A DNA stretch of 64,000 nucleotides from Candidatus Bathyarchaeia archaeon (GTDB lineage Archaea; Thermoproteota; Bathyarchaeia; 40CM-2-53-6), in the NCBI GenBank assembly GCA_050013255.1, contig JBEKFP010000001.1:960001-1024000 (forward strand), read 5' to 3'. Positions 1 through 64,000 of the stretch are shown piece by piece. A program made the position numbers and the translations under genes. Below the pieces are notes generated by a model. That model did not search any database, was not told the DNA's origin, and saw only the letters and a list, made by a program, of their open reading frames with translations. The first letter of the stretch is position 1. Every line of letters begins with the position of its first letter.

Positions 1-503
1 ACCAACAATGCGACAATGTTGTCCATCATACTCCAGACCACCCCAACCATTACCGTATACGGGTTGAACAGGAAGAGTTCAGCGCGGGCAAGGGCTGAAA
101 GGCTATGGTGATTATTCTGACGAATCAAATTCGAATTCGTCTGTGGCGAAAAAATCATCATTAACCATGCGAGAGCGATGTCGCCAAGAATTATTGGAAG
201 TTTAATGAGGAAAATGTAGGAAAAAACGTTGGCTGGCATAATTAGCTGGGATAACTTGTAAGCTACGCCACACCAATAGGCCCAGAGCGGAGGATAACCC
301 AGGCTCGGGTGGAGGGTATAGGGTGAGGTCAGATTCGCTACATTTCTACCAGTTGCTATCCAGATACTGAGGTCATAGGGATGCCCTGTAAATGGAGCGA
401 TTAGTATTCGACCTAGGATTGCCGCAAGAAAAACCGGTAAAGCGACCCGCATGCCCTTGTGATTCAAGTCATATCTCGTCTGATTCGTGATCTGAGACAT
501 CAT
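1..503 (-). CDS. GT87/PIG-M-like (DUF2029) membrane glycosyltransferase, 5' part; runs off the window start
   Basis: Not in the ORF track. Manual translation of the minus strand from ATG at 503 is open to the edge: MMSQ...APFTGHPYDLSIW...GYPPLWAYW...KLPIILGD...LFNPYTVMVGVVWSMMDN, motifs typical of GT-C fold mannosyltransferases. Confidence 0.7.
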   Translation of the reverse strand, partial: MMSQITNQTRYDLNHKGMRVALPVFLAAILGRILIAPFTGHPYDLSIWIATGRNVANLTSPYTLHPSLGYPPLWAYWCGVAYKLSQLIMPANVFSYIFLIKLPIILGDIALAWLMMIFSPQTNSNLIRQNNHHSLSALARAELFLFNPYTVMVGVVWSMMDNIVALL

Positions 504-543
504 AAAATGGTTGAGTCCATAATCTGAGCCACTTATCTCGCTC

Positions 544-777
544 CTACTGTCTGACTTTTGACAGGTCTATCCTCTGCAACTCACCACGCAGCTGCTCTAG
601 CCAAGGTGTGAACTGTTCTCTTCCTGGGCATACTATCCGGAGACGTCCGTCGGGCAGAATCGTAATGCTCCCGTTCTCTTCGGTCTTTAGCGGTATGAAG
701 ACGGACTCTCGATGCACGTTCAATGAGTCGGTTATCTCGAGAACTTTGAGGACCTGTTCCGGGCGTATTGCGCTCAT
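544..777 (-). CDS. small hypothetical protein
   Basis: ORF 544..792 with likely ATG at 777 (MSAIRPEQ...); protein-like composition; same strand as the neighbouring glycosyltransferase. Confidence 0.6.
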   Translation of the reverse strand: MSAIRPEQVLKVLEITDSLNVHRESVFIPLKTEENGSITILPDGRLRIVCPGREQFTPWLEQLRGELQRIDLSKVRQ

Positions 778-927
778 TCTTCTTCGCCGCAAACCTGTAA
801 TCGGTAAATTATTGGCGTATGGATGGGATGCGATGCATTTAGTCTACTTATCGCACTATACCTGCCCTGCTAGTCTATATGCTAAACATAAGACGCTACT
901 TTCGACCTAACGCCCCTTGCGATACTC

Positions 928-1533
928 ATGCAAGTGCAACACGCGGATCGGAGGGTAGACTCTCTAAGCGAAGTGTTCCTCGAGGACGTTTACGCCATAC
1001 CCGGCGGGGAGAAGGTTAAGGAATGCATTCAATGCGGCACCTGCAGCGCCTCCTGCCCCACGAGCTACGCGATGGACTATACGCCACGAGAGGTCATCGC
1101 AGCGCTTAGGGCCGGAATGCTTGACCGTGTTCTGAAGAGCAACACAATCTGGCTATGCGCCTCATGCTACTCCTGCACCGTCAGGTGCCCCTCAGGAATC
1201 AAACTAACAGACGTCATGTACGAGCTCAAACGGCTCGCAATCGAGTTCAATCTCGTTCCGAAGAATGTCAAAACACCAATGGTATCGAAACTGTTCGTCA
1301 GCATCGTCGATAAGTACGGCCGAATATCAGAAACCGAACTCGTTAGCAAATTCATGATGAAGACAAATCCCCTTTCCATCGTCAAGATGATTCCGCGGGC
1401 ATACAAGCTCTTCATGCGTGGTAGACTACCACTAATTCCTCACCGCATCAAAGGAACACGCGACTTACGCAAGAGCACTGAGATGCTTGTCTCAGGAGTG
1501 CATGCGGGAACAGCCGCAAAGGGGGCGCAATAG
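928..1533 (+). CDS. hdrC: heterodisulfide reductase subunit C (2x[4Fe-4S])
   Basis: CIQCGTCSASCP and CASCYSCTVRCP motifs; directly upstream of hdrB and hdrA. Confidence 0.92.
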   Translation: MQVQHADRRVDSLSEVFLEDVYAIPGGEKVKECIQCGTCSASCPTSYAMDYTPREVIAALRAGMLDRVLKSNTIWLCASCYSCTVRCPSGIKLTDVMYELKRLAIEFNLVPKNVKTPMVSKLFVSIVDKYGRISETELVSKFMMKTNPLSIVKMIPRAYKLFMRGRLPLIPHRIKGTRDLRKSTEMLVSGVHAGTAAKGAQ

Positions 1534-1537
1534 AAAG

Positions 1538-2443
1538 TTGCAGTCTCAGGTTCAATTCTCATACTACCCGGGTTGCTCGGTCGAAGGAATGAACAAAGCC
1601 TACGATAAGGCCACCCGCGTGGTGTGCAAGGCACTCGACATCAACCTAACTGAGCTAACTGACTGGAACTGTTGCGGCGCCACCTCATACATGGCCATCA
1701 ATGAACAGAGGGCACACCTTCTCTCAGCAAGAAACTTGGCGTTGGCGGAGAAAGAAAAGAAAGACCTAGTCGTCGTCTGCCCCGCCTGCCTAACCACTCT
1801 AACCAAGACGCACCGCTACATGGGCGAAGATCCGAAACTGAGGCGGGCGGTCAACGCAGCCCTGGGCGCTACGGGCATGCAGTATCAGGGAGGGGCGAGG
1901 GTTAGGCACCTCCTCGAAGTGATCGTTAACGAGGTAGGCGAAGGCAAAGTCAAAGCCAGAATAAAGAAACCACTCACCAATCTCACGGTCGCACCATACT
2001 ATGGCTGCCAACTGACGCGGCCTTTCGGAGAAATCGATGACAAAGAATTCCCAACGATGCTTGACAAACTACTCTCCTGGCTGGGAGCCAAGCCGGTCAA
2101 TTTTCCGTTGAAAACAAAATGCTGCGGTGGCATGCTAATGATGACTAACGAAGATGTTGCACTGGGTTTAACGAGAAACCTTCTCGAATCGGCGAAGCAA
2201 AATGGCGCAGAATGCATCGCCACTCTCTGTCCACTATGCCACATCAACCTGGAAGCGTACCAGGGCAACGTGAACAAGCTCTTCGGAACAGACTTCAACG
2301 TTCCAATCCTATACTTTACACAACTGCTCGGCCTAGCTTTCGGTTTCTCGCGAAAATCGCTTGGCGTTGACGACGAGCTAACGTCTAGCAAACGTTTGCT
2401 AAAGAAAACTTGGTGGTTGTACGAGAGTTGCCAGAAAAGATAG
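1538..2443 (+). CDS. hdrB: heterodisulfide reductase subunit B (CCG domains)
   Basis: YYPGC...WNCCGA...CPAC and YYGC...KCCGG...CPLC; probable TTG start at 1538 (track start 1487 overlaps hdrC). Confidence 0.92.
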   Translation: MQSQVQFSYYPGCSVEGMNKAYDKATRVVCKALDINLTELTDWNCCGATSYMAINEQRAHLLSARNLALAEKEKKDLVVVCPACLTTLTKTHRYMGEDPKLRRAVNAALGATGMQYQGGARVRHLLEVIVNEVGEGKVKARIKKPLTNLTVAPYYGCQLTRPFGEIDDKEFPTMLDKLLSWLGAKPVNFPLKTKCCGGMLMMTNEDVALGLTRNLLESAKQNGAECIATLCPLCHINLEAYQGNVNKLFGTDFNVPILYFTQLLGLAFGFSRKSLGVDDELTSSKRLLKKTWWLYESCQKR

Positions 2444-4386
2444 GTGTCTACGTCTGCCACTGCGGGACGAACATAGCTCGCACTGTGGACTGCAAGGCCG
2501 TTGCCGAATATGCGCTTCGTCTTCCTAACGTAGTTGTGGCGCGGGATTACCAGTACACGTGCTCCGACCCAGGGCAAGAAATGATCAGGAAGGATATTGG
2601 CGAGCTTGGTCTAACCCGAGTAGTCGTTGCCTCATGTTCCCCCCTGATGCATGAGCCAACCTTCCGGCGCGCCGTTGCCGGCGCGGGCCTGAACCCGTTC
2701 TTGTTTCAAATGGCCAACATCCGAGAACAGTGCTCGTGGATAACGGAAGACAAGGAGTTGGCGACAGAGCGGGCTAAGGCCATCGTCGGCGCAGCCGTAA
2801 TGCGTGTGACTTTCCACGAACCACTCGAGGTAAAGAAGGTCCCAGTGAACCCAGACGTGCTGATCGTTGGAGGGGGCATCACGGGAATTGAGGCTGCGCT
2901 TCAAATTGCAGATTCGGGGAAGAAGGTATACCTTGTCGAGAAGGAACCATCAATTGGGGGTTACATGGCGCGGTTCGACAAGACCTTTCCCACACTCGAC
3001 TGCGCGGCCTGCATCCTCACTCCCAAGATGGTATCCGTCGGCCAGCACCCGAACATTGAGCTCCTAACTTACAGCGACGTCACCGACTTTTCCGGCTATG
3101 TAGGGAACTTCACCGCGCGAATACGCAAAAGGCCGAGGTACATCGACGAGGAGAAGTGCACAGGTTGCGGCCAATGCGAACAAAAATGTCCACTAAGCGT
3201 ACCAAGCGAGTTTGACTGTGGCTTAGGCAAAAGGAAGGCCATCTACCGGCCGTTCCCTCAAGCCGTCCCAGGCACCCCGGTCATCGACAGGGAACACTGC
3301 CTATACTTCACAAAAGGTGTCTGCAAGGTCTGCGTGAAGTTCTGCCCGAAGGGCGCAATAGACTTCGAACAGAAAGAGAAGTTTGTTGAAGTGCCCGTTG
3401 GCTCCGCAATCCTCGCTACGGGTTTTGATGTTTTCGACGGCGCGCGCATCAAAGAATACGGGTACGGCAGGTTGCCCAACGTCATAACGAGCCTAGAATT
3501 CGAACGGCTGACGCACGCGTCAGGGCCAACGGGGGGCAATGTAGTTCTCAAGAACGGTAAGACTCCTGAGAGCGTAGCAATCATCCATTGCGTTGGAAGC
3601 CGAGATCACAACTACAACGAGTACTGCTCAAGAGTTTGCTGCATGTACTCACTAAAGACAGCTCACCTAGTTCGGGAGAAAACAGCGGGGAAGGTATACG
3701 AATTCTACATTGACATGCGGGCGTTTGGGAAAGGCTACGAGGAATTCTACAAACGGCTACTCGAAGAAGACGTGACCTTCATCCGCGGAAGGGTAGCCGA
3801 GGTTACGGATGTAAGCGAAAGTACCTCCGAGAAAGGTAAGTTAGTGGTTGTGGCTGAGGATACTCTTCTAGGAATCGTGCGCAGGGTCCCCGTTGATATG
3901 GTGATTCTTAGTGTTGGACTTGAGCCCAGGCGGGATGCGCTTGATGTTGCACACACGTTTTCAATCAGCAGAAGCAAGGATGGCTTCTTCCTAGAGAAGC
4001 ATCCGAAGCTTGCACCGGTTTCCACGGCCGTCGATGGGGTCTTCGTTGCAGGGGCTTGCCAAGGGCCAAAGGACATTCCAGATAGTGTAGCACAGGGAGC
4101 CGCCGCAGCCGCCAACGTCCTCTCGCTCATTGACAGGAAGGCAGTGGAACTTGAACCCGCAATTGCGGTAATCAATGAGGCCTCATGTTCTGGCTGCAAA
4201 ATATGTGTTGAATTATGCCCATACCACGCGATAACTTACGACGGAGAAAGGAAGCTCGCTGCAGTAAACGAGGCCCTGTGCAAGGGATGTGGCGTCTGCG
4301 TGGCAGCCTGTCCTTCCAGTGCGATTGAACAGCAGAACTTCACTAACCGTCAGCTCGTGGCGGAAATTGAAGCTATCTGCACATAA
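2428..4386 (+). CDS. hdrA: heterodisulfide reductase subunit A (FAD, Fe-S)
   Basis: IGVYVCHCGTNI, GGGITG FAD motif, KTFPTLDCAACIL, CVGSRD...CSRVCCMYS, C-terminal ferredoxin domain; probable TTG start at 2428. Confidence 0.95.
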   Translation: MPEKIGVYVCHCGTNIARTVDCKAVAEYALRLPNVVVARDYQYTCSDPGQEMIRKDIGELGLTRVVVASCSPLMHEPTFRRAVAGAGLNPFLFQMANIREQCSWITEDKELATERAKAIVGAAVMRVTFHEPLEVKKVPVNPDVLIVGGGITGIEAALQIADSGKKVYLVEKEPSIGGYMARFDKTFPTLDCAACILTPKMVSVGQHPNIELLTYSDVTDFSGYVGNFTARIRKRPRYIDEEKCTGCGQCEQKCPLSVPSEFDCGLGKRKAIYRPFPQAVPGTPVIDREHCLYFTKGVCKVCVKFCPKGAIDFEQKEKFVEVPVGSAILATGFDVFDGARIKEYGYGRLPNVITSLEFERLTHASGPTGGNVVLKNGKTPESVAIIHCVGSRDHNYNEYCSRVCCMYSLKTAHLVREKTAGKVYEFYIDMRAFGKGYEEFYKRLLEEDVTFIRGRVAEVTDVSESTSEKGKLVVVAEDTLLGIVRRVPVDMVILSVGLEPRRDALDVAHTFSISRSKDGFFLEKHPKLAPVSTAVDGVFVAGACQGPKDIPDSVAQGAAAAANVLSLIDRKAVELEPAIAVINEASCSGCKICVELCPYHAITYDGERKLAAVNEALCKGCGVCVAACPSSAIEQQNFTNRQLVAEIEAICT

Positions 4387-4510
4387 CGCGGCCGCAGGGC
4401 TAGACGCACAAAGCCAACCTAGGACTCCCGGTTCCGCTACTCTAGTGGATGTACTTCGAGAGTAAGGTTTGGCAAACCTGTTTGGGCTTGCTGCCCGGCA
4501 GAACTGAAGC

Positions 4511-4834
4511 TCAAGCGCGTATGTCGTACCAGTGTAGTTGAACTGGGACTTGTGCCAGTAGCCTTGCTTCGTTGAATAGGTCTATGACTCGTTGGACGGG
4601 GGCGTTGTCGCCGTTTATGCCGTAGACGTATACGGGGCCGTAACTTTTCATGTGAACAAGGTTCGCTGCTATCAGTTTCTCTAAATGCTTGCGTATAACC
4701 TTCCTATCCAGCCCGCTGAACTTCGCAATCTTATAGATGGTCAAATCCTCACTCCGATTGCGGGCTAGAACCAACAGGATCCTCAACCGAGCCTCACTGC
4801 CCAGAGTCTTCAAGAGCAGAGGTCTCAGCGGCAA
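4511..4834 (-). CDS. winged-helix (ArsR-like) transcriptional regulator
   Basis: LGSEARLRILLVL...TIYKIAKFSGLDRKVIRKHLEKL wHTH pattern. Confidence 0.75.
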   Translation of the reverse strand: MPLRPLLLKTLGSEARLRILLVLARNRSEDLTIYKIAKFSGLDRKVIRKHLEKLIAANLVHMKSYGPVYVYGINGDNAPVQRVIDLFNEARLLAQVPVQLHWYDIRA

Positions 4835-5027
4835 AGTATCTCACAAAAGGATAATTGACACCCTGTAAAAATAAACTAGAGAGCTAAGTGAAAGTGTGTT
4901 TCACGTAACCTTCAGAGAGAAAGACAAAACAACCCTCTTTTCAGCGTAGATTACCACAGGAGCGAATGGTTAACTGTTTAGGGGCCCTACTAACCCGTAC
5001 TGTGATGCCAAAGGAAATGTTGTCGGT

Positions 5028-5447
5028 TTGGAATGCGTCTTCTGTGACATCGTCAAGCGGGCTACAGGGTCATACATTATCTACGAAGATGAAGGGTACA
5101 TAGCTTTCTTAGACAAGTATCCAATTTCCATTGGGCATACGCTCGTACTGCCAAAGAAGCACTTTGAACGCGTCAACGACATACCGCAGAGAGAGTTCTG
5201 TGCGTTATACGCGCGGGTTCAGGCCCTAAACCGCCATATAATATCAAAAGTCAATGCGTCCGCATCACACATTTCAATAAATGACGGTGCGGCCGCCAAT
5301 CAACTCATACCGCACGTGCACGTCCACATAATTCCCCGCAATCGGAACGACAGCGCAGGTTTCACTGCAAGGAAACTCATGCGCCCAGACGAGATGGAAG
5401 AAATCAAAAGAAAGTTAGAGATTACAGATCTGAATCTTACCTCTTAG
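5028..5447 (+). CDS. HIT family nucleotide hydrolase
   Basis: N-terminal CVFC, GHTLVLPK, and HVHVHIIPR histidine triad. Confidence 0.92.
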   Translation: MECVFCDIVKRATGSYIIYEDEGYIAFLDKYPISIGHTLVLPKKHFERVNDIPQREFCALYARVQALNRHIISKVNASASHISINDGAAANQLIPHVHVHIIPRNRNDSAGFTARKLMRPDEMEEIKRKLEITDLNLTS

Positions 5448-7182
5448 GTTGCCCAGCTATCATTCTGCTGATTTCCAACCCGATTTGTTTCGGTTCGATG
5501 ATCGGTGCGGTGCAAACTGTTCCGACGCATACGTAGGCGGTGGGTTGTTCCGCGTTAGGAAAGCCGAGGGCAGCTATAGTTTCGGAATCCTTCTTCGGGT
5601 CTAGGACTTGAATGATTTTGCGCGGTTCATAGACTCGGTGTGCCTCCGTCAGTAGGCCTTTCGTTCCTGGTTTCTCGGATGAACCCAGAATGCGCACGGT
5701 TGTCGGTTCGTTAAGGAACGTGTCTACTGCTATGGCATATTCAGCTGCCATAAACCCGAATTGTGGGTAAATTTCGGCGAACCGCTTCAATGTTTCCTCA
5801 GCTTGCTTTCGGTAAACCTCTTTCCCCGTCAGATGGAATAGCTTCGTTAGTACGAGGGCCGCAGTGGTGTTTTCTTCAAGCGGTTTCGCAGGTTTACTTA
5901 GAAAACCAGGCGCGTTGGGGGCCACGGTGGTGTCGAAGAAACCGCCATACTCTGCATCATACAATTTTCGTCCCGCTATTTCCATCAGTTCTTCTGCTAA
6001 TTCCAAGAACTTTCGATCCCCCGTGCACTCGTAAGCAGAGCACAACGCCTTCGCAGTTTGCACTTGGTCAGCAAGTTGGTTCTCGAGGTGTGGTCGGCCG
6101 TCGTGATAGTGGTACATACCCTCGCCTGGCTTATAGTTGAGTTTCAACAACCTTTCCAAACTCTTCAGTCCGAATTCTCGGGTGGACATTTCGCCGAGCG
6201 TGAATGATCCTCCCAAGTATGCAGAGGTCATCATTGCGTTCCAGTTTGTGTAAATGTGTTTGTCGATGAACGGCGGTTTTGCTTTCGCACGCTCGGCCTT
6301 GTTTAGCTTGTAGTATTCCTCATCAGCATCTTGGCTGCCATAGAAGCATCCATTCACCTGGTCGCTTAGCCAAGAGTTCACGTAACCGATAATTCCCCTC
6401 GCGATGTCAGCGTAGAATGGTTCGCCCGTAATTTGGTACGCGTGTAGGTAGAGTTGTAACCATTTCGCGTTATCCTCGCACATCTTCTCGAAGTGTGGAA
6501 CGCTCCAGTCTCTGAGGGTTGAGTACCTGAAGAAGCCCCCCATTTCCTTGTCGTACGTGCCGCTGCGCCCAACGTTCTGAAGCGTCACGGCCGCGAATCG
6601 GAGGAATTCGCGGTTGCCGCTGTAATGGTACTTCAAGAGGGCGAGTTCGTGGGCTTCGGTGTTGGGGAATTTTGGTTGCGAGCCGAACCCGCCGTAGATA
6701 GGGTCGAAATTGTTCGCAACCTCGCCAAGAATCTCATCAACGATTAGAGGCGACAGTTGGCCGCTCGGTATGCTCTCAGGTTCAGGCATCTCCAGTTCAG
6801 GTGCTGGTTTACCTTGAGACTTTTCCCAAAATGACTTAACATCCCTCAAGACCTGCCGCATCTGTTCAGGGGGCATGTATGTTCCCCCGCCAATCACGCG
6901 GCCATCGGGGGTGAGAAAGGCGGTCGTTGGCCAACCGCCCATGTTATACCGTCGGTTAATGTCGGGCCGTTTATCAGTGTCCACCCGGATTGGAATGAAG
7001 TTGGATTCAATATACTCAGCAACTTCCGGGACGGAATACGTATCGTGGTCCAATCTGTGGCACCAATGGCACCACACAGCGCTAATATCGAGAAGAACGG
7101 GTTTGTTCTCATTCTTCGCCCGCTCAAAGGCCTCGTCCGTCCAATCGATCCAATGTATCTTTGACGATTCTTTCGGTTCCAA
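5437..7182 (-). CDS. thioredoxin-domain protein, YyaL/SSP411 (DUF255) family
   Basis: IHWIDW...WCHWCH, GGWPTTAFLTPDG, GGFGSQPKFP, PHFEKM..DNA. Confidence 0.9.
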   Translation of the reverse strand: MEPKESSKIHWIDWTDEAFERAKNENKPVLLDISAVWCHWCHRLDHDTYSVPEVAEYIESNFIPIRVDTDKRPDINRRYNMGGWPTTAFLTPDGRVIGGGTYMPPEQMRQVLRDVKSFWEKSQGKPAPELEMPEPESIPSGQLSPLIVDEILGEVANNFDPIYGGFGSQPKFPNTEAHELALLKYHYSGNREFLRFAAVTLQNVGRSGTYDKEMGGFFRYSTLRDWSVPHFEKMCEDNAKWLQLYLHAYQITGEPFYADIARGIIGYVNSWLSDQVNGCFYGSQDADEEYYKLNKAERAKAKPPFIDKHIYTNWNAMMTSAYLGGSFTLGEMSTREFGLKSLERLLKLNYKPGEGMYHYHDGRPHLENQLADQVQTAKALCSAYECTGDRKFLELAEELMEIAGRKLYDAEYGGFFDTTVAPNAPGFLSKPAKPLEENTTAALVLTKLFHLTGKEVYRKQAEETLKRFAEIYPQFGFMAAEYAIAVDTFLNEPTTVRILGSSEKPGTKGLLTEAHRVYEPRKIIQVLDPKKDSETIAALGFPNAEQPTAYVCVGTVCTAPIIEPKQIGLEISRMIAGQPKR

Positions 7183-7296
7183 TTCTACTCAAACCCACTG
7201 ATTCTGTCCGCATTCGCCTTAAACGTGGCCCAAAATTGCAAAGAGACTAAGAGATAATTCATCCGTGAGGAAAGGGACGGTGATGGAGTTGACTTA

Positions 7297-7602
7297 CTAA
7301 GTGCGGGGTGGTGGCGGCCTGTTCGGCAGCTTCTTCCTGTATTCATCTAGAATCTTGTCGTAAAGTCCCTTGGTGTAACTCAGCGCTTCCTGGGATTTTG
7401 CGTGGCAGTGTTCGTCCGGCTTTGTGGTTGAGATACATTTTTCCTTTGCTTCCTCTGTTCGTTTCAAAGCTGTTTCGAACTCTGCGCCTCTCTCAAGCTT
7501 GAGAACCGCGAGCAGGGAGTTATATGCAGCTAAGTGAGCACGTTTGCATTCCAAGTGGCTCTTGCCCTCTCTCTCCTGGTAGCAAAGTTTGCAGCAGTCC
7601 AT
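7297..7602 (-). CDS. hypothetical Cys-rich helical protein
   Basis: ORF 7297..7650, likely ATG at 7602 (MDCCKLC...); no family recognised. Confidence 0.5.
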   Translation of the reverse strand: MDCCKLCYQEREGKSHLECKRAHLAAYNSLLAVLKLERGAEFETALKRTEEAKEKCISTTKPDEHCHAKSQEALSYTKGLYDKILDEYRKKLPNRPPPPRT

Positions 7603-7741
7603 TGCTGTGCTCGCTTGGATCCAAGGTTGAATGAGGAATACGGCTTCCATGGGTGCGGAGGGAGGCTCGGTCCGATTTATTGATTATGCAAATCAGGTGA
7701 GGCATAAGCTATAGGTTTCCGCGAGTGATTCAACTGAATGA

Positions 7742-9127
7742 TTGGCTTTGGAGTACTACGAGAACGTTCTGGGCCTAATTGGCAAGACCCCGCTGGTTAA
7801 GATAAACAAAGTCACTAACGGCGCCCAGTGCCTTATCCTTGCGAAGCTTGAGTACCTGAATCCCGGAGGTAGCGTGAAGGATCGCATAGGGGTTGCAATG
7901 ATTGACGATGCTGAACGAAAGGGATTGTTGAAGCCTGGCGGCACAATTGTTGAGCCAACGTCCGGCAACACGGGCATGGGCCTGGCTCTTATCGCTACCA
8001 TTAGAGGGTACAAGGCTATCTTCACGATGCCCGACAAGATGAGTGAGGAAAAGAGGCGTCTCCTCCGCGCTCTCGGCGGACGAGTTGTGATTGCACCCAC
8101 GAATGTGCCTCCTGATTCGCCAGAGAGCTACTACAATGTTGCAAAGCGAATCGCACGAGAAACACCCAACGCGTACATGCCCGACCAATACATGAACCCG
8201 AACAATCCACTCGTCCACTACAATACAACGGGGCCAGAGATATGGAAGCAGACTGACGGGAAGGTGGACGCTGTTATCGTCGGAATGGGGACGGGTGGAA
8301 CTGTGACTGGCATCGGCAAGTTCCTGAAAGAAAAGAAACCAGAAATCAAGATAGTGGGCGTAGACCCGGAGGGGTCCATCTTCTTTCCGCGCTACTACAA
8401 AGTCAACGAGCCTGTTCATCCGTACAAAGTGGAAGGCATTGGTGAGGACTTCATGCCAAAAACTCTTGTTCTTGACTACGTTGATGAGGTAATACGTGTT
8501 AGCGACAAGGATTCGTTTCTAACGGCAAGGCGTTTGGCAAGGGAAGAGGGGCTTTTCGTTGGCGGTTCAGCGGGCGCAGCTATGTGCGCAACGCTTCAAG
8601 TTGCCGCCAAACTTCCGCAGGGTAAGTTGGTTGTAGTGGTTTTCCCAGACACTGGCCGGAACTATCTCAGCAAAATGTACTCAGACGAATGGATGCTCGA
8701 ATTGGGCTACATTGAGGCAGAAAAGACGGAGAAGCTCACGGTGGAATTGATTTTGAAAGCGAAACCAAGTGATGTTCCAGCGATGATTGCTGTTACGCTG
8801 AATGATGCTTTGACAAAGGCGGTTGAATTGATGCGGAAGTTCGATGTATCCCAGCTACCTGTAGTTGAAGAAGGCCATGTTTTAGGTACGGTCCATGATG
8901 ATACAATAATGAAGAAGCTCCTAACGAAAGAGGCTTCGCTAACGCAGTCAGTTCAGGAAATCATGGACCAGCCCCTTCCCACAATCGACGCTAGAGCGGA
9001 GATATCCGACCTCTACAAGCAACTTACTGGTGAACACAACGCAGTGGTTGTTGTTCGGGATGGGAAAGCGATTGGTGTGCTCACGAAGATGGACGTGATC
9101 TCCCACCTTTCCAAGAGAGAGGTCTGA
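7742..9127 (+). CDS. cbs: cystathionine beta-synthase (PLP) with C-terminal CBS pair
   Basis: NPGGSVKDRIG PLP lysine, EPTSGNTG, GMGTGGT, YKVEGIG, RNYLSK, CBS domains. Confidence 0.88.
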   Translation: MALEYYENVLGLIGKTPLVKINKVTNGAQCLILAKLEYLNPGGSVKDRIGVAMIDDAERKGLLKPGGTIVEPTSGNTGMGLALIATIRGYKAIFTMPDKMSEEKRRLLRALGGRVVIAPTNVPPDSPESYYNVAKRIARETPNAYMPDQYMNPNNPLVHYNTTGPEIWKQTDGKVDAVIVGMGTGGTVTGIGKFLKEKKPEIKIVGVDPEGSIFFPRYYKVNEPVHPYKVEGIGEDFMPKTLVLDYVDEVIRVSDKDSFLTARRLAREEGLFVGGSAGAAMCATLQVAAKLPQGKLVVVVFPDTGRNYLSKMYSDEWMLELGYIEAEKTEKLTVELILKAKPSDVPAMIAVTLNDALTKAVELMRKFDVSQLPVVEEGHVLGTVHDDTIMKKLLTKEASLTQSVQEIMDQPLPTIDARAEISDLYKQLTGEHNAVVVVRDGKAIGVLTKMDVISHLSKREV

Positions 9128-10334
9128 GGTTTCTGAAGTCTGGCCCTACTATGACAGTTGCAACGCTCATTGCAGCGATGAGGATCACGAGGCCCGCGTA
9201 GAAGAGGCTTGAGATCCCATACCGGTCAAGCAGGTATCCGCCAAGCAATGGGCCTATGATTGTTCCCAAACTGATTACAACGCTGTAAATCCCCATTGTT
9301 GTTCCACGGCCTCGCTCGGGCGCTAGGTCTCCGAGTGATGCGAGGGCTGCTGGTGCGAAGGCGAAGCTTCCAACCCCGAACACAACGAGGAATGGGGCCA
9401 CGTACATTAAGTCCAAGCGGTGCCTGAACATCGTGATAATCGTAGCGAAAAGGCCGACCAATGAAACCATTCCCAACATCATCAACCTATCCCGGCCGTA
9501 ATGGTCTGAAAGGTGGCCGAAGAATGGTTGCGAAAATGCTAGAACCAGAACTACGCCTGCGATTACGAAGCTCGTTAGGAGAGGCGAAGGGCCAAAGCGC
9601 GGGCCGAATGTCAGAGCCATTCCGATGAACGTAGTTACGGATAACCATATTGGAAACATTGCTGCAGCGCGTTTATCACTCAAAAGGAGTCGCAGAGTCC
9701 GGACCGGAGAGAGGGCGGAACGCCTCGCATGGGTCTTCGCTTCTCTCACTCTCAAATATGCGAAAACAGCCCCAACCGCCGCCAGGGCTGAAGCGAAATA
9801 GAACGGGGCTACTATCAGATGTGTTCGCAACAAAACCCCGGCTGCAAAAATACCTACCACATATCCACCGAGGTTAGCAAAGTCGTATATCCCCATCTCA
9901 CGGCCGCGGTTCGCAGTGGTACTCACGTCTGTAGCCATAGTCAAGGTACTCACGACGATCATGGCCGCGGCCAAACCTTGTACGGCGTGTACGAGGATGA
10001 GATAGTAAACCGCAGTATTCAAGGTGAAGGCAAACAATGCAAAGGTTGAGAGCGCCAAGCCAAGGTAAATCCACCTTCTTCTCCCAAACCAATCCACCAA
10101 CACACCAATTGCGGGGGCCGCAATAATCTCCGTAACTGGGTAAGCGGCTGCAATCACTCCTACCACGAAGTTAGAGAACTCTTCCCTGGGAAGGTAGATT
10201 GGGAGTGTGAAGAGAACGAGGCCGAAGCTGAATCGCATCAAGAAAACTGAAATGTAGAGTGGTGAAGAGAGAATCAATGAACCGGCAACTGAGATGCGTG
10301 TCGAATAAGACCTAGCCAACCTCTTCTCCTCCAC
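9081..10334 (-). CDS. MFS transporter
   Basis: About 12 TM segments; GxLxDxxGRR motif A in both halves. Confidence 0.9.
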   Translation of the reverse strand: MEEKRLARSYSTRISVAGSLILSSPLYISVFLMRFSFGLVLFTLPIYLPREEFSNFVVGVIAAAYPVTEIIAAPAIGVLVDWFGRRRWIYLGLALSTFALFAFTLNTAVYYLILVHAVQGLAAAMIVVSTLTMATDVSTTANRGREMGIYDFANLGGYVVGIFAAGVLLRTHLIVAPFYFASALAAVGAVFAYLRVREAKTHARRSALSPVRTLRLLLSDKRAAAMFPIWLSVTTFIGMALTFGPRFGPSPLLTSFVIAGVVLVLAFSQPFFGHLSDHYGRDRLMMLGMVSLVGLFATIITMFRHRLDLMYVAPFLVVFGVGSFAFAPAALASLGDLAPERGRGTTMGIYSVVISLGTIIGPLLGGYLLDRYGISSLFYAGLVILIAAMSVATVIVGPDFRNLRPLSWKGGRSRPSS

Positions 10335-10430
10335 CAGTAGACATCCACAAAGATTTCGATCCTGTGGGGCGAACGTCCGTATAAGTGAAGTTGTAAGCGT
10401 TTAATTGTATGCGCATGGAAGCCACGAACC

Positions 10431-11087
10431 ATGCCGCTGAAGACTCTCCAGATAGCTATTCTTGGTGGCAGCGATGACGCAGTCCTTGTAGGGCTCAGAA
10501 ACTTCTCCGTTCATAAACTCATTCTAATCTCGTCTCCCGAATACCTCAGCCAAGCAGAAACACTTTCCGGTAAACTCAAGGATACACTGAGACTCTCAGT
10601 CGAAATTGTTCAGGTCAAAGATGCGTCGATACCGAGTATGCTTGACGCGGTTGGTCAGATCGTGCGCAAAGAGTCGCAGAACTTCGAGGATTTCATCATA
10701 AACGTTGGGTCCGCAGACAAACATTTGACTTGCGCCGGTGTCACCGCAGCATTCGTTCATGGAATCAAAGCGTTCGACGTAATGGGTGACCAGCCGGCAG
10801 TCCTCCCAGTAATGAAATTCAGTTACACCCAAGTCGTCACCGAACCTAAATTGGAAATATTGCGGGCCATTGAGCAGTCAGGCGGTGATGTCGAGAGCTT
10901 AGAGAAGCTTAGCGCAATGTCGAATTACGGGAAACCGTTGCTGAGTTATCATATCAGAGGATCAAAAGACGGCCAAGGCTTGGAGAAATTAGGCCTTGTT
11001 GAAGTTGAACGAGGAAAACGCGGGAGGCTGAGGGTGAGGCTAACGCCACTGGGGCGGACGTTATTAACGACGGCGCCTGTCAAGTAG
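10431..11087 (+). CDS. CARF-like Rossmann + wHTH transcriptional regulator (DUF6293/HFX_2341/Csa3-like)
   Basis: N-terminal alpha/beta domain with FIINVGSADK...AAF (CARF-like NxSxG region); C-terminal wHTH LLSYHI...LEKLGLVEVE...LTPLGR. Confidence 0.72.
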   Translation: MPLKTLQIAILGGSDDAVLVGLRNFSVHKLILISSPEYLSQAETLSGKLKDTLRLSVEIVQVKDASIPSMLDAVGQIVRKESQNFEDFIINVGSADKHLTCAGVTAAFVHGIKAFDVMGDQPAVLPVMKFSYTQVVTEPKLEILRAIEQSGGDVESLEKLSAMSNYGKPLLSYHIRGSKDGQGLEKLGLVEVERGKRGRLRVRLTPLGRTLLTTAPVK

Positions 11088-11271
11088 CAGGTTTGGCTTC
11101 CTTCGGAGCATTGTTGCTCTTTTTCTTATGCATGATCTTCAGCCTGCAGAATACCGGGTCGCCATCTTTGATTTCGAATATCTTGCGGATTTCTTCGGGT
11201 ATAGTAATTCTGCCGCCTGCGGTCACTTCAGCATAGAACGGTATGTCCTCTTCTGCTAATTCTGCTGGCAC
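11080..11271 (-). CDS. AbrB/MazE/SpoVT family DNA-binding protein
   Basis: VTAGGRITIPEEIRKIFEIKDGD signature. Confidence 0.85.
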   Translation of the reverse strand: MPAELAEEDIPFYAEVTAGGRITIPEEIRKIFEIKDGDPVFCRLKIMHKKKSNNAPKEAKPAT

Positions 11272-11347
11272 TAAGAAGCCACCGGCTAATTCAGAGAACG
11301 CCTTTCGCTAAAAAGCATTTTCAACGCGAAAAACCCGGTGATTCATG

Positions 11348-12007
11348 CTAAATGGTGCTGCTCGGGCACCATTCGTTGACTGGGCAAATGCTACATCGCG
11401 GCCTCGGTGCCCTGCAGATTTCGCGGCCGAATGCGATAACCGACAGATGCAACTTCACTCTGTCCTTCGGAGGAATTAACGCCTCCAACGATGTCCGGGT
11501 CTTCTCGTAATTGGCGTTGGCCGGAGCAATCCCAAGCCGCTTAGTGACGCGTGCGATATGCGTGTCAACTGGAATTACTGGGTTTTTTGCGACGAATGCG
11601 AGCAGTATGTCCGCCGTCTTCGGTCCCACCCCAGGCATCTCCATGAGCTTCCCTTTTGCTTCTGCGTAAGGAAGGTTCAGTATGGGTGCGAGGCGGCCGC
11701 CATACTGTTCCTTGATGATCCTTGAAACTTCCTTAATCCTGGGCGCCTTAGACATGTACAACCCAGCTGAGCGGATCAGAGGGATCAGTTGCCTAACCTT
11801 GACCTTCGACAGCACTTCCGGCGTGATCCGGTAGCGTTTTCGAAGCTTTCTCATTGCCGCGTCGCTATTTCGATCATTCGTGTTTTGTGAGAGTATCGTG
11901 TTAACAAGAGTTTCAAAGGGGGATCCAGCCTTCCAAACCTTAACTGGAAACCGCCGGCCGATTATCCCTATCATCTTGATTTGTGTTCTTAGAGTCGATT
12001 TCTTCAT
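11348..12007 (-). CDS. nth: endonuclease III (HhH-GPD glycosylase, 4Fe-4S)
   Basis: LSQNTND, PGVGPKTA HhH, VDTH, C-x6-C-x2-C-x5-C. Confidence 0.92.
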   Translation of the reverse strand: MKKSTLRTQIKMIGIIGRRFPVKVWKAGSPFETLVNTILSQNTNDRNSDAAMRKLRKRYRITPEVLSKVKVRQLIPLIRSAGLYMSKAPRIKEVSRIIKEQYGGRLAPILNLPYAEAKGKLMEMPGVGPKTADILLAFVAKNPVIPVDTHIARVTKRLGIAPANANYEKTRTSLEALIPPKDRVKLHLSVIAFGREICRAPRPRCSICPVNEWCPSSTI

Positions 12008-12107
12008 CGAGGTGGTTCCTTATTTGTAGCGAGTGCTTCCGTTCGTAAGTTTGAAGCACACTTTAAAGCAAACTGTCTTCGTAGCCACATGGAGACGCTA
12101 AGCGAAC

Positions 12108-13481
12108 ATGCGGTCTTTCTTTCTGATCGTAATACTGGCATTTGTCTTAGTGGCTGGTCTACAGCCCGCTGCTTCAGCGGCTCAGGGTAGCGTACTCGTT
12201 GTTCGAATAAGCTCCGATATTTCAAGCCCAACCGCAGAACTTGTTGCGCGTTCCGTCGAGGAGGCTCAAGCTGGTGGAGCTCGGCTCATAGTGTACGAGC
12301 TCAACACGCCGGGAGGCGATTTGGGTTCTGTGACCAATATCATGAACGATTTCAATTCGTCCCCGATTCCTGTTGTGGTTTGGGTGACTCCTTCCGGCGC
12401 AGCTGCTTGGAGTGGCGGAACTTACATCCTCATGGCCTCCCACATCGCTGTGATGGCGTCTGGGACAACAATCGGTTCAGCGCAACCCGTAACAGCGACC
12501 GGGGAGACTGTGAACGAAACCAAAATCATCAACGCGCTTACGGGTTTAATGAGGGACAATGCTCGGCTGCACGATCGAAACGAAACAGTAGCTCAAGAAT
12601 TCATAACCCAGAACATCAACCTCGGGCCTGAAGAGGCCTTAAGGGATCATGTGATTGAATTCGCAGCTGACAACCTAGATAGCCTACTGTCCCAACTTGA
12701 ACCTTACACCCTAGTTCTTTCCACAGGGGAGATGGGAACATCCGTTTGGAAGCTGGTTTTGACCTCTTCAATCAGCTCTGTCACTTACACGAAAAGTTAC
12801 GACTTCTCAGGTATCTCTCAAGCGACGCAGTACAACTATCAGCCAGGCATCAGCATCGCATTACTGCAGTTTCTTTCCAATCCTCTGATTGCGACGGTTC
12901 TGTTTCTTGTGGGCATGTATGCGATAATAATCGGTTTCAAAACGCCAGGCTTTGGGGTTGAGATAGTCGGCGTCCTCATGGTATTCCTCGCTCTAATTGG
13001 GTACGGGATCATCGGCATCAACATTGCCGCTATTCTTCTATTCATCCTTGGCATCGTTCTAACCTTGATTGAGATCAAGACCCACATCGGGATATTCGCC
13101 CTCGCTGGGATCGGGATGATCATCCTCGGCAGCTTCTTGATGTTCCCGCTACCCGGTTGGGAGTTGCTTGCCGCAAGATCTGTTGAGTCAGCTAGGGAGA
13201 CCTTGATTGCCGTTGCACTTGTGATGTCTGGTATTTTCGGTTTTGTGGTCTACAAGGTGGCGCAGGCAAGGCGTATGAAAGTGAAGATGGGCCCCGAACG
13301 ACTCATGGGCAAGACAGGCACCGCGGTTTCAGCTCTCGCACCAAGGGGAGAAGTGAGGGTGGAGGGACAAACGTGGAGGGCAGAGACAGTTGGTGAGAAC
13401 ATCAAGGAAGGGGAAGAGGTTGAGGTCTTGAGTAGAGAGGGGCTAATCTTAAGAGTCAAGCTAAAGCAAGCAGAGAAGTGA
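12108..13481 (+). CDS. nfeD: NfeD long-form membrane serine protease
   Basis: LNTPGG, AWSGG nucleophile Ser, IGSAQP, TM region, C-terminal OB fold (GEVRVEGQTWRA). Confidence 0.9.
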   Translation: MRSFFLIVILAFVLVAGLQPAASAAQGSVLVVRISSDISSPTAELVARSVEEAQAGGARLIVYELNTPGGDLGSVTNIMNDFNSSPIPVVVWVTPSGAAAWSGGTYILMASHIAVMASGTTIGSAQPVTATGETVNETKIINALTGLMRDNARLHDRNETVAQEFITQNINLGPEEALRDHVIEFAADNLDSLLSQLEPYTLVLSTGEMGTSVWKLVLTSSISSVTYTKSYDFSGISQATQYNYQPGISIALLQFLSNPLIATVLFLVGMYAIIIGFKTPGFGVEIVGVLMVFLALIGYGIIGINIAAILLFILGIVLTLIEIKTHIGIFALAGIGMIILGSFLMFPLPGWELLAARSVESARETLIAVALVMSGIFGFVVYKVAQARRMKVKMGPERLMGKTGTAVSALAPRGEVRVEGQTWRAETVGENIKEGEEVEVLSREGLILRVKLKQAEK

Positions 13482-14329
13482 AGGCCGACTTAATGGCGTT
13501 AGAGGATCTACTGAACCCTGAATTCATCGTCGGAATAATTCTAGTATTATTTGTTGTAATGATAATCGCGTCGGGCATTAGAGTGATCAAGGAATGGGAA
13601 CGTGCCCCGGTTCTCCGCCTAGGCCGCTTCACAGGCCTCAAAGGCCCTGGTCTCTTCTACATCATTCCATTCGTAGATAAGATTCCGAATATTGTTTCTA
13701 TGCGCATACAAACGATTCCTTTCCGTACCGAGCAGACCCTTACGAAAGATAACGTCCCCGTGAACGTCGACGCAATTATGTTCTTTCAGGCGGTGGACGT
13801 TGAAAGGGTAATCTTGAACGTCGAGCGGTACCTTGACGCGACAACCTGGGCCGCACAGACGACGCTTAGAGAAGTCATGGGCAAAGTCAGCTTCGACGAA
13901 CTCCTCGCCGAACGTGAGAAGGTTGGAGTGGAAGCCCGAAATATTATCGACGAGAAAACGGAGCACTGGGGAATCAAGGTGACCTCTGTGGAAGTTAAAG
14001 ACATAGCGATACCCCAAGCGCTTCAAGAAGCCATGTCTCGTCAAGCCTCCGCCGAGCGCGAGCGCAGGGCGAGAGTGACGTTGGCCATGGCGGAATTCGA
14101 GGCAGCACAGAAAATGGTGGACGCAGCGAACCTATACGAGAAGAACATGCGTGCTATGGAACTGCGTTGGATGAACATTCTCTACGAGCTCGGGCTGCAG
14201 AGCAAAGGCACCCTTATACTCGTCCCAACGAACACGCCCACAGCCGGCTTTTCAATGGGGTTCCCACCGCTAGGCATAGCCAGCATCCAGGACATTACGA
14301 AAGATAAGAAAGACCAGAAGACCGACTAA
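13478..14329 (+). CDS. stomatin/slipin (SPFH) family protein
   Basis: EWERAPVLRLGR, TKDNVPVNVDA, AQTTLR, QASAERERRA; coupled to nfeD. Confidence 0.93.
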   Translation: MKADLMALEDLLNPEFIVGIILVLFVVMIIASGIRVIKEWERAPVLRLGRFTGLKGPGLFYIIPFVDKIPNIVSMRIQTIPFRTEQTLTKDNVPVNVDAIMFFQAVDVERVILNVERYLDATTWAAQTTLREVMGKVSFDELLAEREKVGVEARNIIDEKTEHWGIKVTSVEVKDIAIPQALQEAMSRQASAERERRARVTLAMAEFEAAQKMVDAANLYEKNMRAMELRWMNILYELGLQSKGTLILVPTNTPTAGFSMGFPPLGIASIQDITKDKKDQKTD

Positions 14330-14418
14330 ATTCGGCTATAGATTGCAGTGCTAAGTCAGCTTCTCGTCAATCGGCGGCTGACAAGTTCACCTACATATCT
14401 TCATGAGTGGTTTGAGTA

Positions 14419-15396
14419 ATGAGAATGCAGGAATATGTCTTGAATTGGCTACTCGAACCAGATCAGCCAGTCATCCGCTACGGGACGTTACTGCATTTGC
14501 TTGGTCATTCGAAAAGAAGCACGGATGTCCGAAAAGCCCACTCGAACATTCCCAAGGTGGGATGGGCGCGTGAAATCCTTGCGGGGCAGAAGCCCGGAGG
14601 ATACTGGGAATCACGGAGAGATCTCTATCGGCCAAAATACTCTGCAACGATTTGGAAGCTCATTGTTCTTGCCGACTTGGGCTTGACCGCGAAGGACGAT
14701 CGAATCCGAAAACCATGCGATTTTTTCCTGAACGAGTACGCTCGGCCAGACGGCGGTTTTGACACTCCAGGCGAGTCGCCTAGGAGTGAGCTTTGCATAA
14801 CAGGCAACTTAGCGAGGACGTTACTCGTCTGCGGGTATGGCGAAGACAGGCGCGTGCTCGCTGCTTTCGACTGGTTGGTAGAAAACCAGATGGATGACGG
14901 TGGCTGGCATTGTTTCTACGAACAGGCTCATGGGAGGGGTACTCTCGATTGCTGGGAAGGCCTGAGCGCATTCGCCGCCTTACCTAGAAGAAAGTGGACG
15001 CGGCGGATCAAGCGTTCGGTGGAGAGGGGAGTAGAATTCTACCTCGACCGGGAACTATTCAGGGAAGGCCGTCGGCGATACTTGCCCTGGTTCCGATTTC
15101 ATTATCCAGTCCACTACTACTACGATTTACTCGTAGGGCTAGATGTCATCACACGCCTGGGCTATGCTGGGGACAAGCGGCTAAGGGCGGCTCTGCGAAT
15201 ACTGGAGAAAAAGCGCCGTCCAGATGGCACTTGGGCTCTCGACGCTGTCCACCCCGATCTGGGGGTGGGGGCCGGTTATAGGTTCAGAAAACGGCCAAAA
15301 CGATTCGCGCTCGAGAAGGAGGGAAAGCCGAGTAAGTGGATTACATTAACTGCCCTGCGCGTGCTGAAAAGGGTTGAAAATGCGAATTTGAAATAG
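14419..15396 (+). CDS. prenyltransferase/squalene-cyclase-like alpha/alpha-barrel protein
   Basis: QW-like repeats (QKPGGYW, QMDDGGW, RRPDGTW), FHYPVHYYYD, GKPSKWIT. Confidence 0.75.
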   Translation: MRMQEYVLNWLLEPDQPVIRYGTLLHLLGHSKRSTDVRKAHSNIPKVGWAREILAGQKPGGYWESRRDLYRPKYSATIWKLIVLADLGLTAKDDRIRKPCDFFLNEYARPDGGFDTPGESPRSELCITGNLARTLLVCGYGEDRRVLAAFDWLVENQMDDGGWHCFYEQAHGRGTLDCWEGLSAFAALPRRKWTRRIKRSVERGVEFYLDRELFREGRRRYLPWFRFHYPVHYYYDLLVGLDVITRLGYAGDKRLRAALRILEKKRRPDGTWALDAVHPDLGVGAGYRFRKRPKRFALEKEGKPSKWITLTALRVLKRVENANLK

Positions 15397-15410
15397 CCGG
15401 GGCTGTGGGC

Positions 15411-16301
15411 CTAGCGGTGACTCTCAGCCAGGCGGATCAGTTGGTTGATTCGGTAGCGAATTGGTGGGTGGCGGCTCGTAAGAGTTGAGCCCGCACCCAG
15501 GATCGAAAGCGTCCCATAAGATCGCAGGTCACTCTTGGGGAACGCTTCATAAATTTTCAATAGCGCGGACGCCAGAGACAGTGGCTTGTTTGTGGCTAGG
15601 GCAGCAGTCTCATCGGCAACCATCTCTCTTTCTCTGTGGAAGGCTGCTTCCACCATTCTTATGAGTGGGTCAATGGGCAGCGCCGTCTTGTAAGCTGTAA
15701 CTAGTGCCTTCAACATGGTGTCTGAGTTCTTTACATGCGCAAGCTCATGCGCCATGACTGCTTCGAGTTCATCTCTCTTCAGCAGTGAGAGAAGTCTTTC
15801 AGATATTACGATCAGCGGTTCGTCAGCGTCGATTGCGAAGGAGATCGGGGCGCTCATCTTTGAAAGTCGGAGCTGCGCGGCTGGTATCCCCATTTCTTTG
15901 CGTAGTGCTTCGAAAGATTCTATGATATCACTGGGAGCTGTGGTTAGGTTTTTTGCTTTAGCGAGGACGATTTTGGGTGAAATGTATCGGAGGAAGATTG
16001 CGAGTGGTAGGCCCGCGGCAATTGCAATCAGGAGGGCGTTCCCGAAAACGGCTCTTACGGCGTTTTCGGGTTGTAATTCATAGGTTCCCGCCGTGGCGTA
16101 GCATAAGAAAAGGCTAAGTGCTAGAAAGAGCCAGAAGAAAATCGAAGAGACTAGCATGAGGCCTAGGCTCCATGAACGCGCCTGAGGGCTTCGCGTCCTT
16201 CTGAAGAAGCCGTAGAGTAACGCTATGCTGGTCAGTGGGATTGTGATCGACGCAACTGTTCTAAAGTCTGAAAAGTATGCGCCGTAAATTCCGAAATCCA
16301 A
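15411..16301 (-). CDS. M56/M48 (BlaR1/HtpX-like) membrane zinc metallopeptidase
   Basis: N-terminal TMs, HELAH, REMVAD, HPP..YRI. Confidence 0.88.
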   Translation of the reverse strand: MDFGIYGAYFSDFRTVASITIPLTSIALLYGFFRRTRSPQARSWSLGLMLVSSIFFWLFLALSLFLCYATAGTYELQPENAVRAVFGNALLIAIAAGLPLAIFLRYISPKIVLAKAKNLTTAPSDIIESFEALRKEMGIPAAQLRLSKMSAPISFAIDADEPLIVISERLLSLLKRDELEAVMAHELAHVKNSDTMLKALVTAYKTALPIDPLIRMVEAAFHREREMVADETAALATNKPLSLASALLKIYEAFPKSDLRSYGTLSILGAGSTLTSRHPPIRYRINQLIRLAESHR

Positions 16302-16307
16302 TCAGGG

Positions 16308-16682
16308 TTACCTTCGGGCTCTGCTAACCTTTCTCTTAAGCTCCGCAGAGTCTTCCTTTGAGATCTGGTCAAGACTATCATAGATTGTGGGAACGACGGA
16401 TGGGCCAAACGCGCTGACGAGTTGGGTCAATGCTCTCTGAACCAAGTTAGCCCGCATCTCTGCAGGCGCAGCATATGAGTAAACGTACTTGGCTCCCCCC
16501 CTCCCAATCACCTTGGAACGTTTGACCAAACCCTTCTTGTGTAGGCGGTCGAGGACTGTGCTAACAGTTGTGTAAGCAACCTTCCTCTGTGCACCAATCT
16601 CTCCCATAATCTCCCTTGCAGAAGCCTTTCCAAGCTTCTGAATCGCACCTAAGATAGCTGCCTGTAACTCACCCAGCGACAT
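16308..16682 (-). CDS. BlaI/MecI/CopY family repressor
   Basis: LGELQAAIL...VAYTTVSTVLDRLHKKGLVKR. Confidence 0.92.
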   Translation of the reverse strand: MSLGELQAAILGAIQKLGKASAREIMGEIGAQRKVAYTTVSTVLDRLHKKGLVKRSKVIGRGGAKYVYSYAAPAEMRANLVQRALTQLVSAFGPSVVPTIYDSLDQISKEDSAELKRKVSRARR

Positions 16683-16697
16683 TATTCATCAACAAGC

Positions 16698-16713
16698 TAC
16701 TATGCTCGTAGTA
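16698..16713. promoter_or_regulatory. putative BlaI-type operator, TACTAT-gctc-GTAGTA
   Basis: Dyad TACTA-N6-TAGTA 16-31 nt upstream of the blaI-like ATG, next to a T-rich TATA-like stretch on the minus strand. Confidence 0.6.
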
Positions 16714-16848
16714 CTAAAAACCATACGCAAGTAACATTGTTACCGCCAAAGCTTACTTTTTTCCTTCCCACGTGTCTCTCTTAGGTTCAATCGTTAGCAG
16801 AAAAAATATACTAGTCGTGAAGAGAGTGTTAGGAGTTGAGGTTGGAGA

Positions 16849-17760
16849 ATGAAGTTCGGTGTCTGTGTACCGAATTATGGTGAAACCGCTTCCATCGATG
16901 GTTTGCGGACCGTAGCCCTTGAAGCTGAAAGGATGGGATACGATTCTGTATGGACTACTGACCATATACTCATGGCCCCTCACAGCGGTACGCCTTATGA
17001 GAGAATTTTTGAAAGCATCACATGCCTAGCTTACCTTGCCTCAATCACAAGTACCGTGAAGCTGGGCATTTCCTCGTTGATTATGGCGATGCGAAACCCC
17101 GCCGTCGTAGTCAAGCAGCTTGCTACGATTGATCATTTCAGCGGCGGCAGAGTTATCCTAGCCACAAGCGCGGGCTGGAATGAAAACGAATTTGAGCATC
17201 TAGGCTCGAACTTCCACGACAGGGGTCGGAGACTTGACGAATCGATTAAACTCATCAAGACGCTCTGGAACAGCCCCTCCGATGCGAAGTTTGAAGGCAA
17301 GAAGATTCCACACAAGTTCACTAACCCAAAATTCGAGCCACCGCCCATCCAACCTAAGCTCACAATTTGGATTGCCGGAAACGGCAAGGCGGCAATGAGA
17401 CGTGCTGCCACGCTTGGGGATGCCTGGCATCCGAACGTCGCACCCCTAGATGTCTTCAGAAAACTTGTTTCAGAATTCAGGAGTATCCCCGAAGCGAAGG
17501 ACAAGGACATCTGTGTTCGCATAGGCCTAAACCCGAAGGCCCCAAGGTCAGAATACGTTAGCCCACAAGGGGAACGTAGGCTACTGCTTTCAAGCAGCAT
17601 GGCTGAAAACAAGAACACGGTGACCGAACTTGAGAAGCTCGGAGTCACGTACATGCTCGTGGCCTCGAGCCCAGATGGAAACGTCCCAATTCCAGATCAA
17701 GTACAGAGCTTAAGGGCCATCTCAGAGGCGTTCATTAGAAAATCAAGCTCCATCGGATAA
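16849..17760 (+). CDS. LLM-class flavin/F420-dependent oxidoreductase (Rv2161c-like)
   Basis: GYDSVWTTDH, RNPAVVVKQLATIDHFSGGR, GWNENEF, IWIAG...RRAATLGDAW. Confidence 0.88.
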   Translation: MKFGVCVPNYGETASIDGLRTVALEAERMGYDSVWTTDHILMAPHSGTPYERIFESITCLAYLASITSTVKLGISSLIMAMRNPAVVVKQLATIDHFSGGRVILATSAGWNENEFEHLGSNFHDRGRRLDESIKLIKTLWNSPSDAKFEGKKIPHKFTNPKFEPPPIQPKLTIWIAGNGKAAMRRAATLGDAWHPNVAPLDVFRKLVSEFRSIPEAKDKDICVRIGLNPKAPRSEYVSPQGERRLLLSSSMAENKNTVTELEKLGVTYMLVASSPDGNVPIPDQVQSLRAISEAFIRKSSSIG

Positions 17761-17827
17761 ATGTGGTTCAACCCTACTGCGATTATAGTCAAGGTTTAAA
17801 TGCGCTGCCTCTGACTACGCATCGTAG

Positions 17828-18226
17828 TTGGTGCTCTTGAAGACTCCCAGTGCGCTGGCCGTGCTCGTCCTGTTAGATTCTCTTCTAATGGCTTACGGTC
17901 ACGTCCCATTAATCCGTGCCATTTTCTTCTCCTTTTCGATTGGCGGATACTTCCTCTTCGCCACCGTCGTGTATATCCTCGGAGGAATCTTCGTAGTGGC
18001 AAATAGGTTATTCAAACTGTCAATTGTGGGGCTGGTGATTATGGCGATAGTGGATGAGCTGCTTCTCATCTACACGAGAACCATGCCCAATATCTTCTTC
18101 CATCGAATGCTGCCTTGGTCATGGGGATTGGTCCCACTCGGTACGGTACAAGTTTTGGTCGGACAAGCCATCCTGATAGTGCTTTGCGCAATCCTCTACA
18201 AAACAAAAAGCTCATCGACGAAGTGA
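17828..18226 (+). CDS. hypothetical membrane protein (about 4 TM)
   Basis: Hydrophobic ORF; a decayed copy of its 3' end lies just downstream. Confidence 0.65.
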   Translation: MVLLKTPSALAVLVLLDSLLMAYGHVPLIRAIFFSFSIGGYFLFATVVYILGGIFVVANRLFKLSIVGLVIMAIVDELLLIYTRTMPNIFFHRMLPWSWGLVPLGTVQVLVGQAILIVLCAILYKTKSSSTK

Positions 18227-18389
18227 ATGCTGCACCTTATTCTTGTACCGCGGTTTTTTCATCGGCAAGCCGCAAAGGCCCGATATTCCTTGCAGCTATG
18301 GGATTTTTTTTGGCTTAACTCGTTACTGTAGCGCCACCATATTCTATCCGCGAATGTAAGGCTGCGACTTTTCATTACAATCTCGAACT

Positions 18390-18520
18390 CTCGGGAGGGT
18401 CATACCCTGGTCTACGGGGTGGTTCCCGCTTGGGACGGTGTAGGTCTTCGTAGGGCAAACAATTCTGATAGTTCTCTGCGCAATCCTCCCTTACAAAACC
18501 AAAGGCTCACCTACGAAGTG
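18390..18520 (+). pseudogene. decayed duplicate of the 3' end of 17828..18226
   Basis: Reads GRVIPWSTGWFPLGTV*VFVGQTILIVLCAIL..YKTKGSPTK* against HRMLPWSWGLVPLGTVQVLVGQAILIVLCAILYKTKSSSTK*; internal TAG and a small indel. Confidence 0.75.
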
Positions 18521-18566
18521 AAGGCCAGACCGTGGTTGGGCTTGAGGCCAGCTAAACTGGGCCAAT

Positions 18567-18760
18567 ATCCCCCTCACCGCAACCGCGCACGCGAAAAAAC
18601 CCTAAAATCAACCCCGCTTGACCCCAAAAAGTGTACCACCCCCCTACCCCCCCTCGTCAAGCGTGCGCGCGCGGCTTGAAAAAAACCGCAAAATCAGCCC
18701 CGTCTGACTCAGAAAACTGAGTCACCCCCCTGGGGGGTACTTGCAAGCGTGCGCGCGATA
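18567..18760. repeat. imperfect ~80-bp tandem repeat (about 2.3 units) with C-runs, CAAGCGTGCGCGCG cores and hairpins
   Basis: caaccgcgcacgcg (18580), caagcgtgcgcgcg (18658, 18744); aaaaaacc..aaaatca.ccccg..tgac twice; hairpin TGACTCAG-AAAA-CTGAGTCA at 18705-18724. Confidence 0.75.
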
Positions 18761-18798
18761 ATCCCTCCGAGTCAAAGGTGCCTGACCCATTCTTCCGT

Positions 18799-19617
18799 TT
18801 AGCTTGCCTTAGTGATCTCTCGTTCAGCGATTGAGAGCGGCTTGCCGGTAGCCTTCTTTCTTCGCATGATGATTTCAGCCATTGTGCTGACGGCGATTTC
18901 TGCTGGGGTTTCAGCGCCAATGTCCAAGCCGATTGGTGTTACCACGCGGCGGAGTTGGTCTTCGGGAACTTTATCCCTTCTCAACTTCCCTAGAATCGCC
19001 TTCGCTTTGGATTCGCTTGAAATCATTCCTATGTAGGCTGCTTTTGACCCGATGACGGTTCTGAGGGCTAATTCATCGGATTCGCCAGCATAGGTTAAGA
19101 TCACCACGTACGTCTGCTCATCAATTGGGACTTCCCGCAACGCCTTCTCCCAGTCATCAACGATGAGTTTGTCCGCTTCTGGAAATCTTTCCTTGGTAGC
19201 GTACTCAGTCCTATCGTCGACGACGACCACCCTGAACCCTAGTAGTTTTCCTAGTGCAGCCATGGGTTGGGCGACGTGGCCTGCGCCGGCTAGGAGTAAA
19301 GTTTCGCGGGGTTGGAAGACGTTGATGAAACAGGTTATGACGCCCGCGCATACAGGGAGGGGCATTTTGACGGTTCTTGGTTTTCCCTCTTTGATTGCTG
19401 AAATGGCTTGGTCGATTAGTTGTAGTTCGGCAACGGCTCCGCCAACAGTTCCGATCACTCTACCCTCACTGGTTACAATCATCGAGGAGCCAAGGTGGCG
19501 CGCGCTGGACCCCTCTTGGCCGATTATCGTTACCCAAGCGAAGGCTTTGGATGCTTCAATCAGCTTATTCGCTTCTTGAATGATCTCTGTGTCCGAAGCT
19601 ACTGGGATAAGTTTCAA
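18799..19617 (-). CDS. xdhC: XdhC/CoxI family Mo-cofactor maturation protein
   Basis: GTVGG, GAGHVA, VVDDR, YIGMISS, PIGLDIGAETPAEIAVS. Confidence 0.92.
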   Translation of the reverse strand: MKLIPVASDTEIIQEANKLIEASKAFAWVTIIGQEGSSARHLGSSMIVTSEGRVIGTVGGAVAELQLIDQAISAIKEGKPRTVKMPLPVCAGVITCFINVFQPRETLLLAGAGHVAQPMAALGKLLGFRVVVVDDRTEYATKERFPEADKLIVDDWEKALREVPIDEQTYVVILTYAGESDELALRTVIGSKAAYIGMISSESKAKAILGKLRRDKVPEDQLRRVVTPIGLDIGAETPAEIAVSTMAEIIMRRKKATGKPLSIAEREITKAS

Positions 19618-21965
19618 ATCTTTTCCTTCTCCCCGGCCTTTTTGGCTTCCCGCGCCCTCTTCATGGCTATTAACACTTTATCGGGTGTGGTGGGTATTTC
19701 GTATAGCCTAACTCCTAGTGCATTGTCAATTGCGTTGACGATGGCGGGTGCGGGTAGGACTATTGGCGGTTCCCCAATTGCTTTCGCGCCGTATGGGCCT
19801 AGGTGTCCTGGGTATTCTACGATTATGGTTTTGATTTCGGGGATGTCGAGTGAGGTGGGTATGTAGTAGTCTGCAAGGTTGGGGTTTTGGACGATGCCAT
19901 CTTTGTGGACCAAATCTTCCATAATTGCGTAACCTAATCCTTGCACTGTGCCCCCTTCGATTTGGCCTTCGACGGATAGCGGGTTGATGGCTTTGCCTAC
20001 ATCGTAGGCTGCGACCATCTTCTTGACCTGCACTTTGCCAGTTTCACTGTCAACTTCCACTTCAGCTGTGACTGCGCCGTACGTGTATTGTAGGTATGTT
20101 GTTCCTTGGCTTGTTTCAGGATCGTATTCGCATTTGGGCGCTGTAAATGTTCCAGACTCTTTCAGCTGGATCCCGTGCTTGTACGCGTGTTCGACCAATT
20201 CTTGGAAGGAGAAGGAGTGTTGGGTCTTAGATTTCTGGTAGTATTTTGCGTCAGCTGATTCGACTTCGCTGGTTGCGCAACCTAACATTTCCGCCGCAAT
20301 ATCTTTGAGCTTCTGGTTCAGCGTGCCAGCAACCATCTGGGTTGCGCGGCCGCCGATTGTAATCGTTCGCGAAGCGACAGTCGGGCCGGTGTCAGTGCAG
20401 AAATCTGTGTCGGGTGCTTCCAGCCTAAAGTAGTTCATGGGGAGGTGCATGGTCTCCGCAGCGATTTGTATTAGGCCGGAGGGTGCTCCAGTTCCATATT
20501 CCGTGAGCCCAGTCCTAAATCTGATTGTGCCGTCCCTGTCGATTTGCATGTGGACTGCCGCGTAATCGTTTCCCTCTGGGCCAAGGCTGTTTCCATGGTA
20601 GAGGATAGCGATGCCTAGGCCTCGGCGCTTGGTTCCCCTCATCTTAGCGAACTCTTCGCGCTTCCTATACCAATCTGATTCCTTCACCGCCTTGCTAATG
20701 CATTCTTCGAGTCCGCACGCTTCGTCGACGACTTGGCTAGTAGCCGTCAAACTTCCCGGTCGCAGGATGTTTAACAGGCGGAAGTCTATTGGGTCCATGC
20801 CGAGTTTCTTTGCAATCTCGTCAGCGATTGATTCAGCCGCAAAATGCGACTGCGGTCCGCCGAAGCCTCGGAAGGAGCCGGCCATGGTGTTGTTAGTGTA
20901 AACGCAGTAGGCGTCCGTTTTCACGTGCGGGATAACGTAGGGGCCCGTTGCATGGAAGCATGCCCGAATGACGACGAGTGGACCTAGTGAGGCGTATGCT
21001 CCCGTGTCCGCGAGCATGGTTGCTTGCCAAGCCGTGAATTTGCCATCCTTCTTCACACCGACCTTCAATGTCGTAACGAATGGGTGGCGCTTCGTGTGCC
21101 CTACCATGGATTCTTCGCGAGTGTAAGCTAGCGCGGCTGGTTTCCGAGTTTTTATCGCGACCAACGCCGCCATCCCCAAGACATCAACTGGTATCTCATC
21201 GGACTTTGGACCGAATGCGCCGCCCGTCACGGCTTGTATGACGCGAACTTGGTCAGGCCGCAGCGAGAGAATCTTGGCTATGCCAGTTTGGACGTGGAAG
21301 GGGCTCTGGATTGAGCCGACGCATGTTACCGAACCATCAGGCTCGGGAACCACGAATCCCGCTTCAGTTTCCAGTGGGACAGGTTCTTGGAATTGGCTCT
21401 TGTACGTGCGTTCAACGATTAGGTCCGCCTGTTTGAAGCCTTCCTCCACATTGCCCTTTCGCAATTTCATATGCTTGGCTATGTTCCCGTTCCTGTGAAT
21501 TGTCGGGGCGCCCGGTCTCAAAGCATCGACAGGAGAGAAAACTGCTGGTAGGGGTTCGTACTCAAGCTTGACCAAGTCAACTGCTTCCTCAGCGACGGAT
21601 TGGTCGTAGGATGCGATGGCCGCAATCGGTTCACCAGCAAATCTTACCCTATCAGTCGCGAACAGCGGCTTGTCTGGCAAAAGTGCTGTGGACTCGTTAA
21701 TGCCCGGAATATCTTGGGCGGTGACAACCGCCGCAACGCCAGGCAATTTTCTAGCCTCGGTAACGTCAACCCGCTTCAAAAGGGCATGCGCGACGCTTGA
21801 TCTCACAACCTTCAAGTACAGCGCATTTTCCGGAACGATATCCATTGTGTAAATTGGTTTCCCAAGCACTTTGTCGACAGAGTCGAGTCTTTGAATGTTT
21901 TTGCCCACAACTAGCAGTTGTCTGCTCTTCGTGAGTTTCTCTACTGCCGCTTGATCATCAACCAT
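19614..21965 (-). CDS. xanthine dehydrogenase family molybdopterin-binding large subunit (set 1)
   Basis: GGAFGPK, GSFRGFGGPQ, ASRT, GQIEGG..QGLG, GAKAIGEPP. Confidence 0.93.
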   Translation of the reverse strand: MVDDQAAVEKLTKSRQLLVVGKNIQRLDSVDKVLGKPIYTMDIVPENALYLKVVRSSVAHALLKRVDVTEARKLPGVAAVVTAQDIPGINESTALLPDKPLFATDRVRFAGEPIAAIASYDQSVAEEAVDLVKLEYEPLPAVFSPVDALRPGAPTIHRNGNIAKHMKLRKGNVEEGFKQADLIVERTYKSQFQEPVPLETEAGFVVPEPDGSVTCVGSIQSPFHVQTGIAKILSLRPDQVRVIQAVTGGAFGPKSDEIPVDVLGMAALVAIKTRKPAALAYTREESMVGHTKRHPFVTTLKVGVKKDGKFTAWQATMLADTGAYASLGPLVVIRACFHATGPYVIPHVKTDAYCVYTNNTMAGSFRGFGGPQSHFAAESIADEIAKKLGMDPIDFRLLNILRPGSLTATSQVVDEACGLEECISKAVKESDWYRKREEFAKMRGTKRRGLGIAILYHGNSLGPEGNDYAAVHMQIDRDGTIRFRTGLTEYGTGAPSGLIQIAAETMHLPMNYFRLEAPDTDFCTDTGPTVASRTITIGGRATQMVAGTLNQKLKDIAAEMLGCATSEVESADAKYYQKSKTQHSFSFQELVEHAYKHGIQLKESGTFTAPKCEYDPETSQGTTYLQYTYGAVTAEVEVDSETGKVQVKKMVAAYDVGKAINPLSVEGQIEGGTVQGLGYAIMEDLVHKDGIVQNPNLADYYIPTSLDIPEIKTIIVEYPGHLGPYGAKAIGEPPIVLPAPAIVNAIDNALGVRLYEIPTTPDKVLIAMKRAREAKKAGEKEKI

Positions 21966-21971
21966 TGGTTG

Positions 21972-22445
21972 CTACTTCTCCATTTCATGAGCCGCTGCCT
22001 TCACGGCCTCAAAGATTTTCAAGTAGCCTGTGCAGCGGCATAGGATTCCGCTGGTTGCCCTGCGGATCTGGTCCTCACTTGGGTTGGGGGTCTTGTCGAG
22101 AAGGTTCTTTGATGCCAGAATCATGGCTGGGATGCAAAATCCACATTGAGACGCATTCCATTCCGTGAATGTTCGTTGTAGCGGGTGAAGCTTCTCGGCG
22201 GTTCCGATTCCTTCGATGGTTCCGATCTTCTTGTTTCTGGCTTGTATGGCGAAAATTAAGCATGAGTTGACGAGTTTCCCATCCATCAACACACCACATA
22301 TGCCGCAGTCACCTGTGCTGCAACCTTCCTTGGTTCCCTTCAAACCTAACCTGTCACGAAGGACATCCAATAATCGTTCATGGGATTGGACCAATAAAGC
22401 GTAGTCTTCTCCATTAACCGTGAACTTCAGAAGATGCTTAGACAA
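21972..22445 (-). CDS. XDH family 2Fe-2S small subunit (set 1)
   Basis: GTKEGCSTGDCGIC, QCGFC, CRCTGY. Confidence 0.93.
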   Translation of the reverse strand: MSKHLLKFTVNGEDYALLVQSHERLLDVLRDRLGLKGTKEGCSTGDCGICGVLMDGKLVNSCLIFAIQARNKKIGTIEGIGTAEKLHPLQRTFTEWNASQCGFCIPAMILASKNLLDKTPNPSEDQIRRATSGILCRCTGYLKIFEAVKAAAHEMEK

Positions 22446-23325
22446 AGCTTTCCTCCCCTAACAACATGCTCGCAGACCTACCAAGGGCCCGCTTGAAAAG
22501 CACGCTTGCGACATCGGTGCGGTATTCGCCCGAGACTCTGAAATCTGAACTTAGCTTCAGCTCGCTCCTCAAAGCGAAGGCAGCATCCTCGACGGCCTGC
22601 GCACTCAGCATTTGTCCGCGTAATTTCTCTTCAGCCCGCTTCGATCGTTCCGGGATCTTTCCGCCCACGCGGTTGAAGGCAATTCGAACATCTTCGACAC
22701 GCTTAGTTTTCCTTTCCAGCCTCAGATAGACAGCTGAATTAACGAAAGCAATTATCAGTGAATTTCTCATCCCAATCTTCTCGAAGGCGCATGCAGTTTG
22801 GTCATCGAGCGCCTTGAACATGGTCTCAACGACAATCTCGTTTGGTCTCAGGTCGGTTACTCGTTTGCCCTTCAGAAACTCCTCAAGCCGCATTACGCGT
22901 TCTCCATGTTCGCTGCGCATGCGAACTTGTGCATCAAGGACTAGGAGTACGGGTAGGAGGTCTTCAGATGATGAGGCGGCGCAAATGTTGCCGCCCACAG
23001 TGGCCACGTTGATTATCGATGGTCCACCGAACTTCGCCGCGACTTCACGGAAAACTTCGTGCCGTGAATCTATGATCGGTGAGTCGATCAGGTCGGATAT
23101 TGTTGTCAGTGCACCTATTCTGATTAGGTCCCCCGCTTTTTTCACGTAATTGAATTCCGCTAAGCCTGAAAGGTCGATTAGCGTTTTGGGGTTGACCTGC
23201 CTGCGTTGGATTCGGTTGATTAGGTCGCTTCCGTTCGCTATCAGGTGGACTCCGGACTGGTGTGTGTTTAGGTAGTGAAGTAGGTCAGGTAGGTCCTCTG
23301 GGACGTACATGTCGAACCTACGCAT
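22438..23325 (-). CDS. XDH family FAD-binding medium subunit (set 1)
   Basis: ANGSDL, IGALTT, ATVGGNIC, DFRVSGEYR. Confidence 0.9.
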   Translation of the reverse strand: MRRFDMYVPEDLPDLLHYLNTHQSGVHLIANGSDLINRIQRRQVNPKTLIDLSGLAEFNYVKKAGDLIRIGALTTISDLIDSPIIDSRHEVFREVAAKFGGPSIINVATVGGNICAASSSEDLLPVLLVLDAQVRMRSEHGERVMRLEEFLKGKRVTDLRPNEIVVETMFKALDDQTACAFEKIGMRNSLIIAFVNSAVYLRLERKTKRVEDVRIAFNRVGGKIPERSKRAEEKLRGQMLSAQAVEDAAFALRSELKLSSDFRVSGEYRTDVASVLFKRALGRSASMLLGEESFV

Positions 23326-23330
23326 CTAAC

Positions 23331-23606
23331 TCATCCACCTGCTGCTGGTGGAACTAGTAATACGAGGTCTCCATCATTTAGTTTCATCGAAAGGTCAGGC
23401 GGATTCTGAACTGCATTATTAACGTAGAAAAGGGTGTACCCTCGGAGTTGCCCTTCAGGGTCAAAGAGCAGGTCCTTAACGGCTCCGTTCTTATTGATGA
23501 GCGTCTGGAGCACCTCGTTCAGGGTGCTTGCTTGAACTTCGATTTCACTCTCGCCTACGCTCGCCCTCAATTCGTGAAATAACCTAACCTTGACTCTTGC
23601 TCGCAC
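23331..23606 (-). CDS. MoaD/SAMP ubiquitin-like sulfur carrier
   Basis: Beta-grasp pattern ending LVPPAAGG. Confidence 0.9.
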   Translation of the reverse strand: MRARVKVRLFHELRASVGESEIEVQASTLNEVLQTLINKNGAVKDLLFDPEGQLRGYTLFYVNNAVQNPPDLSMKLNDGDLVLLVPPAAGG

Positions 23607-25911
23607 TTGTTCCAGCCTCCTGTTCTTTCATCGCTTTGTAAACCCGTTCCGGCGTTGCAGGTAATGTGTAGACGCGTGTGCCAGTCGCGTCACATATGGC
23701 ATTAGCCACGACTGAACCCACGGGAATTATGCCGATCTCCCCTAGGCCCTTCGCCCCGAAGGGTCCGATCTTTTCGTACGTTTCAACCGGGTCCACTTCA
23801 ATCTCCGGGATGTCACATATTGTCGGAATAATGTAGGTGGTGAAGTTGTTGGTTCTTACTACGCCGTTCTGGATTTGGGTCTCTTCAGTTAGGGCGAAGC
23901 CTAGGCCTTGGACTATCGCGCCCTCGCATTGGCCAGTGTAGGATTGTGGGTTGATGATTCTTCCCGATTCAGGCGATAGAAAGAATTTGATCACCTTCGT
24001 GGCTCCCGTTAGAGTGTTTACTTCCACTAACGCAACTGCGCTTGCGTACATGTAAGACCAGTGCGGGATCTCTATGCTCCCTTCGACGGGTTTATCGACC
24101 CGTGGGACATTGAAGCCAGCCTCGATCTTCGTTTCCGCTCCTGATTGATGCATGTATTGGGCGATTTCAGGGTATGTGGCAGACTTGTTCTTCATCGAAA
24201 CCACGCGAGATTCTTTGAAGGTTAGCTTCTCCTTTGGCTGGCTGAGAATCTTCGCTGCGGCCTCGAGTAGCAAATCGTTCATCTTTGGAGCCGCAGCAAG
24301 AATCGCGTTGCCTCCTCTAACCAAGGCCATGGATGCTGATGATGTGCCAGTGTCTGGTGCTAGCTGCGAATCTCCTGAAGCGATGTAGACATCTCCGAGG
24401 TCACAGTGCAGCGCCTCAGCAGCAATCTGCGAATACGCCGTCACAGCTCCCTGTCCAATCTCCGGGCAACTAACCCCAACAACGAACTTACCGGCCGGCG
24501 TGATCTGAATTGAGACGGCGGCAAAATCCGGTAATGCTCCGAAACCAAAACCTTTCACAGCCGTTGTTACTGCGACCCCTCTCTTGCACCAAGGCGCCGA
24601 CGGTTTGGATTTGTATTGTTTCCGATTTCTCCAAACATCAGATCTCTCGGCTTTCTCAAGGGTTTCATAGATGCCCACGCTTCCGCGCAGTTTGTAACCG
24701 AAGGGGGCAATCTCACCTTCGCGGAGAACGTTCTTCTTGCGAATCTCCAATCTATCCATGCCGAGTTTCTCTGCAATGATGTCTAAGTTAGATTCTAATG
24801 CAAAGTTAACTTGTGGTGCGCCGAAACCGCGGAATGCACCGGCCACGCCGTTGTTGGTGTAAACTAGTGAGGCATCTATCTCGATATTTGGTATTCGGTA
24901 GGGGCCGCATGAATTCTCAATAGCAACATCTAGCACAGTAGGTCCCAGCGACGCGTATGCTCCGGTGTCGGCAACTATACGGACTTGATTGGCGAGAAGT
25001 CGGCCTTCCTTGTCCACTCCGGTTTTCGTTGTGACTATCATTGGGTGGCGTTTCATACCGGTGACCCCAGACTCTTCTCGAGTCCACACCATTTTCACCG
25101 GGCGTTTCGTTTTCAGCGCGAGCATCGCGAGGTGAATTTGGACTGTGTTCTCTTCTTTACCGCCGAAGGCACCTCCAACTGGTGTAGAAACAACTCTAAC
25201 CTGTTCAGGTTTTATTCCGAGCGCTCTCGAGACCTGCATTTGGTCTCTGTAAGGTGATTGCCCTCCCACGTAGAGCACGATCCTTCCTTGATCATCGAGC
25301 ATGCCGAGGCCGGCTTCAACCTCGAGAAACATGTGCATCTGCCGCCCGGTGCGGTATGTATTTTCAACGACCACCGCGGCTTCTCGGAATGCCTTTTGGA
25401 CATCACCCACGCGAACAGTTGCATGCCTCAGGACGTTTCCCTTTTCGTGGACTTTCGGGGCATCTGGTTTCATGGCTTCTACTGGGTCGGAAACGACGGG
25501 GAGAGGGTCGTAGTCAACTTCGACGAGCTGCGCAGCTTTCTCTGCTGCTTCCAAATTCTCCGCTGCGACAACAGCGATTGCGTCTCCTAGGTATCTTACC
25601 TTGTCGTTACATAGAACGGGTTGGTCGGGTAGAATGATGCCAAACCCGTTGAGCCCAGGGACATCCTTGTGGGTAAGAACCGCCACAACACCAGGTACCG
25701 CTTCAGCCTTCTCCGTGCTGATTCTCTTAATCAGAGCGTGGGGGTACTTGCTTCTCGCAACCTTAGCATAGAGCATCTTCGGTAATGACATGTCCGAAAA
25801 GAACTTGGTCTCACCGGTAACTTTGCCCGCACCGTCTCTCCGAACGACTGATTTTCCCACCCACTTCAATTTTTCCTTGCCAACTACAACGGTTTCAGTC
25901 ATCTCACTCAA
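23584..25911 (-). CDS. xanthine dehydrogenase family molybdopterin-binding large subunit (set 2)
   Basis: KVTG, GGAFGGK, GAFRGFGAPQ, EIGQG, GAKGLGE. Confidence 0.93.
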   Translation of the reverse strand: MSEMTETVVVGKEKLKWVGKSVVRRDGAGKVTGETKFFSDMSLPKMLYAKVARSKYPHALIKRISTEKAEAVPGVVAVLTHKDVPGLNGFGIILPDQPVLCNDKVRYLGDAIAVVAAENLEAAEKAAQLVEVDYDPLPVVSDPVEAMKPDAPKVHEKGNVLRHATVRVGDVQKAFREAAVVVENTYRTGRQMHMFLEVEAGLGMLDDQGRIVLYVGGQSPYRDQMQVSRALGIKPEQVRVVSTPVGGAFGGKEENTVQIHLAMLALKTKRPVKMVWTREESGVTGMKRHPMIVTTKTGVDKEGRLLANQVRIVADTGAYASLGPTVLDVAIENSCGPYRIPNIEIDASLVYTNNGVAGAFRGFGAPQVNFALESNLDIIAEKLGMDRLEIRKKNVLREGEIAPFGYKLRGSVGIYETLEKAERSDVWRNRKQYKSKPSAPWCKRGVAVTTAVKGFGFGALPDFAAVSIQITPAGKFVVGVSCPEIGQGAVTAYSQIAAEALHCDLGDVYIASGDSQLAPDTGTSSASMALVRGGNAILAAAPKMNDLLLEAAAKILSQPKEKLTFKESRVVSMKNKSATYPEIAQYMHQSGAETKIEAGFNVPRVDKPVEGSIEIPHWSYMYASAVALVEVNTLTGATKVIKFFLSPESGRIINPQSYTGQCEGAIVQGLGFALTEETQIQNGVVRTNNFTTYIIPTICDIPEIEVDPVETYEKIGPFGAKGLGEIGIIPVGSVVANAICDATGTRVYTLPATPERVYKAMKEQEAGTSASKSQG

Positions 25912-26147
25912 CCTCCCGCTATCGGTGGGACGACCAAGATTTCATCGCCGTCATTGAGCCTGGATGATGGTTTGAGCCTGACTCCTTCTCGAACAATGTA
26001 GAGGTAGTCTTTGTCCCTAACTGAGATGGAGTTGAGCAGATCTTCAGTTGTCGCGCCTTCGCCTAATTCAAGCGTTAGTTCGTTGCTCTCGAGCGCGAGC
26101 GAAGGAGCGCCAAAGATTCTGACCCGGACGTGGACAGGATTACCCGT
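25908..26147 (-). CDS. second MoaD/SAMP ubiquitin-like sulfur carrier (start uncertain)
   Basis: VRVRIFG...LNDGDEILVVPPIAGG; no ATG/GTG/TTG near the domain start; in-frame ACG at 26147. Confidence 0.8.
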   Translation of the reverse strand, partial: TGNPVHVRVRIFGAPSLALESNELTLELGEGATTEDLLNSISVRDKDYLYIVREGVRLKPSSRLNDGDEILVVPPIAGG

Positions 26148-27024
26148 GAATCTTCTTCCTCCCGTACACTGCCTCGTAAAGGGCCTGGTAGACTGATGAG
26201 ACAACTGCACTCTTCCTGTACTCAGCTGAACCACGAATGTCATCTATCGGTGCAGTGTCTTCTGCGGCCAGGGTGGCAGCTTCCCACAGGGTTTTCTCCT
26301 TCAACGGCGTATGCTCCAACGCCTTCTCGCTCTTGCGAGCTCGCGTTATTACAGGGGCAACGGCACCTAGGGCAACTCTCGCCTCAGCAAATGAACCGGA
26401 CGAGTCTCTCTCGCGCAGTACCACCGCCACGTCAACTATTGAAATTGCATTAGCTTCCCGCAGGCCGAGTTTCATGTAGGCGCCGCGATCCTTTGAATTC
26501 AATGGCTTGAAGTAGACTTCTTCGATCAATTCGTCTGGCCTAAGTGCGGTCTTTCTGTAGGAGACGAAAAATTGCTCGACGGGAGTTTCGCGCCGACCGG
26601 CTTTACTTTTCGTGACGACAACAGCCTCGAGAGCATACAATGGGGGGAGGCTATCTCCTGCCGGTGAAGCGTTACCTAGGTTCCCACCTAACGTTGCTGT
26701 ATTCTGGAGTTGGACGGCACCAATCTGCCTAGAAGCGTCAACAAGAACCCAAGCATGCTCCCTCGCTAACTGGGAATTCGTGATGTCGCTATAAGTGGTT
26801 AGGGAACCAATGTGAATCAAGCCATCTTGCTCTCGTATGAATCTCAGTTCCTTCAGAGACAGTATGTTCAATAGTTTCTCGACTTTCATGACGCCGTCTC
26901 GAAGTTGCACAATTACATCTGAGCCACCGGCCACAATCTTAAGCTCGGCTTGACCTTGATGGAGGATGTTGAGCGCTTCATCCAAAGTCTGGGGAGTTAT
27001 TACATCGATTTCGGAGCGCGTCAA
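26140..27024 (-). CDS. XDH family FAD-binding medium subunit (set 2)
   Basis: AGGSD, ATLGGNLGNASPAGD, DIRGSAEYR. Confidence 0.92.
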   Translation of the reverse strand: MTRSEIDVITPQTLDEALNILHQGQAELKIVAGGSDVIVQLRDGVMKVEKLLNILSLKELRFIREQDGLIHIGSLTTYSDITNSQLAREHAWVLVDASRQIGAVQLQNTATLGGNLGNASPAGDSLPPLYALEAVVVTKSKAGRRETPVEQFFVSYRKTALRPDELIEEVYFKPLNSKDRGAYMKLGLREANAISIVDVAVVLRERDSSGSFAEARVALGAVAPVITRARKSEKALEHTPLKEKTLWEAATLAAEDTAPIDDIRGSAEYRKSAVVSSVYQALYEAVYGRKKIHG

Positions 27025-27028
27025 AGAT

Positions 27029-27517
27029 TTAATGACTCCAATTCTTTGCGGCTTTCTGAACGGCTGTAATTATCTTACTGTAGCCAGTGCACCTGCAGAG
27101 GTTGCCTGATAGGGCTGTCCGAATTTCTTCCACGGAAGGTTTCTGGTTACGCATTAAGAGTGCTGAGGCTGAAACGATCATGCCTGGAATACAATGGCCG
27201 CATTGAACGGCTCCTTCCTCGAGGAAGGCTTGCTGAACTGGGTTCAGTTTCCCATCTTTCACGAGCCCTTCTGATGTAATGACCTCAGAACCTTGCGCCT
27301 GTGAAACTAGGACGAGGCAGGAACAGACGGGTTGGCCATTCATCATTACTGTGCAGGCCCCGCACTCGCCCTTAGCGCAGTCTTCCTTCGGCCCTGTCAC
27401 GTGCAGCTGCTCGCGGAGGACCTCAAGCAAAGTGTAAGCAGGTGGACATTTCACTGTCACATTTTGCCCATTGAGCCTGAAACTTATGGCGTGTTCAATA
27501 CCCACTCGACCTGACAC
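27029..27517 (-). CDS. XDH family 2Fe-2S small subunit (set 2)
   Basis: CAKGECGACTV, QCGHC, GNLCRCTGY. Confidence 0.93.
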   Translation of the reverse strand: MSGRVGIEHAISFRLNGQNVTVKCPPAYTLLEVLREQLHVTGPKEDCAKGECGACTVMMNGQPVCSCLVLVSQAQGSEVITSEGLVKDGKLNPVQQAFLEEGAVQCGHCIPGMIVSASALLMRNQKPSVEEIRTALSGNLCRCTGYSKIITAVQKAAKNWSH

Positions 27518-27721
27518 CTCTAGGCCTGGACCGGATGAACTCCGAGTGATCGCGACCCCAGAAAGAGTTCCGATAGCTCATTCTTAACCGTTCATGAGTT
27601 GTCGTACAGAACAGACATCTTCACGTGTCAAATATCCCGTAGGGGAAGGCCTCCTCAAGTCAGAAATCAGAAGTTTCACATATGCAATGCTAATCTTCAA
27701 CTCTGAGGTAGTATTCGAACC

Positions 27722-28720
27722 ATGAAACGAGTCGCACTTTACCTTCAAGACAAACACCAAGTTCGCGAGGAAATGAAGCTCGCACAATACGCTGAGAAGA
27801 AAAACTTTGAAGCTGTTTGGCACGCTGAGTCCCGTCTCGCTCGCGACGCCCTCACCCCTCTGGCTGCGATGGCAGCGGTTACTGAGAAGATTAAGCTGGG
27901 CACAGGCGTCATAAATAACTGGACGAGGAACGTTGGACTGACAGCTGTCTCGTTTCTGACTCTGGACGAATTATCCAACGGCCGCAGCCTTCTCGGTATT
28001 GGTGCGTGGTGGGACCCGCTAGCCTCGAAGGTCGGAATAGAGCGCAAGAAACCGCTGAAAGCGATGCGTGAGTACGTCACGGTTCTCCAGCGCCTTTTCA
28101 AAATGGAAAACGTGACCTTTGAGGGCGAGTTCGTAAACGTTCGGGACATAAGGCTTGACGTTGTCTACGGGGACCCTTCCACTCCACGCAACATTCCCAT
28201 TTACATCGGAGCTACCGGTTGGGAGATGGTTGAGCTCACCGGCGAAATAGCGGACGGCATACTCCTGAACTATCTTGTGTCCCCTCAGTACAACCGCAAA
28301 GCTTTGGACCACCTAAGGGAGGGCGCGAAGAAAGCGAAAAGGAAGTGGGAAGACATCGATAGACCCCAGCTTGTAGTGTGTTCGATGGACGAAGACGCAG
28401 ATAGGGCACTCGACAGTGCACGTCCTTTAGTAGCCCAGTACCTGGGGCAACAACCTCACATAGCGAAGGCTAGTGGCGTAAAGGAATCGTTGATCGAGGA
28501 AGTGAAAACTGCTCTCGGCGGATGGCCGGCAAAGCCAGGGGGCTTAGAGAGAGCGAAAGCACTGATAGACGACGCGCTAGTCCAGCTGATAACCGCTAGC
28601 GGAACCGCTGACGACTGCATGAAAAAAGTCCAGGAATACAATGACACGGGCTGCACGTGCCCAATACTCTATCCGCTTGGCGACGATGTTGAAGCCATGA
28701 TTGACGCATTTGAAACCTAG
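27722..28720 (+). CDS. LLM-class (Mer-like, probably F420-dependent) oxidoreductase
   Basis: [50 protein letters not shown]; divergent from the xdh operon. Confidence 0.85.
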
Positions 28721-28744
28721 CCTACTAACAGGTTGTGATTCGGG

Positions 28745-30541
28745 TTACTCGATAATTGGGTTTACGAACTTGAAATTTACCGCGTCGAGTAATCCTTTGT
28801 CGGTGATTCTAAGTTCGGGGATAACGGATAGTGTCGTGAATGCGAGCGTTATGTAGGGAGAAGGTAACGTGCTGCCAAGTTGGCCCCAAGCTTCTTTGAG
28901 GGTTTCGATTTGCCCTGAAACGACTTCCACTGATTTATCAGACATGAGCCCTGCGATGGGAAGCGGTACTTGGGCCACGACTTTCCGCTGCTTTACTGCA
29001 ATCAATCCTCCGTCGCTTTCGATTAGTGCGTTCGCTGCAAAGATCATGTCGAGGTCGCTTGCGCCGGCGACGACTAGGTTATGGCAATCATGTCCCACAG
29101 TGGATGCAACTGCCCCCTCTTTGACTCCTAGGCCGTGGACGAAGCCTAGGCCTACGTTGCCTGTGGCTTTATGACGTTCAAAGACAGCTATCTTCAGGAC
29201 GTCCTCGCCGGGGTTGGCTGAGACTCTTCCATCCTTTGCTGGTACCTCTTTCTCCAAATTCTTCGTGTAGATGGTGGCTGGCATTACGCCGATTGCCCGA
29301 GCCTTAACTTTACCGTTGGCGGCCTTTGTTCGGATTACCAAATCATCTATTTTCGGCAGGGCTTTGATTCGCATGGATTTCTTCACGGAATCCGAGAAAT
29401 TCGGTCGGGGGAATGTCGCAACCAGTTTGCCGCTTTGGAAGACAATTTTCCCGTCAGCTATGACAGTGCTTACCGCTACGTCTTCCAAGTTGTCGAGTAT
29501 CGCCATGTCCGCATAGCGTGCCGGGGCTATACTCCCAAATTCTCTAGCGCATTCATAGTGCTCAGCGACGTTGAGGGTAGCCATCTGAATCGCTTTGACG
29601 GGGTCGACGCCTTCTTGGATAGCTCGCCTTACGACATGGTCAATATGGCCCTCCTGAAGAAGTGAGTTGGGTTCGCGGTCGTCGGTTACCAAGCACGCGT
29701 GTCGCGCATCCAGTTTGTCCTCGGTTATCGAACGTATAGTGTCAGCCACGTCTCGAGACGCTGACGCCTCCCTGAGCATTGCGTACATGCCGTACCGTAG
29801 TTTCTCCACTGCTTCAGCCTTCTTTGTTGATTCGTGGCATGAGGTTATTCCAGCAGCCGCGTATGCGGCCAACTGTCCATCCAGCAAATTCACGGCGTGG
29901 CCTTCTACGACACGCCCCGCCCGGAGGGTGGCGGCTATTTCACCGTGGACCTGCGCGTCGCCCGCGAGCACGCCCGGGTAATTCATCATCTCGCCCAATG
30001 CCACAACTCCTTCCCAGCCTAAGGCTTCCTCGACTTCCTTCGGGCCAATGGTAGCGCCGTTTGTTTCGAAGCCAGGCGCCGCGGGGACGCAGGACGGGAA
30101 AGTGACAAGAACCTTGAGTGGGAGGCTACGGCCCTCCTTCATGAAGAACCGAACGCCCTCCAAGCCAAGGACATTCGCAATTTCGTGCGGGTCGACGAAC
30201 ACCGTTGTTGTTCCATGTGGTAGTACTGCCCTCGCAAATTCAGTGGCTGTGACCATCGCACTCTCGATGTGGACATGGCCGTCGATGAAACCTGGGACCA
30301 CATATCTTTCGTCAGCGTCGACTACCACGCTAGAAGGACCGATCGTAGCCTGCGCGTTTCCCACTAGTGCTATTCGGTCTCTCTTCACTGCAATATCCTG
30401 TTTAGCGATAATCTCACCGGAATTGACGTTCACCAGTGAAGCATTTCGAACGACTAGGTCAGCTTTCTCGCGACCCATGGCCGTGTCTACTAGTAATCGT
30501 GTCATCTCGTCGAGGCGCGTCCGACTTGGAACATAGAACAA
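28745..30541 (-). CDS. ade: adenine deaminase
   Basis: PGFIDGHVHIES, DPHEIANVLG, PSCVPA, LGEMMNYPG, TDDR, HDCHN; probable TTG start at 30541. Confidence 0.93.
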   Translation of the reverse strand: MFYVPSRTRLDEMTRLLVDTAMGREKADLVVRNASLVNVNSGEIIAKQDIAVKRDRIALVGNAQATIGPSSVVVDADERYVVPGFIDGHVHIESAMVTATEFARAVLPHGTTTVFVDPHEIANVLGLEGVRFFMKEGRSLPLKVLVTFPSCVPAAPGFETNGATIGPKEVEEALGWEGVVALGEMMNYPGVLAGDAQVHGEIAATLRAGRVVEGHAVNLLDGQLAAYAAAGITSCHESTKKAEAVEKLRYGMYAMLREASASRDVADTIRSITEDKLDARHACLVTDDREPNSLLQEGHIDHVVRRAIQEGVDPVKAIQMATLNVAEHYECAREFGSIAPARYADMAILDNLEDVAVSTVIADGKIVFQSGKLVATFPRPNFSDSVKKSMRIKALPKIDDLVIRTKAANGKVKARAIGVMPATIYTKNLEKEVPAKDGRVSANPGEDVLKIAVFERHKATGNVGLGFVHGLGVKEGAVASTVGHDCHNLVVAGASDLDMIFAANALIESDGGLIAVKQRKVVAQVPLPIAGLMSDKSVEVVSGQIETLKEAWGQLGSTLPSPYITLAFTTLSVIPELRITDKGLLDAVNFKFVNPIIE

Positions 30542-30753
30542 AAAGTCATCCACCGTAACATACGAATTCCAACAAGACTTAATGAATGCTCTGATATTCA
30601 ACGAGGTTTTACAATCAAGATGGACTCCTCAGAATCGCAGTGCGTACTGGATCAGTGAATCTGCTGGGTGAATCAGACCTTTCGGGCTATGATTCCGGGA
30701 GATACATTCTAGTACTATTCCGCACACTTCGCCATCATCGAGGATGCACAGAC

Positions 30754-31722
30754 ATGCCAGATAAGAAGTTCACAAAGATCTTCTTTGCAACCGACTTACA
30801 CGGCTCGGGACGTTGTTATGAGAAGTTGTTGAGCGCCGCGAAGTTCTACAAAGTGGACGTCTTAGTTCTTGGAGGAGACCTAACCGGCAAGATGCTCGTA
30901 CCAATTGTAGACCTCGAGGATGGGACGTTCAAAGCGGACTATCTTGGTGGAAAAACTGTGCGGGGGGGCGAAGAGGTCAAGTCTTTGGAGCGGGAAATAA
31001 CTGATAGTGGTTATTACTACTACCATTGTAGCAAGGGAGAGATGGATGAACTCAAAGCCTCTAAAGAGAAAGTGGACAAGCTCTTCATGGCCACGATGAA
31101 GGACACCTTAGTAAAATGGGTTGATCGTGCTGAACCTTTCCTCTCGGAGCTGGGCGTTACTTGTTACCTAACGGGCGGAAATGACGACTATCAAGAAATT
31201 GTTGATGCCGTCAAGGACACACCTCATGTAAAGAATTCCGACAACAAGGTCATCAAAATAGACGACGTCCACGAAATGGTGAACCTGGGTTGGAGCAACC
31301 CCACCCCTTGGAAATGTCCGCGAGATCATACTGAGGAAGATCTTGAAACTGTAACAGAGAAGCTTGTCTCTTCTGTAGCTGATATGGAGAATTGTGTTTT
31401 CAATGTTCATGTACCTCCCATAAACTGCGGGCTAGATACTTGCCCGAAACTGGACGATTCCGTCTTTCCCCCGAAGCCTGTTTTTGATAAGGGGCAGGCC
31501 GTCATGATTGGAGCTGGGAGTACTTCGATTCGTCGTGAGGTCGAAAAACATCAGCCACTTGTTCATTTGTGCGGCCACATCCATGAATCCAGAGGAACCA
31601 CAAGGATTGGAAGAACACTCGTGGTCAATCCGGGCAGCGAGTATCCGGAGGGTATACTCAGAGGAGCGATTGTCAATATTGGAGACAAGAAAGTAGTTAG
31701 TTGGCAGCTCACGTCTGGATAA
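30754..31722 (+). CDS. calcineurin-like metallophosphoesterase (Icc-related, GNDD type), copy 1
   Basis: TDLHG, GGDLTGK, GGNDD, HVPP, GHIHE, NPGSEY; ATG at 30754. Confidence 0.88.
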   Translation: MPDKKFTKIFFATDLHGSGRCYEKLLSAAKFYKVDVLVLGGDLTGKMLVPIVDLEDGTFKADYLGGKTVRGGEEVKSLEREITDSGYYYYHCSKGEMDELKASKEKVDKLFMATMKDTLVKWVDRAEPFLSELGVTCYLTGGNDDYQEIVDAVKDTPHVKNSDNKVIKIDDVHEMVNLGWSNPTPWKCPRDHTEEDLETVTEKLVSSVADMENCVFNVHVPPINCGLDTCPKLDDSVFPPKPVFDKGQAVMIGAGSTSIRREVEKHQPLVHLCGHIHESRGTTRIGRTLVVNPGSEYPEGILRGAIVNIGDKKVVSWQLTSG

Positions 31723-31841
31723 TGCGGAGTAGGTCTGTTATAAGCGGCCTCAGTATCTCCACTTTCGTCTCGGGCGTATTGTACGTGAGCTTTGCTTAGT
31801 TCGCCTGTTCTCTAGGCCAGGAATAAGGCTTCAAGTTTCGC

Positions 31842-33407
31842 CTATAGTGGAGGTAGTTCCTTGTATGCTAGCGATATGTCAATTCCACGCTTGGAATAGT
31901 ACGATTTCGAGACTGCATAGATTGCGATTCCGCCGACGAAGCTGAGCACGACCCAAGTATACGCAAGTGTGTTTCCTCCCCAGATTGCTGGAGAGGAGAG
32001 GAACTGGTAGACAATGTACGCAAATACAACTGCCATCAAGGCTCCGGAGGCTCCTAGAATCGCTTTGGCTTTGCCCTTCTCATTCTTGAGAGCATAACGT
32101 ACCGCGGCCACCCCTATGAAGAAGAAATAGATCATTGCCGCAACCACAGCTCCGTAGAGTGCAACCAAAGTACCGTAGAAGAACGAAGCCAATCCAATCA
32201 AAACCACAGTGCCTACGAGTTCAATTACCAATGCGACAACCGGTGAACTGGTTTTCGGGCTAATGTACGCTACCTTCTCGGGTAGGAACCGGTCGAAGGA
32301 TTGGGCGAAAAGGTATCGTGATAGGACGATGATTCCATAAGCTAAGATAGCCACATTCCAAAGGATCCATCCTAAACCGATGAACCACGTGACGGCTGTA
32401 TTGCTTGAGACACCCATTGCGAGAGTCCAGAAGTTGAAGGAGTAATCGTATACTAACTCCGGATTGGCTAACGCACCGTTAATGAAACTGAATCCTCCCG
32501 CATAGTACATGCTTGCGAACGCGGCGGTAACAACAACTAGGGTTACCACTGAAGAGATGACTACGTTGTATCTGAGTGCACCCTTGCCCTTAATCTCAGA
32601 AGCAACGGCGGGTCCGGCGTTCAACCATGGGTAGACGAAGATTGCGAAGAATGGCAGCATGAATATGGTTGCTCCAAAATCGAAAGTCGGACCGGTGTAA
32701 GAGCTAGTAACTGAAGCATATGTTGACTTGGCGCCGATTGAGTTAAGGAAACTCATATAATTTTGCACGCCAGTCGTCCCGGCAGCTAAGAGCGTGAAAA
32801 TGGCCACAAATGTTGCCGCTATCGCGATTATTATCGCAACGGCAACAATTTTGAAACCTGCCTTTGGCTTCAGGATGTTGACAGCTATGAGGGCGGCAAA
32901 GACTATCGCAGCAATAATGAATTGTCCAACGAGATCGGCTCCTGGGATATTACCTGGTAGCGCCAAGCCTAACATGTTCTCGTATCCGAGTGAAAGTCCA
33001 ACTGACCCTATCGAGAAAACCGCTGCCAAGGCAATGAGAGCCAGATAGGCCATCGTCTCCATCGTGTAGCCCATGAATGATAGGGATCCACCAAAGAATC
33101 CACCATAAACTCGTGAAACCCATACGTAGTCTCCACCGGTTCGGCTGATGCGTGTTGTCATCATCGTGTAGACAATAATTTGCGGGATTGAAAGTATCCA
33201 AGCCAGTATGGAGCCGTAGACTAAATTCACGCCCGAGGTCGATGCGAGCAGCACAGTTGTGAATCCGACGATTCCGAGAGCAGCTCCCCCAGACATGTTG
33301 CTCAAATTCAGACTAACTACGTCCAATAATGAGACGTCTCGGCGCAGCCCTGAAGCCTTTCTAACAAACGCAACAGGTTGGCTTGTCATATCCTTAAGAC
33401 CCGCCAA
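31842..33407 (-). CDS. APC family amino acid/amine permease, copy 1
   Basis: FVRKASGLRR, RTGGDYVWVSR, SEIK, SRYLFAQSFDRFLP, about 12 TM, tail GIDISLAYKELPP. Confidence 0.9.
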   Translation of the reverse strand: MAGLKDMTSQPVAFVRKASGLRRDVSLLDVVSLNLSNMSGGAALGIVGFTTVLLASTSGVNLVYGSILAWILSIPQIIVYTMMTTRISRTGGDYVWVSRVYGGFFGGSLSFMGYTMETMAYLALIALAAVFSIGSVGLSLGYENMLGLALPGNIPGADLVGQFIIAAIVFAALIAVNILKPKAGFKIVAVAIIIAIAATFVAIFTLLAAGTTGVQNYMSFLNSIGAKSTYASVTSSYTGPTFDFGATIFMLPFFAIFVYPWLNAGPAVASEIKGKGALRYNVVISSVVTLVVVTAAFASMYYAGGFSFINGALANPELVYDYSFNFWTLAMGVSSNTAVTWFIGLGWILWNVAILAYGIIVLSRYLFAQSFDRFLPEKVAYISPKTSSPVVALVIELVGTVVLIGLASFFYGTLVALYGAVVAAMIYFFFIGVAAVRYALKNEKGKAKAILGASGALMAVVFAYIVYQFLSSPAIWGGNTLAYTWVVLSFVGGIAIYAVSKSYYSKRGIDISLAYKELPPL

Positions 33408-33505
33408 CTACTAATTTAACACCTTCGTATGGTTGTTCCCACCGGTTATAATTCCATACTGACTCATCAGGTTCATGGCTTGCGTTCTGTTGATCTTCAT
33501 GTCGT

Positions 33506-33532
33506 TTTCTCATATGGCAGGAATATGAGAAA
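33506..33532. promoter_or_regulatory. perfect 10-bp inverted repeat TTTCTCATAT-N7-ATATGAGAAA in a divergent intergenic region
   Basis: Read directly from the sequence; lies between the APC permease and nucleotidyltransferase-like starts. Confidence 0.45.
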
Positions 33533-33577
33533 GTTTCATTTAGGCGGCGAGTGGCGGTCTTTCTAATTCTTTGTGTG

Positions 33578-34357
33578 ATGATCTTGGCAAGGTATGGCGA
33601 TGTGCGTCCTGATTTTCTTGACGAGGTACACAGAATTCTGGATGCGGCTAAGGCCGAAGACGTACTGTTGAGGTTACTGGGGTCGCTCGCGTTTCACCTG
33701 CATTGTCCGAAATTTTCGTACATGCAGGGATTGCTCGGTCGCACGTTTACTGACATTGACTTCGCTTCCTACAGAAAGGAAAGCTCCCGAATCACCGAAC
33801 TTTTCACCGAGCTCGGGTATCAATATGACGTACGAGTAAGGGCGCTCTTTGGCTCTAGGCTAGTATTTTTCGACATGAGCGGCACGAGTAGGCATTGCGA
33901 CGTGTTCCTCGACAAGCTAGAGTTCTGTCACGATGTGGTTTTCCAGGATAGGCTCGAAGTTGATAATCCGACTGTGCCACTTGCCGAACTTCTCTTGGAA
34001 AAAATGCAAATAGTCAAACTGAATCAAAAGGACGCCATCGACACTATAATGCTTCTAAGAGAGCATCAGATCGGCGGGTCGGACGATGATACAATTAACG
34101 GAGACTATATAGCGCGTCTTACCGCTCGCGATTGGGGGCTTTGGAGAACATTCACGATCAATCTGGAGAATGTGGGGAAAATGGCTCAAACGCTTGAAAA
34201 GCTCTCTGAAGAGGATGAAAAAGATGTGAATATGAAAATCAAAGCTTTACGCGCTCGTATAGAAAATGAGCCCAAGACGCGTGGCTGGAAGATTAGGTCA
34301 CAAATCGGAGAGAGAAGGAAATGGTACCGAGATGTCGACGAACTCCTGCGCGAATAA
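33578..34357 (+). CDS. uncharacterised Pol-beta-superfamily nucleotidyltransferase-like protein, copy 1
   Basis: LRLLGSLA...TDIDF (hGS...DhD) and third acidic residue in CDVFLD; LLLEKMQ...KD..D; start may be 33551, 33578 or 33584. Confidence 0.7.
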   Translation: MILARYGDVRPDFLDEVHRILDAAKAEDVLLRLLGSLAFHLHCPKFSYMQGLLGRTFTDIDFASYRKESSRITELFTELGYQYDVRVRALFGSRLVFFDMSGTSRHCDVFLDKLEFCHDVVFQDRLEVDNPTVPLAELLLEKMQIVKLNQKDAIDTIMLLREHQIGGSDDDTINGDYIARLTARDWGLWRTFTINLENVGKMAQTLEKLSEEDEKDVNMKIKALRARIENEPKTRGWKIRSQIGERRKWYRDVDELLRE

Positions 34358-34408
34358 CATTAAATGACTTGCACATCTTTCGGATTATGCGTACCGCTAT
34401 TTCATTCT

Positions 34409-35350
34409 CTAACCGCTTTCCCTAGTGTAAGGGACACCTAATGCCGACGGTTGGCGTGCGCCTCGTGCAATTGCGACTAGAATTGCGAGGGTAAGCAAGT
34501 AGGGGACCATGAGTAGGAAGTAGTAAGGTATTATTGAGCCAATAACCTGGAAGAACGACCCCAGAAGATACGCTGCGCCGAAGAGAAATGTTCCGAAGAA
34601 AGCTCTTGCAGGGCGCCACTTGCCGAAATAAACCATCGCAACGGCAATGAACCCCCTTCCGGCCGTGATGTTCTCTGCCTGAAAGGCATGAGAAGAAATT
34701 GCTAGGTATGCCCCCCCGATTCCTGCCAAAGCTGCGCCCGCAATCACCGCAATGAATCGTATCTTCGCCACGTTGACCCCCAAGGTGTCAGCGGCCGAAG
34801 GATTCTCGCCAACGGCCCTTAGGTTAAGCCCGAACGTTGTCCGCCCAATAATGAGAACGACGATTATGAGTGCGATGAAGGCGAGGTACTCCATTATGTC
34901 CTGTGAAAAGAGTGAATCACCTAGTACGGGAACCGAGGATAGGATTGGGATTGGTAACTTTGGGAGGCCTTCAATTCGGATGGTAGTACGAATTTGGCCG
35001 AACAGAGCTTCGTAGACGAATCCTGAAAGTCCGAGGCCGAGGAAGTAGATTCCGAGTCCCGAGAGTATCTGGTTCTGTTTCAAGCTGATTGAGATAAAAG
35101 CCATCAAAAGACCGAGTAGCGCCCCACAGAATGCACCCAAGAGTACACCAAGCAAGTTCCCATGTAGGAAGAAACTAACTGAGAATGCAGAGATTGCTCC
35201 AACGAGCATGACTCCTTCTGTGCCAAGATTTATCACGCCACCTCGTTCGCTAATGACCTCGCCCAGTGCTGCGAAGGCCATTGGAACGCTCAATTCTAAC
35301 ATTGATGAAATTAGACCTGAGATTGCTGCAGCATCAAGGACAACGCCCAA
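34409..35350 (-). CDS. nucleoside ABC transporter permease
   Basis: ERGGVINLGTEG, LRAVGENPSAADTLG, GRGFIAVA, LGVPY. Confidence 0.92.
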   Translation of the reverse strand: MGVVLDAAAISGLISSMLELSVPMAFAALGEVISERGGVINLGTEGVMLVGAISAFSVSFFLHGNLLGVLLGAFCGALLGLLMAFISISLKQNQILSGLGIYFLGLGLSGFVYEALFGQIRTTIRIEGLPKLPIPILSSVPVLGDSLFSQDIMEYLAFIALIIVVLIIGRTTFGLNLRAVGENPSAADTLGVNVAKIRFIAVIAGAALAGIGGAYLAISSHAFQAENITAGRGFIAVAMVYFGKWRPARAFFGTFLFGAAYLLGSFFQVIGSIIPYYFLLMVPYLLTLAILVAIARGARQPSALGVPYTRESG

Positions 35351-35353
35351 TTC

Positions 35354-36421
35354 CTAACTCCTCCTGATTTCGTACCTAGCGAAAACCTGGATGATGAGGA
35401 TTAGAACTATGATTACTCCTTGGGACAGCAATGATAAGGTTTGGGGAATTTGAAGTGCTCTCTCGACCGAGGACATCCCCGAAATGAGGCTTCCAAAGAA
35501 TATCGATGAGAAGATCACGCCTAATGGATGCAGGTTTCCAAGCAGGGAGACCACGACCGCAGTGTAGCCGAGTCCTGAAGCTTGTTCTGGCAACAACTCA
35601 TGGGTGATACCCAGTATGTAGACTCCTCCTCCCAACCCACACAAGGCGCCACTCAGGAACATCGCTGAATTGACCACACGTTTTACTGGAATCCCGCTGG
35701 TCTTAGCTGCTGACGGGTTTAATCCAACTGCACGTATTGTATATCCGAGGGGTGTCTTGAAGAGAATATAGTACGCCAAGACACATGCTGCGACGGATAC
35801 AACGATGCCGACGTTTAAGCTCGACTGGCGCAGAATGATCGGTAGGGAAGTTTCTTGCGGGAAGATGGGTGACTCAGGATAACTTCCCGGAATCGTTTTG
35901 TCTTGGAAGGGCCCTCTTACAAGCCAGTTGAGAGCGTCGATTGCGACATAGTTCATCATGATCGTTGTTATGACCTCGTTAATTCCGAGTCTCGACTTCA
36001 TCAGGGCGGGGACGCCAGCGAACAAACCTCCGCCCAAAAGCGACAGTGCTAGGGCAAGGGGAATCATGACGTAGGAAGGCATTGGCGCTTTCAAGAAGAG
36101 TAATACAAACCATGTTACGGCGATAGCGCCGAAGATTTGTTGTCCTTCAGCGCCGATATTCCAGACTTTGCAGCGGAAAGCAATGACCAGGCCCACAGCC
36201 ATCAGCATGAGAGGCGTCGCTTGTACAATTGATTCAGCAAACCCTGCCTGAGTCCCTATAGTTCCCCTGTAGAGAGCGTCCAACGCCACAATCGGGTTCT
36301 TTCCGGCGGCTGCCAGAACTAACAGAACGACAAGGGGCGAAACAATGTAGGCGAACACCGTGACCGTCAACATGGCTCTGCGGCTTACATCTAGACGCTG
36401 AGTTACCTTGAATCCAAGCAA
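35354..36421 (-). CDS. nucleoside ABC transporter permease
   Basis: WNIGAEGQ, NEVITTIMMNY, GLNPSAA; probable TTG start at 36421. Confidence 0.92.
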   Translation of the reverse strand: MLGFKVTQRLDVSRRAMLTVTVFAYIVSPLVVLLVLAAAGKNPIVALDALYRGTIGTQAGFAESIVQATPLMLMAVGLVIAFRCKVWNIGAEGQQIFGAIAVTWFVLLFLKAPMPSYVMIPLALALSLLGGGLFAGVPALMKSRLGINEVITTIMMNYVAIDALNWLVRGPFQDKTIPGSYPESPIFPQETSLPIILRQSSLNVGIVVSVAACVLAYYILFKTPLGYTIRAVGLNPSAAKTSGIPVKRVVNSAMFLSGALCGLGGGVYILGITHELLPEQASGLGYTAVVVSLLGNLHPLGVIFSSIFFGSLISGMSSVERALQIPQTLSLLSQGVIIVLILIIQVFARYEIRRS

Positions 36422-36425
36422 GCCG

Positions 36426-37991
36426 TCACGCCGCCAAAGACATCTTCTTGGCACCCGTCATCAGGAGGCCGATTTCTTTTAGATTGAATTGTCCTGGTTC
36501 GAGTAGCCCGACTATCTGACCTTTGTACATGACTGCGACTCTGTCGCTTAGAGTGATCAACTCTGATAAGTCCTCATCCACTAGCAGTACCGCAGCGCCT
36601 CGATTCCGTTGTTGGACCAATATGCTCCTGACGAATTCTGTTGCAGCTATATCGAGGCCACGCGTCGGTTGAGAAACCACAATTAGCGAGGGCTGCCCAG
36701 ACAGTTCTCTTGCTAGAATTAGTTTCTGGAGGTTCCCTCCAGACAATGATCTCGCTTTGGCTGAAATACCCGTCGTCATGATGCTGAATTGCTTGACGGC
36801 TTCCTCTCCTCTGCGAGTGATCTCTTTGTCATTCAGTAGCGTTGGAATCCTATCCACGAGCCTATTGCAGATTGGCGGTTTGTCAAAATCTTTGAGAATC
36901 ATGTTTTCGTCTAAACGAAAGTCTGCGATACTGGCGTCCTCGATCCTGTTTTCGGGCACATAGGCAAGCCCCAAGTCGATCATCCTTCTAGGTGGTCTAC
37001 CAGTGATGTCCTTACATGCAAACTTCAACGATCCTGAGGAGGGTTTTCTCAGCCCCACAATTGCTTGAACAAGTTCCCTTTGGCCATTCCCAGAGACGCC
37101 GGCTATGCCGATGATTTCCGCTTTTCGAACATCGAAGGTGACGCCCTTGACTGCTTCAAGACCTCTGTCATCATATACGGACAGCTGTCTTACTTCTAGA
37201 ACAATTTCTCCCGCACCAGTCCTCGTCTTATCGGCTATTGGAGGGATTTCCTCTCCAACCATCATGTGGGCTAACTTCTCCTTGTTCACCACTTGAGTTG
37301 GCTGCGTTGCAACTTTGCGGCCTTTTCTGAGAACCGTGACGCGGTCGGTGACATCCATTACTTCGTCGAGCTTGTGAGTGATTAGAACGATGGAGATTCC
37401 ACTCTGTTTCAATCCCCGTAGTGAGTTAAAGAAATCGTTAACCTCAGTGGGGGCAAGAACGGAGGTGGGTTCGTCTAGAATCAGAATTTTCGCATCACGG
37501 TATAACGCCTTGAGTATCTCGACACGTTGGAGTTCTCCCACCGCGAGTTGCCAGATCTGGGCCCGGGGGTCGACATGCAGACCATGTTTTTCTGCCAAGC
37601 TTGAAATTCTAGCCTCCGCGGAGGCTAGGTCCGTTAGAATTCCTTTCGGGGACTTTAATCCCAGAACAATGTTCTCAACTACGGTCATGTCGCTTACGAG
37701 CTTGAAGTGTTGATGTACCATCCCAATACCGTGTTTAATTGCGTCTGATGGTGATCTGAACGCGGCTGGTTGACCGAAAATGTCAATTGAGCCTGCATCT
37801 GGCTGATAAAATCCGTACAGGATATTCATGAGTGTAGTCTTGCCGGCACCGTTCTCCCCCAAAAGCCCATGTATTTCACCAGCATGAAGCTCAAATTCAA
37901 TCATATCATTCGCTACGACGCCGCCAGGAAATTTTTTCACAATACCATGCATTACAACGGCGGAAGTTTTGTTGTCCATTTCGTCTGCCAC
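36426..37991 (-). CDS. nucleoside/sugar ABC transporter ATP-binding protein (double NBD)
   Basis: GENGAGKT, GMVHQHF, LDEPT, GVSGNGQ, LSGGNLQK, QPTRGLD. Confidence 0.94.
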   Translation of the reverse strand: MADEMDNKTSAVVMHGIVKKFPGGVVANDMIEFELHAGEIHGLLGENGAGKTTLMNILYGFYQPDAGSIDIFGQPAAFRSPSDAIKHGIGMVHQHFKLVSDMTVVENIVLGLKSPKGILTDLASAEARISSLAEKHGLHVDPRAQIWQLAVGELQRVEILKALYRDAKILILDEPTSVLAPTEVNDFFNSLRGLKQSGISIVLITHKLDEVMDVTDRVTVLRKGRKVATQPTQVVNKEKLAHMMVGEEIPPIADKTRTGAGEIVLEVRQLSVYDDRGLEAVKGVTFDVRKAEIIGIAGVSGNGQRELVQAIVGLRKPSSGSLKFACKDITGRPPRRMIDLGLAYVPENRIEDASIADFRLDENMILKDFDKPPICNRLVDRIPTLLNDKEITRRGEEAVKQFSIMTTGISAKARSLSGGNLQKLILARELSGQPSLIVVSQPTRGLDIAATEFVRSILVQQRNRGAAVLLVDEDLSELITLSDRVAVMYKGQIVGLLEPGQFNLKEIGLLMTGAKKMSLAA

Positions 37992-38024
37992 TTGCGGTCC
38001 CGTTACCTCGCGTTCTTGCGGACA

Positions 38025-38058
38025 AAAATGGGAAGGGAAGCCCTCAAAGCGAGGGCTT
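38025..38058 (-). terminator. stem-loop AAGCCCTC-N5-GAGGGCTT followed by a pyrimidine/T tract, between the BMP and ATPase genes
   Basis: Perfect 8-bp stem at 38038-38058 just after the BMP stop; probable terminator or mRNA stabiliser. Confidence 0.5.
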
Positions 38059-38066
38059 GTGGACTT

Positions 38067-39260
38067 TTAGGAAACAATGCGTGCCTGCTGCAGACCGATG
38101 GCAATGAAGAGGCTCGTCTGGATGGATAGGAGTGATGTTCCGATTGTCAATGGACCCAGTGGGTTGGTCTGAATTTGGCCGCTTTGGACTTGAGATGCAA
38201 TGGTCATGACTTCTTGTTGAACGGCTGCTGGGACGTTATTGGTGTTCAGTTCGATTTCCAGCCCTCCGGTCTGGAGGTTTGCCCAGTATTTCCCGTTTGT
38301 CTTACCCGCCGCTACGTCAGCAAGCCATTGTTTCATTACTGCGTCCCATTTCCAAGAGCCGCTACCGAGGACCAATTTCTCAGCGCCTACTGGTGGGTTA
38401 TCTGCGATGTCAACGCCGTTACCGATCAGATACACGTTCTTCTCGATTGCGCCTTCAATTGTTCCTAGTACGACGCCGTCGCCCATCGTTGCGATTACGT
38501 CGGCTCCCTGGCTTGCCATCAATTCAGCATCGGATTTGGCGCCCTGCAAATCGTGGAAGTCACCCACTGCGACAACACTGATGCTACCGCCTGGCTGAAT
38601 GCCATTGCCGCCACCCGGAAGTGGTCCATATGTGTACGTTATGTTGGAGTTTGCGTCATGGGCTCCTTGCGCAAAGTTAGGTTCGAATCTTGCAAGTTCA
38701 GCGACTCTTGCACCCATTACGTATCCGATCTTGTTGGTGTGAGACATTTTTCCGGCGAGGTAGCCGAGAATGTACCCGGTTTGGTCCGTTCGGACATCTG
38801 CGATGGCAAGGTTTGGTAGTGAGTTATTCCATCCTGCGATCACTAGGAAGTTTGTGTTGGGGTATTGTGGAGCAATTTCCTGAATGGGGATCTGGAACTC
38901 GAAACCGGAACCGATGATCAGGTTGTATCCTTTGCTGACGAAGTCTCTGACGTCAGCCTGAATCTGAGCGCTTTCTTGGTGGTTTTGTACCCAGCATCCG
39001 CAGGTGTTTATGCCCTCGTTCCTGTTGGTCAGTAGGTCTTCGAATGAATTGTAGCTTGCTTGGTTCCATGCAAGGTCGTCTGTTCGGCCGGGCATTATCA
39101 ATGCGATTTTCATCGGCGCGCTTGTCATGGATTCAGTTATTGAAGTGTTTGTGGCGGGTACCGTTGGCTTCTGTGTAAGGTAGAATGCTGCGCCAGCGAC
39201 GATGATGATAACTACGATTGCTACAGCAGCGATTGTTTTGTTGTTCTTTGCTTGGCTCAT
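38067..39260 (-). CDS. BMP family (nucleoside/purine) ABC substrate-binding protein, N-terminal membrane anchor
   Basis: DDLAWNQ, GYNLIIGSGFEF, GYILGYLAG, GADVI; leads the ABC operon. Confidence 0.88.
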   Translation of the reverse strand: MSQAKNNKTIAAVAIVVIIIVAGAAFYLTQKPTVPATNTSITESMTSAPMKIALIMPGRTDDLAWNQASYNSFEDLLTNRNEGINTCGCWVQNHQESAQIQADVRDFVSKGYNLIIGSGFEFQIPIQEIAPQYPNTNFLVIAGWNNSLPNLAIADVRTDQTGYILGYLAGKMSHTNKIGYVMGARVAELARFEPNFAQGAHDANSNITYTYGPLPGGGNGIQPGGSISVVAVGDFHDLQGAKSDAELMASQGADVIATMGDGVVLGTIEGAIEKNVYLIGNGVDIADNPPVGAEKLVLGSGSWKWDAVMKQWLADVAAGKTNGKYWANLQTGGLEIELNTNNVPAAVQQEVMTIASQVQSGQIQTNPLGPLTIGTSLLSIQTSLFIAIGLQQARIVS

Positions 39261-39303
39261 AATGTATATTCAACTCTCCGTAACCGAGAGTGGCTGGTTC
39301 CAA

Positions 39304-40074
39304 CTAGATATAATTTGCGAAGGCTTCCCAGCCACGGTTATGCTGAAACAGCCACGTTTCCATAGCCAATGGCACGAATACGCTTTCAGTCGCGGATGTG
39401 GCGACGGGATTTAGCTTGTAGCCTATCAGACTTTGGGTGACTTTCTCATGGTCGTTATAGAATTCGCCGTACACAACTTGTCCCAATCCGGTGTCAAACC
39501 ACAAGGTCTCTGACAAAGTTCCATTCTGCATAACCATGATCTTGAATGCTTGGAATTGGCCGAGAGGAGTCGAAACCTCATCCATTGACGAAGTTATTCT
39601 CACCTGTAAGAGCAATGCAGTCGAAGTGATGGTTGTGTTATTCAGCTTGGTTATGGTTAGCACTGTGCTCTTCACATTCCATTGGTCTCCAACATGGAAG
39701 GGGACTTGAAAGAGTTGGACAGGTGGTTTGTAGGTTATTGTGGAGTTAGCGAGTAGGTTTCCGATAGCTGGCGTGAACGTTCTGACTTCATGCCAATCAA
39801 GCGTGATCCAGAGGTATTGAGTCGAAATATGGTGTGGATCATCGCGTAGAATCATGTACGTTTCTGTACCATTCAAATCGATAATTCCTCTGACTGACTC
39901 GGTTAACTGGTAGCTTTCAGAATCAGGAAATACAATCTTGTAGTTCCAGCTGTCCCCCACCGCCAATCGGCGACTCAACGCACCTTTCGACTCATGCCAC
40001 CTGATTGCTAGTGGATAGAAAACCACGAGGGCCGTCACCAAAAGTCCCAGTGCAATGATAGAGCGTTTTGACAG
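39304..40074 (-). CDS. hypothetical secreted or membrane-anchored beta-rich protein
   Basis: VGDSWNY, PFHVGDQW, VSTPLGQFQAF, WFD..LG patterns; a complete signal anchor needs a CTG start at 40074 (track start 40041). Confidence 0.7.
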   Translation of the reverse strand: MSKRSIIALGLLVTALVVFYPLAIRWHESKGALSRRLAVGDSWNYKIVFPDSESYQLTESVRGIIDLNGTETYMILRDDPHHISTQYLWITLDWHEVRTFTPAIGNLLANSTITYKPPVQLFQVPFHVGDQWNVKSTVLTITKLNNTTITSTALLLQVRITSSMDEVSTPLGQFQAFKIMVMQNGTLSETLWFDTGLGQVVYGEFYNDHEKVTQSLIGYKLNPVATSATESVFVPLAMETWLFQHNRGWEAFANYI

Positions 40075-40169
40075 AATCCGCCCGCCTTTCTATACTTGTC
40101 AGGTTTGTTGCACAGGGAATTCAATTAAAGCAGACCCGTGCAACTCAGGCACCCGGCGAAGTGGTCATC

Positions 40170-41561
40170 ATGGCATCTATTCTGATTTCCGGCGGGACAG
40201 TCATAACCATGGATGCGAATCGGCGGATTATTAGGGACGGAGCGGTTCGGGTCGAAAACGACCGTATCGCCGAAGTGGGGAAGGCAGACCAAATTGGGGT
40301 GCATCCGCGGCCTGAGTACGAAATAGACGCGAAAGGGATGGTCGTCCTTCCGGGGCTAATTGATACGCACGTTCACCTCGCCCAAGCTCTTATTCGTGGA
40401 TGTGCGGACGATACATCATTAATAGATTGGCTTCAGAAATTTGTCTGGCCCCTTCAAGGCAACTTCGAAGCAGGGGATGGGAAGGCAAGTGCCAATCTGT
40501 GCATGCTTGAAATGATAAAATCCGGAACGACAACCTTCCTCGAGAGCCTACTGCACACGCGTTACGGCTTCGATGGCATAGCCGAAAGCGTGCAGAAGTC
40601 AGGAATGCGTGGCATCCTCTCAAAGACTGTTATGGGATTGCCGGGCTACGGAACCGAAAAAAGCATAATGCATCCCGGAATGATCGAAGACGCTGAAACC
40701 TGCCTTCGCGAAGTCGAATCACACTTCAAACGGTGGGACGGCAAAGCGAACGAGAGGATTAAGGTTTGGTATGGTGCTCGGTCGCTTGGTGGCTGCACAA
40801 AAGACCTGTACGAACGTATCGCAAACGGCGCTCGGGGTCTCGGAACCGGAGTAACGATGCACCTGAGTGAGGTTCAGGAGGACGTTCGGTATGCCAAGAA
40901 AGAGTTCGGAATGATGCCAGCGGAATTCATGAATAAAGTCGGTTTAGTGGGCCAGAATGTTGTTTTCGCCCACGGGGTCTGGCTCACTGAGAAGGAATGG
41001 CGAATATTGGCCGATAAGGGAGGTAGTGTTGCCCATTGCCCATCATCTAACATGAAGCTTGCATCTGGAATTGCGAAGGTCCCGGAGATGTTGCGAGCGG
41101 GAGTGAATGTGGGTCTCGGATGTGACGGTGGCCCAAGCAACAACTGCTACGACATTGTTCGTGAAATGAAAACGGCTTCGCTACTTCAAAAGGCAAGGTT
41201 GCTCGACCCACTAGTGATGAGTGCTGAGACGGTTCTGGAAATGGCCACGATCCACGGAGCAAAAGCCATTGGCCAGCAGAAAGACTTGGGGTCGATCGAG
41301 GTGGATAAGAAGGCTGATGTAATCTTGATAGCACTGAACAAACCTCACCTGACACCGGTTTTCAACCCAGTTTCACACCTCATTTACGCGGCGGAGGGAA
41401 CCGATGTCGAAACTGTGATAATTGATGGAGAAGTCGTAATGGAAAACAGAAACCTCAAAACACTCGAAGAGGAGGAAGTCCTCAAAGAGGCAAACGAAAG
41501 GGGCCAAAAGCTCTTGGAAAGGGCGGGTCTCGAAATCGAACCCAAGTGGGCGGTTTCCTAA
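40170..41561 (+). CDS. amidohydrolase/deaminase (MtaD/SsnA/Atz-Trz family)
   Basis: PGLIDTHVHLAQ, HLSE, FAHGVW, HCPSSNMKLASG, GCDGGPSNN; ATG at 40170. Confidence 0.9.
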   Translation: MASILISGGTVITMDANRRIIRDGAVRVENDRIAEVGKADQIGVHPRPEYEIDAKGMVVLPGLIDTHVHLAQALIRGCADDTSLIDWLQKFVWPLQGNFEAGDGKASANLCMLEMIKSGTTTFLESLLHTRYGFDGIAESVQKSGMRGILSKTVMGLPGYGTEKSIMHPGMIEDAETCLREVESHFKRWDGKANERIKVWYGARSLGGCTKDLYERIANGARGLGTGVTMHLSEVQEDVRYAKKEFGMMPAEFMNKVGLVGQNVVFAHGVWLTEKEWRILADKGGSVAHCPSSNMKLASGIAKVPEMLRAGVNVGLGCDGGPSNNCYDIVREMKTASLLQKARLLDPLVMSAETVLEMATIHGAKAIGQQKDLGSIEVDKKADVILIALNKPHLTPVFNPVSHLIYAAEGTDVETVIIDGEVVMENRNLKTLEEEEVLKEANERGQKLLERAGLEIEPKWAVS

Positions 41562-41618
41562 GAATCTACCATAAGGTTCAAGTTTGAAGTAGCGTTGCGA
41601 AATGGTGGTCTGAGGCAA

Positions 41619-42671
41619 ATGAGCATAAAGTGGGCGAAATCGCGTAAGGTCGCTGACGGCGTATTCCAAACGATTGGCCGGACTCCACTCGTTAAACTGC
41701 GGAGGATACCGGCCTCTGAGGTGGTCAAAGCGAACATTCTGGTTAAACTTGAGTACATGAATCCTACCGGCAGCCTCAAGGACCGTATATATTTCGAAAT
41801 GATAACGAGGGCGATTGAGCGCGGGGATTTGCGGCCTGAAATGGAGATACTGGAAGCTTCTACGGGTAATGCAGGTATCGCTTGCTCATTTGTTGGCACT
41901 ACGCTAGGTCACAAGGTAACGATCGTTATGCCTGCGGGCATGAGCCAAGAGAGGATGAAGATCATACGGGCTTACGGAGCCGAGATCATTACAACGCCAG
42001 GGGCAGAAAGCGACGTGGACTTATGTCTGAAGAAGATTGAGGAACTGAAGCAGGCAAGTCCAGGCAAATATTGGGAGCCTGGCCAGTTCAGCAACAAAGA
42101 CAATGTTGCCGCCCATTACAAAACGACTGGCCCTGAGATTTGGGAGCAGAGCGGAGGAAAAGTTGACTGTTTCCTAGCGTCGCAAGGAACTGGGGGAACT
42201 TTGACGGGTGTTGGCAAATACCTGAGAAAGAAGAAAAAGAAGGTGGCGCTTTTCGCAGTGGAACCGTCAGAAGCACCAATCCTAGCTCACCGTCAATGGG
42301 GAACTCACAAGATCGAAGGAATTGGAGACGGGTTTGTCCCGGTAAACCTCGACCTTAGCTATCTCACAGGAATAATTACAACTGGTTCCGATGAATCCAT
42401 TGAAATGGGCAGAAGGCTAGCTAGAGAAGAAGGAATCTTCTGCGGGATATCCTCAGGATGCAATGTACTTGCAGCAATAAAGGTCGCCAAGCGTCACCCT
42501 GGATACAAAACGATTGTAACGATGGTGAATGACACCGGCCAACGATACTTCTCAACCGAGCTCTGCGGCGAAAAGAAACATGTGGAAGTCCCAGAAAGAG
42601 AACATCCACTTGACGAGTATACCACTACGCAGCTGGACAGGTATCAATCGCGTTGGGAAATTGTTGAATGA
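41619..42671 (+). CDS. cysteine synthase-like PLP enzyme (fold type II)
   Basis: NPTGSLKDR, EASTGNAG, GTGGT, HKIEGIG, GISSG; ATG at 41619. Confidence 0.85.
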   Translation: MSIKWAKSRKVADGVFQTIGRTPLVKLRRIPASEVVKANILVKLEYMNPTGSLKDRIYFEMITRAIERGDLRPEMEILEASTGNAGIACSFVGTTLGHKVTIVMPAGMSQERMKIIRAYGAEIITTPGAESDVDLCLKKIEELKQASPGKYWEPGQFSNKDNVAAHYKTTGPEIWEQSGGKVDCFLASQGTGGTLTGVGKYLRKKKKKVALFAVEPSEAPILAHRQWGTHKIEGIGDGFVPVNLDLSYLTGIITTGSDESIEMGRRLAREEGIFCGISSGCNVLAAIKVAKRHPGYKTIVTMVNDTGQRYFSTELCGEKKHVEVPEREHPLDEYTTTQLDRYQSRWEIVE

Positions 42672-43918
42672 AGTCCTTCCTTAAGCTCATGAAGTGCGCT
42701 CGCTGTGGGAGGGAGTACGAACCTGGCTCTGGCGCGATCCGGTGCGCAAATCACGATGACGGCCGCTTAGATATCTTCTATGACTACGAAGCTTTGCGCG
42801 GTGCCATCAACATAGAGGCACTGTCGAGAAGGCCAAACGGAGTTTGGAAGTACAGGGAACTTTTGCCGATTAACGATCCGAAGAACATAGTCAGCCTCGG
42901 AGAAGGCGGAACCCCCTTTCTGCGGGCACATCGATTGGGCGAGAAGCTAGGCTTGGATAATCTTTGGCTGCTGGATGACACTCGCAATCCGACCGCCTCG
43001 TTCAAAGACAGACCGATGACTGTTGGCGTCTCGAAAGCTGTTGAGCTGGGCTACCGGACTGTTGTGTCAGCCTCAAGTGGTAACGCTGCTGCAGCGTTAT
43101 CGGCCTACTCAGCGAAGGCAGGGCTCCGATGCATCACCTTCGTCCCAGAGATGACGAGCATAGGAAAATTGGCCCAGCTAACGATGTACGGGGCTCACGT
43201 CGTCAAGGTTCGAGGGTTAGAATCAGGGGAGGACCCAACTGTGAGAATGCTCAAGGCTGTTTGCGACCAGAACAACTGGTACCCTTGCCCAAGCTTTGGC
43301 CCCATGAACCCGTACCAAGCAGAGGGCCCGAAGACTATGTCCTATGAGATCGTTGAAGGGCTCGGTTGGGAAGTCCCCAACTGGGTCTTCGTTCCGGTGG
43401 GCGCAGGGGGTGCACTGGCGGGAAACTGGAAAGGCTACCTCGATTTTCAAAACTTAGGTTTCATAAAATCAATGCCGAGAATGGCCGCGGTCCAATCGAC
43501 CGGTTGCGCGCCCGTAATTCGGGCCTACGAGCAAGGCGCCGACCCAAAGAACATAGTTCCGTGGGAAATGGCCGACTCCATTGCAACAGGACTCATGGAC
43601 CCATATCCTTGGGATGGCGATGCGGCTCTTGTTGCCATCCGCAACTCTCATGGCGCGGCCGTTGCAGTTTCGAACGACGAAATCCTAGAAGCACAGAGGA
43701 AGCTCGCCAAATACGAAGGAATTTTCGCTGAACCGTCCGGCGTAACATCGCTAGCCGGCGTGATCAAAGAACGTGAAAATATAGACAGGGCTGATTGTGT
43801 TGTAGTGGAGATAACGGGAAGCGGTTTGAAAGATCCGAATGTGGCAACAAGAGGAATGCCAGAGATACCTATCATTGACGCCTCAATGCAAGAATTGGAT
43901 CGTGTACTGAAACTCTAG
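42668..43918 (+). CDS. threonine synthase-like PLP enzyme (fold type II)
   Basis: N-terminal CxxC, SLGEGGTP, NPTASFKDR, ASSGNAA, EGIFAEPS, TGSGLKD. Confidence 0.88.
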   Translation: MKSFLKLMKCARCGREYEPGSGAIRCANHDDGRLDIFYDYEALRGAINIEALSRRPNGVWKYRELLPINDPKNIVSLGEGGTPFLRAHRLGEKLGLDNLWLLDDTRNPTASFKDRPMTVGVSKAVELGYRTVVSASSGNAAAALSAYSAKAGLRCITFVPEMTSIGKLAQLTMYGAHVVKVRGLESGEDPTVRMLKAVCDQNNWYPCPSFGPMNPYQAEGPKTMSYEIVEGLGWEVPNWVFVPVGAGGALAGNWKGYLDFQNLGFIKSMPRMAAVQSTGCAPVIRAYEQGADPKNIVPWEMADSIATGLMDPYPWDGDAALVAIRNSHGAAVAVSNDEILEAQRKLAKYEGIFAEPSGVTSLAGVIKERENIDRADCVVVEITGSGLKDPNVATRGMPEIPIIDASMQELDRVLKL

Positions 43919-43933
43919 TTCAAGGAGGCGTCC

Positions 43934-44962
43934 TCACTTTTTCCTGCGGCCCATGGTCACTGCGAGAACGGCCATTTTGGTGTACATGCCATTCTCCGCT
44001 TGGGGATAGATAACCGACTGTGGGCCATCCATTACTTGATCGGTAGCTTCTTCTCCGCGAAGCACAGGCAGCACATGAGTCACGACAGCCTTTCTGTCCA
44101 TCCTATCAAGTAAATCCTGATTCAACGTCCAATCGCGGTACTTCTCATGTAATTCCATCTCTCTTTCCTTCCCAAACTTACTTGCCCCAACTTGAAGCAA
44201 TTCATATGACGCCCAATTTCTAGGGAAGACCGCATGGGCTCCCTCGATTGCTGATTTCAAATCGTTTGAGACTTGAAAGCTGCCACCCGCCTCTGTGGCG
44301 TTTGATTTTGCTGTTTCCACTATCTTTGGGTCAATTTCGAAGCCCGGCGGGTGGGCCAGAACAACGTCCATTCCGAAGCGGGGCATGATCAATGCCTCCT
44401 CTTGTATACTACACCTGCCACGGAAGCTCTTCGCGTACCCCCACATTATGACATACTTCTTACCCTGCACCTTACCCAATGATTCCTGAACGGTCATCAA
44501 ATCGGCAAGTCCCTGAGTCGGGTGGTAAGTACAGCATGCCATGTTAATGACGGGAATCTCCGCATGTTCTGCGTACTCTCGAACGACGGAAACACCAGCA
44601 CCGTAAACGTAATCGATTGCTGAATCTAGAATTCGAATCCCTAACCCGTGGCCATATTTCTCATACATCTTAGCCACATCCTTCGGAGCTTCCCCCGACC
44701 CGAGCCGGGTTGTTGAGACGTCGATATACTGCGCATGGCCGCCTAGGTATGTCATACCAGCTTCAAACGCAGCTCTCGTCCTGGTCGAGGGCGCATAAAA
44801 CAACATGAAAAACGTCTTATCACGAAGAAGGGGTGGGACGCGGCCGCGCCTATATTTCGCCTTCAGGTCCCGTGCCACTTTGAGCGTTGCCCTGAGTTCA
44901 TCAAGCGACCAATCTTGCGTGGTGATTAAGTCTCTACCGGCCAAATCAACTTTCGGCATCAA
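43934..44962 (-). CDS. carbamoyltransferase, YgeW/AOTCase-like (copy A)
   Basis: FYAPSTRT, HPTQ, RFGMDVVLAHP, HVLP instead of HCLP, QAEN. Confidence 0.88.
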   Translation of the reverse strand: MMPKVDLAGRDLITTQDWSLDELRATLKVARDLKAKYRRGRVPPLLRDKTFFMLFYAPSTRTRAAFEAGMTYLGGHAQYIDVSTTRLGSGEAPKDVAKMYEKYGHGLGIRILDSAIDYVYGAGVSVVREYAEHAEIPVINMACCTYHPTQGLADLMTVQESLGKVQGKKYVIMWGYAKSFRGRCSIQEEALIMPRFGMDVVLAHPPGFEIDPKIVETAKSNATEAGGSFQVSNDLKSAIEGAHAVFPRNWASYELLQVGASKFGKEREMELHEKYRDWTLNQDLLDRMDRKAVVTHVLPVLRGEEATDQVMDGPQSVIYPQAENGMYTKMAVLAVTMGRRKK

Positions 44963-45088
44963 AAGCTCCTCTATTTATCTCGCAGACAATCTTTCGGACT
45001 AGATAGAACTTTCCGAAACGGGGAAAATCATGAAAGTTCATAAATGGTAGAGCGAGAGCTTGTGCCTCTCTCGTGAGATGAAGCGAGA

Positions 45089-46042
45089 TTGACTGACAAA
45101 CTCATGGTGATCGCCCTCGGCGGAAACGCCCTTCTCCAGCGAGGACAGAAAGGTTCCTTCGATGACCAATACCGTAACGTAAAGGTTACCGTATCGAAAA
45201 TCGCGGATCTGGTCCAGCGCGGATACAAGATAGTCATGACCCATGGGAACGGCCCGCAAGTGGGTGCCACACTTCTGAGGCACGAGGCCGCTAAGAATAT
45301 CGTCCCGGCTTTTCCACTTGATGCATGCGGCGCTGAGACCCAAGGTTTCATTGGATATATGATCCAGCAGGCCCTCAGGAACGAGCTCAAATCCCGCGGA
45401 ATCGACAAGTACGTTGTTACCATAATAACGCGGGTCATTGTCGACAAGCATGATTCCGCCTTTCAGAACCCAACAAAACCAATCGGCCCTTTCTATTCGA
45501 AAGAGGAAGCAGCCAAAGTGAAAGAGCAGAAGCCTGAGTTGGTTATCAAGGAGGATGCTGGCCGCGGCTATAGACGAGTAGTGCCCTCTCCTGACCCGAA
45601 GATAATTGCGGAGCGTTCCGCCATCAGAGCCCTAGTGGATGCTGATTTCGTCGTGGTCGCTTGTGGCGGCGGTGGAATTCCAATCATTGAAGAGAACGGC
45701 CACGCCGTCGGAGTTGAGGCAGTGATCGATAAAGACCTGGGCGGCCAACGGTTAGCAACGCTAATTGGTGCAAACATATTTGTCATCCTAACTGACGTGG
45801 ACGGCGCCTACATAAACTACGGAACCTCGAAACAAGAATTGATCAAAGAAGCAACCTCAGGCATGCTGAGGAATCACCTTCGAGATGGACAGTTCAAAGA
45901 AGGGAGCATGGCGCCAAAGGTCGAGGCCGCAATCAGATTTGTTGAGAGCGGCGGGGAACGTGCAGTAATTGCGGCTCTAGGAAACTTAACCGAAGCCGTT
46001 GACGGAAAGACTGGGACACAAATCGTAATGCCAAGAGCTTAA
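45089..46042 (+). CDS. arcC: carbamate kinase
   Basis: ALGGNALL, THGNGPQVG, PTKPIGPFY, RRVVPSP, GVEAVIDKD, GSMAPKV. Confidence 0.96.
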   Translation: MTDKLMVIALGGNALLQRGQKGSFDDQYRNVKVTVSKIADLVQRGYKIVMTHGNGPQVGATLLRHEAAKNIVPAFPLDACGAETQGFIGYMIQQALRNELKSRGIDKYVVTIITRVIVDKHDSAFQNPTKPIGPFYSKEEAAKVKEQKPELVIKEDAGRGYRRVVPSPDPKIIAERSAIRALVDADFVVVACGGGGIPIIEENGHAVGVEAVIDKDLGGQRLATLIGANIFVILTDVDGAYINYGTSKQELIKEATSGMLRNHLRDGQFKEGSMAPKVEAAIRFVESGGERAVIAALGNLTEAVDGKTGTQIVMPRA

Positions 46043-46083
46043 TTCAAATAAGCGCAGGCAAACAGCCCGAGAAGGTAACCAAT

Positions 46084-47154
46084 ATGGTGTCGTTTGTAGG
46101 CAAATGGAAGGGTAAGCATTTCTTAGATACAGATGATTTCTCGCAAGAACAAATTAAGGAAGTTCTAGATGCAGCCGACGTATTGAGGAAACTATTCCGT
46201 GCCCGAAAGGAGCATCACTATCTCCCTGGAAAGACCCTCTTCATGATGTTTTATAACCGCTCTCTTAGGACAAGGAATTCTTTCGAGGCGGGAATGTATC
46301 AACTCGGCGGTCACGCCCACTTTCTTAGTCCACAAGACGTTTACACCCCCGCGCTTCCCGAAGACATGGTTGCCTATCAAACTGAAGCAATTTCAGACGT
46401 TTCACGTGTCCTGAGTAGGTATGGGGACGCGATTGCAATCAGAATCTATGGCGATGCAGCGAAATGGAACATAGGCAGAGGCCACAAGGTGGTTCGGGAA
46501 TTTGCAACGTACGCGACTATTCCAGTGTTGAACATGGAGGATGATATGTATCATCCATTCCAAGCTTTGGCCGATGCTCAGGCTATGAGAAATGCTATTC
46601 CTAAACTGAAGGGAAAGAAACTCGTTGTCTCTTATGCGTACTCTGGCGGACTAAAGCCACTGGCCGTCCCGCAAAGTGAGGTTCTAATCGGAACGCAGTT
46701 AGGAATGGATGTGGTCCTCGCGCACCCGCAAGGCTTCGAACTAGAAGACGTAGTCCTTGATGCCGCGAAGAAGAATGCGGATAGGTACGGCGGTGGGTTC
46801 CATGTAGTTAATGATATGAAGGAAGCCTTCAATGGCGCTGATGTAGTGTACCCGAAGGCTTGGTCGCCGAAGAACTATTTCCCTCCGCACCGCGACTCAC
46901 TAGACAAGACCGGCGCGACCACTTACCAAGACCAGTTCAAGGACTGGATATGCACCCAGCAAATGATGGATCTGACGAAGAAGGGTAAGTACATGCATTG
47001 CGGTCCGGCAGACCGGGGACAAGAAGTTACTGACGAAGTAATTGATAACATGAGTTACTCACTATACTTCGAGCAAGCCGAGAACAGGTTGCACGCCCAA
47101 AAAGCTGTAATGGCTATGGTCATGGGGGATCGCGGCACAACACGCCGAAAGTAA
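46084..47154 (+). CDS. carbamoyltransferase, YgeW-like (copy B)
   Basis: FYNRSLRT, HPFQ, AYSGGLKPLAVPQS, ADVVYPKAW, KDWICT, YMHCGPAD, QAENRLH. Confidence 0.88.
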   Translation: MVSFVGKWKGKHFLDTDDFSQEQIKEVLDAADVLRKLFRARKEHHYLPGKTLFMMFYNRSLRTRNSFEAGMYQLGGHAHFLSPQDVYTPALPEDMVAYQTEAISDVSRVLSRYGDAIAIRIYGDAAKWNIGRGHKVVREFATYATIPVLNMEDDMYHPFQALADAQAMRNAIPKLKGKKLVVSYAYSGGLKPLAVPQSEVLIGTQLGMDVVLAHPQGFELEDVVLDAAKKNADRYGGGFHVVNDMKEAFNGADVVYPKAWSPKNYFPPHRDSLDKTGATTYQDQFKDWICTQQMMDLTKKGKYMHCGPADRGQEVTDEVIDNMSYSLYFEQAENRLHAQKAVMAMVMGDRGTTRRK

Positions 47155-47176
47155 GAAAGAGAATTAGTAATTACGC

Positions 47177-47707
47177 ATGCCCGTAGGGATCCGAAGAACT
47201 GGTAGCGGCATGTCCAAGGCTAGACCCAGTTCAATTGTACTCGCAAACTGGGGAAGGCGTTTCATCGCCTGGTTCATCGATTACATCATCATTAATGTGA
47301 TGCTTGCATACATCAGGTTGGAAGACCTAGAATTCCAACTTGTTCCAGCAATCCTTCTGCCACGCTTGCCGGGATTCGATATTTCCATCTGGTCGCCATT
47401 GTCCGTTATGGCCTTCTTTCTCTACTGGGCCCTTTCGGAATGGTACTTCGGAAGGTCGATTGGCCAGCTCTTACTGAATATTCGACTAGCAGACCTTCAA
47501 GGGAAAAGGCCAAGCCTGAAAGCTTCCGCGATACAGAGCGTGGGAAAGTCCCTTCTCTTGCCCGTTGATTGCTTGATTGGTTGGGTCTACTCGCCGTGCC
47601 GCGTGAATAGGCAGAGGTTCTTCAACGGGCTGTCTAATACTATTGTCATATTCATTGGGTCGCCAACGCGCACCGTGAAACAGGGCGAATATGCGAGAGA
47701 ACCGTGA
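47177..47707 (+). CDS. RDD family membrane protein
   Basis: ANWGRRFIAWFID, GRSIG, RQR. Confidence 0.85.
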   Translation: MPVGIRRTGSGMSKARPSSIVLANWGRRFIAWFIDYIIINVMLAYIRLEDLEFQLVPAILLPRLPGFDISIWSPLSVMAFFLYWALSEWYFGRSIGQLLLNIRLADLQGKRPSLKASAIQSVGKSLLLPVDCLIGWVYSPCRVNRQRFFNGLSNTIVIFIGSPTRTVKQGEYAREP

Positions 47708-47800
47708 ATTCGAAACACGGAACCTGAACAGCAAGATTGCGTTTGGTAGGTTAAGGGTCGGGCTTATAATTCATGAATCGAAAGGATACTCGGAAGCAAG

Positions 47801-48748
47801 ATGGCAGAGTACGACATAATCATTATCGGTTCCGGCCCCGCGGGTTTGACAGCAGCAATCTATGCTGGCCGAGCACTCGTAAAGACTCTCGTTGTTGCCG
47901 GCCGCCTGTCAGGCGGACAACTCATGCTCACCAGCGGCGTGGAAAATTTCCCAGGCTTCCATGACGGAATACAAGGGCCCGAGCTAATGCAAGAGATGAA
48001 GAAACAGGCTGAACGTTTTAGCGTGCAATTGCTTGAGGATGATGCTGAATCGGTAGATTTCTCCCGTAGACCGTTCAAGGTGACCGTCGGCGGCAAGATT
48101 CACACATCGAAAGCCATCATAATAGCGACGGGGTCATCTGCCAAATGGCTGGGCTTGCTTTCTGAAGAGCGGTTACGTGGTCGCGGCATTTCAAGCTGTG
48201 CCACGTGTGACGGCTATTTCTTTAGGGGGAAGCGAGTCGTCGTTGTCGGCGGTGGAGACACAGCGGTCGAAGAAGCGCTCTTCCTAACAAAATACGCCAC
48301 TGAAGTTATTGTTGTCCATAGACGCGGTGAGCTGCGTGCCAGCAAGATTATGCAAAAACGAGCCCTATCTAACGAGAAGATAAAATTCGTTTGGGAGTCG
48401 GTAATCGACGATGTTCTTGGGAAGCAAGGCGTCGAAGGTGTAAGGCTCAAGAACGTCAAGACGGGTGAGCAATCAATCGTGCCCTGTGATGGTGTCTTTG
48501 TAGCAATTGGATTTGAACCCAACACCAAAATCTTCGGAGGGCAGGTGCGATTGGATGAGAAGGGCTATATCCTTACTCGGGAGGGGACGAGGGCTTCGGT
48601 TGACGGCGTTTTCGTCGCAGGGGACGTTCATGATTTCAAGTACCGTCAAGCCGTAACAGCGGCTGGGGAGGGGTGTAAGGCTGCTCTGGATGCCTTCGCG
48701 TACCTAGAAGAGCAGAAAGAAGTTACCTTGACGGCGAAAGAGAAGTAA
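47801..48748 (+). CDS. trxB: thioredoxin-disulfide reductase
   Basis: GSGPAG, ENFPGF, CATCDG, GGGDTAVEEA, GDV..YRQA. Confidence 0.96.
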   Translation: MAEYDIIIIGSGPAGLTAAIYAGRALVKTLVVAGRLSGGQLMLTSGVENFPGFHDGIQGPELMQEMKKQAERFSVQLLEDDAESVDFSRRPFKVTVGGKIHTSKAIIIATGSSAKWLGLLSEERLRGRGISSCATCDGYFFRGKRVVVVGGGDTAVEEALFLTKYATEVIVVHRRGELRASKIMQKRALSNEKIKFVWESVIDDVLGKQGVEGVRLKNVKTGEQSIVPCDGVFVAIGFEPNTKIFGGQVRLDEKGYILTREGTRASVDGVFVAGDVHDFKYRQAVTAAGEGCKAALDAFAYLEEQKEVTLTAKEK

Positions 48749-48761
48749 ACGAAAACCTACG

Positions 48762-50060
48762 ATGTTCCAGTTCGGAACATCTCTCGTGTCTCATAACCGG
48801 GGTGTCAAGTTGAAGGCAATAGTCCGTTGGTCGGATGGAGTCGCTTTACGCTATAACGAGACTAGGATTCTGTTCGACCCCATTGAAAGCGATCCGGTCG
48901 TGCCAGACCTTTTCATAACCCACGCACATTACGACCATTACAAGGGCTTCCAATTTCCAATTCAAACGAAGTACTCGACGAAGGAAACGCGGGAACTTTA
49001 CGAAATTGATAGCGGCCGCAAGACCGGAAATTGGCAACAGGTTCGCCTAGGCCGCCGTTTGAAGCTCGGCGAAGTTGAGGTCGAAGCGCACGATGCGGGT
49101 CATATATTGGGCGCTGTTCAGTATGAAATTATTACGCCTGAAGGTAGCATCGTCTACACTAGCCATATCAATTTCGTTGATACCCTTCTCACACACGCCG
49201 CAGAAGTGGCTCCGTGCGAGCTGCTTATTATCGAAACAACACTCGCCTCGCCCTCACGTGTTCTTGCACCACGTGAGTCTGTCGTAGCTCAAATTGTGAA
49301 GTGGGCTTTACAATGCGTTAAGGAGAGACGGATTCCTGCATTCATGACTGATAGGATTGGCAACGCTCAGGAGCTCGTGAGAATCTTCAACAACTGGACC
49401 GAGCTGCCAGTTGTAGTTCACCCCAAGATAGCTCGCGTCAACAAAGTCTATGAAAACGGTGGCGTTGCGTTGCATTACACTGACTCCTCAACCCCTCAAT
49501 CCCAAAGTTTGGTTGAGAACGCTGAGTGCATAGTGGTCGTCCCTAGAGGGTTTGACGCAACCCGTTTTGGGGATTTCAGAATCGCAAACGTTTCATGCTG
49601 GTCAAGTAAGGATGAAGACGAGGTTGGTAAAAGCTTCCAGTTGAGTGATCAAGCAGACCTCAATCAGTTATTACGATTCGTACAGGAAGCAAGGCCGAAG
49701 AACGTTCTAACCTTTCGAGGAGCGAGCAAGGTTTTTGCACAAATGGTAAACAGAAAACTCGGAATAACTGCGAACGAATTGGCGGGAAACATAACGCGTC
49801 CCAAGCTTCCTCAGCCAAAGCTAGATGAGGGCCGAATCGTGAAGTGCCAGGATATTCTCCTGAATTCTATGGATATTTTGGATTTCACATATGAGAAAGA
49901 AGACCTGCTCAACTTGGGAATGAGGCAAGGTTTCAAAGGTTCAGAAATTGAGGAAGCATTGGAACGCTTCATCAAGAGCGGGGGTCTAGAATATTCACAG
50001 TTGGTTGATGGATACAGACTCTCGTTCAGCCGGAATTCGAAACAAACCGAACGTAATTAG
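48762..50060 (+). CDS. MBL-fold/beta-CASP-like protein with C-terminal extension
   Basis: THAHYDH, AGHILG, IETT, IGNAQEL, SDQAD. Confidence 0.75.
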   Translation: MFQFGTSLVSHNRGVKLKAIVRWSDGVALRYNETRILFDPIESDPVVPDLFITHAHYDHYKGFQFPIQTKYSTKETRELYEIDSGRKTGNWQQVRLGRRLKLGEVEVEAHDAGHILGAVQYEIITPEGSIVYTSHINFVDTLLTHAAEVAPCELLIIETTLASPSRVLAPRESVVAQIVKWALQCVKERRIPAFMTDRIGNAQELVRIFNNWTELPVVVHPKIARVNKVYENGGVALHYTDSSTPQSQSLVENAECIVVVPRGFDATRFGDFRIANVSCWSSKDEDEVGKSFQLSDQADLNQLLRFVQEARPKNVLTFRGASKVFAQMVNRKLGITANELAGNITRPKLPQPKLDEGRIVKCQDILLNSMDILDFTYEKEDLLNLGMRQGFKGSEIEEALERFIKSGGLEYSQLVDGYRLSFSRNSKQTERN

Positions 50061-50327
50061 AGTCCGAGTCCCCTCAGTAGAAACTTATGTTGGCACATTG
50101 GACAGTAGGTAGTTTCACGAGGGATCGTCTGGCCGCAATAAGCGCACCTAATGTATAGTGATCCTAATTGCATATTTGACCAGCATGGAAACCCTGGCAT
50201 TTTTCATTTGGAGGTTTCTTTGCTATACTTGCCAACCTGCGCTTTGTTCATCGTGTAGTTAATACAAGGTCCAGGCAAAGTTACGCGCCCTTCAGAAAGC
50301 CTGAAATTCACTTCATGCAACATCTGC

Positions 50328-50806
50328 GTGTCTTCGTTGGGCCAAGTTCTGAGAGAGTCGGAATACGTCAAACGGACTCCAAAGTCTCGAGCGATGTTTG
50401 AGCGTGCTAAGAGGGTTGAGCCCGCTGGTGTTTCATACAAGAATAGATACTTCGAGCCCTACCCATTTTTCGTCAGAGAGGCTCGTGGTGCGAAACTGAT
50501 TGACCTAGATGGAAACGCATTCATGGACTACTGGTGTACGCACTTTGCAATGATTCTTGGGCACGCACATCCCACTGTCATGCAAGCCATTAGGACACAA
50601 ACAGAAAACGGGTGGCATTTTGGCCTCGCCCACGAGTTGGAAGTAACCCTCTCAGAAACTATAACGAAAAACGTTCCGAGCGCTGAACTAGTTCGATACA
50701 CGAGCTCCGGTAGCGAAGCAAACTTCTTCGCGATCCGGTTAGCGAGAACATTCACCCGAAGAGAGAAGATTGCTAAATTCGAAGGCTGTTGGCATGGGGC
50801 GTATGA
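50328..50806 (+). pseudogene. truncated class III aminotransferase (HemL/GSA-like), N-terminal third only
   Basis: PAGVS, DLDGN..MDY, ILGHAHP, SGSEAN..AIRLAR, KFEGCWHG; similarity ends near 50806, before the PLP-lysine region; ORF stops at 50888. Confidence 0.8.
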
Positions 50807-51143
50807 TGTCGGGCACACCCTTCGAATTGTACACCTACAATACTGTCAGAAAACGATATCCTGCGGTTGCGGGATGGGAAATCTATGAACAGTATACAAT
50901 CCCTGATGGCTCAAGGGTAGATTTCAGCGTAATAGGAGAGGGGACCTAGAGACGCTGGTCGTTGAAGCAAAAGACAAGGAAACCCTACTCCCGACCGACA
51001 TAGACCAAGTTCTTCACTACTCAAAGGTTTGCGGAACAAACAATGGAATCATCTACGTAGCAAACGATACAGATTTCTCTTCTGTTCAAGACTACGCTAG
51101 TGAACTCGGAGTCCAGATAATTAGAACTCAATGGCGTGCTTGA
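50803..51143 (+). pseudogene. frameshifted PD-(D/E)xK nuclease-like gene (Mrr/NucS-like)
   Basis: First frame MMSGTPFE...PDGSRVDF stops at TAG 50947; second frame continues LVVEAKD...DIDQVLHY...GIIYVA to TGA 51143; shift near the G-run at 50940-50943. Confidence 0.65.
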
Positions 51144-51395
51144 ATGACAGGGTCCAGAACCAGTAGATTCTAGAGGGAAGGAGAATCGTAAGCTGAGATG
51201 AGGAGGAATTAATTGTCAGTCAGAATCGAGGCGGCCAAGGAAGCTACAAAGACCGAAGCAGCGATTAGCTATGAGTTATAGAGAACATGCGTCAACGCTG
51301 TTCAGGCAGACGATGTCAGTGGACGATTCCTTGCAGGATTCTTTAGAGAAACTGGCCTTGAGGAAGAGTTCGGACAGCCGCATCCGAACGGTAAG

Positions 51396-51626
51396 TCAAT
51401 CCTGAAAACCACAAAGAGGCACGGCTACAGAGAGCACAATTATCAGGAAATCAAACCAATGGTTCCTCTGATCAGAACGCGCCTCAAGGCGAGTTACGGA
51501 CGCTTTCGAACCGCCACTTCCCAGAGCGCTTGCATGTTTCCAAACAGTACCAATGCCACAATTTGGGCAAACTCGTATTGGCGTCACCTTTCCACACTTC
51601 TGGCATTCAAATTCTTCGCTCGCCAT
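51396..51626 (-). CDS. small zinc-ribbon protein or fragment (CxxC...CxxC)
   Basis: MASEEFECQKCGKVTPIRVCPNCG from ATG at 51626. Confidence 0.4.
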   Translation of the reverse strand: MASEEFECQKCGKVTPIRVCPNCGIGTVWKHASALGSGGSKASVTRLEARSDQRNHWFDFLIIVLSVAVPLCGFQD

Positions 51627-52522
51627 TTTTCCTTCACCGACAGTTTGCATATGAGTGATCCCAGAATCACAAGGAGGCATCCCGCCCACAGATACAATCC
51701 CGTTCCGACTCCAAGGTACGCAGAACCGATAACGATAGATAAGAGGGGAGTAAGATACGACAGCGACGCCACGAGAATCATGTCGCCTCTTCTCATCGCC
51801 GTATCCCAGAACACATAGGCAAGGATCGTAGGGAACACTGCCATATACGCAAGCTCAATGATTGATTGACTAGTCCATTGCGTTGTCTCAGGGAAGAGAA
51901 GCCTCAATCCAGCGAGCATTAGGCCACTTGCGAGAAGGAACAGTGGGACCGCTCCGCTCTCCGCTTCCCTTGTCCACCGTCGCAGCAGGTTTGAGTAAAG
52001 CGCCCAACAAATTGCGGCCACGAACGCCAGGAGGTATGGAAACGAGTTCGCTTCAAGATTCGCAACAAATACTTGCCACGACTCTCCGGCCTCTGCTGCG
52101 GCAAAAAGTACGCCACCAAATGCCAGAAGACATCCAGGAATCAGTGTGGCCCGTGCTCTCCCGCGAAGAATTGGAACTGCCATCACCAGAGTCAGGCTCG
52201 GCCACAAGTAGTTCACGAGTCCCACTTCGAGAACTTGCAGACGACTAGCCGCGGCCCCGATCGCCACATAGAGACACGCCATATATGTGATGAACAAACC
52301 GCCACATCCATAGAGGTAAGCTCTGGAGATGCGATTGATCCCCCGAAACTTGTGAGAGAGGGTGAAGTATGTGCAGGAGACGCCGCCTGCTATCAAGAAG
52401 ATGCAGGAGGCAGCGGTAAGCGTTCCAAGCTTCTCGGCAAGACTCCGCGAGAATGCTATTGTGGAACCCCAAAACAGAATTGCGAGGACGCCCTGAACGG
52501 TGCAACGATTTCGCTCGTTCAC
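51584..52522 (-). CDS. EamA/DMT family transporter (YddG-like)
   Basis: About 10 TM, LFWGST, NYLWP, WALYS, LSYLTP. Confidence 0.88.
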   Translation of the reverse strand: MNERNRCTVQGVLAILFWGSTIAFSRSLAEKLGTLTAASCIFLIAGGVSCTYFTLSHKFRGINRISRAYLYGCGGLFITYMACLYVAIGAAASRLQVLEVGLVNYLWPSLTLVMAVPILRGRARATLIPGCLLAFGGVLFAAAEAGESWQVFVANLEANSFPYLLAFVAAICWALYSNLLRRWTREAESGAVPLFLLASGLMLAGLRLLFPETTQWTSQSIIELAYMAVFPTILAYVFWDTAMRRGDMILVASLSYLTPLLSIVIGSAYLGVGTGLYLWAGCLLVILGSLICKLSVKEKWRAKNLNARSVER

Positions 52523-52897
52523 AGAGAATGCCTCATGATCTACCGAGAAATTTTTCTTCTACCTCTACGCTCCCTAGCCTTATTGTCCCTCTTGGCTAGT
52601 GATCTGTCTAAGGTCATTCTTAACTGAATACGAGTAGGTCTGAAAGAAATACCATCGAAGCCTTCTTTCCTTCTAGAGAAATATCGCATAAGAGTTATCA
52701 GTTGCGGTTCAAACTTGAGGCGCCTTAGGTCTGTTAGCACATGCATTTTGTCAGTCGAGAGTCATCGCCTGGTTTGCCAAAATCATATATCCACATGACA
52801 ATTCGAGGAGACGGTACTACTGGATTCAGTTGCCGGGTTAATTCGATGCGGCGCAAACTTCTCGAAGATCGATTGGGCATCAAATTGGGCTGATCTT

Positions 52898-54613
52898 ATG
52901 AATAGCTTGGAATTCGATAATGTGACATTTTCCTACGCGGGAGCAAAGGAACCTGCGCTGAAGGATATCAACCTCAAGATCCCCAAAGGGCAAAGTGTAC
53001 TAATCGCCGGCCCAAACGCCGCCGGCAAGACGACGCTCTGCAGATGCATGAATGGCCTTGTCCCACATTTCTTCATCGGTGACCTCAACGGAAAAGTGAC
53101 AATAAACGGCATCAACAGCAAGCAGTCGGGAATAGGGCAGCTTTCGCAAGTGGCTGGACTAGTGTTTGATGATCCGACTAGTCAGTTGGTGTGCTCAACT
53201 GTTAAAGATGAAGCAGCGTTTGGAGCTGAGAATCTAGGTGTTTCAAGAGAAGAGATCGATAGGAGAGTCACAGACGCTCTTGAGGCTGTCAGACTGATAG
53301 GATATGAGACTAGAATTCCCCAAACCCTGTCGGGAGGCGAACAGCAAGCCATAGCAATAGCGTCCATCATGGTCATGGATCCAGAAATTTTCGTCCTCGA
53401 CGAGCCTACCTCAAATCTTGATCCGATTGGATCTATGCAAGTGCTGTCAATCATAAGCGACTTGGCAAGAAAGCAAGAGAAGACGCTGATCGTAGTCTCT
53501 CACAGCATCGAGCACTTCGTCGACCTAGCTGATAGAATAATAGTGATGAACGAAGGGCGAGTAGTATTAGATGACGCTCCTAAGGAAGTCCTTCAGAAGA
53601 CTGAGCAGCTTCTCGATATGGGTTTGTCCCCTCCTGAGGTAACGACGCTTTTTTCACGGCTTCGTGCAGAAGGCGTTAGTCTAGGCGGGGGTAAGATCCC
53701 CATCAGGTTAGAAGAAGCGTATGGCGCGCTAAAGAATGTGTCAGCCAGAAAGGCTCCGGAACCAAAATCATCAGCTGCTGAGAAACGGGGGGATGTCGTA
53801 ATCGAGGTTAAAGGAGTCGAGTTCAGGTATCCTAGCTCGGATGTATTGGCCCTCAATGGCATAAACATCGAGATCAGAAAGAATGAATTTGTCGCAATCA
53901 TCGGTCAAAACGGCTCTGGGAAGTCAACTCTCGTGAAACACTTCAACGGGTTGTTAAGGCCTAGCGGTGGGACCGTGTCTGTTTATGGACTGGGGACTGC
54001 CAAAACGCCTGTGTGGGAGCTCAGTAAGAGGGTGGGTTATGTCTTCCAAAACCCCGATCTGCAGCTCTTCAATACGACCGTGAGAAATGAGATCGATTTC
54101 TCTCTGAAAGCAATCGGCATGCCGCTTGAGAAGAGGGGCGACGTGGTGGAATCTGTCTCCAAGCGACTGAACATACAACAGTATTTGGATACGAGTCCGG
54201 GCACCCTGGACAAGGGGGGAAGACAGCGAGTTGCTATTGCAGCGATATTGGCAATGAACCCCGACATTTTTGTGATCGATGAACCCACAACAGGGCAGGA
54301 TCCAGCGCACAGCAGACAAGTAATGAACATAGCACGTGAGCTTCACTCTGAAGGAAAGACCATTGTCTTCATCACGCACAACATGGAGATTGTGGCCGAG
54401 TATGCACCACGAGGAATCATAATGTTTCATGGACGCGTGCTGTACGACGGGCCTGTGAGGCAACTATTTCAGCAAACCGAAGTTCTCAAGGAATCGTTCT
54501 TAGAAGCACCCCAGATGGTGCGCCTCGCACATATGCTGAGGAATCAGGGATTCCCGTCAACGCTACTAACAGTGGAAGAAATGGGTGAATTCATAAAGCA
54601 AAACGTTGGTTGA
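52898..54613 (+). CDS. ECF transporter ATPase, fused A-A'
   Basis: Two NBDs: GPNAAGKT/LSGGEQQ/LDEPTSNLD and GQNGSGKS/FQNPD/DEPTTGQD. Confidence 0.92.
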   Translation: MNSLEFDNVTFSYAGAKEPALKDINLKIPKGQSVLIAGPNAAGKTTLCRCMNGLVPHFFIGDLNGKVTINGINSKQSGIGQLSQVAGLVFDDPTSQLVCSTVKDEAAFGAENLGVSREEIDRRVTDALEAVRLIGYETRIPQTLSGGEQQAIAIASIMVMDPEIFVLDEPTSNLDPIGSMQVLSIISDLARKQEKTLIVVSHSIEHFVDLADRIIVMNEGRVVLDDAPKEVLQKTEQLLDMGLSPPEVTTLFSRLRAEGVSLGGGKIPIRLEEAYGALKNVSARKAPEPKSSAAEKRGDVVIEVKGVEFRYPSSDVLALNGINIEIRKNEFVAIIGQNGSGKSTLVKHFNGLLRPSGGTVSVYGLGTAKTPVWELSKRVGYVFQNPDLQLFNTTVRNEIDFSLKAIGMPLEKRGDVVESVSKRLNIQQYLDTSPGTLDKGGRQRVAIAAILAMNPDIFVIDEPTTGQDPAHSRQVMNIARELHSEGKTIVFITHNMEIVAEYAPRGIIMFHGRVLYDGPVRQLFQQTEVLKESFLEAPQMVRLAHMLRNQGFPSTLLTVEEMGEFIKQNVG

Positions 54614-55479
54614 CAGTTATGGGGCTAAGAATAGAAGTTATACCGGGTGAATCGTTCCTTCACAAGTTGGATGCTCGGCCTAAATTCCTGCTTTTCCTGC
54701 TCATCACGGTCATTGTGATTTATTTCACGGACCCTATCTACGTCGGCGCAATAATGCTAGCCGTACTCCTATTGACTCGCGCGTGCAATATTTCGATACG
54801 CAAAACTGGAGTAATAGTCAAAGCAAGCAGTCCACTTTTGATTATGTACGGTCTCATCAACGTCGTGCTGGGGCCAGCTAATACTTTAGCCGCTAAGACT
54901 CCCTCGAACATACTGTTCTATCTTATGCCCGTCATGAACTGGTTCCCTGTCACGCCTCAGGGTATTGTGCAATCAGTCGCTATATGCATCAGATACGCAA
55001 TCGTCGTCTACTTGTTACAGCTAGTTCTCTTCACAACCCCAGTCGTCGACATTGTACTGGCCCTCGTAAAGTGGAAGTTCCCATCGTCGCTAGCTCTGGG
55101 AACCAGCATTGGGTTCAACTTTGTTCCAGTGTTCATGAACACAGCTGCATCAATAATGGATGCGCAAGCATGCAGAGGGTGGAAGGGACTGAAATCGGGT
55201 AATCTCGCCGACAGAGTAAGAGCACTTCCCGTACTGCTAGTGCCATTGTTCCTTCACGGAATCGAAAGTGCACAGAAAATCGCCGTTGCAATCGAGGCTA
55301 AGGGATTCGGATACAACTTGGCAAAGAGAACTTACAGCCGGGAAATACGGCTCAGAACCATTGACTACGTCACACTCGCTGTTGAGTGCATCATCTTTGT
55401 AGTGTCAACGATACTGTACTACACAGGATACGGCACATACATGTTCACCTACTCGCTCTTGTCAGGGCTAAGACTGTGA
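54610..55479 (+). CDS. ECF transporter transmembrane T component
   Basis: SFLHKLDARPK, DAQACRG, AIEAKGF. Confidence 0.9.
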   Translation: MTVMGLRIEVIPGESFLHKLDARPKFLLFLLITVIVIYFTDPIYVGAIMLAVLLLTRACNISIRKTGVIVKASSPLLIMYGLINVVLGPANTLAAKTPSNILFYLMPVMNWFPVTPQGIVQSVAICIRYAIVVYLLQLVLFTTPVVDIVLALVKWKFPSSLALGTSIGFNFVPVFMNTAASIMDAQACRGWKGLKSGNLADRVRALPVLLVPLFLHGIESAQKIAVAIEAKGFGYNLAKRTYSREIRLRTIDYVTLAVECIIFVVSTILYYTGYGTYMFTYSLLSGLRL

Positions 55480-55577
55480 TGCGAGCTGTAGAAAATTCGG
55501 CCGAACTAAATATCTGAAGAAAAGTAAGTTCGAAAGTGTTAAGTACCCTAGAAAGTAATCGAGCCCTTCTGATTATT

Positions 55578-56096
55578 ATGCCCATATTCAAAACGAAAGA
55601 AGAACGAGGTTCGATTTGGGCGTTCGGCTCACTTCAAATCGGCTATGCGGCAGCCTTCGGTGGTCTTGCGTTTGCACTTAGGGCTCTAGGTATCGGTATT
55701 CCTATAGCGCCGGGAATGTTGATGGATGCCAGAGATGTTGTGGCAATAGTCGGTCCAGCTTTTTCTGGACTGGCCGGTGCCATTATCATCGGAATCCTTG
55801 CAGCTCTCCCATCAGCCGTCTTCAGCGTGCAATGTTACGTACCGCTTACCATGATGCACTCACTTGTGTTTCGATACTTGAAGTGGCCATGGTACCACGT
55901 TATCAATAGCATTCTCCTATTGACTGTCTACCCCACTTGGTGGGCAGTATGGTACCAGATATTCGGATTCATTCCCAACTTCTGGGTAGCTTTCGCGTCT
56001 AACCTGATAGCAGACGCAGTCTACATTCCGTCCAACATAATCTTGATTGAGATCCTCAGAAGATACAGTCCAGCGGCGAAGCGCATCATAGGCTAG
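55578..56096 (+). CDS. putative ECF substrate-specific S component
   Basis: About 170 aa, 5-6 TM, AxxxG/L N-terminal pattern, follows EcfA/T. Confidence 0.7.
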   Translation: MPIFKTKEERGSIWAFGSLQIGYAAAFGGLAFALRALGIGIPIAPGMLMDARDVVAIVGPAFSGLAGAIIIGILAALPSAVFSVQCYVPLTMMHSLVFRYLKWPWYHVINSILLLTVYPTWWAVWYQIFGFIPNFWVAFASNLIADAVYIPSNIILIEILRRYSPAAKRIIG

Positions 56097-56111
56097 GAGG
56101 AGGCAAGAAGA

Positions 56112-56330
56112 ATGGACAAGAAATATGGACCACTTGCCGTATTGGCCATGATACTAGTGATCGCGATCGCTTGGAGCGTATACTTCCAAGCGGCTCCTCC
56201 ACGAATTCTTCCGAAGTATTTCGGGATCGCACAAGGCTCCCTTGAATCTCTGATAGTACTCATCATATTGGTAGTCGTCGTCATAGCGATAGGCTACGCA
56301 GTCAGTCGAAAACGAAATAAGACGAAATAA
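56112..56330 (+). CDS. small two-TM membrane protein
   Basis: GGAGG ribosome site upstream; two hydrophobic segments and a basic tail. Confidence 0.65.
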   Translation: MDKKYGPLAVLAMILVIAIAWSVYFQAAPPRILPKYFGIAQGSLESLIVLIILVVVVIAIGYAVSRKRNKTK

Positions 56331-56455
56331 GACTCTGATCCACCCGATACATAGGAGATTCCTGTTGCCGCGAGACTAGGCAGACAGCTGCCCAGTCTTC
56401 TGGTTCGCTTTGTCGCCTGGACTCCTAAGTGCAACTTTCGGCGAACTAAAGGTGA

Positions 56456-57688
56456 TTATAGCTTCCTCACGTAGTTCTTTCCATCTTTCATTATGAGAAG
56501 AAGTTTAGATTGGTCCTGCAAAATCGTGATATCTTCCAGAGGGTTCCCATCAACAACCAGTAGGTCTGCTAGTTTTCCAGGTTCCAAAGTTCCAACCTTA
56601 GCATTTACTCGGCAGGCTTCAGACGAAATCTTAGTTGCAGCAACTATCGCCTGCATAGGCGTATATCCATACCGCACCATGAGCTCCAGCTCGCGAGCGT
56701 TCTTTCCGTGCATCCAATCTTCAATGTTGTCGGTACCAGCAGCCATCTTGACTCCTGCGGCCGCAGCCTTGCGGAAACTTTCAAAATGATTCCGCGCCAC
56801 TACTTCAACCTTTGAGCGAGCGAACTGGCTTAGGCCAAATTTGTCCGCTTGATTGGCGAGCGCGTCGATTGCCGTCAAAGTGGGAACCAGATAGGTCCCT
56901 CTTTCAATGAGCATGCGAATTGCTTCATCATCTAGCATACTTCCGTGTTCTACAGACCACACTCCGGCGAGAATAGCGTTCTTTATCCCCCGATTTCCTT
57001 CGGCATGCGCCATAACTGCTTTGCCGCGAGCTGAGGCCTCGTACACTATGGTCTTCAACTCTTCCATGGTCCATTCGGTGTACTCTGGCAGATCAGAGGG
57101 AGATGTAATTCCCCCGGTCGTACAGACTTTGATAAAGTCGAATCCTTTGCGCAGGATTCGTCTGGCGGCCAATTGAACCGCAGGCACTCCGTCAGCGAAC
57201 TCTGGACTGACAGTAAATCCCTCAGAGAACGGCAGTTCAATGTCGCGAGGATAGTAACCATCCAGGTGCCCGCCAGTTTGCGCAATCGCACCTGCCATGA
57301 CTAGTCGGGGGCCTTCGGTAATGCCCATCTCAACCGCCTGTCGAAAGCCAACATCGTTGGGCCCACAAGCGTCACGGAGAGTCGTTATGCCCGCATGAAG
57401 TGTGCGTTTCAGTATCTCTGCGCACTTCAATACCTCTAAGGAGTTAGGAACAAACAATCTCTTCTCGAGGCTTTGGCTGATCATCAACATATGGCAATGT
57501 GCGTCAAATATGCCAGGCAGAACAGTTTTCCCAGTAGCCTCAATGACCTCAGAGCCAGAGGGAACAGCAACTTTCGAGGCATCGCCGACACTCGCGATTT
57601 TTCCATCATTCCCAACAAGTATGACGCCGTTCTTAATTGGTTGGCCGCCTTTGCCATCAATCAGAAGCCCAGCTTTAATGGTTATCAC
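56456..57688 (-). CDS. binuclear amidohydrolase (Xaa-Pro dipeptidase/ochratoxinase-like)
   Basis: PGIFDAHCH, GGHLD, IKVCTTGG, AHAEG, VEHGS, AGTD, GKLADL. Confidence 0.9.
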   Translation of the reverse strand: MITIKAGLLIDGKGGQPIKNGVILVGNDGKIASVGDASKVAVPSGSEVIEATGKTVLPGIFDAHCHMLMISQSLEKRLFVPNSLEVLKCAEILKRTLHAGITTLRDACGPNDVGFRQAVEMGITEGPRLVMAGAIAQTGGHLDGYYPRDIELPFSEGFTVSPEFADGVPAVQLAARRILRKGFDFIKVCTTGGITSPSDLPEYTEWTMEELKTIVYEASARGKAVMAHAEGNRGIKNAILAGVWSVEHGSMLDDEAIRMLIERGTYLVPTLTAIDALANQADKFGLSQFARSKVEVVARNHFESFRKAAAAGVKMAAGTDNIEDWMHGKNARELELMVRYGYTPMQAIVAATKISSEACRVNAKVGTLEPGKLADLLVVDGNPLEDITILQDQSKLLLIMKDGKNYVRKL

Positions 57689-58011
57689 TGTGACCGACCT
57701 CAGTCTACTCTTCTCGAATCTTCTATTAACAGTTCTGTACTATTGCCAACTTCTAGATGAACACCGCACGACGGGACATTATCTTGGCGGGCATTGGTCA
57801 ATTCCCGCAGTCCACTCTAGTCTTTGTTACCGCGGGTTATGCGAGGACCGGCAGGGGCGCTCATCCTCCTCAAGAGACATGCAATGTGCCAATAACTAAC
57901 TAACTATAACTTCCACTGTGGCTTTATCATGACAGGTAGCGCGACTTAGTGATGAAGATAATCGGTCCTCGCAAAGCCCTAACATGAGTTTGGTCGCGCT
58001 TACGAACACTC

Positions 58012-58785
58012 CTAGTCCAGTTTGCTTAGTTCAAGTAAGAAATCGCAAAATCTCTCTACCAAACCGTCAACTATCTTGGTTCCCTTTTCTTTATTCCCCC
58101 TCGTGGCGTAACCTATCGTGCCGCTATTAGTTATCTCTTTGAAACTTGGTAAACCGAAACCGCTTACCTTGGGCGGGGCAGCATAGTGATCGTATTTGAT
58201 GAACGAGGATTCCGTCTTAGGTACTTCATCCGTCGCGGCAGCCATCACAACTCGCTGATCTAGGCCCAACGCCAGGGACGTCTCGTGTTCATCAGCGTGA
58301 AAAACAGGGCGTCCACACGTCTTGTCTATAATGTCGGATCCTATTTCCCAGTAGCCTGTTTGATAGAGGCGTGCCTTTGTCTCAAGCGTGAGTTCGCTTA
58401 TGACTATTTGTAATGCAGGGGTATTGCCACCATGGCCATTGATAATGACTATCTTTCTGAATCCGTGACTAATTAGACTCCGACAGACATCCTTCATTAA
58501 CTCAATGAATGTTTCGGTTCTCAGACTTATCGTCCCTGGAAAACCCATGTGATGCGGAGAAATCCCGTAAGGAATCGTTGGACACACAACCACCTGAACT
58601 TTATCTCTCAGTCTTAGCGCGACAAGCTTTGAAATCTCAGTGGCCGTGTAGTGGTCGTTATCCACGGGTAGATGCCTGCCATGCTGTTCCGTCGAACCCA
58701 CGGGAACGATCGCGATATTCGTCTTCTGTAGGGCATCACTTACTTCAGGCCAAGTTAGCTTGGACAAACGATACTCTTTTGACAT
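58012..58785 (-). CDS. creatininase/creatinine amidohydrolase family protein
   Basis: PVGSTEQHGRHLP..D, SPHHMGFPGTISL, NGHGGN, HADEHETS. Confidence 0.92.
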   Translation of the reverse strand: MSKEYRLSKLTWPEVSDALQKTNIAIVPVGSTEQHGRHLPVDNDHYTATEISKLVALRLRDKVQVVVCPTIPYGISPHHMGFPGTISLRTETFIELMKDVCRSLISHGFRKIVIINGHGGNTPALQIVISELTLETKARLYQTGYWEIGSDIIDKTCGRPVFHADEHETSLALGLDQRVVMAAATDEVPKTESSFIKYDHYAAPPKVSGFGLPSFKEITNSGTIGYATRGNKEKGTKIVDGLVERFCDFLLELSKLD

Positions 58786-59214
58786 AACGAAGGAATGCCG
58801 TAAGCTTGGTAGTATAACACGGCACCCGTTTGCGAGACTGAGAAGCAGTCACAGCGTTATTATCAGCGCGCAGTACGTGCTCGCATATTTTCACAGCAGC
58901 AGTGACATGGGTCTTGTGCAGACCAAACTGCCAACCCAATTTCAGGTTCTCTAATGGGAAACGATTTCAGTGATTCGCGGCTCTCTTGGGGTCTTCCTAC
59001 CCAAATCCTGTTAGAGACACAAACACAGATTCGTTTGCCTTGCTCCATCCGTGGCTAGGAACTCTCGAACGTATTTGTAGGGTCCGAGTCTGTGGAGAAC
59101 GTGCCACATCGGAACGTTCACGATGATAGGCTTGTGTATGGGACCTCTTTTCCATCATGGCCTACAGCAAATGAAAATAGCACGGCCGTTCATTCATGAA
59201 TTGGTTTTTATGAA

Positions 59215-60363
59215 ATGATTCGAATTGATGCCAAACAAATCTTGGATTTGCTCAAGCAGTTAGTCAGAACACCAAGCGTCAACCCCGCCATAGATCACAG
59301 TCAGGATGAGGGAGCGATTGCGGACTTGATCGCCAAATGGTTCAGAAAGACTGGTCGCTTCAGCGTCTATGAGCAGAAGGTTGCCAAAGGGAGATTCAAT
59401 GTTGTGGCCATTCTCAGAGGGACGGGTCGTGGAAGAAGCCTGATGTTGAATGGTCATATGGACACCGTTGGCACAGTCGGGATGACCGTGAAGCCCTTCA
59501 CTCCCTCCATCGTGAACGGTAAATTGTTCGGCCGAGGTTCATGCGACATGAAAGGATCCATAGCCGCGATGATTGGTGCCATGGCGGCGCTGGCCGCTTC
59601 CAATAGGAAATTGGCGGGAGACGTACTGTTCACAGGAGTTGTTGACGAGGAGTATATGAGCATAGGAACTTCTGAACTCATTAAACGGTTCCGAGCTGAC
59701 GCCGCAGTCGTGGGTGAGCCCACAAACATGAACATCGGCGTCGCCCACAAAGGATACGCGTGGCTGGAGGTTGAAACTATTGGCAAACCCGCTCACGGAT
59801 CGATGCCGGAGAAGGGTATCGATGCAATTGAAAAGATGGCGCTACTCATCAGTCTCCTTGGTTCGATTCGCAGGAAGTACAATCTCAATAGGCATCCCCT
59901 CCTCGGAGTAGCTAGCATTCACACATCGACGATCACTGGTGGCTCGGATTGGAGCACCGTCCCCGCAAGATGCGTGTTGGATCTTGAACGAAGACTGCTT
60001 CCCGGTGAAGACCCTCAAGATCCTGTCGAGGAGCTGCGAAAGGCCATCAAGGAATGTTCACGGCGAGACAAAAGCCTCAAGGCTACCGTCCGGCTGATTC
60101 ATCACGCGGACCCGATGCAAATCAATGATGCTCCTCACATTTCGATCCTGAAGAAGAATCTGAGTGGACTAGGTCGGATAGTCGGTGTCCCGTATTGGAC
60201 TGATGGTTCCATTCTTTGGAACCGGGCTGAAATCCCAACCTGCCTTTTTGGTCCAGGAGATATCGCCGTAGCTCATGGGCCTGCCGAACATGTCAAAATA
60301 GAAGATGTCCTCAGGGCTGCGCGCGTCTATGCTGAGACAGCAGCTGCTTACTGCATCGCGTAA
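59215..60363 (+). CDS. M20 family ArgE/DapE-like deacylase
   Basis: NGHMDTV, GRGSCDMKG, DEE, GEPT, AHGS.PEKG, GPG...AH. Confidence 0.92.
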   Translation: MIRIDAKQILDLLKQLVRTPSVNPAIDHSQDEGAIADLIAKWFRKTGRFSVYEQKVAKGRFNVVAILRGTGRGRSLMLNGHMDTVGTVGMTVKPFTPSIVNGKLFGRGSCDMKGSIAAMIGAMAALAASNRKLAGDVLFTGVVDEEYMSIGTSELIKRFRADAAVVGEPTNMNIGVAHKGYAWLEVETIGKPAHGSMPEKGIDAIEKMALLISLLGSIRRKYNLNRHPLLGVASIHTSTITGGSDWSTVPARCVLDLERRLLPGEDPQDPVEELRKAIKECSRRDKSLKATVRLIHHADPMQINDAPHISILKKNLSGLGRIVGVPYWTDGSILWNRAEIPTCLFGPGDIAVAHGPAEHVKIEDVLRAARVYAETAAAYCIA

Positions 60364-60415
60364 ATCATTATGGCTAGACGACGTTTTCTTCAGTCTTTAG
60401 TAAGTCGGTGTCTGT

Positions 60416-61363
60416 CTAGCCCTCAACTTTCCAGAACTGCTTTAAGCCTTGATCGGCAAATTCTATTATGAATCCCCGCAAAACATTCTCGCCGTATTCG
60501 GAACCAGGGTTAATGACTGGAGTCTTGCCAATTTTATCGGTTCCGGCAGATTCATGAATGTGACCGTGCAGCCCTATCATGGGCTGATACTTCTTTATCG
60601 CCTCCCTAACGGCCTTGCTGCCCACGTGTTCCGTTTGAACGCCGCCGGGACCCATAATTGGGGAGAGATCTTTCTTGAGTTTAGGCGCCATGTCAAGATT
60701 CGTGCCATATGGCGGCGGATGAATGTTGAATATGGACTTCGATGGATTCGAGAGCTTGGCGACTAATTCATCAATCTTCTTGCCTAATTGCTTCTCTTCG
60801 AGTTCTCTTGGCGAATTCCAGGGGGTTGGATTTGAATCCGCCAAGCTGATGGTTTCAAAACCGGCGAGTTCAACGACCTTATCAAGTGAGTATACGATGC
60901 CGCGATCTTCGTAGGATCGGATTACGTCGTCTATGGCAAGTGGGTCGTCGTTACCCGGCATCACTAGGACCCGTGTCTTCTTTACGTCGATCTTGTCGAG
61001 CAGGAGATCCAGCCACTCCCTCAATCGTGCCTTGATTAGTTCCGTAATGGTTTCCTCAACCTTTCTCTGATTGACTTTGAACTCCTCAATCTCCGCAGGA
61101 GTGCATTCAATCACGTACGGGCCCCCCTTCTCGAGTGAATCTTTGACCTCTTGAACTTCAGCGTCAGTAGTCAGTGTCCGCGTTACGCCGTAGGTTAGAA
61201 GTCGAGTACCGTCATTCTGCTTTGTGAGCGGAATAAGGATCTTTCCTGTCAAATCCCCGCAAAACATCAGTATATCGACATTGTACATTCCCGGGGTTCT
61301 CAACCATTTCTTCCAGGTGCCTGTCGCGCCATGGACATCTACAGAGAAGAAGGCCTTGGTCAT
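60416..61363 (-). CDS. calcineurin-like metallophosphoesterase (Icc-related, GNDD type), copy 2
   Basis: VDVHG, CGDLTGK, PGNDD, SNPTPW, HPPP, HGHIHE, NPGSEY; clear paralog of 30754..31722. Confidence 0.88.
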   Translation of the reverse strand: MTKAFFSVDVHGATGTWKKWLRTPGMYNVDILMFCGDLTGKILIPLTKQNDGTRLLTYGVTRTLTTDAEVQEVKDSLEKGGPYVIECTPAEIEEFKVNQRKVEETITELIKARLREWLDLLLDKIDVKKTRVLVMPGNDDPLAIDDVIRSYEDRGIVYSLDKVVELAGFETISLADSNPTPWNSPRELEEKQLGKKIDELVAKLSNPSKSIFNIHPPPYGTNLDMAPKLKKDLSPIMGPGGVQTEHVGSKAVREAIKKYQPMIGLHGHIHESAGTDKIGKTPVINPGSEYGENVLRGFIIEFADQGLKQFWKVEG

Positions 61364-61460
61364 CTCAATCGATCAACTACTTCCTAAGCGAACCTGCCGG
61401 AAAGAGTAATACATTGTCTACGTACGGTAATTAGACTAAATTGAATGTCGAACACATCGG

Positions 61461-61486
61461 AAACAAAAAAGGGGCCAGGAAGACCC
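61461..61486 (-). terminator. GC hairpin plus T tract downstream of APC permease 2
   Basis: Minus strand reads GGGTC-TTCCT-GGCCC-CTTTTTTGTTT. Confidence 0.45.
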
Positions 61487-61496
61487 ATTGCCGCGC

Positions 61497-63080
61497 TTAC
61501 TCCGGCGGGATTTCCTGGTAGATTTTCGAAACGTCAATACCACGTGCTGCGTTCTTTGCCTGCATCCCTAAGTAAACTACGAGTCCTATGACAACCCAGA
61601 TTGCCAGAAAAGCCATCGACGAGAAGTCCAGTTCAAGCACCGGGAAGAGGAGTAACCAAGTGCCAATGCCTACGGTGAGTAATCCTAGGATTGAAATTAC
61701 TGGTATTCCGGCCACTTTCTTTTGAAGTGGGGAAAGTTTGAACATGTCCGGGCGTTTGAATGGGAGAATCATCGCCGCCATTCCGAATATGAAGAAGATA
61801 CAATACCATGTGAAGTCGAGTGTTGCCAGCAATACTGGGATGTTTCCGACGTAGACGAAGATGGACACTAGTCCAATAATGAAAGCCACCAGTAAGCCCC
61901 AGTAAGGAACGCCTCGGCTCTCGCTGACATTCGAGAATCTCTGCGGCAGTGCTCTATCGAAGCTTTGAGCAAATAGTATCCTTGATGTTGCGACTAGAAC
62001 GGGTGGAACAGTGTTGTAGAACCAGATGGATACCATGGTCATCAGTATCACAGCTACCCAAACGTTCGGAACTAGTGAACCGGCAAATAGCGGCACTGAG
62101 GGTCTTGTAGCAGGCAGTATGCCATTGAGTACGGCCGGGTACTTGTCCCACAAGTATGTGTAGGCACTAATCAGGCCTGAGTTTGTGTAGGGGTACCAGA
62201 TAGATCCTGCTACGATTACGTACAGGAACCAGGTTCCGATGAACCCTCCTATGAGACCGTTGAAAAGGCTCTTCTTAGGTGTCTTGACCTCACCAGCTGC
62301 AAATGAAACGCTCTCCCATCCTGTGAATGCCCAGTAGACGACTAGCAGCATACCCAATGTGCTCCCCATAGAGAATGTCGGGTTCGTCCAGCCATTGGCT
62401 GATGCAGCGCTGATAATCTTCTCCGCGACGCCAGCTCCCCACGTGTTATCGAATGCGGCAAAAGCTCCACCGGGACCGACAGTAAAGGGGATTATTATGA
62501 AAGCTGCCGTGGCGATTATTGGAATGATTGTTATCACTCGCATTAGCCACTTTACTGCCCCGAGACTGTACATAGTGACTAAGAAGAAGACGACAAGTGC
62601 TAGTAGCGAGACCGCGAATCTCCCTATAGTACCGGTCATCCACACCCCTACACTAAGCATTGATGGAACGTTCGCAGCATGTCCACCCAGCACGAACACC
62701 GACGCCAGCACGCCGGTCGCAACCCATGCCATCACACCCGTTGTCAAGCCGTTTCCGAGCATATAGATCCATGAGAAAACGAAGGATACTGTTGGATCAA
62801 TCAGCCTGCTCATGACAACATACATGCCCCCCGAGCGAGGCATTATTTGGAGCATGTACGCGAGGGTTATGGCAATAGGAAGCATTGTCACGCCGCCCAG
62901 CAAGAAAGATAACCAAGGCATGGCGCCCCGATACGTCGTAGCCGTTGTGACCTGATAGTAGAGCATTCCCGAAGCGGCTGGACACGCAATTGCCCAGATA
63001 ATCACGTCCCACGTACTCAGTTCTCTTACGAGTCCTGTAGCTTGTCTTACGAAGAACGCACCCTTTTGTTGTTCAGTCAA
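61497..63080 (-). CDS. APC family amino acid/amine permease, copy 2
   Basis: FVRQATGLVRE, PRSGGMYV, AGEVK, SRILFAQSFDRALP, tail GIDVSKIYQEIPPE. Confidence 0.9.
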   Translation of the reverse strand: MTEQQKGAFFVRQATGLVRELSTWDVIIWAIACPAASGMLYYQVTTATTYRGAMPWLSFLLGGVTMLPIAITLAYMLQIMPRSGGMYVVMSRLIDPTVSFVFSWIYMLGNGLTTGVMAWVATGVLASVFVLGGHAANVPSMLSVGVWMTGTIGRFAVSLLALVVFFLVTMYSLGAVKWLMRVITIIPIIATAAFIIIPFTVGPGGAFAAFDNTWGAGVAEKIISAASANGWTNPTFSMGSTLGMLLVVYWAFTGWESVSFAAGEVKTPKKSLFNGLIGGFIGTWFLYVIVAGSIWYPYTNSGLISAYTYLWDKYPAVLNGILPATRPSVPLFAGSLVPNVWVAVILMTMVSIWFYNTVPPVLVATSRILFAQSFDRALPQRFSNVSESRGVPYWGLLVAFIIGLVSIFVYVGNIPVLLATLDFTWYCIFFIFGMAAMILPFKRPDMFKLSPLQKKVAGIPVISILGLLTVGIGTWLLLFPVLELDFSSMAFLAIWVVIGLVVYLGMQAKNAARGIDVSKIYQEIPPE

Positions 63081-63375
63081 AGAAATTTTCCTCGCAGGTG
63101 GTGAGGAAGAAATCGATTTAACACTTTCCTAAATAGAAAAATCTGGTATAGACTGAAGTGTTTGTATTAACTAAAAACCGGTTTGCATTAGGCAAAACAG
63201 ATTCGTATAGGTGTAAACAAGGTCATCTTGCCCAGAGAGTCAGGAGAGTAATCGCGATCGGTGTTCCACAACCTTGACTTTCGCGGCGCCTTTCACTAGC
63301 CTTCTTGAAGAAGCGGTCGTCAGCTAATCAGAACCCATTGCTTTGAGCTGAGGTAGCTGCGAGCTCGGTATGCTT

Positions 63376-64000
63376 TCAGAAAGCTATGGGCGTATCGATA
63401 GCTTCTTCCCACCAAGGCTTCGAATACTTCTTGTCCACGACGGGAATCGCCTCGAGGAGAGTGGCTAGCTTTTGGTCTATGGCCTGTACCACTTTGTCTG
63501 GGACTCCGCGCTTTCGGAGGATATCAGTCCTGTTCTTGAGGTTGTCCAGGTTTAATCTGACAGTCAGCCTCATCTTATCATCACGCCGGAGTTGGTCAGC
63601 CAACAGGCTTAGGTCAATATTCTCAGGTCCTGTGCCGAAGTCATGATCGTAAATTAGGGCACTCACATCCGTCAAATCTTTCAGCTCCATCCCAACAATG
63701 ATGAAGCCTCTTCGATAGCTTGGATAAGCAAGAATCCGAAAGTTTTGTCCATGTTCTTCCAGTTGCGCAACAACATCGTCCTGGGCTTCGAGAATGTACT
63801 GACACTTGGAGAGCAGGAGGTTGTTTAGTGAGATAGTATGGTGTTCATTCGTTACCGTTAGATCCTTTCGGCAATCGATCTTATGACGCATTTCAATGCG
63901 ATCAACAAAAAAGTCTAGGACCCCGATCATCGGTCTATTATCGGTTATGTCGTCAACCACATGATATCGAAAACGTTTGTTGACGCGAAGTCCATTGAAA
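63376..64000 (-). CDS. nucleotidyltransferase-like protein, copy 2 (5' end beyond the window)
   Basis: Frame open to the window edge; DFFVDRIEMRH, TISLNNLLLSKCQ, KDLTD and NLDNL align with DVFLDKLEFCH, TVPLAELLLEKMQ, KDAID and NLENV of 33578..34357. Confidence 0.7.
   Translation of the reverse strand, partial: FNGLRVNKRFRYHVVDDITDNRPMIGVLDFFVDRIEMRHKIDCRKDLTVTNEHHTISLNNLLLSKCQYILEAQDDVVAQLEEHGQNFRILAYPSYRRGFIIVGMELKDLTDVSALIYDHDFGTGPENIDLSLLADQLRRDDKMRLTVRLNLDNLKNRTDILRKRGVPDKVVQAIDQKLATLLEAIPVVDKKYSKPWWEEAIDTPIAF

Follow-up and report, generated by a model that had tools for sequence, protein, structure and literature searches.

The anaerobic uric acid pathway of gut bacteria was worked out in 2025 (PMC12507026). 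In E. coli its cluster comprises xdhD-ygfM, ygfK, ssnA, hyuA, ygeW, yqeA, ygeY and ygeX (PMC12507026; bioRxiv 10.1101/2025.04.24.650524), and YgeW and YqeA form ATP from a pathway intermediate (bioRxiv 10.1101/2025.04.24.650524). The C. difficile variant has a PydA-type reductase, UacX, and a hydrolase, UacY (PMC12507026), and an F420-type reductase was noted for Chloroflexota in a bioinformatic remark that concerned bacteria only (PMC12507026). In the literature we found no paper that puts the pathway in archaea.

We have analysed a stretch of 64,000 nucleotides (the window) whose genes between 18.8 and 47.2 kb probably make up the larger part of a Bathyarchaeia variant of the reductive uric acid/2,8-dioxopurine pathway. 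This would be a new version of the known oxygen-free pathway in an archaeal host, apparently divided between two loci of one contig 354 kb apart, in which an F420-type luciferase-like oxidoreductase (LLM), two carbamoyltransferases (CTaseA and CTaseB) and two new PLP enzymes most likely stand in for three bacterial enzymes. We consider the host archaeal because its genome encodes Ribosomal_L21e, its tRNAs are rich in introns and the named members of the CTaseB protein cluster are 'Candidatus Bathyarchaeia'; it is a peat-dwelling Bathyarchaeia archaeon with a conserved gene set that most likely serves purine fermentation. Common to E. coli and the archaeon are XDH-family molybdoenzymes, SsnA-type and cyclic amidohydrolases, a carbamoyltransferase with YgeW motifs, carbamate kinase (CK; 46% identity to YqeA) and MocA/XdhC maturation genes. 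The archaeon differs in having no orthologs of YgfK, YgeX or YgeY and in having the LLM as putative reductase, the extra CTaseA, and CysK-like and ThrC-like PLP enzymes.

Profile searches (Pfam, NCBIfam) recovered in this region all the gene types listed in the initial annotation. The nucleoside ABC importer, adenine deaminase, two XDH-family enzymes and XdhC lie where it had placed them, CK and the two PLP enzymes passed the arcC, cysKM and NF006050 profiles, and YgfK, HyuA, YgeX and YqeB/C were, as it had said, absent from the window by search. Its core idea, an archaeal analogue with non-orthologous replacements, agrees with all the comparative evidence and is partly supported, with five corrections. 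It had left out the LLM and the two ThiS/MoaD-like small genes of the xdh operon. The features are:

18799-19617, minus: XdhC-family molybdoenzyme maturation factor (PF13478 and PF02625; XdhC_rel_AOR 231 bits, under cut-off)
19614-23325, minus: XDH set 1, whole (Pfam; XdhA_XDHase 562 bits, cut-off 780)
19614-21965, minus: XDH set 1, Mo subunit (Pfam)
21972-22445, minus: XDH set 1, 2Fe-2S subunit (Pfam)
22438-23325, minus: XDH set 1, FAD subunit (Pfam)
23331-23606, minus: ThiS/MoaD-like ubiquitin-fold protein with GG end, between the XDH sets (PF02597 35 bits against 22.5)
23584-27517, minus: XDH set 2, whole (Pfam; pucD 653 bits, cut-off 784)
23584-25911, minus: XDH set 2, Mo subunit (Pfam)
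25908-26135, minus: ThiS-like small gene within XDH set 2 (Pfam)
26140-27024, minus: XDH set 2, FAD subunit (Pfam)
27029-27517, minus: XDH set 2, 2Fe-2S subunit (Pfam)
27722-28720, plus: F420-type luciferase-like oxidoreductase, Mer-like (LLM; PF00296; top NCBIfam matches all F420 LLM families)
28745-30601, minus: adenine deaminase, adenine to hypoxanthine (TIGR01178 548 bits, cut-off 472)
34409-39260, minus: Bmp/PnrA-family ABC importer, whole (Pfam)
34409-35350, minus: importer permease (Pfam)
35354-36454, minus: importer permease (Pfam)
36426-37991, minus: importer double ATPase (Pfam)
38067-39260, minus: importer binding protein (Pfam)
40068-41561, plus: amidohydrolase of the MtaD/DadD, 8-oxoguanine-deaminase and chlorohydrolase group (AmhW; 5'-deoxyadenosine deaminase model 442 bits against 522)
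41595-42671, plus: CysK-family PLP enzyme (cysKM 347.7 bits, cut-off 344; PDB 272 bits)
42668-43918, plus: ThrC-family PLP enzyme with Cys-rich N-terminal segment (NF006050 335 bits against 303; PDB 220 bits)
43934-44962, minus: CTaseA, OTC superfamily (Pfam; every NCBIfam score under cut-off)
45089-46042, plus: CK (arcC 428 bits, cut-off 358)
46084-47154, plus: CTaseB (AOTCase 276 bits against 288; YgeW 163-169 against 453-500)

The pathway genes of the window are broken up by a phosphoesterase and an APC permease, both unrelated and multi-copy.

Purine bases or nucleosides would be taken up by the Bmp-type importer, orthologs of which adjoin CTase/CK genes in genome G128 (L021) as well as in loci of Chloroflexota and Eisenbacteria. 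Exocyclic amino groups would be removed by the adenine deaminase, which is co-located in L010, L027, bacterial loci and 12 of the 34 loci of close LLM relatives, and probably also by AmhW. The initial annotation had called AmhW SsnA/MtaD-like, of which the second half stands: its nearest NCBIfam and PDB neighbours are MtaD/DadD and 8-oxoguanine-deaminase types. As SsnA it was rejected (just 224 bits with the SsnA model), and the SsnA-type gene lies 354 kb away. Orthologs of AmhW are flanked by SsnA and CTaseB in Asgard loci (54% identity) or adjoin LLM (57-61%), and it may be an aminopurine deaminase feeding the pathway.

The xdhC gene is the last of a nine-gene minus-strand xdh operon. XDH set 2 bears GGAFGGKE and FRGFG, which we take to be the xanthine-type signature, and set 1 has a Ser at the site of the set 2 Glu and retains the FRGFG Arg (motif check). 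Their orthologs in L010 are 55% (set 2) and 49% (set 1) identical, and the set 2 operon adjoins LLM in metagenome loci L109-L129. Unlike the E. coli enzymes, both are three-subunit proteins and, by comparison with XdhA and XdhD, both lack the XdhD-specific insertion with E606. Since, in addition, each has ca. 31% identity to XdhA and likewise to XdhD, neither can be singled out as the urate 6-dehydroxylase. Together they would hydroxylate hypoxanthine and xanthine, giving urate, and would interconvert the latter with 2,8-dioxopurine.

YgfK was not found in a genome-wide search, and the initial annotation had named no replacement for it. The LLM, inside the window, most likely fills the slot as 2,8-dioxopurine ring reductase, using F420H2 in lieu of YgfK/UacX; CofD was found in the genome. 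Its closest solved structure is Mer (147 bits), the F420-dependent methylene-tetrahydromethanopterin reductase, and its scores with the Mer equivalog models stay below cut-off (200 bits, cut-off 276; 184 bits, cut-off 349). Mer carries out, and the LLM would carry out, an F420-dependent reduction of a fused N-heterocycle, but the genomic context of the LLM is purine catabolism and not C1 metabolism. LLM relatives adjoin SsnA in L010/L012, L027, L067 and L087. Among metagenome relatives of 63-69% identity, SsnA is adjacent in 24 of 46 loci and XDH in 30 of 46, and at identities of at least 70% XDH is adjacent in 16/34 and adenine deaminase in 12/34. The Chloroflexota reductase (PMC12507026) belongs to the same subfamily and adjoins SsnA; identities are 47-49% for L067 and L087 and 63-66% for many metagenome contigs. 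The archaeal LLM, in contrast, adjoins the XDH operon and is paired with the module of two carbamoyltransferases and PLP enzymes.

The slot itself is filled in different ways: by LLM in the window genome, L010, Caldarchaeales L027 and Chloroflexota L067 and L087; by a PydA/UacX-type reductase, as in C. difficile, in Bathyarchaeia G064, Desulfurococcales and Asgard loci; and by full-length YgfK (37-43%) in bacterial loci L089, L093, L096 and L102. In these last four loci, which have neither YgeW nor YgeX, YgfK is joined to CTaseB-CTaseA-CK, ThrC-like and another PLP enzyme. SsnA is accompanied by one of the three reductases in every lineage examined.

From one ureido group each, CTaseB and CTaseA would release carbamoyl phosphate by phosphorolysis, and CK would use it to form ATP; in C. 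difficile, by contrast, the reductase is not an LLM and cleavage is hydrolytic. The initial annotation had called both carbamoyltransferases YgeW-like. That holds for CTaseB, with its motifs KPLAVPQ, DVVYPKAW, KDWICT and MHCGPAD, which we regard as the probable functional counterpart of YgeW; CTaseA has the carbamoyl-phosphate motifs STRTR, HPTQ and HVLP without those of YgeW, both score under the YgeW cut-off, and CTaseA may act on the second ureido group. They form separate clades, each with archaea and bacteria, that fall together with YgeW and outside OTC and ATCase, and they are adjacent in 9/28 archaeal and 37/52 bacterial loci.

The ATP yield from carbamoyl phosphate proposed in the initial annotation fits the comparative evidence, but CarB is absent from the genome (top score 46 bits, cut-off 1027) and CK may be anabolic, so its ATP-forming direction is one that we infer. 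A first alternative would thus be that the carbamoyltransferases and CK supply carbamoyl phosphate for arginine and pyrimidine synthesis, by phosphorolysing purine ureides or phosphorylating carbamate. CarB is missing from a genome 100% complete by marker genes, CK is single-copy (one tblastn match), a separate OTC (C2:511735-512655) and a PyrB-like enzyme (C1:1382201-1383118) need carbamoyl phosphate, and CK occurs in 62 of 151 Bathyarchaeia genomes against about 5 with the cluster. In Pyrococcus a carbamate-kinase-like enzyme works anabolically. Against this, the CTaseB-CTaseA-CK trio is kept beside XDH, SsnA, HyuA and YgfK in many bacteria, which are expected to have ordinary CarAB. In addition, YgeW and YqeA of E. 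coli yield ATP (bioRxiv 10.1101/2025.04.24.650524). We consider carbamoyl-phosphate supply unlikely; it is compatible with the fermentative reading and the two could coexist.

In the purine-fermentation reading the C3 diamino acid would be dealt with by the CysK-like and ThrC-like enzymes, which would take over from YgeX (not found genome-wide) and make YgeY needless; 2,3-diaminopropionate or else a ureido-alanine is a possible substrate of the former. With hypoxanthine as starting compound the route would be redox-neutral, with four electrons out to urate and four in from urate to diaminopropionate. In the alignment the CysK-like enzyme keeps its catalytic apparatus intact, lacks six residues of a loop and carries a conserved extension at the C-terminus; its orthologs (64-75%) stand beside CTaseB in L010, L014, L015, L024, L026, L029 and L030. 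It could be a housekeeping gene, since it scores at the cysteine synthase cut-off and, with the second member of the family being a CBS, no other plain CysK-type gene was found in the genome. The ThrC-like gene, translationally coupled to it and one of four ThrC paralogs, is beside CTaseB in 11/28 archaeal and 10/52 bacterial loci, and in archaeal contigs L007-L009 it is the only shared partner of CTaseB, in an otherwise unrelated context.

A second, already disfavoured possibility is a chance juxtaposition of purine salvage or oxidation (adenine deaminase, XDH), a citrulline/ornithine-type unit (carbamoyltransferases, CK) and housekeeping Cys and Thr synthases. Both PLP enzymes pass or touch the cysteine/threonine synthase cut-offs, the top scores of the carbamoyltransferases are with OTC and AOTCase models, and the region is interrupted by the multi-copy genes mentioned above. 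However, OTC is separately encoded in the genome, as are three more ThrC paralogs, and the gene grouping is beyond chance, for these genes are found together again in other lineages of archaea and bacteria. The initial annotation had made its reading depend on co-conservation, which is strong across archaea and bacteria: in the archaeal neighbourhood survey that it had proposed, a related MAG, another Bathyarchaeia family, and Caldarchaeales, Desulfurococcales and Asgard loci all combine window genes with SsnA, HyuA and a reductase, and the families recur, in varying order, in several bacterial phyla as well. We therefore hold chance juxtaposition to be very improbable.

The hydantoinase that the initial annotation had suggested seeking in the genome has a candidate outside the window. 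The best SsnA candidate (C1:605331-606698; 426 bits, just under the cut-off of 444; 34% identity to E. coli SsnA), on the same contig, is adjoined by a hydantoinase-like cyclic amidohydrolase and MocA, so the pathway, in contrast to that of E. coli, seems to be spread over two loci. The two rings would be opened by SsnA and the cyclic amidohydrolase, yielding 2,3-diureidopropionate. Two loci interrupted by multi-copy modules speak against the pathway reading. Least probable of all is another N-heterocycle or urate route (allantoin to oxalurate with oxamate carbamoyltransferase, or clostridial xanthine to formiminoglycine), for although the cyclic amidohydrolase has similar scores with the dihydroorotase, allantoinase and hydantoinase models, M20 hydrolases in the genome could resemble allantoate amidohydrolase and XDH-family enzymes accept many heterocycles, genome-wide searches found neither uricase nor OHCU decarboxylase, a specific adenine deaminase is co-conserved, and the pairing of SsnA with a ring reductase is what characterises the reductive route (PMC12507026).

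Among 150 sampled Bathyarchaeia species genomes, orthologs of SsnA, LLM and CTaseB are confined to the same few (genus g4, G064). In the related MAG (L010/L012) all the parts, with SsnA and HyuA, lie within one cluster: adenine deaminase, XDH1, CTaseB (74%), the CysK-like (64%) and ThrC-like (50%) enzymes, XDH2, CTaseA (55%), SsnA (52% to that of the window genome), LLM (57%), CK, an ECF transporter and a HyuA with 37% identity to E. coli HyuA and 473 bits with the D-hydantoinase model (cut-off 393).

All of the genes listed in the initial annotation as a candidate purine degradation set are present in the window, where they lie on both sides of an interruption.

27517 to 18799, (-): nine-gene xdh operon, in the order Fe-S, FAD, ThiS-like, Mo (XDH2), ThiS-like, FAD, Fe-S, Mo (XDH1), XdhC
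23331-23606 and 25908-26135, (-): two ThiS/MoaD-family genes of ubiquitin fold with a terminal GG, set between the other genes of the xdh operon
27722-28720, (+), divergent from the xdh operon: LLM, a Mer-like luciferase-family oxidoreductase of the F420 class
28745-30601, (-), after LLM: adenine deaminase, above its equivalog cut-off
30640-34357: interrupting genes, a calcineurin-like phosphoesterase, an APC permease (in the middle) and a 268-aa protein of no assigned family
beyond the interruption: Bmp/PnrA-type ABC importer
40068-41561, (+): AmhW, the amidohydrolase of the window
41595-42671, (+): CysK-like PLP enzyme
42668-43918, (+): ThrC-like PLP enzyme, translationally coupled to the CysK-like gene
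43934-44962, (-): CTaseA, carbamoyltransferase
45089-46042, (+): carbamate kinase
46084-47154, (+): CTaseB, carbamoyltransferase

The three interrupting genes all belong to families that are multi-copy in this genome. At least 6 further copies each exist of the phosphoesterase and the 268-aa protein, several of them side by side (on the contig of the window, C1, at 945474-948138, 765194-766920, 1041263-1042234, 1080447-1082137 and elsewhere), and no link to the pathway was seen for them. In the direction of transcription one ThiS/MoaD-family gene stands ahead of each Mo-subunit gene, and the one at 25908-26135(-) keeps the same position in metagenome relatives (56-75% identity); the pair is a putative sulfur carrier that may serve Moco synthesis or sulfuration. 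About 1 kb past the XdhC end of the operon there is a second F420-class LLM (16849-17760(+), TIGR03619 family with 176 bits, cut-off 167).

The genome comprises 2.46 Mb in three contigs, with 50% G+C, and the window spans C1:960001-1024000. We consider it archaeal because it encodes Ribosomal_L21e, found only in the archaea among the control genomes, because ARAGORN recovered 7 tRNA genes without and 30 with intron search (some of the "introns" being implausibly long), and because every named member of the 90%-identity protein cluster of CTaseB is a "Candidatus Bathyarchaeia archaeon". A search for archaeal SSU rRNA in this genome, 100% complete by marker genes, found no rRNA. Peat and wetland metagenomes of 19 studies contain DNA nearly identical to the window.

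The reductive urate pathway was solved in 2025, in gut bacteria only (PMC12507026). There, XdhD reduces urate to 2,8-dioxopurine, YgfK or UacX, coupled to SsnA, dearomatises it, and SsnA and HyuA open both rings to give 2,3-diureidopropionate (PMC12507026). YgeW then phosphorolyses one ureido group, with ATP formed through YqeA (bioRxiv 10.1101/2025.04.24.650524), YgeY hydrolyses the other, and YgeX cleaves the resulting diaminopropionate to pyruvate; from urate to diaminopropionate this is a net four-electron reduction (PMC12507026).

The main evidence for reading the window genes as a pathway of this kind is their co-conservation. A gene-neighbourhood survey, as the initial annotation had suggested, found them recurring together in Bathyarchaeia, other archaea and bacteria. 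On a contig of the related assembly GCA_030041295.1 (L010/L012) the whole set forms a single cluster, in the order adenine deaminase, XDH1, CTaseB (74% identity), CysK-like (64%), ThrC-like (50%), XDH2, CTaseA (55%), SsnA (52% to the SsnA of our genome), LLM (57%), carbamate kinase, an ECF transporter and a hydantoinase; the last shares 37% identity with E. coli HyuA and passed the D-hydantoinase model. A member of another Bathyarchaeia family (G064) clusters SsnA, CTaseB, CTaseA, HyuA, an amino-acid kinase, a PydA-type DHO_dh/Fer4 protein with a PreT/GltD-like partner, and the ThrC-like and CysK-like enzymes, so that its reductase is of the C. difficile UacX type instead of LLM. Interleaved in this G064 cluster are three MtmB-family methyltransferase homologs (perhaps of non-pyrrolysine type), a corrinoid protein and a URO-D-like methyltransferase (L014:11346-14139, L013:12798-14183).

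Scanning 185,579 species genomes with the CTaseB alignment gave 80 loci, 28 of them archaeal (Bathyarchaeia, Caldarchaeales, Hadarchaeota, Desulfurococcales and Asgard groups) and 52 bacterial (Bipolaricaulota, Thermotogae, Chloroflexota, Eisenbacteria, Cloacimonadota and others).

Table. Genes within 10 kb of CTaseB, as the number of archaeal loci (out of 28) and of bacterial loci (out of 52); many loci are cut by contig ends.
CTaseA: archaeal 9/28; bacterial 37/52
Carbamate kinase: archaeal 6/28; bacterial 36/52
XDH Mo subunit: archaeal 2/28; bacterial 15/52
SsnA: archaeal 7/28; bacterial 8/52
ThrC-like: archaeal 11/28; bacterial 10/52
YgeX: archaeal 0/28; bacterial 0/52

Four bacterial loci (L089, L093, L096 and L102) join a full-length YgfK (37-43% identity to E. 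coli) and XDH to CTaseB, CTaseA and carbamate kinase, and this is a direct link between the window's lower module and the upper pathway as published. Three of them have the ThrC-like gene (L089, L093 and L096), three a second PLP enzyme (L093, L096 and L102), and neither YgeW nor YgeX was found in any of the four. Bacterial "CysK-like" genes near CTaseB (25-33% identity) were rejected as orthologs of the archaeal one, having no NCBIfam match at 1e-40. There are also archaeal contigs on which the ThrC-like gene is the only linked partner of CTaseB and the context is unrelated. Among 150 sampled Bathyarchaeia species genomes, orthologs of CTaseB (>45% identity) occurred in 5, of SsnA in 4 and of LLM in 2, concentrated in one genus (g4) and in G064; two genomes with CTaseB (G057 and G075) had no SsnA or LLM ortholog. 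As related genomes are not independent samples, we take the phyletic pattern as at least three lineages and attach no statistic to it.

The initial annotation had seen neither YgfK nor YgeX in the window, and the absence extends to the entire genome, where the best model matches reach 33 bits against a cut-off of 835 for YgfK and 46 against 274 for YgeX. The PydA-type protein of G064 has no match in this genome either, and uricase and OHCU decarboxylase were not found in it. LLM matches PF00296 with 226 bits, its top NCBIfam matches are all F420 families, and the genome encodes CofD of F420 biosynthesis (345 bits, cut-off 257). We infer that LLM would fill the YgfK/UacX slot, an assignment supported by the swapping of LLM, PydA-type protein and YgfK among clusters. 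The only earlier hint concerned Chloroflexota, one passage mentioning an F420 luciferase-family enzyme in their SsnA clusters (PMC12507026). A metagenome scan with the LLM alignment retrieved 80 loci. At 63-69% identity, LLM was adjacent to SsnA in 24, to XDH in 30 and to a carbamoyltransferase in 16 of 46 loci; at 70% or above, it was adjacent to XDH in 16, to adenine deaminase in 12 and to AmhW in 5 of 34, many of these with the same xdh-LLM-ade layout as the window. Between the archaeal query set and metagenome loci of bacterial-style layout (L144-L188) LLM is 63-66% identical, and the SsnA and XDH genes beside it are only 35-45% identical; the high identity of LLM suggests strong constraint or recent transfer between domains.

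The two conserved XDH sets are each ca. 31% identical to XdhA and to XdhD alike. The XdhD insertion that holds the published E606 feature is absent from all the XDHs considered here, so none is assigned as a urate 6-dehydroxylase. XDH2 has the Glu and Arg of what we take, from residues of the bovine enzyme, to be a xanthine-type signature, which serves as a lead only; XDH1 has Ser at the Glu position.

The SsnA/MtaD-like identity initially given to AmhW did not hold in its SsnA part. AmhW scores only 224 bits with the SsnA model, and its strongest model matches are to 5'-deoxyadenosine deaminase (442 bits) and to chlorohydrolase types. Atrazine chlorohydrolase, MTA/SAH deaminase and 8-oxoguanine deaminase are its closest relatives of solved structure, and another gene of the genome is a better candidate for SsnA. 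This candidate, which came from a tblastn search of the entire genome with the E. coli cluster proteins, lies outside the window at C1:605331-606698, is 34% identical to E. coli SsnA and has SsnA as its best family (426 bits, cut-off 444); its orthologs cluster with window genes in L010, L014, L027, L034 and L039. Its neighbours are a cyclic amidohydrolase, a MocA cytidylyltransferase and an eIF-2B/ribose-1,5-bisphosphate-isomerase-like gene, with an M20 hydrolase 4 kb off. The pathway would thus be split across two loci, 354 kb apart. The genome search for a hydantoinase proposed at the outset yielded this cyclic amidohydrolase as a candidate and no confirmed family, the scores (dihydroorotase 345, allantoinase 334, and hydantoinase 318 against a cut-off of 393) not separating the families; its relative in L012 passed the hydantoinase model with 473 bits. 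A second cyclic amidohydrolase copy, on contig C2, looks like the housekeeping PyrC.

Regarding the lower module, the description of both carbamoyltransferases as YgeW-like fits only one of them, and that by its motifs. Neither passes the YgeW models TIGR03316 and NF005538 (CTaseB 163-169 bits, CTaseA 133-141, cut-offs 453-500). However, of the YgeW-type motifs KPLxVPQ, YPK(S/A)W, KDWxCT and MHCxPAD, all four are present in CTaseB (as KPLAVPQ, DVVYPKAW, KDWICT and MHCGPAD) and none in CTaseA; the carbamoyl-phosphate motifs are intact in CTaseB and are the sole motif set of CTaseA. In a quick ML tree, built without AOTCase, SOTCase and PTCase references and with one row (L043) that is an ORF-extension read-through artefact, the two enzymes formed separate clades (SH-aLRT 94 and 95), each with archaea and bacteria, that grouped with the long branch of E. 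coli YgeW and not with OTC or ATCase. We infer that CTaseB is probably the YgeW counterpart, CTaseA being a putative enzyme for phosphorolysis of the second ureido group. The carbamate kinase between them passes the arcC model (428 bits, cut-off 358). For YgeY only weak M20 homologs (25% identity) were found in the genome.

The CysK-like and ThrC-like enzymes are together the only candidates for a replacement of YgeX; they may divide the work in more than one way, and the product may be pyruvate or a salvaged amino acid. The CysK-like protein passes cysKM (347.7 bits, cut-off 344) and scores 345.7 against 351 for cysK; in the alignment its PLP lysine, Asn loop and Gly loop are intact, one loop is shortened by a conserved deletion, and the C-terminus is extended. 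The ThrC-like protein passes threonine synthase NF006050 (335 bits, cut-off 303). It is one of four paralogs in the genome at or near that cut-off, so its function does not follow from its family. Two more ThrC-like paralogs, ca. 80 kb downstream from where the window starts (L106, C1:1040001-1050000), flank a region with a copy of the phosphoesterase.

Put together, LLM would take the YgfK/UacX slot, and CTaseB and CTaseA would phosphorolyse one ureido group each; with CTaseA removing the second, YgeY would be unnecessary and up to two carbamoyl phosphates could be obtained per purine. Since the oxidation of hypoxanthine to urate releases four electrons, the route from hypoxanthine would be redox-neutral by stoichiometry. 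The furthest-reaching form of this reading, held tentatively and with rather less than even confidence, is that Bathyarchaeia and a broad range of uncultured anaerobes carry out a redox-neutral, F420-coupled purine fermentation. In it a Mer-like reductase would dearomatise 2,8-dioxopurine, paired carbamoyltransferases would act on both ureido groups of 2,3-diureidopropionate so that each purine yields two ATP or two carbamoyl phosphates, and diaminopropionate or ureido-alanines would be substrates for new activities of PLP enzymes from the CysK and ThrC families.

Alternatively, arginine and pyrimidine synthesis, and not ATP formation, may be what carbamate kinase or the phosphorolyses supply. 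Carbamate kinase is common among the Bathyarchaeia, occurring in 62 of 151 genomes, and this genome, which has OTC and PyrB-like genes, lacks CarB, the large subunit of carbamoyl-phosphate synthetase (best match 46 bits, cut-off 1027). The single carbamate kinase of the window may therefore be its only source of carbamoyl phosphate, and the ATP yield may give way to biosynthetic supply, or the cluster may provide this supply as well.

The upper steps of the proposed purine fermentation (XDH, ring reductase, SsnA, cyclic amidohydrolase) follow the logic of the published pathway. Our literature search found no paper on the reductive urate pathway in archaea, on the CTaseA/CTaseB pair or a lower module of two carbamoyltransferases with PLP enzymes, on CysK-like and ThrC-like enzymes replacing YgeX and YgeY, or on the two-locus layout; one metatranscriptome paper assigned XDH-family transcripts to Chloroflexota and Bathyarchaeota and described no pathway. 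Bathyarchaeia are among the most abundant archaea of anoxic sediments and peat, and their energy sources are debated. Should this reading hold, they would have a testable, redox-balanced fermentation of purines from dead biomass, making nucleic-acid bases a source of energy and nitrogen in anoxic peat and sediment. It would also give a function to a subfamily of Mer-like F420 enzymes conserved at 63-66% from the archaeal query set to presumed bacterial metagenome contigs, define two new carbamoyltransferase clades and predict new activities in the CysK and ThrC families.

Further along the window (52898-60363) there is an ECF-type transporter (a double ATPase, a CbiQ-like T component and a 186-aa protein), followed by a Xaa-Pro-dipeptidase-like amidohydrolase, a creatininase-family protein and an ArgE/DapE/YgeY-like M20 hydrolase. 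These genes may serve further amide or ureide catabolism, their links to CTaseB loci being weak. The transporter (52.9-56.1 kb) was rejected as an ortholog of the ECF transporter in the L012 cluster (no match at 33% identity or more), and its matches of 39-43% near CTaseB in four other loci were judged too weak to include. The eIF-2B/ribose-1,5-bisphosphate-isomerase-like gene adjoining SsnA lies at C1:604012-605301 (L003:14009-15301), two such genes are found near the cluster on a Desulfurococcaceae contig (L034:17440-18949), and another in this genome stands beside a RuBisCO large subunit (C1:1312883-1315541), a recurrence that hints at nucleoside ribose being handled by a pentose-bisphosphate route.
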